64,000 nucleotides of DNA from Saccostrea cucullata. Its lineage: Eukaryota. This document shows positions 1 through 64,000 of this stretch, piece by piece. The notes beneath the pieces were generated by a model. That model had not been told where the DNA came from, ran no database searches, and worked only from the letters and a program-made list of their open reading frames with translations. Position 1 is the first letter of the stretch, and each line of letters starts with the position of its first letter. A program made the translations under genes and the position numbers. The DNA is taken from assembly GCF_032062105.1 (NCBI RefSeq), contig NW_026932328.1, positions 372,001-436,000 of the forward strand, given 5' to 3'.

Positions 1-117
1 TTGTAAAACAACCCTATACAGAAAATTATGACTCTCTCTCTCCTGCACTTAAAATAAAATTTTTGTTTGAAAATGACAATAAGTAAAGCAATATAAGTAG
101 TTTTTAAAAGTTTTTAC

Positions 118-2070
118 CAAATGGTATTTTGAGTCGATCTTGTTCTCTTCTAAAATGCTGATCAACAATCCACCTGGTGACATTTTCTGACTCCTCAGGA
201 AGGGGGATAACCACTTTTTGTTGAGATGATTTGACTTGTGTTGTCTGTGCAGGTGGGGGTGCAGGAGCTACCTCTGAAAATTACAGTTATGAACATATTA
301 TAAATGAAACCTAACAAACTCTTTAATGTACAGTGCACTCAATGCATTCCAAAAATCTCTCAAATGCTTAGTGATGTACATACACCAGCAACATACATAC
401 AGTCATGTATATTGCAAGGTGAAAGTTTACAATAACAATATCTACTTAATTTCCATGTAGAAAGCAAATTGCATTGAGAGACAAAAAACACATTTAGTTT
501 ATTTGAATACTTGTTATGGAGTGTATACTTGTAATTTACTTCCTTTGTGATTAGTACCTTGTTCAATCTGTTGGGCTTCCACTTCATCTGCAGGCTTTAG
601 AATGTCAACAATATTTATCTTTGGTTTAACACCTGTAAAACAACAGGAAACATTATCAAGCATATTCTCCCTGTTACCCTTCTGAAATAGCTGTTATACT
701 GAATCCTGTTTCTGACCTGGCTGAGATTTGACTTCCAGGTTGATCTGTACCATACCCTCTCCTTGTACACACTGGTCTACCAAACTCTTGCTTGTGTCCA
801 ACTGTAACAAAAGGAAATCTACACTTGGTAGAGGAATAACATTTCTAATTCTAAGTAAATTTACTATAATCCTTTTTTAATGACTACAACTACAAAATAT
901 CTTATATTTTCAAGTCTTCACTGGTTTCATATTCTACACTTGAAATTTCAAACATTTCTCATCTCTCTTGTCCACTAACTAGTCACTAAAAGTGGGTAAA
1001 AAGTAAGTAACATTTTTCCAATGATTGAGGTTACTTCGAACTAATTTCCATTCATTACAATGAAGTGTGTATATGCACCAGGTGTTACAAAATATGTACC
1101 TCTATTGTGTCCTGGAGATAGAACTGGTGGTCACTCAGAGTGCACTGTAATCTTAACTCTAACAGCTGTTTGAGGGTAGACAGAGGCTCTGCTATGTCCA
1201 TGTGCTGTATGATTAAATTTTGATATGATGGTGCTGCCTGTTGAGAATTGCTCTCTTCCTCATATACAATGCTAAAAAGGATAGATGTACATATATTGAG
1301 TGCAAATGCATAACAATGGAATCACTAAATGTTAAAAATAATTCATCTTCTAATTTGCAAAAATGCATGGAAAAAAATTCTCTATGAAGTAAAACAATAC
1401 CCTTCAGAAGAAACAACTTGTTCACTTGACTCTGGGATTTCGCTTGCAAAGTCTTGTGCAATGTGAACTTCTTGCACTTGAACATCTTGTGCAATCTCCT
1501 GTGTGGTTAGTTCCTGTGTTGTTTCACCTTCAGTGTCCAATCGGATTCTTTTAACAGCTGGCTCATCTGATATCTCCTGATCATCTGTTTGTGATGTTGC
1601 TATAAATATGCATGTATATTGCCTCATTTAAAAAATAAATAACCTTTACATGTAGGAGAAAAGTAGGTCAAACTTCATGGTCAAGGTTATGAGGTCTGAA
1701 AGAAAGGCCTTGTGACAAGGTATATATTTATTTGAATATCACTTACCACACATACTCGCCATTAAGTCAGTCCGCATATAAGTCAGTTGTATTTTTTCAG
1801 CTTATATTAGAGCGATTGACCCTCTAAAACACCAGTCATTCAATTACTCGCCTACAAGTCTGACAATGAGTTTGGTCCAAAAATTCAACTCCCAAAAAAA
1901 CGACTTATGGGCAAGTATATACAGTATAAAATATAAAGATGAATATGGAAATATCTTACTTCATAAATGATACAGGGAAGAGTTTAAAACAACCAGAAAT
2001 TGTACTTACTCATAGATAGATAGCCCTCTTCAGTCATGGTAACTGTTATTGTATCATCTCCATTCTCCAT
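118..2070 (-). CDS. GABPA: GA-binding protein alpha (ETS family), 5' part; gene continues off the left edge
   Basis: Frame-consistent GT-AG exons 2070-2010, 1599-1401, 1271-1100, 801-717, 632-558, 273-118. They translate to MENGDDTITVTMTEEG...QHMDIAEPLSTLKQLLELRLQCTLSDHQFYLQDTIELDTSKSLVDQCVQGEGMVQINLEVKSQPGVKPKINIVDILKP (GABPA N-terminal OST/ubiquitin-like domain) and ...NVTRWIVDQHFRREQDRLKIPF (start of the PNT/SAM domain). The ETS domain lies outside the window. Confidence 0.93.
1745..1926. mobile_element. Degenerate Tc1/mariner-type MITE in a GABPA intron
   Basis: Imperfect TIRs (ccacacatactcgccattaagtc ... gacttatgggcaagtatatacag) flanked by TA on both sides. Confidence 0.5.
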
Positions 2071-2530
2071 ATTCGCCAACCTTTAACTTTTATTCTAAAA
2101 TAAGAATTTTTCACACGTTAAATCCGGCTTAATTGATAAATGATAAGGGGAGTTCAAAACAGTCTATAACCAATAGATCTCACAAATTCTTTTTTTATAA
2201 TGTAGGGATATGTAAAACAAGCAGTCACTTCTGTACAATGTATTTACAGTTTACATTCCCGCTTGCATATTTTTTTTTTGCAATACTACCTAAATGACCT
2301 TCTCTGATGCTCTTAATACATAAGACTAAGAGGGAATTCCTGAACTGAACTGACAGTCCTTTACCAGCTTCAGCTAGAAGTGTTTTCATTCAAATAAAAT
2401 TTGAGGTACATGTAGATTGCTTATCTATTTATTTCTTGTGAAAAGCAAAAAAGGTTTTTTTTTCCCCCCTCATTGAACAGACTTTATAGTTTGGTTTAAA
2501 GAATTGAAATCATCAAGTTCATCCCTTAGC

Positions 2531-3622
2531 CAGTGATTCATTTTGCCCTGCGTATTGCGTAATTTACGCATTAAATTCATTAAATACCCATTGGTTTATG
2601 TCCAGTGCGTCCCGAATACGCATAAGTGATAACCCGCATAAAATAGAATTGAAGTTTCCAGTTTCTATTTTTATCGTTCATTCTATTTTTCGGAACTTAG
2701 CATACTTCATATTTCATTTGTCTTGTATAAATCATTTAAACAAAAGGCTTAAATATAAGATACGGTAAAATTACAAACACCTAAATGTTTAATATGTGTA
2801 ATTAACACGCGCTCAGCCGCTGACACAGTATACGAAAGCTGGTCATAAACCGTCCCGATTTTTAACAAAGAAAATATTAATAATCAAAGCAAATTATAAG
2901 GACAGTAAAAAATCAGTGATCTAATTGTAAAAACATTGCTTTGGAGTTGGTAGACAATTAATTGCCTGGAAAACATTGGCTTCCTTTCATTGGTACGTAG
3001 AGAGGGTGTTTAAGTTGCAGTAAATTTTCACTGGGTTATTTACAACCAAAAATATTTTTTTATTATTGTATTTCATTAAAAAAAAAAAAGACATTGCTTT
3101 GTCTGATTATTACAGAAGGAGTGAACGGTCTAAAAATAACATCGGTAATGGCGGCCTACACTGAGAGTCGGGGAGACAATAAACATGCAGCTCAAATTAA
3201 TTTTAACTTGCTTTTTCATGTCTTTATAGTATCAAAAGGTTATGAAAATGACATTTTTAACAAAAACAATAAATTCCGAAGTTTATATTAAAATATGGCG
3301 ATAAACAAAAGAAGTTACACATGTCTCTATAGGTAATATACTACGGTATGTAGTATGATAGCCATGTTTCACCTGAAAGAAAAACATATGAAAATCCCAT
3401 TTTCATGTAAAGTATGCGCTCCTTTCTTACAGAAATTTTATTTTAGGAAAAAAAGTGCTTATTATATTACGCCGAATACGGTAACTGAAGAAAAAAAACT
3501 TGGCTTGATATCACATTCATAGTTGTTAAAATTCTGACCCATTGATTTTGAGTTCTGACCCATTGCTTTCTGACAGAGGGGTACACTGTACCCATTCATT
3601 CAATTTTCAAAATGAATCACTG
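2531..3622. mobile_element. Non-autonomous DNA transposon, 15-bp TIR, 6-bp TSD (hAT-like termini)
   Basis: Perfect TIR CAGTGATTCATTTTG (2531-2545) / CAAAATGAATCACTG (3608-3622). Direct repeat CTTAGC at 2525-2530 and 3623-3628. No transposase ORF. Confidence 0.85.
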
Positions 3623-3665
3623 CTTAGCATATGCATAAATAAATCAACTCTTGAAGTCTTTTAAT

Positions 3666-3994
3666 TGTGACGGTAAGCTGGGTTCGATCGCCGGTGGCCA
3701 GATAGCTCAGTTGATAGAGCACCTGACTGGAGATTCAAGGGGCCCAGGATTGAATACTGGTCTGGTCCACTGCATTTTTCTCCTCTCCTGATATATTTGG
3801 TGCCGTGACCAAGATGAGTCTGGGTTGGGTCTTTGGGGGCTAAAGACCTTTAAGGAGGGAGGAAAGTAGTGGTCAGCTGGGTGAAATCGCCAGTGGCCAG
3901 ATAGCACAGTCGGTAGAGCACCTGACTGGAGATTCAGGGGGCCCGAGTTTGAGTCCTGGTCTGGTCCGCTGTATTTTTCTCCTCTCCCGTTACA
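3666..3994 (+). mobile_element. Miniature non-autonomous LTR retrotransposon (TRIM) with tRNA-derived LTRs (Ajax-like)
   Basis: LTR1 3666-3795 starts TGTGACGG and LTR2 3870-3994 ends CCGTTACA. PBS TGGTGCCGTGACCAAGAT (3798-3815) is complementary to the tRNA-His 3' end. Polypurine tract 3852-3869. Each LTR holds a tRNA-like unit with A and B boxes. Flanks TAAT/TGAT suggest a degenerate 4-bp TSD. Confidence 0.8.
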
Positions 3995-4499
3995 TGATAA
4001 AAATGGTATTATAAAGAACCCATTCAAGTATTTCCACTGATATTCAAAATCTATCCTAACATCTTTTTTCAAAACAAAAAATATATTCTACATCAGTCTC
4101 AAGATGTTTTCTTTCTCAACTTTCAATATATTTTTTATTAATTTTTAAACATGTGATAAAAAAAAAACGTCAACTGTTTAGAGAAGAAACATTTCCTCCA
4201 GTAAAGCATGGCAAGGCTCAAGTGCATCGACTAATTGAAAAATTAAATAAAACTAACAAAAAAAAAATTGGAGTAACTTTTCTTTTATTTCATCTAAAAT
4301 ACTAAACACATATTTCTAATCTTCTATTGGTCTGTTGTTTTCGCTTCATGCTTCATTTCATACACTCAAATATCGGTCATGACGGCAGACATCTTGGATT
4401 TCGAACTGAGATCCACTTAGCATTGGTAAATTTCTGTATTTTATAATTTTAAAGAAATAAACTCTTTTGTTTTCGACATGTTTGAAATGAGGAAATGAA

Positions 4500-4830
4500 T
4501 GTCTGCTCCTGAGACAACTTTGTAATCAAAACTTCCGGCTGGAGAAAGCACGCACAACATCCTGTTTGCAAGACCAATCATCCAAATGTGCTAGAAAGCG
4601 CGCTTCACAGATGGACGCGATGACTGCGAGTAAAATTTGAAATTATGGTAGTAATAATTCATTTCAAAGCCATACTTACAAATTAACAATAGTGTCCTCA
4701 TTCACTTATTGAAGAAAAACCAAGAACAAGCCGTTTATTTGACCGGAAATTTCTTGTGAACGGAAATGGCAGACAAAGCAGGATCTTCCTTTTACCAAGA
4801 ACACGTGACCTCTGCTTCGGTAGAGTTGAA
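4500..4830. promoter_or_regulatory. Putative bidirectional promoter GABPA(-)/ATP5PF(+)
   Basis: Locally CpG-richer segment between the divergent genes. ETS/GABP motifs ACTTCCGG (4531-4538), ACCGGAAAT (4742-4750) and CGGAAATGGC (4761-4770); E-box CACGTGAC (4802-4809). A minus-strand GTAAGT donor at 4679-4674 and a candidate plus-strand donor at 4820 suggest non-coding first exons. Confidence 0.65.
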
Positions 4831-5660
4831 CCAAATTTGTGAACCAATTTTGTAAAACGAAAAAATATAATCTTATTTATTACGAATATGAGAGAATCTT
4901 TATACTTTTCAAATAATTAAACTATTTCATATGACCAGACTTGCAATATACATGCATCACCTATTGGGGCTTGTCTTCCGGATTGTTATAGGACTTTTAA
5001 AATTAATAACCCCTACAAAAGGATCCTGTCCCAATTAAAAAATTAAATTAAGTGATTTCGATCCCCAAAAAATGTAAATAAAAATATCCAAATGAGAAGC
5101 AGATATTTTTCCACTGCTTTTTATGGCAGAAAAGAATAAATGTTGAGATTTTAACAACTCAATACAGATGTGAATAGAATGTAAACCTTCAATCAAACTC
5201 TTTATTCGACAAAAACATTAATATTTTGAAAATGCCATTTTTTGATTTGAATTACAATTGGAAAGGGTTCGGGTCTACAGGACATTGTATCAAAAAGGGT
5301 CAATAAAATTTAGATCCTGCATTCCAAGAGAGAAAGCAAGATGTGATTTGCGAAGAGATTGTAGCTGAATACATAGTTCTCGATACGCCTGAATTTAGCA
5401 AGAGTTATGCTTTACATAAGACTTTTTGAGCCAATGGTTCATTTTCAAAAGTTTTTAAAATACAATATGTCAATTCACCAACTTTTACTTAAAGTAAAAT
5501 ACGTGAAATTCTTATAAATTATTATTATCCCCAAACAAAAGAATAAGAAGTCATTAGGAACACATTCTGTTATATAAAAAAAAAGACTTTGAAAAGTTTT
5601 TGGGTTTTTTTTTAGGAAAATCTCATATATTTTTTTTAATAAGTTATGAAAAACGGAATC

Positions 5661-5753
5661 CACCCTGTTTCCCTGGCCTTCCCAGAATGCTGCACAAATA
5701 AAGGGCTACGTTTGCGCAGCATTATGGGAAGACCAGCCCAAGGAAACAAACTA
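5661..5753. mobile_element. Short palindromic (foldback) element with ~10-bp TSD
   Basis: Arms tgtttccctggccttcccagaatgctgcacaaa / tttgcgcagcattatgggaagaccag...ggaaaca. Flanks AAACGGAATC (5651-5660) and AAAAGGAATC (5754-5763), 1 mismatch. Confidence 0.6.
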
Positions 5754-6434
5754 AAAAGGAATCGTCTCATATTTGAATCGGGTTAGTTTTTGTTTTTCGT
5801 TTTGTGAAAAACTAATAGGAAAATTAACGTGACCTGTCTGCAAGGTGATCTCGATTGGAAAAAAGTCTACGGTATGTAGTGAGTTTAGTATATTTGAAAA
5901 ACAACTGTCATGAAATTAATTTTATTGTGTTTATGAAAGAGTTTGAGGCCATTGACATTTCCCTTTATAAACTGTATGAAACATACCAGACGTGAAAAAG
6001 CAATATAACATAATTTGTAGATATAGTCCGAGATTTCTCTGTCTTGCTTGTCAGTAGGTGTAACTTTGATTGAATATAAATATATTTTACATACTTATGT
6101 GTTACCTATAGGAAGAGCTTCGCTCTCACAGGCCCTTCGTGCCCATGAGAGGGCTACGCCCTCTCTAAATACCAGTAATGAGTATTAAAAGCAAGTATCA
6201 GTGACACCATGCAATGCTTGAAGTGAATCACTTCCAACTTGAACTGTTGAAGTGGAATGCTTGTATCAATTGATTAAATTCCAAACAAACAACTTTTCAA
6301 TTAAAAAAGGCACTTTTTTGTAGCAGGTCCAGGGTTTTATCATTTCAAGAAAATACTGATCACCATTCACAAAATATTTAAGTTGCAAAAACCTTACAGT
6401 TAAGGTCAATTGTATTTTCACTTATATACTTTGA

Positions 6435-6605
6435 GTCACCCTCATGGTGCAGTGGTTAGAGTTTTTCACTCTAGAGTCTCCCAGTACTAAGGAGTTGCTC
6501 CTTACTTGCGTGTTTGAATCCCACAGCAGAACAGTGTATGTGGAGACAATTCCTTCATATAAGACCGTATAAATCTAGGTCACATGTCACAGTAGAAGTT
6601 GGAAA
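6435..6605 (+). mobile_element. Degenerate tRNA-derived SINE
   Basis: A-box-like TGGTGCAGTGG and B-box-like GTTTGAATCCC. The core 'gaccgtataaatctaggtcacatgtcacagtag' is shared with the SINE copies at ~40.2 and ~41.0 kb. Confidence 0.55.
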
Positions 6606-6991
6606 CTTACTTTTCTACAATGTCTGTTAAATTAGTTTTACCTTGACCTTGTTCTAGGGAGAAGGCCAAAATAGACTTTGTCTGCTGCCCTATCCAATTC
6701 ACCTTTTATGAAGAAAATTATGTATAAAAATTATTTATAAATAATTTTAGTCTTTCTTGATCAAATTTATGCATATAATGTGTACAGATGTCATCATGAG
6801 GTATTATAGTACAGTTAATTAATCCAATAAATGATATCACCTCTATAGACTAAATAGAGTAGCAGGTATGAAAAATATCCATATTCTGAACCCAATTTTG
6901 CTAAATAGATTTTGTTAAGAGGATGAACATCATCATGGAAGTCAAATAAGCAAGTTTAATTTTATTTTTTGCATCCTTTTTCAAGGTCGAG

Positions 6992-9900
6992 ATGTTTGGG
7001 AGACATTTGACCATCACAGGGCCACGCCAGTTGAGGACCATTGCAGCTAGAAATCTTCACCTGACTGGGGCTTCTTACCAGGCCACTGATCCTATCCAAC
7101 AACTGTTTGTTACTAAAATTAGAGAGTATGCCAACAAGAAGAAACAGCTTAAGTAAGAATGGGCAGTTATCCCTTATTTATATCTGGTTGTTATGTTACA
7201 CATTTTTAACCATCTCAAAGACACTTGTTAGATTTGAAATTTGAAGGAGCTTTAGATATTTTTGAATACTGTTAAATCCAAGGTCACCAAATGTTTATGA
7301 AATAGTTTTGTATATGTTTTAACTCTTTAACTTTTAGTTCTTGTTTTTTTTTTTGTTTTTTTTTTTTGAATAAGAATAATTTGTTTAAAATGTCAATATT
7401 TGCATATCAAGGAAAAACAGAAATACCTTGGTAAGATCACTAAGAGTATACAGCTCAAGAAACATTATTTAAGTTGGTGATATGCTCAGAATACATCTGA
7501 TAACTGATCTATGGTTTCAATTCCTCCCCAAAAAGTCAAGGATACAAATGTATTTGATTTTGTTAATTCAGACATTACATATTAAATAGCTCATACTAAG
7601 CCTCATACTAGCAAATGGCAATACATTGTATTAAAACTCTCCATGTACCAGAAATCAATGTTAATATTGATCTCAAAGTTGCCTTAAAAGCATGTTATAT
7701 AGAGAGAGCATATGCAAAATAAATATACCGGTACATTTCTTGTGGAATAAACACAATTGCAAAATAGATATTTGTGGTATTTAATATCATGATATTGTTA
7801 CGTGAATATAACAGAATTTGAGAGGACACCTGTGTTGTGATATTATTGTTCTTTCTGTATCGTTACAGACCAGGAGAGGTGTTGGTAGATGCTTCACCTG
7901 AAGTAGTACAGAACTACAATGACAGTTTAAACAGAATCTATAAAATGTACAGCCTAACTAAAGCCAACGCAACCACTGTCCCTGAACTCCAATTTCAAGG
8001 TAAAATTATAGATGTGTTGGTGTCAGATGTCTTAATTAGCAATATGAAATTTAAAAAAAGATCCCATAAGGGACGTAACTCTTGTAAATGCTTATGGTGA
8101 TTGCCATGCTCTTTTAGGTATGCATTACTTTCTTCTCTCTTTTTATACGCCCGTCTTAAGACGGGACGTATTATGTTATAGGCTTCATGTCCGTCCGTCC
8201 GTCTGTCTGTCCACTCGTGTCCGGCTCATAACTTCAATACTAATAGGCCTAGGACTATCAAACTTTGTCAACTGGAACTTCTTGGGTAGACGGTGTGTCG
8301 CGCATAAAAAGTAGGTAGCATCTGACCTTTAATGAGGTGTGTATGACCAAATTGGAAAAATCCTGTCCGGCTCATAACTAGTAAACTATTAGACCTAGAA
8401 CTATCAAACTTGGCAAATGTATACATCTTGGGTAGAAGGTGTGTCGCGACCTATTTCAAGGTCACTGTGACCTTTAATTTAAGTGAAATTTAAAAAAAAA
8501 AATAAATCTTAAATATTTAATTTCATAATCCTAAAAAATGTAAAATTATAGTTGTATCCTTGTTAAAAAATGTTAAATCAAGTAAAAAACTTATTTTTTC
8601 ATCATATACTTTACAGCAATCTGTAAGAAATGTTAATGTTATAAGAGGAATGCAGTTTGTCCCATGGGCATAATTAACAAGCACTGGTCAAGAAGAATTT
8701 TGATAGCAGAAATGTGCATGTCAAATTAGAGAGAAATTAATGAGTTTATTGTAAGAGATATATAAGACCATCTCTGACCATGCAGCTGTTGTCTCTTGGG
8801 AGTTGGGCAAAAAGAAATGGCCTCATAGTTGCTTGTGTTAATTAAGAGTTCTTGATGGCTAGTTCAGATAAAGATCTTTCAATTAGTTATTTGGTGTAAT
8901 GTAATTAAAACAAATTGATGTTTTAAAATACAGTATATGATTAAAACTAAATTAATATTGTCTGATATAATAAAAACTAATTATACATATTTACATTGAA
9001 AAAAAAAATACATTTCAATTTTTTATGTATTTGCAACAAATTGCAGAGTGCCATGTCTTATAAAATTTTATAGTCTAAAGAATTTCTGTTTGATGTTTTT
9101 TAGACTGTAGCATTTTTAATCAATCATAAAATATGCAATAAAAAAAGCAGCATATGGATATTTATTTGGCTCTAACTCAGCCAGTTTAGAATTATATGAT
9201 GTATTATTTCTTATAATTATTGCCTACACTCTTAGACAAGTATGTACAATAAATATAATAAGGAATGGAAATTAGATCATTGAAATCAGTGTCAATCTTG
9301 TAATCTGGAACTTGGTAATCAAAGTTACCTGATTTTCTTGCACTCTAATTACCAATTTATGATCATTATTGAACAATATTTGACGGGCGTATCATGCTGT
9401 GGCGGGGCACTTTATAAAACATTTTATCACAGTGTTCTTGAAATCTTTTCTTCGCTGTCAGTCATTTGGACTGACTGCCATGTAAAGTTTGTCAGTCCAG
9501 ACAAATTTCTTTCAGTCCAAAAAAATCAATAAAAAGATGAAAACTGTATTTGAATTTAATTATCAATACAGTGTGTACCCAGCGCCAATAAACACTGCAC
9601 ACCTCATGCCGATTTGATCGTCGTGTAACAAATTTCCTTGAATTCTTGTGGGGTCCATTTCTTCATAAGTTTTTAATCTAGTTCGGTTTTCTCAGCTGGC
9701 TTACCTCAGCTCCGTCAACAAACTAGTTTACCAATCATAGTTTGGAACTTGCATTCGTTGAAGAAGCCATTACAAGAAAACAGAAAAGCGTTTGAAAGAT
9801 TACAATCGCTCAGTTATAGGGAATTTGTACAAAATTTGGTGGGATTGACGAAGTTCCTCTGTCAACACTTACCGGTCATTTGGACTGACATAGAACACAG

Positions 9901-10306
9901 AGTTATCGGTCCTTGGTCGTTTTTATCGGTTTTGCCGACAGGACCGAAAGATTTCAAGTACTCTGTTATCAATGACAATTGTTCTGATCGAAATGCTGAT
10001 TGCTGCATACTTACCGTATATTCATAATGCTTCTTGGCATAATAAGAAATTATTTATAAAGCAATACATGTGTACTTCACTGGCTCTCATTTTTCACGGT
10101 TTCATGAATTTATTATTTCAGATAAAGCAGTCCAAGTTATTGAGCTTGATAGCGTAAGTATGGACAATTTCACGCCAGAATTTCCGGAGGATAAGATAGA
10201 TCTTTCTGCAGAGAACCCCAAGGTTGGTGACCTCCACATGCGAGTGCTAGGCTTTGATCCCGAGAGAAATGCTCCAGACGATGTACCCTCAAAGATTGCA
10301 GTGTGA
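6992..10306 (+). CDS. ATP5PF: ATP synthase peripheral stalk subunit F6 (coupling factor 6), 158 aa
   Basis: Exons 6992-7152, 7869-7999 and 10122-10306 are in frame. An Arg-rich mitochondrial presequence (MFGRHLTITGPRQLRTIAARNLHL) is followed by DPIQQLFVTKIREYANKKK...LVDASPEVVQNYNDSLNRIYKMY...PELQFQD, matching the F6 signature DPIQKLFVDKIREY...VDA...P.F.F.D. Confidence 0.92.
8141..9413 (+). mobile_element. Helentron-associated non-autonomous element (HINE/pearl/CvA type)
   Basis: 5' subTIR ATACGCCCGTC with a local inverted repeat (GACGGG), a (GTCC/GTCT)n microsatellite and short internal tandem repeats. 3' subTIR GACGGGCGTAT (9382-9392) is followed by a hairpin and T-rich flanks. Confidence 0.7.
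9430..9965. mobile_element. Non-autonomous DNA transposon with 6-bp TSD
   Basis: TIRs CAGTGTTCTTGAAATCTTT / AAAGATTTCAAGTACTCTG (2 mismatches). TTATCA is duplicated at 9424-9429 and 9966-9971. Confidence 0.8.
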
Positions 10307-11337
10307 ACTACAGACCATGTATAGGAAAACTTTGACATTAAATTCATAGAACTTTATATGGTGACTTGATTTGTGCTGAAATAAGTCTAATCAGATATTG
10401 TAAAGTATTGAGCTGTTGACAGATGTTGGTTATGAACATAGAGCAAAAATAAATCATTGGAATAAATTTCTTGCTTTTTAAATAATAGTGCCAAAGTCAC
10501 ATTGATTATTGCAAGATTTCCTGAAGTGTGAATTTTAATTTCCATCCATTACATGGGGATTGTACAGGTAGAGACGACAACTGAAAATTTTATACACATT
10601 GCAAATACTTCATTCTCAGGTATATCTATATTGAAATGATCAATATAGACTGGCATTGACCAGTGAATTATAATTTTGAGGATAGCAAGGATTCATGGAT
10701 AGATTGGACTCTCATTTCATAAAAAGAGATGTCATATAGCCTTACCTATTTGTAACACGTGTTTATATCGAAAACTTTATTCACCTATGTATGTCTGAAA
10801 TTCCTAATGCTAAAGCTTTGATGTTCAGCATCACTGTTTGACTGATATGGATTTCACTTCATAATTAAAAAATCAGAAATATCAATGGAAGTGTCATATT
10901 TCGTTATCTTTACTGGTCAAATGAACCCATACACATGCAAGTGCTACGTACATGTACTAAATCTCTTAAAATCTTGTTAGACTAGGTACATACAGAACAC
11001 CACATCAAGATGTACAAATTCATAGTATTGGAATGTTTGTTACACATAGAAAAAATCTGTGAAATGACTTAAAACTTTCTTAGCTACAGGTAGTCACTCT
11101 CTAAAAGACCACTGGTATTAGTTTGTGTACATCATCTAGAATTATCTCCCTTAACAAAGGACCAATGAAATTTAAAGTAGACCAAAAAAATAAAGAATAA
11201 GTCATTTTAATTGAGCACATAGAATTTAATTGGGACATTGTGAATTCAGTAAATTAAATACATGTATTGATCTATGATTTAAATTAAATGGAAGGTGATA
11301 CAATGGTATATTTTAGTCTGTTTCTTGACCTTCGTCA

Positions 11338-13244
11338 CTATGTCTGAACAGGTAGTCTAATGATCAGTGATGAATTGTTTTTGTTAAATTTTGCTGATGC
11401 ATTGGAATCATCAATAAGATAGGGAAAAGAAACATTCAGATGATATAGATCCTCCACTGTCAAGTCAATGTCATCCTGAAAAAAGAAAACAATGTTATTT
11501 CTTCTTAAATTCATTGCTCTGAAAGAACATAAGCATTACAAATAACACAATTCAATTTCATGTTTTCAGCATTTGACATGTTAAAAATAAGGATAAATTG
11601 CACAAAGTATAGTAAACTTTTCCTTTCTCTTACCTCAGAAATATCAAGCTCACATTCTGACACTTTGTTTACACCAGGTAATTTTATGGTAAGGATCAGC
11701 TCCTCTAAGTTTTTCTCTTTGAATTTCTCCTCCATATTGTACTCTGGAACTTTAACCTTTGAACTTGGTTTCTGATTGGTGGAATTCATTTCCTGGATGA
11801 GATTCTGTTTTGCTGGCTTCTCCTTGCTAAGTCCTGGTAGCTGAATATTTGGGGTATTATTGCTCTTTGCATTGTCCTCTGTAGATAAGTTTGCTAATTT
11901 GTTCATCAGAGAATCTTTGGCACCACAGCCTTGTAATCCAAAAGTTTTCTCCAGCTCAGAGAGTTGTTCATCAAACTCATCATCTTCATTTTGTTTCTGA
12001 CTCTGGAGTGCTTTCTGTAGACTTAAGATGTTGCCCTTAAATTTGGTCGTGGATGGTAATATTGAGAAACTCCTTGACAGGGTGATTTTGTGTTGATTGT
12101 GTACATAGTCTATGGCTAAGTTTATAAGAGCAGTTCGGTCTGATGAATTTTTACAATCTATCCCAAATTCCTCCAAAATCTTAGGATTAAATGCAACTCC
12201 AGAATAGGAAAACTCTCCTGAAAATAATTTTATAAAATTCTTAGTATAGGGTATATTGTTTATGCATCTGTTCATCCAAAATGAAAAGCACTGCATGTAA
12301 AATTACATATTTCATTTTTTCAAAATTTCATGATTTGGAGAAAAATATAGGTTAGTGGGGATTTGATTTGGTGGTTATAAAGATTCATTACTGATACTGT
12401 ACTTTGAGATTTTACAAATTATGGAGGAGATGAATTCCTGTGTCCCTTCACACCATGAAAATTAAAGTAATAACTCTTTTGAAATTTAGTGATTTTCCAG
12501 TATTTATACTTAAATGCATATATGTATTATGAGATATGTGTAGGTCTGTTAAATTGTTAAAACTCTGGCATATTTTTTGTATACCATTCTCATCCTTGTC
12601 CTGTAAGACTCTAGTTCCAGCGACAGGTATAGCATCCTCAGGAGTCTTTGGCTCGGGAATTTTATTCCAAGAACAAAAGTTAATGAAATATCTTCTCTTT
12701 GTACTCTGAAAAAACAAATGTATTTTAACCACAAATAAACCTCTCCTGAAAAAGATATTTCAATAAATCAGGAATACTTATATTAAATTCCTTTTTCACA
12801 ACTTACTGTGACCATTGTCATGACACACATATGGGGCTCTGCTGGTTTCATGTACTCCTTCCCTTCTGTCATATGTTTGTCAATAAATTTTCTGTAAGCC
12901 TTTAAAATAAAATTTTTGTCAAAGTTTTTTTTTATTTGAATTATAAATTAACAGTAATACATGTCCAAATATCAATTCCAAACCTTTTTGTTCCTGATGA
13001 ATAAAAAATCATATAGCAGGAAATATTCAGTGCACTTGATTTTTTTTTCATAACTGCAATTACATATACCTAGACAACATTTTTTTTTATGTTTATCCTT
13101 CTACGAAATCTACCTATAGTAACGTGTACATGTATGTCTTGTATGTACCTGAGGATTATTTTCTGCCATTTCATCTAGCATGGTCCATATACTTTGAGCC
13201 TGCTTCATCATGGAATCCCTATCAACACCATCAGGTACAGCCAT
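11338..13244 (-). CDS. PIH1D2: PIH1 domain-containing protein 2 (R2TP-like co-chaperone / dynein assembly factor), 343 aa
   Basis: Exons 13244-13149, 12899-12807, 12705-12585, 12217-11634 and 11475-11338 are in frame. The N-terminus QSIWTMLDEMAENNPQAYRKFIDKHMTEGKEYMKPAEPHMC...YFINFCSWNKIPEP matches PIH1D2. C-terminal CS domain: LTIKLPGVNKVSECELDISEDD...ASAKFNKNNSSLIIRLPV. Confidence 0.88.
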
Positions 13245-14564
13245 TGTTTAAAGGAGTGTGGTGCCCGAGATGAAAAAAATTAATATTGTTCCTTCTGAAA
13301 AAAAAATTAAAGTATACCTGTTCTACAAGTTATGAAGTAGATTTGCATAAAGTATAATATGCAAATCATTTTATATTTTCAATAAAATCCCCTTATAGGG
13401 ACGTTAAATACACTGTTTTCTTAGCAAGTCTGATTCTGTTTTAAATCATAGTTACAAGTAGAACAATATCTGTAGGAAGGTGAGATATAAAAAAATGTAT
13501 TCAGTTTTCACCCCCTTCTTCAAGAAACTAAATAATTTTTAAAGATGTTGATTCCGACTATATCTCTATTGTTTACGAATAAAAAGAAGCATACATTTCA
13601 AATGCTTATAATTATTATTACCAAAGATGTAACAGGTATATTCAATAATGAATATAAATGGACACATCATGTAAAATATATACACTTTTCGAGGTATTAT
13701 AGATGTCGGACGACAACAACTTGAAAAGCACTTAACCCAATCTAGCTCCACTTACTATTTGAATTTTTTTTTCCTGCCATCAATCGTTTACCTAAAACTA
13801 ATTGAAATGCTTCAAACTTGAACAATGCACAGGGTTTTGTCATGAAATGTTTACCTTCTCTTAATATATTTACTATTACAATAAAAATATATCTTGTGTT
13901 GTAAGAATGTATTTTTATAGTAGCTAGGGGAAACTATATTTAGAGAAGGTATTATTTCGTGACAAACTCCTGTGAACAATGTAGTCATGTCATAGGCGCT
14001 TGTTTCATACAGTACGCTAGTTTTCTACTAAATAATATATAGTATAAAACTTGTGTACTGTATGAAACAAGTGCATGTGAGTCATGTGCATGTAAACAGA
14101 TATGTAAATACCATCATTCAGCCATTTTCACAACTAAACTTTACATCTGAATAAACAACCGTCAAATTTACGTACTTCTGACAGAATTCCAGCATTATTA
14201 AGTAATTACCTGAGATTCTTTTCTGGCCAAATGTGTCTTATTTGAAAATCATGAAGACTTCGTGTCTCATCGCGTCCATAACGATAAAAGGTAATTCCTG
14301 TATACCGAACCCGATTCTCAAATTAAATTTTTTTTTAAAAAAGGGGGATAGAAAATAAGACAGGAAAAGATGCATGAATATAATAGCAACAGAAAAATAA
14401 TTATAAAGGAAAATCAGTTTTAATATATAAATGGGTTAAAGGTAATTTAAATGGGATTTTTTTTTGCGTGTAAAATGAACAAGAACCCCAATATTTGAAA
14501 AAAAAAAAATAAAACTGACTTTATACTAGCGCTTCGCACAAAAATATATTATCTGACTTAACCG

Positions 14565-15132
14565 AAGATTGGGGGGTATATATAGTTTTTGTCCCGTCTT
14601 TCTGTAAAAATTTAACCTTGCCCATAACTTCTGATTGGTTGAAGCTAGTACTAGAGTAGCTTTTATATTTCACATTTACATTCCTTGTGACAAGACGTTC
14701 CCTTGGGTAGGTCAAACCAAATTTTTGACCTCTTGGCCTTAAAGTTTGACCCTCTTTTACAAAAATTTGCGCAACTTTAACCTTGGACATAATTTTTGAA
14801 CATTTGGTGCTAGGGTTTTTCATATTTCACATGTCTTCATCTTGACAAAATCTTTTCATGGATGTAAATCTTTTGACCAGTTAACCTTGACCTCTGAGTT
14901 TTACTCACTTAAAAAAAGGTTTATTATAGAATGGCCTTGTGATGGGTTGAGGGTTAAGACAAACAATGAAGATTTGTAGTTCTTCAGAAAGACGTCGCTA
15001 AAGTCAGCCCATGAACTACTGAATGAAATTCGCCAGAGGTCCCATAGCAACATGTTGATTCAGGATTCGGGACCCCTGGTACTGCGAGGATAGCTATACC
15101 GGGGCATCAGTGTCTCACAAACACATCTTGTT
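14565..15132 (+). mobile_element. Helentron-type non-autonomous element
   Basis: Typical 5' end 'ggggtatatagtttttgtcccgtctttctgt', two copies of an 'aaccttg..cataa..tt' repeat unit, and a 3' hairpin 'gtgtctcacaaacac' followed by atcttgtt. Confidence 0.6.
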
Positions 15133-16087
15133 CTTTTTAATGATACCTATTTAATATTATGTGTTACATCATATTGTTTTAATCCCCCTTAAAATCCTCC
15201 TCCTTGTTCTGACTGAAAAAATATTAGATTCAACAAATATTAATTCATAAATAACTATTTAGAGTGACCCGTGAAATTTTTAATACAATCTGCAATGGAT
15301 ACAGGCACTTCAGTGACCCATGTCACCCGGTACGTAAAGTTACTAGTATACATGCATAGTGGTATGTCCGCCGGATTTACCTAATTTCTCTTGAATTTTA
15401 ATCAGTCTACTTGGCTAGATTCTCTACAAATGTAAAACTTCTTCACTATTAAATGTTTACTCTCATTCTTTATAAATGTTAAAAACAATGGAAGATTATT
15501 AAAAGACTTAAGTTGTGGACGAAATATCACAAACGCATTGACAATATAAAATAATGCACCAGAAAATCCTTCATTGACCTAGTCACTGAAATAAATGTTT
15601 CTAAAATTAAAAAACAACAAGTCAGTTGGTATATATATGCAATTAAACTTTTAAAGGGAGCATAATCCACTTAAAAAGAAAAATATTTAAACAGGAATTA
15701 TCGCAGCAAGAGAATATATGAATTCCTGTTCTTTTATTAGAACTTCGTTCTACTTGGACTGGTTGTTTTGCCATTTTAACAAAAAGAAAAGATAAGATTA
15801 TGTGTTTTTTTTCTGTTTGCATTTTGTGTGAACTAAATAGGTAATACGTTTAAATAACGTGTCAGTTGTTTTGTCATTTGGAAGGATAATTCACAATCGC
15901 TATGGAAGTGGGCACTTTCACTGTGACATTCCGCATTAAAAGTAACTGAACCTAACAACCAGAGAACAGGTAAACTTCTACAGCTCCTTTTTTCTAGTTA
16001 TCAACCTAAATGATTCAATTACGTCATAGTTAATTTAGAACAATCATATACATAATACATATAAAATTTTACTGGATTTCAGTTAGA

Positions 16088-16957
16088 ATGGAGAGTGCCA
16101 TTGCCATTGTTCAAACTCCCACCGAAGAGTTTCATAGAAGAAGCGGTTTAAAGGACATCAGAAACCTGAAACACAGTGAAAAACCAACTTTTCTTCAGTA
16201 TTCCAGGAAGTATACATCGTCTTTACCATCCGACTGTAAACCATGGAAGATAGCCGACATGACTTTGCTCTCCAATGGCCGCTTTGCGATTGTGGACACA
16301 GCAAATACAAGGCTTAAAATTTTTACCCCTGATTTCGTTCACGTTACCAGTAAAATCCTTTCTGACGATTCACACAGTCTTACAAGTTTACAAGGAGATA
16401 AAATATTCGTGATGGACAATACATTGGTCAGCTTCTATCTATTTAGCAAAGAGAGACTAAGTTTAGAGGAAAAATTCAAATTGACTGGCATGCACTATGA
16501 TATCTTTAGTGATGGAAATGTGCTTTTTCTAATTAAATTAACGACTTTTGTTGTCAAAAATGACAAGTTTGAGACGCTAAAAACCATTGATTTCAGACCA
16601 ACATTGGGATACACACCAGATACTCTTATGTTTGATAAAAATGAAAACATTATATTTTTTAACTGTGACACCTGTTCTATTGTAAGTTGGGATAAATTTC
16701 AAGCTGAAAAATGGCGCCTCAATGACGCAGATTCTTGTATAAATATTCACAATTATGGACTGGGCTGGATCGTAGTGGGTATGGAGGAGGTGGTTTTTGT
16801 TGATTTAGGAGGGCGCACGTTTGAGCAGTGTCTTGGGGACCCGGAGTGTGAGGATTATAGATGTTCTGTAATAGACTGTGAAAGGAAGAAGCTGTTTTTA
16901 TCAGACAAGAGAAATGTATATGAGTATGATCTGGAGATACAAAATGTAATGAAATAA
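16088..16957 (+). CDS. Stand-alone NHL/beta-propeller-like protein, 289 aa
   Basis: Uninterrupted 870-bp ORF just after an acceptor (ttcAG at 16082), with an upstream donor at 15970. The NHL-like blade IADMTLLSNGRFAIVDTANTRLKIFT is followed by further beta-rich repeats. No B-box, coiled-coil or signal peptide is visible. Confidence 0.65.
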   Translation: MESAIAIVQTPTEEFHRRSGLKDIRNLKHSEKPTFLQYSRKYTSSLPSDCKPWKIADMTLLSNGRFAIVDTANTRLKIFTPDFVHVTSKILSDDSHSLTSLQGDKIFVMDNTLVSFYLFSKERLSLEEKFKLTGMHYDIFSDGNVLFLIKLTTFVVKNDKFETLKTIDFRPTLGYTPDTLMFDKNENIIFFNCDTCSIVSWDKFQAEKWRLNDADSCINIHNYGLGWIVVGMEEVVFVDLGGRTFEQCLGDPECEDYRCSVIDCERKKLFLSDKRNVYEYDLEIQNVMK

Positions 16958-18889
16958 GTATTTTAATATAAATTTTAGTATATACGAAAAATTATTATAT
17001 CATTGTTTGTTTATTGTCTGAGAATTGTTGCTATTATATTTTTTATATAGACAAAGCATATAAGAGAAATTGCAATGAAAATGGAATTGAAGGTATTGAT
17101 CTGGACATTTTCAACTTCTAGTACTGGTGTTGAAAATAATTGGAAGGTGCGTAACACCTCATTTTTTGTTAAATATCATTAAAACCATTAAATATATATC
17201 ATCTGTTGATACAGTGCATTATGTCATATAGAACATCTACAACGCATAGCACTGGGTCCTTTTTGTTTGCAACAAAGGATTTCTATTCAAAACTCCTTGT
17301 TGTCACCCCCTTTACAAACACTTGTTTCTTTTGTAACCAATGGCGGAATCGCACTAGTTAGAATCTATAGAACTGTTAAATTACTAACATTGTTAACAAA
17401 TTATTTCTTTAAAAACCAAATAATAAGATGCTTAAACAATGCACATGTACATTCATTCCTTAAGGATGACGTTTACTCAGGTTTCAGAAAACAGAAAGGA
17501 AATTTTACAAAATAAAATATATTTAATCAAAAAATTGTTTTAAATAGTCAAAATAACTAAGTTTTAGTTCAATATCAAGTTAAAAATTTAATATTTTATT
17601 ATTTGAAGAAAATATACAGGAACAAAAGTCAATGTAGGGTAATGCAGAGGAAAATCGGACTAAATTTTTAATTTTTCATAATTTGTCAAAATCTTTTATT
17701 TCTTGCAATATTAATCACAATGTAAAGGTTACATGTATTTTTAGACATCATTTCGCAAATATTATATGTGTTAAAACTCATAAGTTATTTCAAATACCAG
17801 TAATTGAATGCTATAAAATAAAGAAATTCAAAAATATGAACAAAAACCATTCCAGAAAACATATCTCAATAATTTGATCATTCACCCCATGAGAATAAGG
17901 GCAACAAAAATAGCTTGAGGCTATAAATAATTCAGAGTTCTTATCATTCAGATTTTTGTAATATTCGATTAAAAATGAGGAAAAAATATAAATATGACAG
18001 AGGGAATTCGGACTGTAATAATCATCAAGTTTATGGTCCAAACTCAAATCGTTTCTTTATATGAAGCAACGCTGTTCCATGGCTACAATATTTTATTATT
18101 TAAAGAGTTTTGTTGCTTGTAATATTTTGCGAGTGAAGAAAAAAATGGTCATAGTGTGAAAAATTGAGGTGTTTCCCGAGAAATACTCAGGTGCCACTAG
18201 AATGAATTGTAGGTCATTGACCTAGTTAATTGAAGCTGAAATTTAACACAAGGTTTATAGATTTACAATGTACAGTAGGTGGGTTTTCGTTCTTATCAGT
18301 GGAATTTTTAGTCATCTGAGTAAAGGTATACCTTAACATAACCATAGGCAACATGGGTTCATTCCAACTCGAGAGACAGCATAATATACACTGCAAGAGG
18401 ACACTCGAATTTCATAACATAACAATAAATGTTTGCTAGTTATAAATCAGAATACGCGTATATAAACTTGAAATTTTAATGAAATAAAGCTAGAGGACTT
18501 ACAGAAGTTTTAAGTCAGACCAAGAGGATCTAGAGGGAAATACTTTGCAATATTTTCATACCGCAGTATAAATATAAAATTTTTGCAAGGGCTTTCGTTT
18601 GAAAAACATTACAAAAGGATTTTCTTTAAATTAAATAAATTGCATTCATTTCGATAACTGAGATAAAAAGTTATTTTAAAAAGTTCGTTTTAATTTATTA
18701 ATATTAATAAAAATGTAACTCGAAAATTTACTTACATTGTCATTTTGCAAATTTATTTTGTTAAAAAAAATATTATGATAGTACACAATTAAAAGAACTC
18801 TGAAGATGATATTAAAAAGATGCTCTAGTTTCTAGTTGACAATATCTATGTGGTTTTGGAGACCAGGTCTTCCAACAATCTACTGGAAA

Positions 18890-19030
18890 TCCTATGGCAG
18901 AGGATGCTCACTTTTCCATGGCACCTGGTCCCACCTCTGATGTTTTTGAGGTCCGCGTTTGCTCTGCTCCTATTTTGTATTGTTTTACGGAATTTTGAGC
19001 TTGAATACGGTTTGTTATCTCCATATATTT
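18890..19030 (+). mobile_element. 3' fragment of a Penelope-like retroelement family
   Basis: Motif 'ggatgctcac..ccatggcacctg.tcccacctctgatg...gtttgctctgctcc', which lies directly downstream of RT-coding relics in the copies at 39.3, 48.5 and 55.2 kb. Confidence 0.55.
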
Positions 19031-19522
19031 CACATAATACCTCGAAAAACCTTAGTCAGAAAAAGATAGGTAACAACATGTCACTTCACCAAGCGCTTGG
19101 TATTTTAAAGTGAAAGTTGCAGATATTTCTGGCGAGACATTTTAAAGTGTAGATGGTCCTTGTCGCGATAAAGAATGGCCCTGAATACCTAGTAAGAGTT
19201 TTGATTTGAAGTTTTTCACTTTCACGTGGCATGTACGGTGACGTCGCAGAAGAGTAAAACAATCTTGCAAAGAATGTAAAACTACAGAACAGCTATCTAT
19301 AATGGTAGTTTAAACATTGTCATTTGTCATGTTAGTTTTTGAATTTTCATTTATGATGTTAAATAAATTTTGAAATTGTTCTCTATGATGTAAGTTTATA
19401 AATTATCTTTCATCATTTAAGTTTAAATATTATATTGTAATTGTTCTCTATGAAATTAAATGATTAAATGAATTTCCAATATGAGATTTTTTTGATTTGA
19501 CAAATAGAGACGTCAAATACCG

Positions 19523-19584
19523 CATCGTCGGATACCAGTGATGAATGAGTAAAAGACGAGATCACCCCCGGGTATCCGACGATG
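19523..19584. mobile_element. 62-bp mini element with 14-bp TIR and 9-bp TSD
   Basis: TIR CATCGTCGGATACC / GGTATCCGACGATG. Flanks CAAATACCG / CAAATACAG (1 mismatch). Confidence 0.7.
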
Positions 19585-19691
19585 CAAATACAGGTGAAGG
19601 GCATGAAATTTAGAACCGTACTCGGCACCCAGGTTCATTGAGCATGTATAGTGAGGCATTTTTATCAAGCCCACTCTTGTGTCATTTTTCT

Positions 19692-20069
19692 TTTTAGGTC
19701 ACCTGAGTAAACTCAGGTAACTTATTGCTATCCGTCTTCGTCCGTCGTGCGTTGAGCGTCGTGCGTCAACATTTGAACATTTTCACTTCTTTTCTGCAAC
19801 CACTCAACCAATTTCATTAAGTATCTATGGGTGAAGAGGGGGTGTGTGAATTTCATGGTCCCTGCCCCCCTGGGGCTTGAGGGGTGGGGCCAAAATCACT
19901 AAAATTAATGCAATCTTTAAAAAATCTTCTTCTTTACTCCTGGACATCAAGCAGTCAAACTGTTCGCATGATTGTAATCAACATTGAGTCCTCTGCCAAA
20001 ATTGTGAATTTCATGGCCCTGGGGTCAGGGGTTCGAGTGCTTGGGCTGGGCTAAATAGATTATATAGTG

Positions 20070-20103
<34 letters not shown>

Positions 20104-20246
20104 GCTCCTGGGCATTAAATAAACTAGATAAGTACTTAGTTATGTTGAATACGACTGCCTCTTCCAAAATTGTGAATTTCATGGCCCCAGGTTCAGAGGT
20201 TCCTAGGTGCTAGGGCGGGGCTACATTGATTATATAGTGAAAATTT

Positions 20247-20278
<32 letters not shown>

Positions 20279-20906
20279 GCTCTTGAGTATTAAACAAACT
20301 AACTAAGTACATAGTTATGATGAGCAAGAATGTCTCTTCCAAAATTGTGAATTTCAGGGCCCCTTGGTTGGGGCTCTATTGATTATATATATTGAAAATA
20401 CATTAACTCTCTAAAAATCTTCTCCTCTTCTATTGGGTATTATGCCAATGTTCTAAGTACATATTAATGATAATGAAACGTGCCTCCTCCAAAATGGTTA
20501 ATTTCAAGGCCCCTGGGTCGGGTAATTGGAGTCGGGGTGGGGGTTACATAGTCTGAAAATAAATTAATGCTTTGAAATTTGCTTTTTGGTATTAATCAAC
20601 TATTTATGATGAAATAAAGTTAATGATAAATTTCCAGAATTTTGAAATATGTGCCCCCAGGGTCAGTGGTTCCTGTGGGGTGGGGTGCACAACTGGTTAT
20701 AAAGTGGAAAGGCATTTTCTCTTTGTTACTCTGATCTACCTCTGTACATTAAGTAACCAAAGTAAGCAAGCTAAGTATATAGTTATGATAAGCAATGGTA
20801 CCTCTTTCAAAATTTTGAATTTCACTGCCTTTGATTTAATACACGAACCAATTCAATTGTTGGAAAGATACTCAGGTGACCTATAAGGCCCGTGGGCCTC
20901 TTGTTA
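19692..20906 (+). mobile_element. Helentron-associated element carrying a ~160-175 bp satellite-like tandem array
   Basis: subTIR AGGTCACCTGAG with a local IR and a (CGTC/CGTG)n microsatellite. About 6-7 repeats contain 'aaaatcttcttctct...ccaaaattgtgaatttcatggcccc'. The 3' end is CTCAGGTGACCT, hairpin AGGCCCGTGGGCCT, then CTTGTT. Confidence 0.8.
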
Positions 20907-22733
20907 ACTTTTAAATGCAAAAGTCGGAGATAACGACTAATGATAAATCTTATAAATGTAGTAAACTAAACGAATCGTTAACAAGACTAAAGCAACACAA
21001 ACCCCCTAGAAAGATCAGGTGCCTAGAATGAAAAAGCATCCCCTTTTGATCGGCTTCATGAATGATGTGACAGACTCTGAGGTGTCTTATTTCAGGTTTA
21101 CTGAAAAAAATATTGCATCGACATATACCCCAGGAAATGAAAGTAACTATTCTGAAAGGGGCAAGGATTTACTAAATAGTTTAACTAAACTAGCTAGAAA
21201 CATGCTATTTTATTGGATTTATAGTATGATGATGCCATAAAAAGAGACAAACATGCTTATTGTGTAAAATTCTACTGAAAAAAGAATCAAGTTATAATAA
21301 TTGTTTATCACATGTCAAATTTAAGCCAAATCGACATACAAGTACTTTTCTCATTATTGTATATCACTACAAACGAAATTCTTCAGATGAGCTTCATGAA
21401 CCTAGGGCCTCTGTTTGGGTATACTTGTTCTTTGTTAAAAATAAACAAGTGCCAGCATGACTCTTTGACAATTAGCCATTAAAGTTCAATAAACTCGTGG
21501 TATTTAAATGAGCCTTCTAGAACTGGTGTAATCATCCCAAGTTATCAGGAAACTACTGAGGTAAGTGTTAACTAACAATCAAATACTTCTTTAAAAACAT
21601 TTTTTTTTTTCAAAAATAGTAACTACATAAATAGTTAGACAATTTCAGAGATATGTATTTAATATTTTAACTTTCATTCCACTGGAAAAACTCTAGAAAT
21701 AGAAAAATAGAATGTAAATTTTCATTTATGATGCTTTTCAAATAGAAATAAAACCGACGGAGTCTGAAATTACTACAAAATTTGTACACAAAAATTTAAA
21801 TGCCTGCATTTTTGTCACTGTCTTGCACAAATGCAGTGCTATGATAAGCATATCATTCCAGAAAGATCTGGTTTATTCTATTAAAGCATTCAAATGTTTT
21901 TATATATAGCAAATAATAATTGTGTGTGTTTTTTTATAATATAGATTAAGTATAATGGAATGCAAATGTACGCGAAATAAATTATTTCATTGAGATATTT
22001 TGAAAGCTATTAAAATGCTGTATTGATGACTCCAAAGGAGGTAAAAAAAATCAATATCCTAAGTTAAGTATGGTGCTCGGATTGTGTCATGTGCAGGGTG
22101 CAACACTACACTGTTATCTTGTGTAACATGACAATGATATAGACTGTGGATCTGTAGATCACAGATCAGGAAAAATCACAATAACGACCCCTCTGATCAC
22201 CCAGCTTCATTTTCCGGACAATCATCAAAGCTCTGGGAACTTACACATGTATATACTGCTGAATATTGCTACTAGTGACAATGTTTTGCATTCACACAAA
22301 GACCTGTACAATGCCTGCAAACGGTTTTTGCATGCAAACATACTGAATCGAGAAAGGACAGGTCGCAATATTACGATTCAACTTCTTTTTGTTGCACGTG
22401 GCAGCTGTCATATGATAAAATATGAAATACATGTATTTTATAAAATTAAGGAAAATGAAATGATCAAAACTTTGCATTAAATTGCAAAAGACAAGTTTCG
22501 ACAGTATATAATTAATTTCCAAAGCGTTAAACTATAACCAATTACCTTCGTCAAAACATCACTCTAAAAAACAATTGTAATTAAAAATCTATCTGAAACC
22601 TAATTGTTTGTCTTTATGTTTGAAGCTTTAACCTTTCGATCCGCAGCATTCGGAGAAGTATTCTCTTTACCCAACACACATCTCCTTTCAGCTGCACAAA
22701 CGATCTCTCTTTTTTTGTTTTTAGGTTATAACG

Positions 22734-24610
22734 ATGGCCAAGTCGTCCGACAAACAGCTGACTTATCCATCGGAGGAGGTAAGTATAGATCTATTTTTGC
22801 AAGAAAGTTTTTGGAGGTATTGTTTCACACATACTTTATTTATAAACATATTTTAAATTCGCCTTGTCATAGTTCTGCTTAAGAAATTAAGCTGTGTTCT
22901 TCAAATTCGCCCAACCATGAAGAGAGCGAAAGGGGGTGAAAATAAAACGGGGCAAAAATTTCCCTATATATAGTTTTATTTTGAATACAATGACTTTGAT
23001 ATCTTCAAAATGCATGGGGGTCAATATTCGTGGATTGTTGATATTTTACAGGTTTATGAAGATGTAATTTCGTGTATTCATAAATATCAACAAACGGAAA
23101 TATATGTATAATAGGAATCCACGAAAACTAATGATATATTTCTCATTGTTTAAAAAAATAATTACCGACTAATTGGATTAATTCAATAATGTGATCTAGG
23201 TCGATCCATTCGAAGTTTTGTCTAAGAAGATTGGACATGGTGTAGAAGATGAATTAGAAGTTGAGAAAAAGACTTCTGTTCCAGAGGGGAAACTATTGGT
23301 AAGATATATTTCTAGGTACACATAACTAATGAATATATTAAGACTTTTGGTCTGCAATAAATTCAATGATTGATTTTAGAGCCATTTTGTTACGGGCAAC
23401 CAGGTACAGTTAGTCTCAAAAATAAGTGGGCGTTCTCTAAGGATTGTGCAGGATCGTGTAGGTAAACTCAAAGTGGACGGCAGGGGAGACCTAGGACAAA
23501 AAGAATGGAATGGTAACACTTTCTTTTAAATTTGTTTATTTATGTCATAAGAAAAATTATTGGGAAAGGGAGGACTTTTTTGATGTTTTCTATTCTGTGC
23601 TTATTTTCGATTTTGGGAGTGGGGATGGGTAGCATTGCATCCTGTGTTTGTCAATCAATTCATTGTTCTTTAAATGAAACACTACCCAAACTTAATCTTA
23701 TAACGCACATTACGTAAAAGTCAGCTTTCTATATTTTTTAATAAATGTGGATACGTATTTACAGTCTTACACTGTACTATGCCGTTTCAGCTGTCTGGAC
23801 AGTTATAAATGAAAAGCACAACATGGAGATTCGCCTTCATAATAACTTTAATTTCCTGTCTATAAGTAACGGAGAGACTAAAATTGTTCACGTGGTGAGT
23901 ACAGATTTGGTATTATCACTGTGGAGACACAGTTACAGACAAGTTTACATAAACAGTATATTTTTCTGTCAATTTGTTCTGTCATTATTTGTAATATCAT
24001 TTTTCATTATTAAAATAAACTAGAAAAACAAATATTTAAAGAATACTAGTACTACTTTCTGGTTTTTATATTCAATAACGTATCATTTTATCTGCAAATG
24101 ATTTACTTAAAGAAATAAAATAAATTCATATTAACATAACCTTCTTACCTATGGTGTATGGTTGACACAACTTTTAGCCCGAAGAAAAGGAGCACGATAG
24201 GTTGGATACGCTGTTTCTATTGGTTCTTGATCCAGAGAACTTCGTAGCCCTGGAGTCAGTGAAGGAACCTGAAAATTGTGTGGGGATAGAGGCAAACGGT
24301 TCCTTGAGATCGGCGGAGAAAACCTTTGTCCATGACGATCATGCCATGTTTGGTGTACATTTGATAGTAAGAATGTTTTGAAAATACTAAAAAATGCAAC
24401 AACAAAAAACGAATAAAATACAAATTGATGAATATGTATGCAGCTTTATTTTAAGATAAAACAATATTAACTCAGTAGACAACCACAGATATTCGCTTGT
24501 AGTATGATTTATGCCTTATGCAGCACACTAGTACTCTTGTTGATCTTTTGACAATATGTATAATATGTCTGATCATTTGTTTTCTTTTACAGAAGCCAGA
24601 TGCTAAATGA
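22734..24610 (+). CDS. Leaderless beta-trefoil-like protein, paralog A (~195 aa)
   Basis: Exons 22734-22778, 23200-23298, 23379-23511, 23791-23894, 24178-24366, 24593-24610. Translation: MAKSSDKQLTYPSEEVDPF...GNQVQLVSKISGRSLRI...AVWTVINEKHNMEIRLHNNFNFLSI...FVALESVKEPENCVGIEANGSLRSA...HAMFGVHLIKPDAK. Gene structure is supported by the colinear paralog at 43.7-47.5 kb; the fold is inferred from the three-fold repeat pattern. Confidence 0.78.
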
Positions 24611-25798
24611 ATTAAGAAGACATGGGACAGAGAGGTGTGAAAGCTTCCCAAATATTTAAAAGGCAACTCTATTGATAAGTAAACTAATTAATGAGATGAA
24701 CACAATGTATTGTTTTTCCATACTATTAATAACCTCACTATTTTCAGTGTTGACTGCAGTATATACACAAACAAATAAATGATACAGAAAACAATAAGTA
24801 TTCCAGAAAATCATGAAAATTGTACAACGTCTATAGATGTCTGAAAATTATTTAGCTAAATTGTTTTTAACATGGATATATATTTGTATTTTTTTTATAC
24901 ATATTAAGATTTTTTTATACATATTTAGATTTTTTTGTAATATAATTATGTAGCCTTTTTTATATTAATGCAAACAAATCTGGATTCATTTTTTTTTTAA
25001 ATATCAACGCCACTGATATTTTTTGTTGTAAGAGGCCGTCCATAGTGCACGTTGTGTTTTTTGATGCATAGATACAATTAAACTATGCTGTATTCGTATA
25101 ATGCTCTGAAAAATATAATATTGGAATTGAATAAAAAGTCAAGATATGAAGAGGTATATAATGTTGAATCCTTCAATTAGAATTTTCAATTTAAATAGCA
25201 TTTACAACCCTTTCAAATGCAGTCACTATTTGTATACACAATTATTTGCATAGAAAATAAATTAAAATGTGCACTGGAACATTTATTCGAAACCATTTTC
25301 CTAACACATTTGTTGTTCAATATGCATATTTATGATAAATGTTCTTCACTTAAGCATATTTCATACGGTTAGAATTATGCGAAATAATTATTTTTTTGCA
25401 TATTGTTTTGTCTGTTGTTCTTTAATCAGCAAGTATGGGACCACTCTAATTTAAACGTGGTGGCTTATTTGTAGTTGAATAAATGTTTAATATCTTGGAT
25501 ACAAGATTTCTGTTCTTATCTAAGAAAATGATATATATTTGTGTTAAGTGGTTAAACAGAAATGAAAATCTTGACATCAGTTTATTTTTCTTAAAGAAAC
25601 TTTTTTTTAAAGTCAAATATGAAAAAAAAAACTTGACAGTCACGAGTATCGTATATATGACTACTCTTAAATGTCTTCTTTAAAACATGATTTTTTTTTC
25701 CAATATAAAATTGTTCTAAGAGGATACCTTCATTTTTTCCCCTTTCATTAAAAATGAAATTAAAGTGAGATCGAAAACTGGTATATATCTTTGGCACA

Positions 25799-28700
25799 TC
25801 AAACTGAATGAAATAGATAATTTAAAATAAGGGATGTCAACGAACATTCAAATATTCATTCGGTGAGTTCTTATTCGAAAAGGACATTATGATTCGAATA
25901 TTCGTTTTTTTTTAAAAGTATACATGCATTTAAAAGAGAAACAGATAGAATCAGCATATAATTTAAAACAAAATTAATTGATACTACTCTTGACTAAGTT
26001 AAATGTTCAATTCAGGTTAAAACAGTATGAAAAAACATGGAGCACAGAAATGCATTTACCTGCGTTATCATCCACTACTTTAGCATAAACATTTTCTTGT
26101 CTGTAATTGTCAAGTTCATCATACTGGGATCTGTGAATGTAATATATATCTATATTTTTATCAAAAGATTAACTCAAACATGTAATATTAATCATTATTT
26201 CTTTATTTTATGTATGCGTTTTTATTCGCTTACCTTGAGGTTTGCTCTTGATCCTCTTGATGAACACCTTCTAAAACAAAGGAAATAATCATGCTTTTAT
26301 AGCATTAAATACAGGATAGATTTTTTGGTTTCTTCAAAATGTTAAGAGCTATCATTTCTGAAATTAACATGTTTTTCTCACAAGAAACAAATACTTTATT
26401 AACCACCTGTTCCTTTGGCGACGTCCAGATAATGATGGCCTTCTTCCTGAGTTATATCCTCCATCACATAGTCTGGATTTTTACTAGAATAGTTTACTTT
26501 ATAAGTTGGCCCTGAATTAAAGTGTAAAAGTTTTAACATGCATTCTCTGTAAGCACCAAAAAATTTACTATAGGGCTTGGAAACGACATATCTCCAATTT
26601 TGATGAAATTTGCACCACAGGTGTACCTTGGCACAAAACCAGCATATATGGTGTCAGAAGTTTCCCACGTGCACCTGGTTGCCATGGTGACGGATCCATT
26701 GAATTTGGCCATTTTCGGCCATTTTTGACCAAACAAATACATGAAAATTTAGGAAATATGAATGCATTTTTGTCTTTACGTAGTAGACTCAAATATAAAT
26801 CTTTGTATCATAAGAAAACATCAACTTTAAAGGAATACACGGCATATAATCAGTTATTTCAGAATTAACCCACTCTTAGAAAATGGTCCTGCAAAATGGC
26901 ATGGTTTCTAAAAATGTGAGAAATGGAAAATTTGGCATTTTTTGATAAATTTAAGGTTAAATAAAAAAAATTGTCTACGGAAATTTTTCAAATCTTATGC
27001 ATGTCGTCAAACATCAGTATAAGAAGTGTCTCCTCATGAAAAAATCGGAGTGGGATCTCAAGGCTATTTTTAGTAACATGTATCTAAAAATAGACATATT
27101 TCAGAAAAATCCAAAAAATGAAATTTTGGCAGAGTTTATGATGGCATTGCTAGGTAATTATGATATATACTGTAAAAGTCAATATGCCAATGCCAGAGAC
27201 TGGACACCAATAACTAAAACGCATATTATTTTCAGGGATTTCCGTTTTCTATTTATAGCTTCAAAGGTCTAAATATAGACATGTCTCATAAAATGCTGAA
27301 AAATGTCAATTTCCCATCATTTTGAAGCTTCACCAAGTCTTAAATAATAAACATACGGATCTCTCCAATATTCCATCAATAAGGACAAGGAATACTTTAA
27401 TAACTCACAAATTATTGAGGACAGGCTCTCATATCTATAAATAGTACAAATGTCTAAAAATAGACACATGTGAAGTTAACTGTTTAATGACGATTTTCCA
27501 TTAATTCTCAAATTAGAGATGAACAATTTACCCACTCAGTGTCATTAACTGCAACTGGCATAATGTGACTGACAATAACAGACGAACATTCAATGGAATG
27601 CAGCATGATAAGCAGAGGTTTCCATTTCTATTTATAGTAACACATGTTTAAAAATAGACATAATGCAAAATTTTGGATTAATGTAGTTTTTAGTACTTTT
27701 TTCTCAAAATTATGATGAACAATTGAAGACCATTTGTTTTTTAAAAACTGCTATTGGCATATGGTGACCAACAAGTAAAAGAAAGTATTATATGAAATAT
27801 AGAATGAGAAGCAGAGGTTTCCATTTCTATTTATAGTAACACATGTTCAAAACTAGACATGCTGCAAATTCGCTAGAAAATGTAGACTTTCGCTCTTTTT
27901 TCTAATATTTTGGGTGGACAATGTGCAAACGAGTGATTTTTATTTGTTATTGACAGAAGGTGACTAAAGAATATGAAATAGATTTAGCTAAAATGTATAA
28001 GAAGAATGTTTAATGGTATTTTTCCATTTCTATTTATAGTAACACATATTTATAAATAATCAGGAAGATTTAGAATCGTTCTTTTTTCTTATATTAGGGA
28101 TAGGGAATTTGCAATCAAACTTTCATTAGCTGTAACTGACATGGCTCATTGTATACGGCGCGCCAGCATGTCCATCTCATTACAATATCACAAAAGTATG
28201 TTCTCCCTGCATTAAAACACTCAAATGACAGCGATTATTATAATTCAAGCATTATTGCTTAAATTCAAGTCGACAGCCTGTGCCCAATAGCATTTTGTTT
28301 GTTAGGTGGATCCAGAAAAATTTTCCTTAGGAGGTGGTTGCTCATATCACAACGGTAAGAGGTCTGAGGCATAGCTTTAGTTAGATCATTACGTCAGTTT
28401 AAGTGAAAGTTGAATATTCAAGGGATCCCGGATTCCCATTTGATCCATGCATGCCTTACCACAATTTGTTCAAGAGTAATCCGAAATTTTCCCCAATGTT
28501 TTGAGTTGGCCCACTTTCGATTTCTCTCTCTCTGTACGTACATGAATATATTTCTCCAGACTTTAAATATATCATTGAAAAATATTAAGTGCTTTGGTAT
28601 TTATAAATTTTTTTTTACATATAAACATCCATGTAGGAGTTGGAACCTGGGGGGGGGGGGGCGGCTCACAAAAATAGACATCATATAGGTATAAACATTG

Positions 28701-31700
28701 GGGAGTAGATTTAGCCCCCCCCCCCTCCCTTTCAGCAGTCATGTTGCAGTGTAGTTGAAGAGTGTAAGTGGTAGTGTTTGAAAGAATAAAAATGGCACTG
28801 AAAGAAGATCCCCCCTCCCACGAAATAGGATTTCATGTTTGGACAATAGACACCCCCACCCTTATTATTTTTTCAGTTCCGATTTCCCCCCCCCCCTTTC
28901 ACCATAGATTCTAGAGTTTTACCTCCTTTTTAAAGACTTGATTCTTTGGTACGTTTTACAAGAACCCAAAAAGCCTGAATTGCTCTTCTGATAAATTGTA
29001 CAATCTATCACTTCTATTTGAAGCCTTTAACTCTAATTATTGTGAGACCAAACTTGCATTATCTGACAAAGTTTGATGATTCTTGGCCAATTAGGACTGA
29101 AGAAATTTTAATAAAGCTATAGAAAAAAACATAAGTAGGTCACAGTGACCTGTTTTTTGATAACTTGAAATGCATTAATAGACAAAGATTGAGGATTCTA
29201 AGGCAATAAGTATTTTATATAATAAATGTAGATAACTGTGATCTTCTTTTTTGTCTACATTCTCCGAAACCCCAATATGCATCAACTGACAAAGTTTGAT
29301 GATTCTAAGCCAATAAGTACTGGAGATACTTAAATATAGCCATAAAATGTCAAAAGTAGGTCACTGTGACCTACTTTTTGGTCGTCACTCTCCGAAAACC
29401 AAAGCTGCATCAACTCTAAGATATTTAAATATAGCCATAAAATGTTGAAAGTAGGTCATCTTGACATACATTTTGGTCGAAGGTTTTAAAGTTCCAAGAT
29501 GCGTCTACTGACTAAGTTTGATGATCGTAAGTCTGAAGTTAATCAAAATATGCCTTTTAAACAATTTGAAAACAAATGCCCACAAAATTCAAAAAGTAGT
29601 CACAGTGACCCACATTTTCATAAATATTTAATAATGTCCCAAGATGCATCAACTTACAAGATTTAATGATTATAAACCTCTCAGTGTCTGAATGGAATTT
29701 AATGTTTCAAAAAGGATAAGTCGTAAAGTTTAAAAGGAAGGTCAGGTGACCTACTTTTAAGTTTTGTTTGAGGACCGAAGACCGAAGATACATCAACTGA
29801 CAGAGTTTGATGATCATGGGCCTTAAAGTGTCCAAAATATGCCTTCAATTCAATTTAAACAAAATATACCCGTAAAATTTAAAAAGTAGGACACCGTGAC
29901 CTACTTTTGATTTAACATGTGAAGCCCTAAGATGCATCAACTCACAAGATTTTATGATTCTAGTCCTCATAGTAAGCAAAATATAAACGTTTTTATTAAT
30001 TCTAAATTAAGGTCAACTTGAAAGTGACCTTAAGACCACCGCCTTTGTCCCAGGGTAATTTCCCGTTGAAATATTAATCTTCACCATATCCTGATCCTTG
30101 TGTGTAAGTTTGATGAAAATCTCCCTGGTGGTTGTGGAGAAGAAATTTTTTTTTAGCAACCAGTACTTTTCGTTTTGTTTTCCTGATTACCTCCCCTTGT
30201 TTAAGGCTCTAAACCCTTATTTTAGTATAAATGGTAGTCCTTGGGCCAAGGATACGCTGTGTCAAATATTACACTGATTGGCCAAGGGGTTCTTGAGTTA
30301 TGGCCCATACTCTAAAAAGTTTACGCACACCACACAAATGGCCATAGCATTACAACCCTACTAATGTTATTGTGATTTAAATCCAAGACAAGTGGTTTAG
30401 GTTGATCTATTCTAAGGTTATAGGGTAGAACCGGTTTTATAAATAAAATTGGCAGTAAACATGATATTGCTATAGCCTGCTTCTTTTGAGAACATGTCCT
30501 GTAATAAATGTTTCCAGACCTTTCTGAAAGACTTTCATGATTTTCAACAGAAAAAATGAAAGAATGACTAAAGAAGGGGGTGATAGAATAATAATATATC
30601 TTTTACTTTTCGGCGAAAATAAGAGCTCACTAGTGACCGATTTGCTGGTAAAAAATGTGCGATATCATCTACACTGACAAACCTTTGTTTGCCTTATATG
30701 GCTATTGTTATAAATGCGCACAGAGGATCTTACCACGAGCAACTGACCAATCGTTGAAATGAATAGCAACATTTACGCCAAATATGTGTTTACATTTTAC
30801 TTCGAACAAGTAGTTCAGGTCAACCAGCAATCATGTTAATGGACTGCAAAATAAAAAAAAATGTTCTTACGAACAAAATACAAAGATAAGAAACTATGAA
30901 TGATATTACGGGCATTTAAATCACAGGACAAAACTTTGTTTACGTTCGTGATCACGTGTTCGGCCAGGGAATTCACCTGGCAATTGTATTCACCGATAGT
31001 ACAACTGTGAACAAAGAAATTAATACAGATGCAGTATGAATTTCAGAAACCTAGACTTCCGCCGTTTATTGAACAAATTAATTGTTTGTCATTATATCTA
31101 TGTGCATGAAAATAATTTTTTTAAAATGCTTTTCATTTACCATAAGATTTTCCTCTTTTTTCAAGCGTAAAATTTCTAAAGTATTCATGGTAACCCATAA
31201 TGCAACGCTCATTCAGCTGATTGGTCAGTTAAAATCATGCTTGTGCCTCATTTGCTAATCTGACGTCAAAAAATATAGTCCCGGTTCCCATGCAAAATAT
31301 TTGTCCAAAAAGAAATATCAATTCATGACTGCAGAAAATTGTATTAGAGAGAATACTTATTTAAGTTTGAATGAATGTAAAAGAGATCGATTGATTGAAG
31401 TAAATTTCTACACATTAGCTGATTCTAGGATGGTGAAAACTGAAACGCAACATAACTTTCCTGTTTACCATGCTTCCACGTGCTAGTCACTTCCTAGCCA
31501 CATTTCCGTAAATAATTTACCCTATCTCGCTGAAGTCTAGATTACTCTCGCCAGAGCAACTGCCAGAGCTACTCTGGACTCATCGGGTTTTATAATTTGC
31601 AGAACACCGAAAAATAAAAGGTTCCGAACACATTAGTAGGGGTGCATTAGTTCTTTGAACCTTTGACTCAGAAAAGCTAAAAATACTAATACTACTAAAA

Positions 31701-34700
31701 ATTAACTTGTCTTTATGAGAGGATGGACATTTACTTTAGTTACAGAAATGGCTTTTCTAATAATAGGCCTTAAAAACAAAATTTTGGTCAGAAATATCAA
31801 TTTATTGATTGATTGTGTGTTGCTTAACGTCCCTCTCGAGAATTTTTCACTCATATGGAGACGCCACCACTTGCCGGTAGAGGGCTACAAATTTTGTCCT
31901 ATGTTCGCACTTAGGGCCTTTGAGCAGTGAGGGATCTTTTTCATGCCAGCACCTCCTGCGACACGGGGCCTCGGTTTATACAGTCTATTGAAAAATCAAA
32001 CAGAGAAAAAGTCTTATCCCTTCATCTAAGGATACTTTGCGGCAAGTTTAGTTGAAATTAACACAGTGGTTCTTGATAAAAGATGAAAATGTTAAAAGTT
32101 TCCAACGAGAACGACAACGACTGACAACGCACAAATGATCATAAAAGCTCACATGAGCCTTTATTTTAAAACATGTGTTACTAGAAATAGAAATGGAAAC
32201 CCACATTATTATATATTTCGGTTACTGCTCTCTTGTACGTGTCGGTTACATTATGTTAGTTACAGCTAATGAAAGTTTTACTGCAATTTCCTATCCCTAA
32301 TTTGAGAAAATAGAACGATTCTACATTTTCTTGATTAATTGCTGAATGTCTATTTATAGATATACGTTACTATAGGTAAAAATGGAAAAATACCCTTAAA
32401 CATTATTCTTTTACATTTTAGCCAAAGTTTTCTCATATTCGTTAGTCACCTTCTGTCAATAACAAATAAAAATCACTTCTCTGCAAATTGTCCATCCCAA
32501 ATGTTAGAAAAAAAGTGCGAAAGTCTACATTTTCTCGAGAATTTGCAGTATGTCTATTTTCAAACATGTGTTATTATGAATAGAAATGGAAACCTCTGCT
32601 TCTAATTCTGTTTTTCATATAATGCTTTTTTTTACTTGTCAGTTACCAGTTAAAAACTTATTGTCTGCAATTGTTCATCCAAAATGTGAGAAAAAAGTAG
32701 TAAAAACTTCTTTTTTTCCGTTATTTTGCAGTACGTTTATTTTTATATATGTGTTACTATAAATAGAAATGGACACCTCTGCCTATCATTCTGTATTTCA
32801 TATAATGCTTTCTTTTACTTGTTGGTCACCATAAGGCAATAGCAGTTAAAAACATATAGTCTGCAATTGTTCATCCAAAATATGAGAAAAAAGTAATAAA
32901 AACTACATTTTCCCTATATTTTGCAGTACGTCTATTTTTAAACATGTGTTACTATAAATAGAAATGGAAACCTCTGCTTCTCATTCTATATTTCATATAA
33001 TGCTTTCTTTAACTTGTTGGCCACCATAAGCCAATAGCAGTTTAAAACATATAGTCTGCAATTGTTCATCTAAAATATAAGAAAAAAGTACTAAAAACTA
33101 CATTTTTCCGATATTTTGCAATACGTCTATTTTTAAACATGTGTCACTATAAATAGAAATGGAGACCTCTGCTTATCATGCTGCATTCCATTGAATGTTC
33201 GTCTGTTCTTGTCAGTCACATTATGTCAGTTGCAGTAAATGACACTAAGTGGGTAAATTGTTCATCTCTAATTTGAGAATTAATGGGAAATCGTCATTAA
33301 ACAGTTAATTTCACAATTGTCTATTTTTAGACCTTTGTACTATTTATAGATATGAGAGCCTGTCCTCAATAATTTGTGAGTTATCAAAGTATTCCTTGTT
33401 CTTATTGATGAAATATTGGAGAGATCCGTATGTTTATTATTCAAGACTCGGTGAAGCTTCAAAATGATGGAAAATTGACATTTTTCAGCATTTTATGAGA
33501 CATGTGTATATTTAGACATTTGAAGCTATAAATAAAAAACGGAAATCCCTGAAAACAATATGCGTTTTAGTTATTGGTGTCCAGTCTCTGGCATTGGCAT
33601 ATTGACTTTTACAGTAGACATCATAATTACCTAGCAATGACATCATAAACTCTGCCAAAATTTCATTTTTTGGATTTTTCTGAAATATGTCTATTTTTAG
33701 ATACATGTTACTAAAAATAGCCTTGAGATCCCACTCCAATTTTTTCATGAGGGGACACTACTAATACTGACGTTTGACGACATACATAAGATTTGAAAAA
33801 TTTCCGTAGACAATTTTTTTAAATTAACCTTAAATTTATCAAAAAATTCCAAATTTTCCATTTCTCACATTTTCAGAAACTATGCCATTTTGCAGGACCA
33901 TTTTCTAAGAGTGGGGTTAATTCTGTAATAACTGATTATATGCCGTGTATTCCTTAAAAGTTGATGTTTTCTTATGATACAAAGATTTATATTTGAGTTT
34001 ACTACGTAAAGATAAAAATGCATTCATATTTTCTAAATTTTCATGTATTTGTTTGGTCAAAAATGGCCGAAAATGGCCAAATTCAATGGATCCGTCTCCA
34101 TGGCAACCAGATGCACGTGGGAAACTTCTGACACCATATATGCTGGTTTTGTTCCAAGGTGCACCTGTGGTGCAAATTTCATCAAAATCGGAGATATGTC
34201 GTTTCCAAGATTTTTTGGTGCTTACAGAGAATGCATGTTAAAAGTGATCACGAAACATACATGTTTTCCGTTACTTAAACATCTTTCTCCACACAGCTTA
34301 CACCTAAAATAGATCTAATGTATTTTTTATAAACATCGAAGTTTAGTCGTGCTATTATAAGAGTTTTCCATGTTTTACGCCTCTTTTGTAAAAAAAAATA
34401 TATATACATCGTTATGATAGACCTATTCAATATAAACCGAATAATAAACCTTCCAATTCTAAAACTTACGGCTTACAAAATAATTTTTCCTTTAAAACTT
34501 ACAATTTTATACACTTTCTGAAATAACACATTTAGAAATATATACATGTATAAAAGAGAAAGAAAGTAAGCTACAGATAAAATATTTTTATCTGGGTATG
34601 CTTTACCTCTATTTTGAAGACACTTTCTGGTGATGATAAATGTCATCAGACATATGCAGGTCAAAAGGAAAATTCCAAAGAGCGAGCCAAACACAGAAGC

Positions 34701-37700
34701 AAGAGATGCAGATTCTATATTCAAAAGTTGTCAAGATAGTGGTTTATACATCAAAATTAGTCTTCAAGTATGAATAAGAAATAGATGTACATGTAAACAG
34801 AATTAATAAGGAAATCTCAAGTTGATATCTCAGAGAATCTTCTGGACACATTAAAAACAGTTTCAGTCAAATTGGAGAGCACATATGTGTGCACTCCATT
34901 GATTTTTAAGATATATTTTATGAAGCAAAAGTACCAAAATTTTAAGAAATGTAATATTCACATGCATGGCAATGAAAGCGTAGCAGGAAAAATACTGACC
35001 TTTATCCAAATTTCTTATTGAACAAGTGTCTTGTACAGGAACAGATTCTCCGTATTTATTCACAGCAATAAGAGTAAATGTATAAAATTGATTTTCCAAA
35101 TTAGGAATAATAGTACTGATTCCCGATATAAGAGAGGTATTCATTTGAGGACCAGTGACTGTTTTGTGTGATAATGTGAAAGTTTGTGCTACTCCGCCGT
35201 CAGATCCTGGAATCCAACTAATAAAAGCCATCCCCTCTATTGAGCAAAGAAGGGACATATTTTGTGGTGCATCTGGTACGCCTGGAATATATAATATTAA
35301 ATATATATATATTTTTTACTTTTATTATTAATACTGTTCCATTTATCTTAAAAAAAAGAACTATTAACATTTAAAGAAAATACATTTACCTTCTGGGATA
35401 ATGAGAACTGTAGTGAGGAAGGATCCATGGTCATTGCTAACATTTGCTGTATAATAACCAAACTCGTCTGTTTGAAGGGAATTCTTTTTATAACTAACAG
35501 AAAATGTTGAGATGTTTGCTGCTGTTGTCATATTTGTGTTCCAGAAATTACTGGCTATATACTTTTCTGCTGAAGTACTAGATTTCCTAAAAGTCCATTG
35601 GATGGAAGGTACTGGGTATGCTAAATACTTCGCCGAAAATACAAGCTTATTTGATGACATTTGTTGGAAGAATTGTCCATTTAGAGATCTTGGTTTACCT
35701 TTAAAATTGTTGTTGAAATAAAGATAATTAACAGAAAGATCGTATGAAAAGAAAACAAATAAAAGAAAACATGCTTTTAATTATTTCCCTTCCATGTAAT
35801 AATTTATGAGACTCAGAATTTATTCACTGGACAATTGAAACTTAAGTCTTAAGTGTTTCATCGGAACTATTATTAAAATTATTACCTGGTCCAACTATTA
35901 AACTACCGGTAGTAAATTACAAGTTATTTCAAATTAAGTGATTCCCCTACATACATCTTACGTATAACTCCACTGGAGTAGATTCTGAGATTCCTATAAC
36001 ATTCTTAGCCAAGCATATATAAACTGCCGTCTGGAAACACTGAGCTGAGTTTTCTGTAAAATTCAGAATGAATACACCCTGTCCTCTGCTGACAACCTCG
36101 CTGGTGTTTACATTCTGTATGGTTATGTTGGTAGATCTAGGACTGTTTACAATACAGTACATTACGAACCGAGATAGTTCACTCACGACGTGTCCACCAA
36201 CTATAGTAAAATTCTCTATTTCAGGACTATCTGAAACAATTCATGAAACACACAAACAATTCCTACAATGGTAATTTCTCATACATTTTCTTGAAATTAA
36301 AATATGATTCAAATCTTTTTAAGCATATAAAATTTAGTAAGTTATTTTCAAGGTTTGAGAGAAAAAAACATTTGATTAAATTATCGGTAGTACTTGAATT
36401 AAATGATATCACAACAACGTTTGCTACTTTGTGACGTTGTTAGCCATAATTCAAACATATACATGTATTTAAGTCTACAATTAATAAAAAAAGATTCCAT
36501 TCTATCTTTATTCAGTTCAGGAGCATCCACACAACGACAGGGGTTTTGAGTCCACTCGTGGCCGTTAGATTCCCGAAAAACTTTCCGCGGACATGCTTAC
36601 CTAAATTAGAAACTCATCCATTGGGCGTTTTCATAGACTGGTAGGTTGTAAGAATTTGACAGTTAAATGTACATATCATATTTTTGTTTGTCTAAAAGAG
36701 ATTTATTTTGGATGATTCATTGATAAGCAAAATAGATTAGAATTAGTAATTTTTCAAAAGATTTGTACAAACGTCAGGAACCTATAAGTTGTAAGGATGG
36801 CTGAATAGATTTTGAAATAACCTATAACCATATACTTACACATTCTTTCTTATATCCTCTAAAAAAGGATCTTGAAAATCATAGTTTCTTGTCTTTTTCA
36901 ATAGAAATATGATTGACATTGACCCAGTAGAGCTAATAAAACAAGAGCCCCGTAGGCCATAACGCTCAACTTAATCCTTTTGGTCACTTTAGTTCTTCAT
37001 CAGCAGAATTTTCTGTTATATATCTCTTTGGAAAACTTAAAAGCTTTTAGTGGCAACACCACGTCACTATATATACCTGTACAGCTGTATATACTTCTGT
37101 ATTACACGTTATATGATAAATCACGCCTCTGCCATTATACAGAAGATTTTAAAGACTTGAATGCTATGTATTCCTATGGGTATCTTTGATCACTTATTAT
37201 AACCTCATCTTACCCACAGAGGTTATCTTTGAAAATTCTTCGCTTTCTGTACATGCTTTTATATAAATACATGTAAATGTTGTTCTTTAGAAAAATATTT
37301 TTCTATATATTAAAACTTATACTGACCAAGCCTAAAGCCATAAGTTTAATTTCAAAAGTTTTTCTGTACTAGTATAATAATTGTTTTCGTTTTATTTTTT
37401 TATTTAATTATTTCGATTTTTATTTTCTTATTTTGTTGTTTTTTTTCGTTTTGGTTTGTATAGTTGGGCTTCAATACTCCTGAACAAGTGGTTCTTGAGA
37501 GGTCGAAAATGTGAAAAAGATAAATACGAACGTACATGAACCTCTTCGATTAAGAAAGCTCATCTGAACCTTTGGTTTAGACGAATGTTATTTTAGTTTG
37601 ATTTTAATATATTTCGAAAAATGTAAAGAAAAAAAAGTTTCTGAGTGAATATTTGTAATACTGGTACATACATACGACTTCCACATTAATAGTAGATGGT

Positions 37701-39030
37701 ATTGATGTCCCAACGGCGTTACCAACGGTACACTGGAAAGTCCCTTGGTCGGACTTACGCACACTAGAAATGGTGTAGGTCTGACTAGTGCTGATTTGAT
37801 TGCCTCCTTTAGTCCATCTGTAGTTTAATCCTGTGCTTGGGTTTGCATCATCAACGAAGCACTTTAACTGAAGATTGCTGTCACCCAGTTTTGCAACAAC
37901 GTTTGTTGATGGTGTGACGTAGATTTCCGGCACATCTTTAAAAGCAATGGCCAAAAATATACTTAGTAAATATGTTTACTGAAAGCTAAGCACAGAAACA
38001 CTTACCCTAACCCACATACAGAGAGAGAGAGGGTAAGGAAAAGAGAGAATTAATCTAATTACCAGACATTAAGCTAATGTTAAAATCTTACACAAAACAT
38101 TTAATACTTCCTCGTCACTTGGGTCGGAGAATAATCCTCTCTCTTCTTTGGCTGTACACTGAATTGTTGTCCCTTTATCTTGTTTTTTAACTTTGTTAAT
38201 CATCAAAATACTACCTCCGTCTCCTGTAATTCTGAAGCGAGAGTGTGTGATGTTAGCGTTATTCACGGTCCAGATATAGGTGATAGGCAGACTCGTGAGT
38301 GGAACTGATGTGGACATAGCTGAACAGGTCAAGTTCTGCACAGTGTTCGAGATGATTTCACTATTCACATTAATAGTAGGTTTACTTGGAGGAGCTGATT
38401 GAAATTAATACATTACTTTCTCAAATGTCTGTAAGTTGTGCATGACAGTGTTGTATTGTAAATTTTATTTGACATAAAGAATATTGTTTCTTTTTTGATC
38501 TGCATTGTGAAAAAAAAATATGAAAAAAACTTACTCATGACGAACAGCGTATTATTCGTTATGACTGAGCTTATCGATAATTGTGCAAAGTATACTCCAG
38601 CATCAGTTGTGTTAACATAGTTGGTAAAACAGATATATACTCGGTTTTTTGATGTTTCCACATTACATGTTACCCTTCCTCTGTAGTCAACATTGATGTC
38701 TATAAATGGATCAGAGTCAGGAATGCCAGCGAGAGTACATATAGTTAAATTGTTGAAACTTAAAAATATTACAAAATCTTCTGGTATGCTTCGAGACATT
38801 GAAATATTCAGACATCCTGGAGAGCCTTCTTTAACATAGGCAGGTTCCTGTAATTCGGCTGTAAAATAAATTGTATTTATGGAAACAATTATATACATTG
38901 CAAAAATTACGTCCAGGAATTTATCTTATAACATATTATACATGCTATAAGCATACTTGCCTTCACTGATATATATATGCAGATAGAAAATGAAATTCCA
39001 AATGAGAATTAATAGGCATTGCACCTCCAT
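25799..39030 (-). CDS. Type I membrane receptor: signal peptide, 5 Ig, FN3, TM, Tyr-rich cytoplasmic tail (717 aa)
   Basis: Twelve exons sum to 2154 nt in frame: 39030-38961 (signal peptide, GC donor), 38858-38535, 38394-38092, 37935-37672, 36230-35955, 35698-35390 (Ig, phase 1-1), 35281-35000 (FN3: ISWIPGSDGG...YTFTLIAVNKYGES), 34714-34607 (TM), 26511-26407, 26270-26234, 26130-26060, 25803-25799. Confidence 0.8.
29030..30340 (-). repeat. Tandem array (~170 bp units) of a Helentron-type element nested in the foldback element
   Basis: Units 'aagtaggtcactgtgacctacttttt...aagatgcatcaactgacaaagtttgatgattct' recur about 6-7 times. Confidence 0.6.
31800..31985 (-). mobile_element. tRNA-derived SINE, 3' part
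   Basis: Reverse complement of the core and tail of the SINE at 40170-40452 (gtctccatatgagtgaaaaattctcgagagggacgtt...caatcaatc). Confidence 0.7.
36939..37590 (-). mobile_element. Degenerate Helentron-type element in a receptor intron
   Basis: Ends 'aacaagagccccgtaggcc' and 'aaagctcatctgaacctttggtt' resemble the 19692-20906 family in reverse orientation. Confidence 0.5.
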
Positions 39031-39299
39031 GATTATCTTATCAGTAAAATCTTCCTGTTTTGTCCTGAATTTAACGATAATAATGCTTTCATGCTTAATC
39101 ATTATTTACTTCCTCGTGTGCTGTTAGCTACAATATACAACATGACAATTGATTACACATATTCTGTACCTTTAACAAGATAGATATATGACATACTAGT
39201 ATCTTTGTATGGGCCAGTGTCGTCTGTGATCTTTTCATAGTAGCAGAGATGGATGTCAGAATATTAGGATAACGAACGATATTTAAACTTAAAAGTCTA

Positions 39300-39830
39300 T
39301 TCAAACAATACAAATCATGAGCAGAGCAATCGTGGGATTCTAAAACATCAGAGGTTGGATCATGTGCCATGGAGAAGTGATCATCCTCTCCTGACTGGTC
39401 ACATCCGCCGTGGGCTCCTTGTTTGATCGGGAATATAAGGAAAAATCCGTTCACAATGTCGTAAATACTCAGTAATGGCCTGGCAATTACATGTACATGT
39501 AGTTTAATTGAAAACGTCCATCAGCATTTGACATAATGATAGATTGTATTCGCTGACGAAGTCATTGTATTGGCCTTAGAATTTGCATAATGATGACTTA
39601 AAACACAATTATCTTGTTTGACGATTACCTACCTCGTTTTTAGGAATTGCTCATATGTTGAGCATACTCTTGCGTATCGAATCAAGTGAGATATATAATC
39701 TCCGTATGCAGGTGATGAACGTATATTGCTGCAAAAGTAAGGAAAGTAGACGACTGAAAATTTCAAAAAGTCATCATGTTTATCACAAAGCTGTGTTAAT
39801 AGATTACCATTAACGTCTCTTTTTCTAGTA
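39300..39830 (-). mobile_element. Penelope-like retroelement relic (RT C-terminus and 3' region)
   Basis: Translates ...LCDKHDDF.KFSVVYFPYFCSNIRSSPAYGDYISHLIRYARVCSTY, the C-terminal RT motif of Penelope-like elements; truncated. Confidence 0.7.
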
Positions 39831-40169
39831 AAATAAAAATGTCCAAACATAAAGCCTTTATTATGTAGCTTAAACATCTCCCATTGATTTATATTTAATA
39901 TTTCAATCAAATAACTCAATTTAATATGATTAAGAGTTTTTCAGTATCGGTATTTAAATTTAGTGTATGTATATTTAATATCGCATCTATCAAATGACCC
40001 GTCCAAGAGTTACTAGTATGATTCGCTTGTTTGAGGTTTCATTGACGGTAATACGTACTAGATCTACATTAGTTTTTAATAATTGAATTTTGTGTGAAAA
40101 TAAAAATTTCTTACCTAGCTGCTACGTAATATCTATCATAAATTTCTCTTGCTGGGTTGATGTCGCCTG

Positions 40170-40452
40170 CGTGAGACCGGTCTGCTCTAGAGTCGCAAAG
40201 TAAGGTGTTGATCCTTACGTTGCGGGTTTGAATCCCACTGTGGGACGTGGAGACCGGCCCTTCGGATGAGACCGAATAAGCCGAGGTCCCGTGTCGCAGT
40301 AGGTCCTGGCACGAAAAAGATCCCTCACTGCTCAATGGCCCTGAGTGCCGAGTATAGGACAAAATTTGTAGCTCTCCACCGGCAAGTGGTGGCGTCTCCA
40401 TATAAGTGAAAATTTCTCGAGAGGTACTTTAAACAACATTCAATCAATCAAT
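40170..40452 (+). mobile_element. tRNA-derived SINE with conserved core and (CAAT)n tail
   Basis: B-box GGTTTGAATCCC, core 'ggatgagaccgaataagccgaggtcccgtgtcgcagtagg...ggcacgaaaaagatccctc', tail caatcaatcaatc. Confidence 0.75.
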
Positions 40453-40984
40453 CGGGTTGACCAGGCCAGGCGACATTTTTTGTTTACAACGGGGCGTTCG
40501 ATACTGACCGCTCGTATTCGGAATGTTTCTGACACACTTAGTATAGATCTACGTAATACAAACTCAGCGTTCAATAAAATGCTAAGATATTGATCGCTAA
40601 GTATTCTACTATTAGGCTAGTAGATTTTTATTAGGCTATAGACTATTTATTAGCTATTATACGCTCCTCGGAAAGACAACATTCATTTCGTGGATTGACC
40701 TTTGGTGCACTTTTATGTCATCTAATGCAAAATGACGTCATATCAGTGTACTAGTACACTATTGCTGCCATGAGAAAAAATTGGTGAAGAAGAACAGACA
40801 ACGTAAGTGCTTTTTATATCACATTTTAACGTTCTAGGCTATAATTATAAGGATTGATATTTAGATACAATTAAAAAATAGAAACCAATCGCTAGAAAAA
40901 AGATAAAAATATAAAGCAATCGCTGAGCCTTATTATGGTTTATTGCCTTATAAATACATGACAAGCCAATCCATTTCGAGAAGG

Positions 40985-41150
40985 CCGGTCAGCTCTAGAA
41001 TCGCGGATTAAGGAGTTGATCCTAACGTCGCTGGCTCGAATCCCACTGGGGGACGTGGTAACCGGTTCTTCTTATGAGCCCGTATAAACTCTATGGTCCT
41101 GTGTCGCAGTAGGCCCTAGTTGCTGGCACGAAAAAGATCCTTCACTGCCC
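40985..41150 (+). mobile_element. Second, truncated copy of the same SINE
   Basis: Colinear similarity to 40175-40335, including B-box GGCTCGAATCCC. Confidence 0.7.
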
Positions 41151-41214
41151 CTAAGAGTTATCTCCCGTTGTCAGCGTAACACTAATTTTTCACACTTTGT
41201 CCTTTGTAAGTTAA

Positions 41215-41535
41215 TTATACCCCCCGTTTGAAAAGTGGGAGGGTATACTATAACCGGTATGTCTCCGTCCGTCCGTCTATTACGCTTTGGGGTACCCATC
41301 TCTTATCCGCAACTCCTCTTATAGTACCACTGGTACTGGGTGAAATTTAATGAATCTTTCACAGAATCTTATTAATTACATATTGCCATTGTGCACCTCC
41401 TTTTTTAATTTTTGATCCGACACATATTTTGAGTTTCCCGGCCACAACAAAACATGAACTTTGCCATTATAACCATATGGGAGGCGGAGGGTATCATTAA
41501 AGTAATGAGCACATTGCTCACTGTACCTCTAGTTG
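41215..41535 (+). mobile_element. Short Helentron-type element
   Basis: subTIR ATACCCCC / GAGGGTAT, (CCGT)n microsatellite, and a 3' hairpin TGAGCACATTGCTCA before ctagtt. Confidence 0.6.
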
Positions 41536-43680
41536 TTAATATTTTTAATCTTCAAACGTTATCGGGCGATTTCGAACTGTAACTATATCGCCAGAGTATT
41601 GGGCAACATGAAAAACATAATGAACATATTTGTACAGATTTTATTTCTAAGATACTGACTCATGAAGATGGTAAGGTTATAGAGGGAAAACAGTGTCTTA
41701 CGCCGGTTGACCCCGGATGTGAAAGTCGTCTATGGCCGTTAGTCAAGTGCCGAGATGTAGCCCGGCCTCCACCGGCAAGCGATGACATCTCCAAATTTCT
41801 CGAGATGGACTCTAAACAACCAACAGTGAATCAATCGAGAAGACCAGAAGAATATATTTGGCACATTTGTTTAGTTTTTGACAAATATTTTATATATATA
41901 TAGGAATAAAGACCGTTGCTTATAAATCATTTTACAAAGGTGGTACTGCGGTATCGTTACTAAAACGGGGAAAAAATTATCAGAAAACTCAAAACGACAA
42001 AAGACCACTGTTTCTTTAATGTTTATAAAGTTTACGCATTTTATTGGGCCGCCCAATCTAAAAAGTAATTAAGTAGACGAATTTTATTCCCTTTTAATAA
42101 ACATTATGGTAAGTCTACTTAAAAGGTTATTTATAAAAGTTAAACATTTCTTATTTTCAAAGAAAAAAAAGGAAAAAATGTTTAAAAGCAAAACTTCAGA
42201 GTAGAGCATTGATAATTTTATTTTAAAAATGCATTGACTCATAAGGACACGAGGTCAGATTTCAAATTCAAATATGACACTGTTGTGAAGTGCACAGAAT
42301 TATCAGTCATTATGTAACCATAGATTTTATCACTATTGTGAAAAGTAATCCCGACTGAGACGGACCTTTTGTATGTGTTTGTTGGGGGACGGGGATATAG
42401 CTAATTATGCTGTGTTATTTAAAAATTATTTCAGCTATCTTTCAGTTCCTAAACGGGTTTATTAATCTAATGTATACAATGTATACCTGGTGTTAAACAG
42501 TTTGGATTTTAAAAATAAAAACAAAGATGCATGGTCATTGACGAGAATTTTTGGTATGAAGAATTTACCTTGGAAAAGTCAATAAGTCATTCTTGTATCT
42601 TACAATTGATAAACAGTAGTTGCGGTATTTAAAACTTCAAGATTCCGTCATAATCCTAAGATATCAAGCGTCTACAAAGGTAAGGAGAGAAAAACAATCT
42701 ATATAATATCTTTGTTTATAATAGAAATGTAGTCGTTCAAAAAAGACAAGATTTTTATCAAAAGTACGTATTGGTGACTCTAATTGTCCTGGTTCTTTTT
42801 TGTTTGTTTGTTTGTTTTTTTATTAGACAAAAACGCGCAAAAATTTTACCTTTTGTTACAATATTTATTTTGTACAGAGCGATGGTGACCATTTGTGGAT
42901 ATTTTAAGAACGAAAAGAAAAATCAGTGAACATTGAAAATTTGTTTCATTAATTTGAGATTAAGATGATAAAGTATATTTAAAATGAGGACGATTTCATC
43001 CTTTATGAAGTGCAAAAGAACCATTTAAGGGTGTTTTGTCGGTGGAATTTTAATAATGCATTATATTTTCACTTTTAACAATGGGATAAGAGATAAAATA
43101 TGCTGGTACAAAACGAAATTTATATCGCTGCATGGCTACAAAAAAATTTTAATCAATTAATACAGGCATAAACTCTCTGTAAAATTATAACATTCAATAG
43201 ATCAATACTGTTTTGAGGTACGGTTTGATTAAGGTTGTGGAATTTAAGATCTGTTACCGTTTTCTTCAGATGGCACCAACATTTGGTGCGTGTCAGACCG
43301 ATAACAGATACCCTTCTACATGGTATCTTTCTAGAGTAAACATGCAATGGATAAAAGAGGTTTAAGCTGGTCTAAGACCTTTAATTTAGCGAAAATCTAA
43401 GGTTTTTACTTATTAATACAATGATAACAGTTCGATGTTTAGTTAATTCACCTGATTACGAGGAAGAAATCTTTTTATTTATTTATTTGAAAAAATAAAT
43501 ATTTAAGAGAAACACTTATGCTTTCATAGTTTCATGCATATTTCACATCTTTTCCTCCCTCTCTTTCTCTCTTTCTCCTCGACCAATAAAGAGACAGAGG
43601 GGGGGGGGGGGGATCTGTACGAATTAGAAATATAAAAATCAACTTTTTTATTATCAATTATGCCCAGTTCTGCAGTGACG

Positions 43681-46600
43681 ATGGCACAAACATCAAACAG
43701 TCAGCTGACCTACCCTCCAGAAGAGGCAAGTATATTTTCAAAGATTATCTGTTTAGTAACTTTAGTTTGTAACATCGTATGAAAAATGTGACTGTTTTCA
43801 TTATTATCAAGTTCTGTTAATTATTAGCATACTTTTAAGTAATTAACATTATGTACATCAAAAAGTTTTCTGATACCGATATGATAATAGATATACTAAT
43901 ATCTGTTTTGGTGCAAGTGGACCAATTACTGCTAGGCATGTTAACAATGATATTGGAATGAATCTTTAATCCAGGTTGATGCATTGAAAATGTTGTCTAT
44001 AAACCAACACAAACTTGGACATGCTGTTGAAGAAGCTTTAGAAGTCGAAGAAAAAACTACCATAAAAAAGGGCACTCTGATGGTAAGATTTTTATTGTTA
44101 CATATATTTATACATTAACACACGTTTATTTCTTACTACGTGAGAGGTGTCGACAATCTGGGGCTGAAATTATGGGTTATTTCTCATTACCTATAAAATG
44201 TATCAACATTATGGAAGGTTAAACAGTGTGAAAACCACAGGTACTTGTGGACAGGACTAGACAGGACCCCCCCCCCCCCCTCCCGATATTCAACCCCGGG
44301 GCTTATTGGATATTTTTTTCACAAATTATATTTAATACACTTATTCATCATATGTACAGTATGAAAAAATCGTCAAAACCCCAAAACAATCGCTCCACAA
44401 AAAAAAAAAATACTCCACTATACATTATCTCCCTTATAATGTATAGTGGGATATTTTTTTGTGGTGCGATTGTTTTGGGGTTTTGACGATTTTTTTTATA
44501 TTGTACACGTGATGAATAAGTGTATTAAATATAATTTGTGAAAAAAATGTCCTGCTCCAATAAGCCCCGGGGTTGAATATCGAGGGGGGTGGGGGGGTCC
44601 TGTCCACAAGTACCTGTGGTGAAAACATGGTGATTTCAACTTTTTGATCGTCTATTAAACTTCCGCTATCCTCTGGTGTTTTTTTTTTTACATTTCCAAA
44701 CTTAATCAATACTGAAGAACATGCTCTAGATATGACCAGTTTTCAAAATAACAGATACGTTAACATCAAAGGGATTTCAACAATCTTGTTAAAAAGCAGC
44801 ATTTTGTAAATTCTTTGGTCGTTATGATGACCTTATTAAAAAATACAACCGAATACTGGGTCCTATATGGGTTAATAATGTGTTTCATACCAATGGTACT
44901 AAAGACAATTGTTTGCAATTTATTTATTCATATATGTATTTTATTGTGGTTTTAGTTCCCCTAGACATACACAAGAACTGAACAGTATCTATTTTCAACA
45001 GACTAAAAAAACATTTCAGATTTGCTTAATCAGCTGTTTTTTTCTCTCAAGGAGTGATAAACTAGAAGTATAACTACATGTGAAATATTATTAACAAATT
45101 AATTCGCATTTTTGATGCGATTAGACATGCATGTATATACATACCATTTCAGAGCAATTTCGACACTGGCAACCAGGTCCAGTTGGTCTCAAAAGCCAGT
45201 GGGCGAACTTTGAGGATAATCCAGGCTCGGTCTGGTCAACTTAAAGTGGACAGCAGGGGAGACCTGGGCGGGCAGGAATGGAATGGTAGTTTGTTAACTA
45301 TTAATATTTCATAATAATACTGTATAAAGTCATGTTTAGGAACTCTTTTATCATAAGTGTACTCCTTTTTATCAGTAAATAAAATAATTTTAATCTCACT
45401 TGTTTAGTAAAGAGTAAGTTTAAAAAAAAAAAAAAAAAAAAACATTATCAAGAAAACGATTTCATTGTTCATACATTTTATTTTAGCTGTATGGACAGTT
45501 ATTAATGAAGGTCACAATCAGATTCGCCTTCACAATAACTTTAACTTTCTGGCAATAGTAAATGGCGAAACCACTGTTATACATGTGGTAAGTATACAAA
45601 TTATTACGGGTTATTTTATTTTACTCTACTACAACAAAATATAAATAGGTGGAATTATTTTGGTAGTTCATGAATATTTAAAATAAAAACTTTAAATTTA
45701 CTATAAATCACCATAAATCAAAATTTAAATTTTTGTTAACGATGTACTATAAATCTATCACATAAGTCCTCCCAGGATATATCGTTACATGTATAATGAT
45801 TTTTAACACTCAGCTTATGCATTTTTGATATAAACAGGAATAATAATTTGCATTTCAAAGGTCCTACCTCTTCGGACTAAATGCTTAAAATGTGTGTGTG
45901 GGGGGGGGGGGGGGGTGTCAGCTTATTATCTAGCATGTACACCTAAACGAGTAGCAGACAAACTGCGTGTTCGGTCTTTATATTAATTAAATGTACCTGT
46001 TTACCCGGTATTTAATTTCTGCTAGTATTATTTTTGAAAAAGTAATAATTTGATTAAACAGTTTCGTCCCTTGGGCCAAGGGTTCAACCCCAGAATGAGA
46101 CTGATTATAATTTGAAAACATGGTATACCAATATTTTTTTAAAAAGTCTTCTCGACTCCAGAACTCGTAAAGCAGAAAAGATGTAGTAAAGTGAATGATT
46201 GTATTAGAATTGATTTACACGTCCATTTATCATGGGTTTGACCCCAGAATGACTTAAGGCAAAACGACCCTCTGATAAGAATTTTAATTTCCAAACAAAA
46301 TAACATGCTGTAGGTTAATTTGTCAAACTAGATATTAATAATTTAAGAACCATTCCGGGGTCTTCCACTTGCCCATATAGGATTTGGGCTTCTTTCAAAT
46401 AGCTAAAACTCTCCCTTTCCTGTAAGTACATTTTCTTCTTAAATTATTTTTTTATATGGATGCATATTTACTTAAAACGAATGAATATATATGTCACTAG
46501 ATATTATTTTTAAAATTGTTCATGTTGTGATGATAAATCTTTCTATTCATTGTGTCAAATATTCTAAATATACCATCCAATAGATAAGGCTCATGGAGGG

Positions 46601-47543
46601 TGTGACCGGTTAACAAGATGCTTACTTCTCAAATTCACCTGATCCAATTCTGGATTTCCGCGGATTCGTATTTATGCCCTGTTCACAGAATTGTATTGTT
46701 TGTAGTTTTATTTTATGTGATCGATCGCTCTTTCGCCCTACTTAAAGTGCTTGTACGATGAAATGAGTATCAGTTGCCTTCATTGCTGAACACCAACAGA
46801 CAAACCAATGATGATTATACCGAGCTTTTGTCATCTAGTAAACCTATGAAATTCACACCCATATTGATTATATCCATTTCCTCAAGGTTCATGTCACAGG
46901 ATAGGGTTTCAATGCATTACCTAGTTAGTATAAACTATAATTAATTTCTTTTATTTACCACTAAGCATTAACGGTCGAAGGCAATCCTATTATTGTATAT
47001 TAATTACAGTGTATTTAGTAAATTGTATATTATTGTTTATCAATTAACCAAACATTTGAGTTAATTGTTAATTTTCCAAAATCTTTTGGAATCATAAATT
47101 TTTTTTTAATTACTTCTTCATTGTTTATGTGTTTATATGTTATTGAATAAATGTTAGCAATAAACCTTATTCTACAAATGTGATATTAATTGATTTTAAT
47201 GGGTGTATAAGGATTATGCTTTAGGAAAAGAAGCTTCGTATAACAGGGTTAGTGTCTTAGGAGATTTTTTTCAGATCTCTGGTACACAGATTGTTTGACT
47301 ACATATAAAAGGCTATATGACAACAGAATACTCATGTTCTGTTTCATATTTTAGCCACAGGGATCTGAACATGATAAGCCAGAAACCAAGCTCCAAGTTA
47401 TCATTCATCCGGAGAGCTTTGTGACCTTGGAGTCGATGAGGGAACCGGAAAAGTGTATAGGAATACTGGACAGTGGGTCCCTAAAGTCAGCAGAGAATTG
47501 TACCTGTCACGACGACCATTCCATGTTTGGAGTACATTTGATA
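43681..47543 (+). CDS. Leaderless beta-trefoil-like protein, paralog B (last exon not resolved)
   Basis: Exons 43681-43725 (GC donor), 43975-44082, 45153-45285, 45487-45587 and 47355-47543 have the same intron phases as paralog A. Translation: MAQTSNSQLTYPPEEVDAL...GNQVQLVSKASGRTLRI...AVWTVINEGHNQIRLHNNFNFLAI...FVTLESMREPEKCIGILDSGSLKSA...HSMFGVHLI. The terminal exon may lie near 50205. Confidence 0.78.
44236..44618. mobile_element. 383-bp fully palindromic MITE with 8-bp TSD
   Basis: Arms of ~190 bp (CACAGGTACTTGTGGACAGGAC... / ...GTCCTGTCCACAAGTACCTGTG) around a 7-nt spacer. GTGAAAAC is duplicated at 44228-44235 and 44619-44626. Confidence 0.88.
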
Positions 47544-48439
47544 GTAAGATATACTGCAACAAATAAAATCGTGTCACTTATTTGTACTTTCGATTCATTT
47601 AAATTGATCTTCTGAGATCAATTAAATATGATATTTCTCCATTCCATTTCAGTTATTTAATTCCTTTGGCATGAAGGAATTTATAATAGTTTTCTCCTTG
47701 ATAAAGATGATTTCGTTAAATCTCTTTTTAAGAGTTTTATTTTTAGGAACATTTATAGAAAATTTTCCGGTTGACACATTCCGTTAACATATTTTTAAAA
47801 GAGCGGAATTTTTGTTGTCTAAGAGAATGCGATTGTAATATTTTATTTGACAAACTTTGAGATAAACTCCTCTTCACAATGATTTTCTTGTAAAGAATTA
47901 GATGATTTATCAGTATTTTAAATACCTTTAAAACCTTTTTCATATATGAGTGGTTTATGTGAAGTGTAGTTTTCCTGCTAACTAGTCTCTTATCGAAGCA
48001 AGTTAGATTGCTGATTGTTTTAAACAGATTTGTTGTAACATTTTTATAGCAAAAAGGTATCTCTAAATTTGACACTTTTTGTCATAAGTGAAATCATCTT
48101 TCTAGTTACTGAAAGCAGATGTGAGAATTTTTAATGATATTGAAACAACTAACTATCAGTAAATTGACAATTTTCATTCATGAAAATGTTATCCTCGATT
48201 TCAGTTCTTTTATCATCCAAGCTCCCTATGGCTATACAGAATTTCGTTTTAAATGATATATGACTTCATGTATTACACAGACGAGATGTTTGATGTTGAA
48301 ACATCTACATAAATTACAACTTATAACAACCTAACTAAAGACTTAGGTCTTAAGTCTGGCCCTTCACAAGACAAACACTTACTTAGCTCCTGAAATTATG
48401 AAATGAAACATGGAAATATCGAACATTATTCAAGATCAA

Positions 48440-49054
48440 AAGTCCACAAAACGATACAAAACAGGAGCAGAGCAAACACGGACCTCCAAAACATCAGAGG
48501 TGGGATCAGGTGCCATGGAGGAGTGAGCATCACCTGCCGACCGGTCACACCCACAGTGCGGTCCTTGTAATGATCGGGAAATAGCGAAAAAAATTCCCCG
48601 TCAATTCAGTGTATAAATAATGGACTAACAATTAGTATGAAAAACGTCAGTCAGCATTTGATTTAATGATAAATTGTATTTGCTGACAGGGTCATTGTAT
48701 CGACCATAGAACTTACAAAATGATGACTTTAAACGAGATTTCTGATATTCTTGTCTCATCAAATTTACCTCGTTTTGGAAAATGTTCATACGTAGAGCAT
48801 ACTCTTGCGTATTGAATCAACTGAGATACATAAACCCCATATGCAGGTGATGAAGGTGTATTGCTGCATAAGTAAGAGAAGTTAACGATAGAAAAGTCAA
48901 AGTCATCACGTTTATCATAGAGCTTGGTTGTTAGATTATCATTAATGTCTTTTTCAAGTAAAATATCCAAATATGAAACAGATGTGTCAGACTTTGTGGT
49001 ATCTTTTATTTCAAGCTCACCAGGATATATTGTTTTGACATAAGAAATAACCAA
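48440..49054 (-). mobile_element. Penelope-like retroelement relic
   Basis: ORF 48713-49054 reads IYPGELEIKDTT...SYLDILL...TKLYDKRDDFDFSIVNFSYLCSNTPSSPAYGVYVSQLIQYARVC, followed by the family 3' region. Confidence 0.8.
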
Positions 49055-51829
49055 TACATGTATACTAGTATTTAGTAAGAATACATTAATCTTTTAAGGT
49101 AGTTCCATCCTCACAATTTTTATAGTTCAAAGTACAAAACTGCATTTATTTTCATTTAATGTAGTTTACATTTACCAATTATTGCAAAAAAGATATGCGT
49201 TTCCATATTATTTAAGATGAGAGACATATATAAACAGAGGTATAGGTCAAAATAAAAAAAAATCGTATATTTTTTGGTAAACATTATTATTAAAATCATG
49301 TAAAAACTGGTTCAAATGCATAATTCTAATGTGGAGAGTTCAAAAATACTTTCTACTTATAAGAAACTTTTGAATATCAGGGGCACGATCTTACTTTAGA
49401 AATACAATAAAGAATGAAGATACTTTAGAAGGAGTTATTGCCCTTGTCAGCATTTTTAAAGATTGAATTATTGATTACATGTAAAATAAAAAAATATACA
49501 TTGTTTTCAATTCTCTTCTTAAAGAATATTTATCATCACACCTATTAAAAGCATTTCCAAAAGACATTGTTCTATTGGATACAGTTTTTGCAAAAACCTA
49601 CGACATCATACTAGGATGGAAATATCTTAAATAAAGAATGAATGCAACATTTATTTTAATATCAAAATAGCATAGAAAATTTAAACTTTTAATTGATTTT
49701 TTGTGATTATAATCAGCAAACTAAAGTTCTTAAAAAACTGGAAACCTAATAATGAATAAGACCTTTGGTTTTTGGAGGGACTCATCTTGAAAAAACGACG
49801 AGTTTAAATTAATTAAAATAAATGTCCAACTTTATTAAGTTATTGTTATTAAATTGTTTTTTAACAGAAGAAAGCATGATCACTGAAGAAAATGAGATTA
49901 TGTTGAGTTTCCTAGTGAAGAGGATAGTACTTATTGATTGTAAGCTATGGTGTATAAATTCATTTCATTTGTGTTACTCTGTTTATATAAATAGAGTGAC
50001 ATATTTACAATACTTGAAATGATTAAATGTATATAAAATTGTCCCCACATAGTAAAGTTTCAGATGTGTTCAGTTCATGGCTGTATGGAATATGATGTGA
50101 AAATTCGGAATTTTTTAGATTATGAAGCATACTAGATATATGTACATATAGTTGTTATTATTTCTAAATTAACCAAATTATTATTTTTTGTCAATATTTT
50201 ATAGCAACATGTTCTATTAAGCAATACACCACAAGGAGTTTAATTTTCATTTGAAGAAGCCTTATATTTATTATATTCATAAGCATAATTTAATACTTTT
50301 GCAGATCACATCAACAATGAAAGGATTCAAGATCTTGCTGCCCTTGTGTAACACTCAGGTCAAAACGTTACCTAAAACATAAAAACAATGCTTATTGAGT
50401 ACAATTTATCATATTTTAGTATTTTTATTCCATAGTTTATAAGTTTGTTATATATGTGCATGTGGTCATTACATCGCCATTTATGAATTTACATTTTTTT
50501 TCTCTAGACATAAAGCGACAGATTACCAAATAATTGAGTAAGATGAAAATGGATAATCATCAAACTGTTCGATGTTATTTGTTTATAAGTTAATTAGGAA
50601 TATTGTAATGCATTCTCTCATAAAATTTAATGTAACAACATCTGAGGACTGCAGGAGTTATTCTCCTTGATGCTTATTTTCATTGAAAAAACAAATCAAA
50701 AAGATTTTTATCAAATGAATCTATAGTGCGTTAACATTTTATTTACAAATTACAGCTAAATAACTTAATATAATTTTTATTGTAAGCAGTGGAATTAATC
50801 TTTAAAGTAAGAACATGATGTACATATGAAATTGGCTTTGTGTGGGTAATGTATATACGTTTACATGTATTTTTTGTTATGGAAATTTCACAATCAAACA
50901 TTCCTTTCCATAAATAATATAATTTAGACAATATTTTATACTGAATAATCACAAAAGTATTGGGCAGCCTTAGTTAGTTTATCAATTCTTTACTTAGATG
51001 TTTAGAATATAAAAATCATAGGCATCAACATGTACAAGGCATGTATATTTTTATTAATATAAATTATTTGACTTACTATAAAAGTATATGAAATGTTTGA
51101 ACCAATCTGAATCAAATATTAAATGGATGAATTGTTTGTGGTGGGTTTTTTTTACATACAATTTTGCCTTGCTGAAATGCTCTTTATCTTAAAGAAAACT
51201 ATATTAAAGAAAAGTTCATAGAAATGCATAATTTGTGATGGAATGTAAATTGTAAATATTTTCTTTTCAATTTCTCAGAATTATTAACTTACAATAATTT
51301 TTTTTATTTTGTGGCAGTCATTGTTCACGGTCAAACAAAATTTTACTTGTTCGTGGGACGTCATTTATATACTTGTTTGATAGATTCAATGATTCAATAA
51401 GTTTATAAATTGAACGTGTGTGGGGATGTGAATTCAAAGGTAAGTGTGACACATACCCATAAACATTCCGTCCACTCATTACTTCATAAGGAATATTCAA
51501 GTGGTCGTGCAGTTGATTTGCCTGATTCATGTCAATGGGAAATGAAGATTCCATTGACAAATATAAGATCATATTATAGCCCTTTGGCTCACTGATGCTT
51601 GTATCATACATTTTGGTTTTTTGTTGGATAGTTATTAGTAACTGATATTTATAATCATGCATTTTGAATGCTAGGTGTCATTGAGTAAAAAAGATTTTTA
51701 AGAAGTAATACATGTATTTATTTCAAAATAAACCTAACCTCTCATTCCCTTTTACCAATAGATACTTAAATACAAATTTAGGTTAACTGTTCTAAAGAAG
51801 AAGCTTAATTTTATACGTGGAGATAACAG

Positions 51830-52445
51830 TTTTCAAGCTCAAAATTCCATTTAACAATACAGAATAGAAGCAGAGCAAACACAGACCTCCAAGACATCAG
51901 AGTTGGGATCAAGTGGCATGGAGGAGTGAGAATCCCCTGCTGATTGGTCACTCCTGCCGTGTGTTTCTTGTCCTGATCGGAAAATGACAAAAAATCCGTG
52001 TGTAAATAATGTCCTTAAAAATCAGTATGAAAAACATCAGTCAGCATTAGACTTAATGGTATATTGTATTTGCTGACATTGTCAGGTCACTGTATCGACC
52101 ATAGAACTTCCGAAATGATGACTTTAAACGAGAATGCCAATTCTCTTGTTTCAGAAGGAAACGTGTAGATGGTCGTTATATTAAATGGCCTTAGGAAATT
52201 AGACCTAGCATTTGGTTTGAGTTCCATACCATTTCTATAGGTCTTTGTTTTTATACTAAATTTGACAATGGAAACTTACCTCTACCTGATCAATACGTAG
52301 GGTCCAAGGGGGTTATCGATCAACGGGGGATGCTTACTCCTCCTAGGCACCTAATCACGTCTCTGGAATTCCAGGGGTTCCTGTTTCTGCCCTCCTCACT
52401 AATTTGTATTGTTTAACTTTTTGCGATCGATCACTTTTCGTTACA
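51830..52445. mobile_element. Two oppositely oriented 3' fragments of the Penelope-like family
   Basis: 51830-52150 (-) and ~52250-52445 (+) both carry the 'ggatgct.actcctcc..ggcacct.atc' motif. Confidence 0.55.
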
Positions 52446-55199
52446 TAATTATTATATCTTCAATTCTTTCATTAGCAACCTTAAGTTGGCTGACAGTTGC
52501 AGTCTCTACTGACTGACTTTCAACAGCTGTTCAATAATAGTTGATTTATAAAAATAAAAGATTTTTTTTTTTTTTTAAAAATGAGCTCGTTTTAAGTTTT
52601 GAGCCTTTGATCCATACTAATATTATAAAAATTCTAGTCTCTAGAATGTGTTGAAAATAAGAATTTTTATACTAGTATATAAATGTTTGAAGATTAAAAG
52701 CGATAGAAAGGAAATCTAATGAATTTTTATCAAGTATATTTGTCACTCCAGAGGTTCTATTTTATCTACATCATCTTCATTAATCTATACATGTAATGAT
52801 GTCACTGTATCATTGTACATGTATGTATGAAAAAAGTCATCGGACGATCGAGCGTCCACCTCGTGACTAAGAGATCAAGAGTTCAATACCCGTGGAGTCA
52901 GACCAGATAAGAAGTTTTATACAGTGGTCAGGCAGTGAGAGTCATTGGTTTTCCTTATCTGCGTTTAAAAATCAATTCGATTTACGTCAAGTTAGGTGAT
53001 TCGACTACAAATAAAGACTTTAACCGAATTGGCAATGGTCAAAGCAAGATGTTGCGTAGATTCATGTATAAGAGTGAGTAACTATAGGGAGGATGATGAC
53101 ATCCTCAAAACTATATGCTGATAAACTCTGGAGAAAATATACTTGTACAGTATATGCTTCAGGTGATTATGCTTATAATGGAAACAAAATGATGCTTTTC
53201 ATTATAGCTAATTTTTAAAGTAAATACACATATATAACCTTTTATGTCATATAAGAGAGTTTGTGCGCCATCTTTGTATCAAAAGCAGTACTACTGGAAT
53301 TACAATATTAATGATTCCACCTGCTTGGATGTTAGGATGAATAATAAACTTACAAAATTTTAGATGATATAAATATTATAGCTCTATCAACAAACTAGTA
53401 ATTCTCATATTCATGGCTCAAGTTTGAGCAGGTGTGATCACCAAGCACTGTGTCTCCTCATTAATAACCATAATTTAAATAAAACAATGTCTAATCGCCT
53501 AGGTATGGTATTCTCTCATCTCCTTTATTTCTGTAGCAGAACAATCAGTCATTGTTCATCTTCCAGATCTTTTAAGGAGTAATTATTCGGCTTAATGAAA
53601 TACTAAGTACTTCTGAGAAACTTAATTAGCATTTATATGCCATATATCTTCTATCTTCACATTCCGGTTTTCATTGCTAAATTTCGTACATGCATAGGAG
53701 AAGCACAATTGAAAGTTAACTACATTGTAGAAAGGAGATTTGTACGTTAAATGGTACTAATTTTGTACTTTCCATAGAGCTGCAATGCATATATAAAGAG
53801 GGTTATTTTTGTCCAATAAACATGTTTAAAAATATGAAATTTTTAGAAAGTAAATATTTGTTTCGAGAAAATGTTAATATAAAAGACAACAACAAATGGG
53901 GGAGGAGAAATTGAGACATAATAAAAATATATTCCTTGGCTTGAGTATTAAATTGAGGCCTATATAATTATTTTGCCTGTTTACTTAAATTTCAGCATAA
54001 GATGCTTTTTTTTTATTTTGTTCAAATACAGATAGCTGAAAGTCTTTTAATATTCAGTTTTACGTACAGTAAAGAAGAACAGCATATACAACATATATTA
54101 TACAGGGAAAATGCGGAAAAGTTTATCATTTTTATCATTATTGAGAAAGTGTTTGCAAAATTTAAGAAGTTAGGTAATTTAAAACGCATCATATTTTAAA
54201 AGGGATGGACTTGCATTCGCAGCTAAAAAGCAAAATCGATTTATTTTAGTTCTGTTCAACATGTTACTTCTGTATGTGTATTTTTTTTTACCTTTATGCA
54301 ATCATCACGTGAGCAAACATGCTTTAATTTCCATATGTACACATAAATTTATGATCATCTGCTGTAAAAACATTCAAACCTTTTAACCTGCCATCGTACA
54401 TTTCTCTTTGTTGTTCTGTGTAGCTGATAATTGCGTTATAAGTTTGTCAAAAGTTATATTCACTTTGCCTATTTAAGCCTTATTCAAAGTCGTACACAAA
54501 CTTAAAGACACATGCATTAATTTGTGATGAAATGACGTGTATTGATAGGATGACCCACAGATTGCCAAATCAAATCATATTAAATATTATCATGATAAAA
54601 TTTGTTCAGATCGCACCTTGATCTACAGAATTTCGTCTTAGAGTAGATTTTATATAGGGACATTTAGAGAAAGTATAATACATCGTCACATCAAACACTC
54701 CCCTTCTAGTCAATCCCTCTTCAATATTATACCGCTTCAAGGAATGTGACCCATAAAATTTTTACCTCCCTCACTTAATATGCCACTCCCTTTAAATATC
54801 ATTCTGCTTCAAAAATGTGACCACATCCTTTTTCTTCATTACATGGATATAAGTTTTGTGTGTTAATAGAAAGCAAATTAATTACATTATGACTATTTAT
54901 AATACATACACGTACATCGCATCGTATTTTTCAATAAGATTCGAACAGAATTTCTACATGAAACATGATTATTATTTGCTTGAAGTCCAAGGTTTTTTTT
55001 TTTTATAATATTATAGTTATTCCACATAAAACGACTAAAATACATGTATTATCTCCTAAACAAACATAATTTTCTTTTCTTTTTTCAAATATGCGCATCT
55101 ATCAACTCTGCGCTTGACAGAATACTGATATGTCATCTGAGTCAAATATGAATTTCAGTTTACATTTTAAGAGTTTTAAATGAAATATATAGAGGTAAG

Positions 55200-56260
55200 G
55201 GACAGTTTTCAAGCTCAAAGGTCCATTACAACAATGCAGAATAGGAGTATATAACAAACATGGACCTCCAAAATATTAGAGATGGGGTGAGGTGCCATGG
55301 AGGAGTGAGCATCCTCTGCCGACCGGTCACTACCGCCGTGTGCTACTAGTCATGATTGGAAAATAACGGGAAAATCCGTCGATAATTCAGTGTGTATATA
55401 ATGGCCTAATAATTGGTATGAAAAACTTTAGCCAACTTAATGATAAATTGTTTTTGCTGACAATGTAATTTTATCGACCACAGAATTTTCATAATGATGA
55501 TTTTAAACGAGACTGCTGATTTCCTTGTTTCAGTAACTTGTTTGTCAATAACTGGCCTCGTTTTAAAAATTGTTCATACATAGAGCATGTTCTAGCGTAT
55601 CGAATTAAATGAGAGATATAAACCACGTATACAGGTGCTGAAGTAGCTGCAGATCTGTGGCGTTATGGTTTTATATATTTGTCTTATGGTCAAAGACAAA
55701 TATATAAAACCATAACGCTACAGACCTGCAGCTAGTGCTGAAGGTATATTGATGCGTAAGAAAGAGAAAATGACGATTAAAAAGTAAGAGTCATCAAGTT
55801 TTACTTTTTCAAGGAAAATATCTTAATATGAAACAGATATGTCAGACTCTGTGGTATCTTTTATTTCAAACTCCCCGGGATATTTGGAAATCGACATTAG
55901 AATGGAAATAGCCATTGTTAATTGTCAGTAAATCGTCAATATATCTAAATGTCGAGTTAAATGCCACAGCAATTGTTTTCTTTTTTATTTTAAATACTAC
56001 TTTGGTGGAATGCGACCGAGATTCGAATTCACAACTACCTAATCACAAGTGAGCGCTCTCCTGAATGAGCTTCCTATAAGATTTTGGTCAAATTCTGCTT
56101 CATATGAATACAAAAACATGTCTGCTAATGACGAGGCGCAATTGGTACCCGTGGGAATCCCAACAGACTATTGGAAAACCGGTTCTCCACTAACCACCTA
56201 GATTTTGTCAATCAGAAACTCGAGCATCTTTTTTACATCAACTTCAGAGTACTTGTGCGT
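55200..56260 (-). mobile_element. Penelope-like RT pseudogene fragment
   Basis: The minus strand encodes GIPTGTNCASSLADMFLYSYEAEF (~56160-56090) and FNSTFRYIDDLLTINN (~55960-55915; catalytic YIDD). It is disrupted by deletions and insertions. Confidence 0.75.
55644..55734. mobile_element. 91-bp hairpin element with perfect 9-bp TSD (AcademH-like non-autonomous)
   Basis: Arms TAGCTGCAGATCTGTGGCGTTATGGTTTTATATATTTGTCTT / AAGACAAATATATAAAACCATAACGCTACAGACCTGCAGCTA. GTGCTGAAG is duplicated at 55635-55643 and 55735-55743. Confidence 0.88.
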
Positions 56261-59200
56261 ATAGTTCTATGTTTCCTCTCCTTACAATCAGTATTATTTT
56301 GACCTGATTACTGTTCATTACTATAATGCTCTAAGCTTTCTTTTTTTTTTGGGGGGGGGGGGGGTTAAAAGACACAGAAATCATAATTATATATTATTCT
56401 AGAAAATTATGTAGTCAATAAATTTCTTTACAATTTCTTCCAATTCTCAAACTTTTTTGTATTAAATACACATGTACATAGCAAACTTTTATTTTACTCA
56501 GATATGAACGATATAAAGGGTGTTAAGAAAGTTCATTCCACATTTTTTCTTCTATTTTCGAAAAGAAATACGATGTGAAGTTATTGACAATTTGTTATAT
56601 TTTATGTTTACAGGTCCATTCTTGCTACTGATAAGGTTTAAACTGTCTTTGATAAGAAGAGGGCAGATATTAAAACAGATGATGTCTGTACAGAGAAATT
56701 AGGTATGACGCATATTTGTGACATATATATTTAGCATACAGGTCAAAACATCCTTTCAAATACCATGCAAAAACTATCAAGTCGGTGAAAAATTTTAAAA
56801 TGACAAACTTATTCTTTTTAAAAGTGATCTATGGTTCGTATACCTACACTTATCAGCTTGTCTGCTGCAAGATAAGCTATGAAAAAACAAAAGTAAATTA
56901 TCCTTTACTTTCACTCAAAATGACCAGCATTTCTATCATTCGGGTGCTATAAAGATTTCATATATATTTTCATATGGAAGAAAAAGTCCTATAATTTCCT
57001 GCTAGAAATGAATTGCTATAAATCTAAAGCACACTCTTGCGATTTTGTCAGACTTGAAAATTCATCTCTTTTATTAAGCACTACTTTGAAATTTTTGAAA
57101 ATATTTCATCATGGAACGAACTTTTTTAACACCCCTTTGTATAGTTTAATTTTTTATCACTGTTAATGCCAGATTTTGTGTGTGAAAGGGAGTCAAAAAA
57201 CGCATTTGTGATAATTAAGCTGAAATTTCAAGCATTCGGCCATTTCATTCATGAAAAGGAAATGTCAGCGTAAGATTTATTACCCTCCTGGCCCGTGTAC
57301 TGAACGACACCTTGTTAAATTACTTAATACATGGTTACCATAGCTTCATCAGACGATTCAGAATACCCCGTCATTCAATAAGTAGGAGTCACTTTCAAAA
57401 AAATAAATAAAATTAAAATGTATAGGTAAAATACAAGTTTTGATTACTAATTGCTTGAAACTGTTAATAATAGTTATCGGTTTGTGTATTATTACTACAT
57501 GTACTACATTCGGTCACACAATCTGAATATAATATATCCGCCTGTGGCTTTTACGGTAGAGAAAAAAACATAATAATTATGTCAATAGCTGGATATTCTA
57601 ACAAGAAAAAAAACACATATGACCTAGTTGTCCTCCAAACCATTTTTTGTTTATGTTTTGAACACCTTGCATTGAGAACTTTTTAAACTCTTCAAAACAG
57701 ACTCCATGCAGTAAACAACCCATCATGTACAACTCAAGAATATCTTAAACAAAGCAATCTTGGCTCTAATATAATAACATTGAGTCATTTGGAGGGACAA
57801 ACCGAGGAGTGCCTGACCTGAAAAGTTCGTTGACCCAATTGCCCCGCATAAAAACAACCCAGTAAAACTCTATATATTTGAGAAAAATTGTAGACTCGTC
57901 ATAGACATTTACTCACGCAGAGAAAACACATCGGTAAGTTTGATTGCTTGTCATGTCACGTTGGCTTAAGAAGGTATTTCATTCTTAAAACTGAGAGTCA
58001 GTGAGGTACATTCGTCCTTTATCTTTTACCTTTGGAAAATAAATGTTTCATTTTACCTTTAGATTTTTTAGAATAAAAGGTCATTGAAAGAGAATTAAAA
58101 CGCGAAATAAAAAAGATTATAAAAGAGAAATTCTCCCCTGTAAGAATATTTATTATTAATAAAATTTTTAAGTATTTGTCTTTTAAAACATTTTGATATT
58201 TTTTAAAAATGTTAAACCATGAAACACTTGAAAAAAATATCTTTTAAGAAGAAATCTGTTTTCAAATTCTGATGATGAAATGAGAATGTTTTAAATATTT
58301 GAATAAATAAAATCTTGCATCATGCTTTACAAAGACAAAACTGAATAAATTAAAAAGAGGACTTTTTACTTTAAAAATTATTGAAATATACATATATGTA
58401 CAAAATGCAAAGATTAAAATAACTTTTGTTTTGGTTTTTTTTTTAGATTAATCACTGTTCGTTATCTTCATACTATTTATATGTACATGTATTCGATTTA
58501 GTTTTGGAAAGGACATGATTAAATATTTGTACACAAAATTTTATTAATTTACTAAAGACCTTTTTCAAAAAAAGAAAAAAAAAAAAAGATTGAACACATT
58601 GCAATATTTTTTCTTTTTGCACAATATAATTACAAAATAGTTCTTTTTTTATGTTTCAACTTGTATACTTAATAAATGTTCAAGGCACATGTTGTATTCA
58701 GCAAAAAGGCATCCTGTTATAGACGGTTGACTATTAATTTACCACATTTTTTCTCACCAAGTCAATGAACTAAACATACACAACCTCAGGGGTGCTATTG
58801 GGATAAACACACATAAACAACATTGCGATGTCAGGCAATTCAAACAAGCCATGTATTCATTATTCATAAAAATCTCGTAAATCTAAATACTTATCAGTGG
58901 TTTTCTAGAATATTTCTTCTCTAAAGCAATTGCTAGTAATGTCAATTTCAAAGAGCTTTAACTTTCCAACAAACAACAACAAAAACGCATCTTCCTAAGA
59001 GAGTAATTTAAAATTCTGGCCTTTCCTCAATAACAAGGTTCAGCTTTCTGGGGCATTGTCCGTAGAGTTCATTGACCTGATTACCGAGCATGAACGGATA
59101 CTATTAACATGTAAATGTTTCATAAAGGAATTCATTGTCGGAGCACATTAAATATATTGGACTAAAAAAGATAAACTGAACTATTTCTTTTTTCAAAGCA

Positions 59201-59787
59201 ATTTTTATACATCAGTTAAGCATTGTTAAAAAACAAACGTAACAGTATATTTCTTGTTAACAACCCCTTTATGCATGTTTCATCAATAAAACCAAAGTAT
59301 ACACAAAAGGATTCTATTTTTAACTATTAAAATTTTATATTTATACTAAAATGAATCAATAGAGATAAACTTAGACGGCACGTGCGTGAACCCTTTCGGG
59401 GACCTCGTCCGTAAGGTTATTGGCCTGATTGCTGCGCACAAAACAGAGTAACTGCGCAAAATAACAATTTATTCTAAAACTGTGTAACGCGTTGCCTTCA
59501 TTCTCAAACTCAGAGGCAAATCATACACTTCGGTAAGTTTTCACAGCATAAGTTTAGTTGCCTCTTTTATTTCAAATTTTCCACTTTTAAACTTAAATGA
59601 CGATTAATATTATGCAATTAATAATCACATTTAAATAGTTGTAGTTTTCAAATGTTTTAGATATATAAATTTTAGTTTGCGTGTTGTTTAAAGTTGTATG
59701 AACATTTCCCCCCAAAAACTATCTCTGGCAAAATTGTTTCTTAAAATATAAAATGTAAAAAAATAAATAAAAAGGTAAGAAAAAAGC

Positions 59788-59900
59788 ATTTCTAGGAGCG
59801 TTAAAAAATTTCTAGAACCTTCTAGATTGGAAGGCTATAAAATTTCTAGAAACTTCTGGATTGGAAAGATCTCTCGAATCTTCTAGAAATTCTAGAAAAA
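59788..59900. promoter_or_regulatory. Cluster of heat-shock-element-like nGAAn inverted repeats
   Basis: TTCtaGAAccTTCtaGAt (59810-), TTCtaGAAacTTCtgGAt and GAAtcTTCtaGAA all fall within ~110 bp, ~1.1 kb upstream of the LEA-like ATG. Confidence 0.55.
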
Positions 59901-60955
59901 TGATGTAAAGGGACTTAATTCTGCATGCTCTTCAAGTTTACGACTCGCCTAAGAATATACATGGGGTTGAATTTCTTAAAAGAAAAAGGGAAGAACAAAA
60001 ATTAAATTAAATATATATATTTTATTGAAATATTTTTTTCCCTTTTATCATGTTGAAAATAAATATTAGTTTTCTTTTTTAAAATTTTACTGTGAATTAT
60101 AAACATTGATTATTAATTCAAATTATATCAATAAGTAATGAATAATATTTAACATATGGGAAATAACTGAAGAAAGTCACACATCTATTCCACGGGCAAA
60201 AATTGTGTTACTTGCAACACGTTAAACAACAATTTAACAAAGAATTTGGGACTTTTTTTCTTTTAATTTTGAGATAAAGTTAAGAAATATTTTAGTGAAT
60301 TAAAAAAACAGAGAAAAATATATCGTTGTTTTCGAATAAATATCTGATATCAAATGTGCACCGCTTTAATCGATAACTGATCTAAGCAATACAACCCAGT
60401 GACACAAAAAATGAAGCTTTCGTAACATGTTATTCTTTCTTCCCATTGGCTATGAATAATCAAACCTTAATTGTGATTGGCTGAATTTTGGCGCTTTGCA
60501 AAACATGTGTTGTACACAATACACGAGTAGAATACAGTACAAACAAACAAAGAAATTCGACTAAGGTTAAAGTAATAAAATCCCCGCGTTTTGCATCTAG
60601 GTTATCAACCAGCTTTTAAGTGTCACGTGTTTTTTTTAGTGCCAATGGACTAATATTTAATATCTACATCACCTTGACATTTTTTAATGAAAAAAAAAAA
60701 CGTAAATACAACAGAATCAGAAGAATAAAACAGGCACATTTTAATGTTTTCAAAACTACATGTATGATATAATAATTATGAACTTAAAAGTACTTAGGCA
60801 TATATTTCCTATTTCTGTTATTTGCCACGTCTATATGTCATCATATTAATAGCTTATGTTGTTTACATATATACGTATTTAATAAGCAGAGACCTTAGAA
60901 TATTTAATAAAATATTTTAAAATGATACATTTCTTACACAGAGTAGTTAACAGAG

Positions 60956-62829
60956 ATGGCTGACAATAGCAAAGATCAGAAGGTGCGTATATTGCATTCG
61001 GTAGTTACACGTAAAATATGTAATTTGTTTAAAGTAATCAGGCCGAATCACAATTAATTTGTACAACATGTACCATACATGGACACAAATATTTTGAAAG
61101 TTTATCTTTTTAAGAAGTGAGAGTAAAAATGTATTGAGAAAATGACTTTGTTTCCTACATTTCTTTTATGTCAGATAGCAAATGTACTAAACATGAACAT
61201 TGTATGTAACGTGCGTATTTTTAACTGAAATATTTTTTAATTATATATGTAAAGGAACATCAGAATAAATAACATTTTATTATAACTTGTAGCCCGGAGT
61301 CTTGGGCAATGTATCTGAGAAACTTCAGGACGTCGGTCACACTGTACAAGAAAAGTTAGAGCACGCAGGACAAGTCATCTCAGATGAATATAACAAAAGA
61401 ATGGTAAGCAGTCATGTAAATTGTATTTACAAATATTTTCAAAAGAAGTGTGTTTACAGGTCACAAAAGTATAAAACCTGTGAAATTTCAAAGAACGAAG
61501 TAATAACAGCAATTATTCTCAAAAATGCATTTAAACCCTAAACTATTGAGTCGAGAAAACTCTTACCTCAAAAAACAGCAGAAATGAAATCAAATTCCTT
61601 GAAGGAGTAAGCTGTCATATCAAGTTTGTCGTATCCACCATGGTTTGTTAGGGTGAACGACAAATCCATAGTCAATTCAATATATAGAAATTATGGCCTA
61701 CCAGAAATACATGTAGACTTAGTTGTGAAAGGATATTTCCAAGTGAATCTGTCAAACTGTTTACATTCAGCATATAAGGCAATATATTGGGTTCTAAAAG
61801 ATCTCCTTTACTCTTTTAGCATCCTGAACAGCAAGAAAAGGACAAATCTAAGGTCGAAGGTTGGTTTTAATGGCAAATTATATTCCTTGTGATTAAAAGT
61901 TATTCTGCATTTCTGAGTCGAATTTTGGCCAAGCTAGTCATAGGAATAAACAGTAAGAAAAATATTTACAGTATAAAGAGATAAATCATTTAATTTTTTC
62001 AAATGATCTTCTCAGAAATAAAAGATACAGTTAAAGAAAAGGCAGATGCTGCCGGAAATAAAGTCTCAGAGGAATGGAACAAGCGAATGGTAAGCTACTC
62101 CTCTTGGGGCAGGAAACAAGTTTTAGAAAGAGTCCAAATTATCTGTTAGATGACTGAGTGTAAACAATTTGACAGATACATAGAAAATATATTTTGCCAA
62201 AAGAAAATTCTTTTTCTAAAAAGGGTTTTTACCTGTTGGTCTTTCTCCACCAATTCCCTTAAGAGGCTAGCAAAAGTATAATGTGGAAAATTTTAAGTTC
62301 AAGTTCAATAATAATGAAACCACAAAAATTAAAAACAAAATAATTATACTTTTTTTTCAGTTAGAGTAGAATTATAACTATGATTTAATTCATACAGAAT
62401 CTTGAAAAAGTAATTTTTTTTATTTTAGCATCCTGAAGAGGAGAAAGAGGAGAAATCAAAAACAGAAGGTATGGTTTAGACTCTAACAAATACAAAAAAA
62501 GTATGATTCTTTGTTGTTATCTATAATAATAGTTACTTTCGGTCATATGTATTAAATTTTGAATCTTCGATTTATAGAGGTAAAAGACGCAGTTAAGGAA
62601 AAAGTAGAGGCTGCAAAAGATAAAGCAGAGGAGGTGAAAGACAAGGCTTCAGAGGAGTTGAACAAAAAAATGGTAAGATGGTGGTTTACAGTCAAAGGCT
62701 TCTGTCACACCAAATGATGAAAACAGACTTTTTAAGAAATTATACTCTTGTTTCAAAAAATGAAAACCATATGATTAATTAATACAATAACCTCTTTTTG
62801 TTTTATAGGGTTCAGATGAAAAGAAATAA
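60956..62829 (+). CDS. Small hydrophilic LEA(group 3)-like repeat protein, 135 aa
   Basis: Exons 60956-60982, 61293-61403, 61820-61859, 62016-62089, 62429-62468, 62578-62672 and 62809-62829 are all GT-AG and in frame (408 nt). Translation: MADNSKDQKPGVLGNVSEKLQDVGHTVQEKLEHAGQVISDEYNKRMHPEQQEKDKSKVEEIKDTVKEKADAAGNKVSEEWNKRMHPEEEKEEKSKTEEVKDAVKEKVEAAKDKAEEVKDKASEELNKKMGSDEKK. Confidence 0.8.
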
Positions 62830-64000
62830 AAAGGGATGATTTTACCCTATTTTGAGGGTATCCAGAGTAGTTCATTCAATCAGGGACTTTTTCTCTCTAT
62901 CCTGGACTCTTCAGGCATTAGTTGATATTAGTCTGTATACCTCAAGCTACTCAATACCGGTATATTTATGTGTATGAGTTCGTTTATTTGTATTCTTAAT
63001 ATATTGCTTGAATGTCAGATGTTAAGGATGTATGAAAAAAAATTATATGATTTTGGTTTTTTTTATGTTTTATAACTTAATAAAACTAATAAAGCAACTT
63101 GAAGATGAGTTTGGTTTTTTTTTATATAAGGAGAATATGTGTTGCCCTGAAAATGATGGAAATCAGTTTTGTAAAACATGGGAAGTCTTCAAACTATTTA
63201 TTGGTAGATGTATATGTATGCCATGACTTGGATTTTATCACTCATTTGTTTTCTCATAGCAGTATGAAATGTTAATTATAGGTATAACCGATGATGATTT
63301 TAATGATGAAAAAAGAATAGGTTTATAAACTTATGTTATTTCTTTAGAAAGAAAAAATACTTACAAATGGAAGCCAGCTCTATGACTTGTTGAAGCCAAA
63401 TTACATCATTGCAATCTCACAATGTTGCACATTTCCTAATACAAAATAAAATGCCTGAGTGACATAAAATACATGTATATATATATGTATTCTTACTATA
63501 TATAATTATATGATATTGCTCATCATGTATATATCATTTGCTCAATACATGCAGAAAACGTTAACAGCAATTTACAATTAAGTCATGTTTATTTAATTAA
63601 GATAAGTACGTTTAACTGCATAGATTTTATTGTCATTCAGAGTTTCACAATAATAGAATTTAAGGTGACAAAATATGTACAGATTAACAAGGATTGTTAC
63701 AGAAGGGTGGAAATTTGAACATCATAGAAAGGTTACTATGTATAAAACATGTTTAGTCTTATAATCAAAATATACCGGGTATTTTTAGATCAGCTTTATG
63801 TGTATGACCTCGGGTGTTTTTTACCTTCCATGAAATGAATTTGCTTTGAAGTTATGCTAACAACAGGTCAAGTTGCACATAGTGACTCTTACTAAAAGCA
63901 ACAACCCATTAAAGAGTATGATTAATTGTGCTTATTTAAAGGCCTGGTCGAAGAAAAATGATTCAACAAAGTTAAGAATTTTAGAACTCTTGACCTTGGC

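Follow-up and report, generated by a model that had tools for sequence, protein, structure and literature searches.

Genes A and B, which flank an oppositely oriented Ig/FN3 transmembrane gene in the analyzed stretch of Saccostrea cucullata DNA (64,000 nt; the window), belong to a bivalve-wide family of leaderless proteins for which an FGF-type beta-trefoil is predicted. The gene structures, the splicing of A, the family membership, the tandem array and the absence of a leader, a PDZ domain and a basic heparin loop were observed directly. The explanation favored here, tentatively and with slightly less than even confidence, is that A and B arose in oysters by tandem duplication within this family, that they act as intracellular membrane-associated adaptors and that the Ig/FN3 gene is an unrelated neighbor. 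The first-pass annotation had interpreted the three genes as a ligand–receptor cassette. Its leaderless trefoils and its Ig/FN3 tyrosine-motif receptor were recovered, while the cassette amounted to adjacency alone.

Structure and Transcripts of Genes A and B

Along the window, gene A (+), the Ig/FN3 gene (-) and gene B (+) follow each other. The gene models thus reproduced the orientation described before, i.e., the receptor gene is tail-to-tail with A and head-to-head with B. The features of A and B are:

21530..21560, + strand: 3' part of the 5' untranslated exon of gene A; matches the loose end of an RNA contig at 22723 and ends at a GT donor
22734..24610, + strand: gene A, leaderless protein with predicted FGF fold, 195 aa, six coding exons, identical to P0001
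22734-22778, 23200-23298, 23380-23512, 23791-23894, 24178-24366, 24593-24610, + strand: exons of gene A
23791..23894, + strand: central trefoil exon of gene A, 104 bp, phase 1 to phase 0
42625..42679, + strand: candidate 5' untranslated exon of gene B, best local match to the 5' exon of A
43681..49879, + strand: gene B, paralog of A, 195 aa, six exons, identical to P0015
43681-43725 (GC donor), 43975-44082, 45153-45285, 45487-45587 (101 bp), 47355-47543, 49868-49879, + strand: exons of gene B

The products of A and B are identical to XP_062572919.1 (NCBI, Saccostrea cucullata) and XP_062572920.1, respectively. They share 64% identity, and the intron phases are 0,0,1,0,0 in both genes. Gene B had been recognized previously, but with an end at 47543 that leaves out the last exon; its true end is 49879. 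The candidate 5' exon of B matched that of A weakly, with a score of 49 compared to at most 47 for shuffled sequences (n = 100). As claimed before, neither protein has a hydrophobic leader. The N-terminal segment of about 50 aa had been called acidic in A, which holds (net charge -4, 50 residues), but the segment of B is likewise acidic (-3, 53 residues). The proposed three-fold sequence repeat was not recovered, since the trefoil thirds gave no alignment in a profile comparison without context libraries, which is a weak test.

Splice junctions of gene A and of the receptor tail were checked in contigs from four of nine listed RNA runs, which give no expression level. Four junctions of gene A were spliced in all four runs and the fifth in two. 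The junctions of the receptor tail were spliced in two of the four runs (absence from the other two proves nothing), and gene A and the receptor tail were found in the same two. A single RNA contig comprised the spliced receptor tail, positions 24666..25082 and the spliced end of A; it shows neither the strand nor a single transcript.

Predicted Fold of the A/B Family

The beta-trefoil proposed earlier was supported by a predicted structure and a fold search, and it resolved to the FGF side. The model of A (pLDDT of 82.6) has a predicted FGF-type beta-trefoil at residues 52-191, while residues 22-44 have a pLDDT under 50 and form no long helix. The best 8 of 48,161 chains were FGF-family members (Z of 17.1-19.9). 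FGF18 (4cjm) scored highest (Z of 19.9, 1.4 Å, 126 aligned residues); the Z scores were 19.0 for FGF8b, 18.9 for FGF1, 18.8 for FGF2 and 18.2 for both FHF1b and FHF2A. The predicted fold of A is common to FGF18, FGF8b, FGF1 and FGF2 (Z of 18.6-19.9, rmsd of 1.4-1.7 Å). With Foldseek, FGFs made up 42 of 42 rows among the matches listed. The family profile aligned colinearly with FGF18, albeit weakly (E of 0.059 and 0.075). Pfam FGF was found in 5 of 17 family members, with a best E of 0.0016. Gene A reached 14.7 bits against PF00167, below the curated cut-off of 24, and 25.8 bits were reached only when summed over a fused five-trefoil model. The single A sequence gave no PDB match at E 10. Partial matches of the family profile to coronavirus proteases (E of 0.6-0.8) were taken as chance. 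For the family as a whole, an FGF-type trefoil is the fold that modelling predicts.

The central introns of the A/B family are presumed to match FGF introns exactly in position. The central exon runs from phase 1 to phase 0 and measures 104 bp in A and 101 bp in B; FGF5, the one FGF gene compared, is alike. Exon 2 of FGF5 has 104 bp and follows 364 coding bp (PMC2754481).

The A/B family shares about 20% identity with FGFs, from which it also differs by its N-terminal helix, its PPxY module and its tandem array. In the weak alignment to FGF18 (E of 0.075), the column facing the core cysteine is Thr in all 31 family rows, while Leu/Val/Met stands opposite the Glu after this cysteine and Val/Ile opposite the first-strand Tyr. 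This Glu and this Tyr have a role in receptor binding. The heparin-loop region before the last strand contains 1-3 K/R in 31 of 31 rows, compared to 7 K/R in FGF18, and is acidic in the A/B family (2 K/R and 4 D/E in A; 1 K/R in B). Two partial proteins, P0030 and P0013, were left out of these column counts. In FGF1, heparin binding is carried by loop T11 (PMC9062101).

These comparisons bear on the possibility that A and B are FGF1/2-like factors that are exported without a leader and act on the canonical FGF receptor kinase of the oyster, either as agonists or as antagonists that need no heparan. The FGF-type fold, with its high scores for FGF1 and FGF2, the FGF-like central exon and the missing leader, which FGF1/2 also lack, agree with such a role. 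Moreover, FGF1/2 has been proposed for the protostome ancestor (PMC3420111). The acidic heparin loop and, within the limits of the weak alignment, the three substitutions argue against it, and so do the PPxY and helix modules, which are not known as FGF features. Taken together, such a role is considered unlikely. FGF ligands reported from spiralians are of the FGF8/17/18 and FGF9/16/20 types (PMC8180254, PMC3420111). As far as the models go, the A/B family would be a third spiralian lineage with FGF fold and exon pattern, leaderless, bivalve-wide and expanded in oysters, and would thus widen the FGF-fold repertoire.

FHFs (FGF11-14) likewise combine an FGF fold with the absence of a leader, but they show 14-15% identity to the A/B family, no sign of orthology and another N-terminus. 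FGF11-14 are intracellular, their trefoil binds a protein partner, namely the tails of voltage-gated sodium channels, and they are the best functional analogue of an intracellular trefoil module. If the favored explanation holds, the A/B family would add an independent example in which proteins of this fold function in the absence of FGFR.

A resemblance to FGFs in shape only, with cytosolic lectin-like or actin-binding trefoils as the actual identity, was judged rather improbable. Pfam assigned RicinB_lectin_2 to 7, CDtoxinA to 6 and Fascin to 1 of 17 members (E of 0.0008 to 0.005 at best), and in UniRef the name 'Ricin B lectin domain-containing' is given to a member from Mytilus. The ESM Atlas neighbors of the scallop core were clusters of bacterial trefoils, RicinB, fascin-like proteins and fungal lectins (0.90-0.93). 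However, the best lectin (Z of 16.6) and fascin (16.5) fell about 3 units below FGF18, with higher rmsd, and the FGF-like central exon points away from both. Ricin-B/R-type lectins repeat the QxW motif in three subdomains, whereas at most one QxW was found per chain and none in A. Fascin consists of four tandem trefoils, whereas each gene of the family encodes one trefoil as a single domain.

IL-1anc (Fontenla-Iglesias et al. 2026, PMC13736523) is likewise a leaderless invertebrate trefoil. Common to it and the A/B family are the (F/L)ES motif of strand 9 (here LES), a pair of central introns, copies in tandem and a nearby Ig-domain gene. Induction by infection and cleavage by caspase are further traits of IL-1anc. 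The A/B family differs in that it has no PDZ domain, a fold nearer to FGF than to IL-1alpha/beta and a neighbor without TIR, and it is not among the bivalve entries of that paper (PMC13736523). A and B could be PDZ-less members of this group, i.e., inflammatory cytokines acting via a TIR receptor elsewhere. The LES motif is well conserved (L in 26, E in 29 and S in 31 of 31 rows; residues 152-154 of A, on strand 149-154). The missing leader fits; the central introns have phases 1 and 0, which are also those of FGF5. The ESM Atlas placed clusters of IL-33 (0.92) and IL-18 (0.91) near the top for A, and PDZ-less members, a minority, and possible misses are noted in the paper (PMC13736523). Against this, IL-1beta (Z of 13.8, 2.8 Å, 133 aligned residues) and IL-1alpha (13.5) scored far below FGF18 in a comparison that covered structures other than IL-1anc models. 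IL-18 and IL-33 were absent among the best 50 rows of the fold search, with presence further down possible, and IL-33 matched the family profile over only about 40 positions (E of 0.8-1.1). The ESM Atlas signal was not repeated with the scallop core, and its 163-169 shared features lie under the 170 mark of the tool. A PDZ domain is present in 7 of 7 bivalve IL-1anc entries, and the two of C. virginica are loci other than the two of the A/B family. No PDZ match was obtained by Pfam in 17 family members, whose N-terminus has only 50-53 residues. Membership in IL-1anc is thus very improbable. An LES motif in a leaderless trefoil of an invertebrate does not by itself imply an IL-1, a point that matters for the new IL-1anc searches.

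A Bivalve-Wide Family in a Tandem Array

The family search yielded 23 matches among 3386 candidates, and all 13 named ones are from bivalves. Between oyster members (A and the PPxY type) and those of mussel, scallop and Dreissena, core identity amounts to 46-61%. All members are labelled 'uncharacterized', and no papers were found for 12 gene or protein identifiers.

A and B had been described as a two-gene bracket. Both genes are real, but they belong to a longer tandem array. In M. gigas, five trefoils and a helix-only gene are fused in one model (K1R5R9), and two more trefoils lie between those copies that correspond in position to A and B. The old M. gigas identifiers provide three numbers (105346991-993) for these two trefoils between LOC105346990 and LOC105346994. 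Given the spare number, and since K1R5R9 is blind to any gene on the opposite strand, a receptor gene may lie there as well. In S. echinata, the chromosome length is identical for the receptor and for each of the three trefoil types.

The N-terminal hydrophobic moment exceeded that of shuffled sequences in 11 of 15 members (p ≤ 0.013), and PPxY is present in 5 of 15. A and B have no PPxY, and their helix signal was not significant (p of 0.10 and 0.19). The window contains one more member of the array:

60956..62829, + strand: helix-only sister gene, seven exons (GT-AG), product of 135 aa

It encodes three copies of the N-terminal helical module of the family and no trefoil. Its product is 60% identical to K1R5R9 of M. 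gigas (residues 687-795) and 41% identical over 34 aa to the PPxY-type N-terminus (E of 2e-5). The M. gigas counterpart matches Pfam HSP9_HSP12 weakly and below the cut-off (E of 0.0008), a resemblance to amphipathic-helix stress proteins of the LEA/HSP12 type. In distinction from these, the module is derived from, or common to, the N-terminus of the trefoil family, and a stress role is putative.

PPxY motifs recruit WW-domain proteins. The intracellular adaptor function is proposed because the older members carry PPxY and the amphipathic helix. First, the N-terminal amphipathic helix would dock the protein on a lipid surface. Second, the PPxY of older members may recruit WW-domain proteins, e.g., NEDD4-type ligases. 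Third, the trefoil might bind a protein partner, by analogy to intracellular FGF11-14. In oysters, the gene would have multiplied and its modules split, with one copy keeping the helix only, while the A/B clade would have lost PPxY and retained a weaker acidic helix region, giving a looser, soluble trefoil form. Since A and B have no PPxY, their helix signal is not significant and residues 22-44 have low pLDDT, the membrane step is weakest for these two proteins. FGF1/2 and IL-1 leave the cell although they have no leader; its absence is hence no proof of intracellular action.

The Ig/FN3 Transmembrane Gene and the Ligand–Receptor Interpretation

The gene between A and B was modelled as follows:

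25083..39030, - strand: IgSF transmembrane gene, about 721 aa, 12-13 exons; gene model, NCBI and S. echinata relatives, tail RNA
39030-38961, - strand: candidate signal-peptide exon of the present model, GC donor
38858-38535, 38394-38092, 37935-37672, 36230-35955, 35698-35390, - strand: five Ig exons, phase 1
35281-35000, - strand: FN3 exon
34714-34607, - strand: transmembrane exon
34279..34303, - strand: micro-exon joining the transmembrane exon to the tail; donor TT, not GT, in the assembly
26537..34237, no strand assigned: foldback-type element, 7.7 kb, in the intron before the tail exons, with inverted arms and TTAA on both sides
26483-26407, 26267-26234, 26130-26060, 25105-25083, - strand: tail exons
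24666..25082, - strand: 3' untranslated region, runs into the 3' end of gene A (RNA contig)

The description as an Ig/FN3 tyrosine-motif receptor was borne out by Ig-sized exons, an FN3 exon, one transmembrane segment and a tail with six tyrosines. Pfam matched Ig2 (E of 6.7e-6), Ig3 (1.1e-11), Ig5 (0.046) and FN3 (0.025), with no Pfam Ig match for the Ig1 and Ig4 exons. NCBI XP_062572933.1 has 630 residues identical to the present model, but runs into a stop and has no tail. Splicing via the micro-exon is consistent with the model for S. echinata and with the acceptor seen in RNA at 26483. S. echinata XP_061188677.1 is 77% identical to the receptor, with 57 of 83 identical positions in the tail. 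The two N-termini given by NCBI differ from each other and both are without a leader; exon 39030-38961 is the preferred, predicted N-terminus.

Both Saccostrea species keep all six tail tyrosines, along with one SxYxxL that fits the ITIM consensus and a pair of the form YxxL-x8-YxxV. By the established ITIM and ITAM consensus patterns, the tail of either species has one ITIM-consensus match, one relaxed ITAM match and no strict ITAM, counted without chance control. Neither TIR (full S. echinata ortholog in Pfam; tail of about 83 aa) nor a tyrosine kinase was found.

According to the ligand–receptor interpretation, A and B would be released on damage or infection and signal via the adjoining receptor, the tyrosine tail of which would recruit SH2 proteins. 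The adjacency and orientation of the three genes, the predicted cytokine/growth-factor type of the A trefoil and the conserved tail motifs are in line with this, as are the loss of PPxY and helix features in A and B and the shared chromosome length in S. echinata. Detection of A and the receptor tail in the same two RNA runs and the joining of their 3' ends in one contig can be added. There is also a precedent in several invertebrates, where putative IL-1R genes occur in linkage with those of IL-1anc (PMC13736523). However, the family predates oysters, whereas the receptor exon search, which was word-limited and weak, gave two matches among 24 candidates, both from Saccostrea. The array has many members besides A and B, the receptor has neither TIR nor kinase, unlike the IL-1R and FGFR precedents, and the link to its tail has a TT donor in the assembly. 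Moreover, an Ig gene beside the array would not be rare in an Ig-rich genome. Because the family dates back much further than the receptor relatives found, and because the older members look cytosolic, the cassette is doubtful and is regarded as improbable. Complex prediction with the receptor ectodomain (583 aa) and the A trefoil (150 aa) gave a score of 0.00 twice, in runs without folded controls or alignments, and speaks neither for nor against binding.

An evolutionary version of the ligand–receptor interpretation, held to be just as improbable, can be formulated. An FGF-derived bivalve lineage would have dropped heparan sulfate and FGFR, and the oyster A/B clade would have lost its anchoring to membranes, its proteins turning into danger signals that are released. 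These would be read by a kinase-less and TIR-less Ig/FN3 receptor with an ITIM/ITAM-like tail that lies in the same array and is co-regulated via overlapping 3' ends. If true, this would be a third trefoil cytokine system beside FGF-FGFR and IL-1-IL-1R. For tests, the locus readily offers a soluble protein of small size, the helix-only sister gene and an adjoining candidate receptor.

Compared to PDB, the receptor gave generic Ig matches only, the best being Dscam (E of 1.5e-10). IgSF proteins named nephrin-, SYG-2- or turtle-like (NCBI automatic names) share Ig, FN3, one transmembrane segment and a tyrosine tail with the receptor, which differs from them by its five Ig-sized exons plus one FN3; any orthology would be putative. 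The inverted arms of the foldback-type element in the intron before the tail exons comprise 872 nt at 94% and 296 nt at 97% identity.

Gene models of A, B and the intervening receptor gene

Translation of the two trefoil genes yielded proteins identical to Saccostrea cucullata XP_062572919.1 (gene A) and XP_062572920.1 (gene B); thus, the window is oyster DNA. A and B shared 64% identity and the same intron phases (0,0,1,0,0). The first-pass annotation had described leaderless paralogs on either side of an Ig/FN3 receptor. The gene models bore out its layout, i.e., A (+), receptor (-), B (+), and neither translated paralog contained a hydrophobic leader.

Genes and elements of the locus (window positions)
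22734-24610, +, gene A: six coding exons, 195 aa
between A and B, -, receptor gene: about 721 aa; candidate signal-peptide exon, five Ig-sized phase-1 exons, FN3 exon, transmembrane exon, tail
26537-34237, element of foldback type (7.7 kb), flanked on both sides by TTAA, with long inverted arms that contain internal repeats of about 195 nt
34279-34303, -, receptor micro-exon before the tail: TT donor in the present assembly
43681-49879, +, gene B: six coding exons, 195 aa
60956-62829, +, helix-only gene: seven exons coding for 135 aa, which consist solely of the family's N-terminal helical module in three copies

GC donors were seen directly after the first coding exon of B (43726, +) and directly after the candidate signal-peptide exon of the receptor (38960, -).

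In the proposed Ig/FN3 architecture, Pfam recognized Ig2 and Ig3 clearly and Ig5 and FN3 weakly, but gave no support for Ig1 and Ig4. Kinase and TIR domains were both absent from the receptor. Its S. echinata ortholog matched at 77% overall and at 57/83 in the tail, where 6/6 tyrosines, one ITIM-consensus site and a YxxL-x8-YxxV pair were preserved. Since these were kept, the tail is likely functional in S. echinata, as judged from the sequence. The foldback-type element occupies the intron between micro-exon and tail, the NCBI model terminates at a stop in the present assembly, and an alternative in-frame acceptor for the tail lies at 26511. The TT donor may stem from an error in the assembly or from an allele without the tail, or splicing may use the 26511 acceptor.

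RNA contigs, which carry no strand or level information, were examined over 22500-26560 for four of the nine runs listed. Four junctions of A were spliced in all four runs and the fifth in two; the receptor tail junctions were spliced in 2/4. A single contig (24593-25105 region) ran from the spliced receptor tail through its 3' UTR (to 24666) into the spliced end of A, consistent with convergent, overlapping 3' ends.

Predicted fold of A

An AlphaFold2 model of A built from a 33-row alignment supported the proposed beta-trefoil as a prediction (pLDDT 82.6; 86-97 across blocks of residues 51-190, below 50 at residues 22-44). When it was compared with 48,161 representative chains, the best eight were all FGF-family, led by FGF18 (Z 19.9; 1.4 A, 126 aligned); FGF8b (19.0), FGF4 (18.5), FGF10 (18.4), and FHF1b and FHF2A (both 18.2) also scored high. 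In a separate comparison, FGF1 and FGF2 scored 18.6-18.9. Foldseek returned only FGFs among the best 42 rows listed, and viral FGFs ranked first in a viral structure library. The suggested choice between IL-1/FGF and fascin/ricin-B, made on A, therefore fell on the FGF side, whereas fascin (16.5), lectin-type trefoils (at most 16.6), IL-1beta (13.8) and IL-1alpha (13.5) scored lower.

Sequence evidence for FGF kinship agreed faintly with the fold. The family profile gave an end-to-end alignment to FGF18 (E 0.059 and 0.075), and 5/17 members of the family, i.e., the bivalve relatives of A and B, matched Pfam FGF, all under the cut-off. Equally weak matches were obtained to RicinB_lectin_2 (7/17) and CDtoxinA (6/17); a lectin or actin binder is an improbable reading given the lower lectin and fascin scores. 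ESM Atlas placed A near IL-33 and IL-18 clusters (0.91-0.92), and the scallop core, the trefoil part of a scallop member, near lectin-, fascin-like and bacterial trefoils; since these neighbours differ, ESM Atlas does not settle the family.

Like the published invertebrate IL-1 family (IL-1anc, PMC13736523), A and B have an LES motif and lack a leader. However, all seven bivalve entries of that paper carry PDZ, which is absent from A and B, and its two C. virginica loci are distinct from the two of the A/B family; both points speak against membership. A PDZ-less IL-1 is very improbable, considering the IL-1 scores against that of FGF18. PMC5861070 notes that the trefoil fold alone does not demonstrate kinship with IL-1.

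FGF features present and missing

Exon structure is a line of evidence separate from fold and sequence. The central exon measures 104 bp in A (phase 1 to 0) and 101 bp in B; FGF5 exon 2 is likewise 104 bp, preceded by 364 coding bases (PMC2754481). FGF1 heparin binding maps to an extension of the last turn, according to PMC9062101. Unlike signalling FGFs, the family lacks a basic heparin stretch: this segment held 1-3 K/R in 31/31 family rows versus seven in FGF18, and A as well as B has an acidic one. In a weak alignment, the FGF18 core cysteine stood opposite an invariant Thr, and one Glu and one Tyr that serve as FGFR contacts stood opposite aliphatic residues. Thus, the family is predicted to have the FGF fold and is probably FGF-related, but lacks several features of FGF membership. 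A heparan-independent FGFR ligand is unlikely, though slightly less so than a lectin or actin binder. Spiralian FGF ligands of the FGF8/17/18 and FGF9/16/20 types are reported in PMC8180254 and PMC3420111. In literature outside subscription journals and most supplements, 12 identifiers of the family matched no paper, and the listings of keyword searches contained no description of it.

A bivalve family and its tandem array in oysters

A profile search of 3386 candidates recovered 23 family proteins. Thirteen of them are named; they come from oysters, mussel, scallop and Dreissena and all bear the label 'uncharacterized'. Core identity to non-oyster members was 46-50% for A and 56-61% for the PPxY type. 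The N-terminus of the older members is Pro/Tyr/Gln-rich, with PPxY motifs in 5/15 and an amphipathic segment significant against shuffles (p <= 0.013) in 11/15. A and B lack PPxY, and their amphipathic moment was not significant (p 0.10, 0.19 against shuffles). A tree of 24 rows grouped A and B with two M. gigas types in a single clade (99/97), nested in an oyster clade (98/99).

The old fused M. gigas model K1R5R9 comprises five trefoils and a helix-only part, all on one strand; the LEA/HSP12-like helix-only gene is conserved there. By position, A matches its first copy and B the copy directly before the helix-only part, with two more trefoils between. Residues 195-578 hold two paralogs with long amphipathic N-termini and no window counterpart; a six-frame HMM search found no trefoil between A and B, a place taken by the receptor. 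Another paralog, of the PPxY type, is annotated on a contig as long as that of A and B. The 'bracket' is thus one section of a longer tandem array.

That A and B are ligands of the neighbouring receptor is doubtful, more so than the lectin or FGFR readings and less so than a PDZ-less IL-1. The 3' ends joined in RNA speak for it, as does the placement of the S. echinata receptor and all three trefoil types on a chromosome of one same length; a gene on the opposite strand may also be present in the M. gigas interval, with one spare identifier between LOC105346990 and 994 (numbering is unreliable as position). The receptor exon search, weak evidence, matched only two Saccostrea proteins among 24 candidates, which argues against it.

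Proposed mode of action

The A/B family acts inside the cell with a chance a little short of even. PPxY motifs are binding sites for WW-domain proteins, and in FGF11-14 the trefoil works as an intracellular protein-binding module. The helix would attach to a lipid surface, PPxY of older members would bind WW-domain proteins, and the trefoil may bind proteins in the FGF11-14 manner. Oyster duplicates would share out these modules, and the weakest anchoring would be that of A and B.

Other features of the window

Upstream of A were seen:
1085-1627, -: gene, presumably GABPA-like
6950-8100, +: gene, presumably ATP synthase coupling factor 6-like
10046-10306, +: exon without Pfam match
11338-12767, -: PIH1-domain gene (Pfam E 0.0014)
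16034-16957, +: single-exon NHL-like frame (E 0.11)

By inspection, GCC2, ESD, TRAF3 and EIF2A were not among these neighbours. Decayed fragments at 39628-39940, 48625-49093 and 55406-56042, which recur in introns and spacers (repeat families D2 and D10), presumably resemble retroelement GIY-YIG/reverse-transcriptase ends.

Follow-up and report, generated by a model that had tools for sequence, protein, structure and literature searches.

A small gene of Saccostrea cucullata (60956-62829 of the 64-kb window, the whole stretch of DNA analysed here) is matched in RNA by short mRNAs without exons 3 and 4 besides the long form, and an intronic inverted repeat brackets these two exons; both observations are new. 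The product is a small, acidic and hydrophilic protein. We propose, at about even confidence for and against, that it is an Hsp12/group 3 LEA-like protector of membranes, controlled by heat shock factor (HSF) and acting under heat or emersion. How is the gene built? It has seven coding exons (60956-62829), with AG/GT borders throughout, which together make 408 nt or 135 aa:

60942-60982, plus strand: exon 1, coding from the ATG at 60956 (60956-60982, 27 nt); joined to exon 2 in an RNA contig of run X3 that runs from 60941.
61293-61403, 111 nt, plus strand: exon 2, amphipathic module 1, made of three 11-mers (RNA joints, translation).
61820-61859, 40 nt, plus strand: exon 3, proline linker, forming a cassette with exon 4 (RNA joints).
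62016-62089, 74 nt, plus strand: exon 4, amphipathic module 2, forming a cassette with exon 3 (RNA joints, helical wheel).
62429-62468, 40 nt, plus strand: exon 5, proline linker; it contains a 9-nt tandem pair and measures 31 nt in the RNA runs.
62578-62672, 95 nt, plus strand: exon 6, amphipathic module 3, equal to module 2 plus 7 residues (RNA joints, alignment).
62809-63120, plus strand: exon 7, coding over 62809-62829 (21 nt including the TAA at 62827-62829), that is, the last six codons, then the 3' UTR.

The 3' UTR carries AATAAA at 63079 and 63088, and RNA contigs end at 63099 (run X3) and 63121 (run X7). At the other end, an in-frame stop lies 12 nt 5' of the ATG, and the N-terminus is therefore without a signal or targeting peptide; it is hydrophilic, and the signal peptide that is a trait of exchangeable apolipoproteins is absent. 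A preliminary description of this DNA had proposed that the gene arose by exon-pair duplication, and the exon comparison agrees: exons 3 and 5, borders included, are 73% alike, exons 4 and 6 can be aligned, and exons 2, 4 and 6 resemble one another at their ends (83%). The gene therefore grew by duplicating a linker exon together with a helix exon. Exon 6 corresponds to exon 4 with a 21-nt (7-residue) insertion. The introns of the duplicated pairs no longer align, except for a marginal match between introns 4 and 6 (2/300), and the 64-kb window holds no paralogue of the gene. As the same description had said, each pair keeps the frame (40+74 = 114 nt; 40+95 = 135 nt). Its statement that the two linker exons are identical in length, at 40 nt, is true of the window; exon 5 measures 31 nt in all four RNA runs, which is the window version minus one unit of the 9-nt tandem pair at 62436/62445, so that the equal lengths are a trait of the window haplotype. 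The linker is shorter still in the protein of Magallana gigas.

The gene is transcribed and spliced. The RNA evidence consists of assembled contigs from four of eight listed runs, belonging to three studies, over the region 60300-63400, about 95% identical to the window, which indicates a close relative and not the same stock. All six junctions are present in these contigs: exon 1-exon 2 in one of the four runs, exon 2-3, 3-4, 4-5 and 6-7 in three each, and exon 5-6 in all four. Depth is 0 or 2-5 in introns and 13-1600 in exons. In every run, and thus in all three studies, the end of exon 2 is also joined directly to exon 5; this short mRNA drops exons 3 and 4 in frame and would encode 97 aa on the window sequence. 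The contigs with the short joint have rough depths of 32, 17, 1162 and 424, against 0, 23, 1183 and 595 for the exon 2-exon 3 joint; run X5 has the short joint only, and the other three runs have the long and the short form. Both exon pairs had been put forward as skippable cassettes: the pair 3+4 is indeed lost in four of four runs, and loss of the pair 5+6 is not among the joints listed. The cassette 61820-62089 is, at 114 nt, a multiple of three, is stop-free and has an ATG at its end, and back-splicing would turn it into a reading frame without end; the joints listed, from assembled contigs that cannot show absence, include no back-splice joint of it.

What could take exons 3 and 4 out of the message? 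The two arms of the inverted repeat lie on either side of them:

61733-61777 (core 61747-61770), plus strand: 5' arm, in intron 2, 50 nt before exon 3.
62146-62190 (core 62154-62177), plus strand: 3' arm, in intron 4, 65 nt after exon 4.

In the core, 22 of 24 positions are complementary, with a duplex energy of -37.7 kcal/mol. The score of 46 exceeds the null maximum of 33 (0/1000 shuffles) and is the best among 21 intron pairs; there is no further copy of the repeat in the 64-kb window, and pairing between introns 4 and 5 is marginal (33 vs 32, 0/200). Both predicted structures have the region closed off by the repeat (z -2.4), which encloses precisely the exon pair 3+4. It is likely that this repeat acts as a loop-out switch for the two exons. 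According to a catalogue of exon loop-out in human genes (PMC8052449), looped-out exons are included less. The oyster gene is like such cases of long-range intronic base pairing in having complementary intron segments around a frame-preserving cassette that some of the mRNA lacks, and differs in that its cassette is a duplicated exon pair which sets the repeat number.

Is the short mRNA then a product of splicing? We think alternative splicing its probable origin. The competing explanation, which we hold possible and clearly the less probable of the two, is a genomic allele or paralogue without exons 3 and 4, born of unequal crossover or hairpin-driven deletion. Deletion can also be promoted by an inverted repeat, run X5 shows the short joint alone, the long and short forms occur at similar contig depth in the other three runs, as in a heterozygote, and run X7 contains two haplotypes of intron 2. 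However, the arms stand off from the cassette by 50 and 65 nt, their pairing as RNA includes a G-U wobble, both predicted structures have the region closed by them, and both forms are found together in three runs from three studies, all of which argues for splicing over deletion.

The protein itself is as rich in K, E, D and A as had been described (K27, E25, D11 and A10, together 54%), with no Cys and no Phe, and the translation confirms that its three modules end in (Y/W/L)NK(R/K)M. With a GRAVY of -1.58, a pI of 5.3 and 48% charged residues, it has the high hydrophilicity typical of hydrophilins, and by charge-hydropathy (0.32 vs 0.43) it lies on the disordered side of the boundary. Hydrophilins have more than 6% Gly, and the long form (4.4%), the short form (5.2%) and the M. 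gigas protein (5.1%) are all below this threshold; four Hsp12 proteins have 6-13%. High Gly is given as a hydrophilin trait in a section of PMC6054528. The 11-residue period that had been claimed for the repeats holds for exon 2 (best lag 11), whereas exons 4 and 6 show a best lag of 7; the 7-residue period of exon 6 is explained by the 21 nt that it has beyond exon 4. All modules are amphipathic, each at p ~0.01, with best helical angles of 92-98 deg. On a helical wheel of 98 deg (11/3), and measured from the apolar axis, the apolar residues of all three modules sit at ~40 deg, their K/R residues at 83-84 deg and their D/E residues at 137-143 deg (0/20000 permutations), placing the lysines at the interface and the acids opposite; helices of yeast-type Hsp12 on the same wheel have K/R at 90 deg and D/E at 155 deg. 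Charge-hydropathy and helical wheel together bear out the idea of a disordered-type composition with amphipathic repeats. AlphaFold2, run on the single M. gigas sequence, predicts two long helices (pLDDT ~80) with a break at the linker and nothing globular (pTM 0.38), and Foldseek found no fold match to this model. NCBIfam gave weak coiled-coil matches only.

To which family does such a protein belong? The preliminary filing under group 3 LEA proteins is not supported, as neither exons 2, 4 and 6, scanned singly, nor five related proteins match LEA_4 (PF02987) at E<=1, and the nearest family is Hsp12. The Pfam scan of exons 2, 4 and 6 returned no LEA, perilipin or apolipoprotein profile match, and Perilipin, Apolipoprotein, ApoLp-III, TPD52 and Synuclein are absent among the eight Pfam families that the M. 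gigas protein matches at E<=1, under Pfam filters that drop most matches above E 0.1. The 11-mer class rule of group 3 LEA proteins agrees with the protein at 7-8 of 9 positions in seven stretches along the sequence (0/5000 shuffles). Unlike group 3 LEA proteins, the oyster protein has no LEA_4 match, carries its repeats in Pro-separated, exon-coded modules and comes from a host that is not anhydrobiotic. The likeness to this group, including the tardigrade protein HeLEA1, lies in the K/E/D/A-rich composition, the 11/3 amphipathic repeats, the basic interface and the acids on the polar face (parts of PMC10808001). The same paper reports that HeLEA1, whose charges are arranged in this way, attaches to anionic vesicles and stabilises them, and that a structure-based search with a true group 3 LEA protein yields Hsp12, apolipophorin III and synuclein, which for Hsp12 speaks against descent as the reason for such likeness.

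The best Pfam family of the M. gigas protein is HSP9_HSP12 (PF04119; E 2.2e-5, positions 9-50 of 59), whose cut-off of 26.3 bits it misses at 25.3 bits; YtxH and Grg1 come next. A motif common to this protein and yeast Hsp12 led to 29 metagenome loci, 12 of which read as fungal Hsp12, and the seven that were checked are all Pfam members (78-98 bits). From 11 members (one duplicate dropped) a profile was built, which is biased as it was motif-selected; on it the M. gigas protein scores 21.2 bits and the long form of the window 12.2, each beating 2000/2000 plain and 2000/2000 register-keeping shuffles, and the short form scores 5.3 bits, reached by 34/2000 shuffles. None of 120 bacterial 11-mer repeat proteins (6/64 parts scanned) exceeds 8.7 bits on this profile, and none of the top 20 of these controls matches HSP9_HSP12 in Pfam at E<=0.002. 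When only columns beyond the motif are scored, shuffles that keep the apolar pattern give p values of 0.005, 0.018 and 0.17. Is an E-value of this order meaningful? As 11 of the 20 controls cross-match Apolipoprotein below its cut-off, many near E 1e-5, such values are common in this sequence class. In the reciprocal search with the M. gigas query, the 11 Hsp12 proteins rank 14-85 of 131, among controls that were also motif-chosen, and hhalign gave 55% for one control, 53% for the M. gigas protein, 13% for the window long form and 71% for a three-unit oyster profile. The N-terminal head of Hsp12 (positions 1-8) and its TD (34-35) are invariant in 11/11 fungal members; in the oyster proteins they are unaligned or replaced. 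A search of solved structures placed yeast Hsp12 fourth (E 0.4), behind Pumilio and OspA, and was set aside as no evidence alone. The Atlas search had no match at 0.9 or above; what it listed at 0.85-0.88, clusters of Grg1, Hsp12 and LEA, serves as a lead only.

Taken as a whole, the oyster protein resembles Hsp12/Hsp9 (PF04119; 2L9Q, 2LJL, 4AXP) in size, pI (~5.2), helical charge pattern and the order helix, Pro linker, KS, helix, with 11-16 identities to the 11 members over 41 columns. Heat-shock control would be shared too, as judged for the oyster gene from its heat shock elements (HSEs), and amphipathic helices, flexible linkers and the lack of a tertiary fold are shared by prediction only. 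It differs in having no in-register head, no TD, low Gly, 25 bits against 78-98, and exon-coded repeats of 34-38 residues. Passages of PMC3407059 describe Hsp12 as having no obvious homologue outside fungi, as disordered in water and as forming amphipathic helices on micelles; sections of two further papers report that it remodels membranes and limits aggregation (PMC6054528; PMC10423329). A LEA-like metagenome protein with the Pro-linker motif (L010:218-547, plus strand) scores 17.2 bits on HSP9_HSP12. The Pro-linker motif may arise repeatedly in LEA-like proteins, and convergence is somewhat more likely than descent as the source of the Hsp12 likeness. We consider it unlikely that the gene is a true Hsp12 homologue, inherited from an early opisthokont ancestor or acquired from a fungus. 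In that case exon-pair duplication would have turned it into a modular membrane chaperone, HSF and nuclear receptors would control it, and an RNA stem would switch its helix number.

Exon 2 searched with phmmer against 1.84 billion representatives gave 11 hits, of which two are real relatives: an M. gigas protein cluster (A0A8W8L2J0, A0A8W8L067) and unnamed fragments. The only named relative is thus an uncharacterised protein of M. gigas (Ostreidae), 68% identical over exon 2, in keeping with the bivalve origin assigned earlier. Four other matches were set aside as compositional (a tandem array from sturgeon, a protein like a phage tail tape measure and two other repeat proteins), and the remaining five, all long, served as controls only. 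The 96-aa M. gigas protein as query found four proteins among four candidates, all close; with a short query and thin eukaryote coverage, oyster-only matches are not proof of restriction. Word-index protein searches with the exon 2 and exon 6 frames gave no match, and metagenome contigs scanned for oyster-like loci yielded 410 pattern matches and 0 confirmed. UniRef100_A0A8W8L067 (96 aa) and A0A8W8L2J0 (58 aa) share the N-terminus, module 1, the proline linker and module 2 with the window gene, and are its probable orthologue as judged by sequence; they differ in the shorter linker and in the absence of a name and a function. The M. gigas models seem to read into an intron at their end, hence the third module is not seen there, and the gene is probably mis-annotated in them. 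Searches of open-access literature listed no paper on the protein, nor one on a characterised oyster LEA/Hsp12-type protein. Four papers that use PF04119 or similar terms concern fungi, to judge by their titles, and two oyster papers with 'hsp12' mean Hsp70 12A/12B (PMC11817431; 10.1101/460204). LEA-like labels are not unheard of in molluscs, since part of a gastropod transcriptome paper mentions LEA-annotated transcripts in passing (PMC4460706).

How might the gene be controlled? The region upstream of the coding exons contains the following elements:

57815-57939, plus strand: module A, promoter-like, with an IR1-type palindrome at 57824 and TATATAT (TATA-like) near 57872.
58759-58771, no strand assigned: IR1-type palindrome with 1 mismatch, in an inverted copy of module B sequence.
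59040-59095, plus strand: module B, with a perfect IR1-type palindrome at 59066 and without a conserved splice donor.
59405-59538, plus strand: module C, with a degenerate IR1 at 59414; putative non-coding exon ending at 59532 with a GTAAGT donor.
59804-59890, no strand assigned: HSE cluster, probably in intron 1, with all three perfect three-unit HSEs of the 64-kb window (59809-59890).

The cluster is non-random, with seven two-unit sites within 150 nt against at most four in 100 simulated windows; its motifs are candidate HSF binding sites. It probably lies in intron 1 rather than upstream of the transcript, because the four letters that precede the acceptor in the run X3 contig match the exon end at 59532. 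This match is 5-nt evidence and weak, and one other site in the window fits the letters before 60941 in run X3 like 59532 does. Module A, too, contains a putative non-coding first exon (end 57933, GTAAGT donor), and the splice donors in modules A and C suggest alternative first exons. The modules are related: alignment scores are 49 against a null maximum of 33 for A-C and 47 against 37 for B-C, and each pair, including A-B with its narrow margin, gave 0/1000 shuffles. Across 57780-59545, the IR1-type palindrome, which we take to be a nuclear-receptor site (EcR/RXR, FXR/RXR), is kept in the three modules and the inverted fragment while the flanks diverge; literature searches on IR1 gave no paper. 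IR1 sites with at most one mismatch number seven in the window, three of them upstream of the gene; a perfect one at 18211-18223 is distant from it.

Other parts of the window have features of their own. A 1.07-kb element occurs twice in opposite orientation (26531-27600 and 33184-34243, 95% identical) and is probably a pair of mobile elements. On the minus strand, 34470-38925 is a gene of several exons that encodes immunoglobulin domains (Ig_2 E 3e-11, Ig_3) and has, by eye, an apparent fibronectin-type exon and membrane segment; exons at 11511-12759 have a weak PIH1 match (E 7e-4), probably from a PIH1-family co-chaperone gene; and 39629-39940 and 48713-49093 are two related decayed frames, by eye like retroelement fragments. 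The plus-strand open frame of 307 codons at 16034-16957 has no Pfam match, and its 16088-16954 part has no exact database record; it resembles the beta-propeller tail of bivalve TRIM-like genes.

What would the protein do? In the membrane-protector reading, HSF would bind the HSE cluster and raise transcription from the upstream non-coding exons. The free protein would be disordered in the cytosol and, on anionic membranes, would take up two or three amphipathic helices; their small apolar residues would dip into the bilayer, interfacial lysines would sit on the phosphate head groups and the proline linkers would be hinges between modules. Lying on the membrane, the modules would buffer defects of packing, and they may keep proteins from aggregating as well. 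The arms in introns 2 and 4 would pair and loop out exons 3 and 4, giving a 97-aa two-helix form beside the 135-aa three-helix form. Several points count against this reading: Gly is low beside Hsp12 proteins and hydrophilins, the Pfam score lies below the cut-off, the abundant spliced RNA may be constitutive, run X5 with its short form alone also fits a deletion allele, HSE motifs do not by themselves show HSF binding, and helices of this class are also found in apolipoproteins and lipid-droplet proteins that have no stress role.

A rival that we find rather doubtful is a constitutive binder of lipid surfaces (droplets, secretory vesicles, curved membranes) for which stress protection is secondary. 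The amphipathic 11/3 charge pattern is common to such proteins, among them the repeats of perilipin, TPD52, synuclein and apolipophorin III, and in four of four runs spliced RNA is abundant in comparison with intron cover. The HSE cluster, however, points to stress control, there is no signal peptide, and the M. gigas protein matches none of these Pfam families at E<=1 (with filters that drop most matches above 0.1), whereas 11/20 generic controls do cross-match Apolipoprotein. Could soluble proteins, and not membranes, be the main target? A LEA-type molecular shield, or an ion and water buffer, during emersion, in line with the preliminary description, is favoured by the seven stretches that fit the 11-mer class rule at >=7/9 (0/5000 shuffles), but oyster tissue is not anhydrobiotic, there is no LEA_4 match and lysine at the interface is a lipid-binding design; we judge this reading improbable, even with the lead, and no more than a lead, that the Atlas gives at 0.85 in a cluster of plant LEA proteins, and with Hsp12 itself limiting aggregation, as a section of PMC6054528 states. 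A structural or scaffold coiled coil (muscle, cilia, secretory granules) with an incidental HSE cluster is highly improbable, since the 7-residue period in exon 6 and the long AlphaFold2 helices at pLDDT ~80 are outweighed by best angles of 92-98 deg instead of 103 deg, apolar faces of small Val/Ala, helices broken by Pro and no fold match.

The tolerance of oysters to heat and air exposure is usually discussed in terms of Hsp70-type chaperones. If the membrane-protector reading is true, a small, HSE-bearing, membrane-binding disordered protein would be an effector unlike these chaperones. The protein, which lends itself to expression and assay, stands unnamed and mis-modelled in the Pacific oyster database entries. 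Its gene offers a compact test case for the idea that an RNA stem sets repeat number through exon-pair skipping. Were the doubtful Hsp12 descent true, a family described as fungal would gain its first member from animals, and bivalves a new effector of emersion or heat tolerance.
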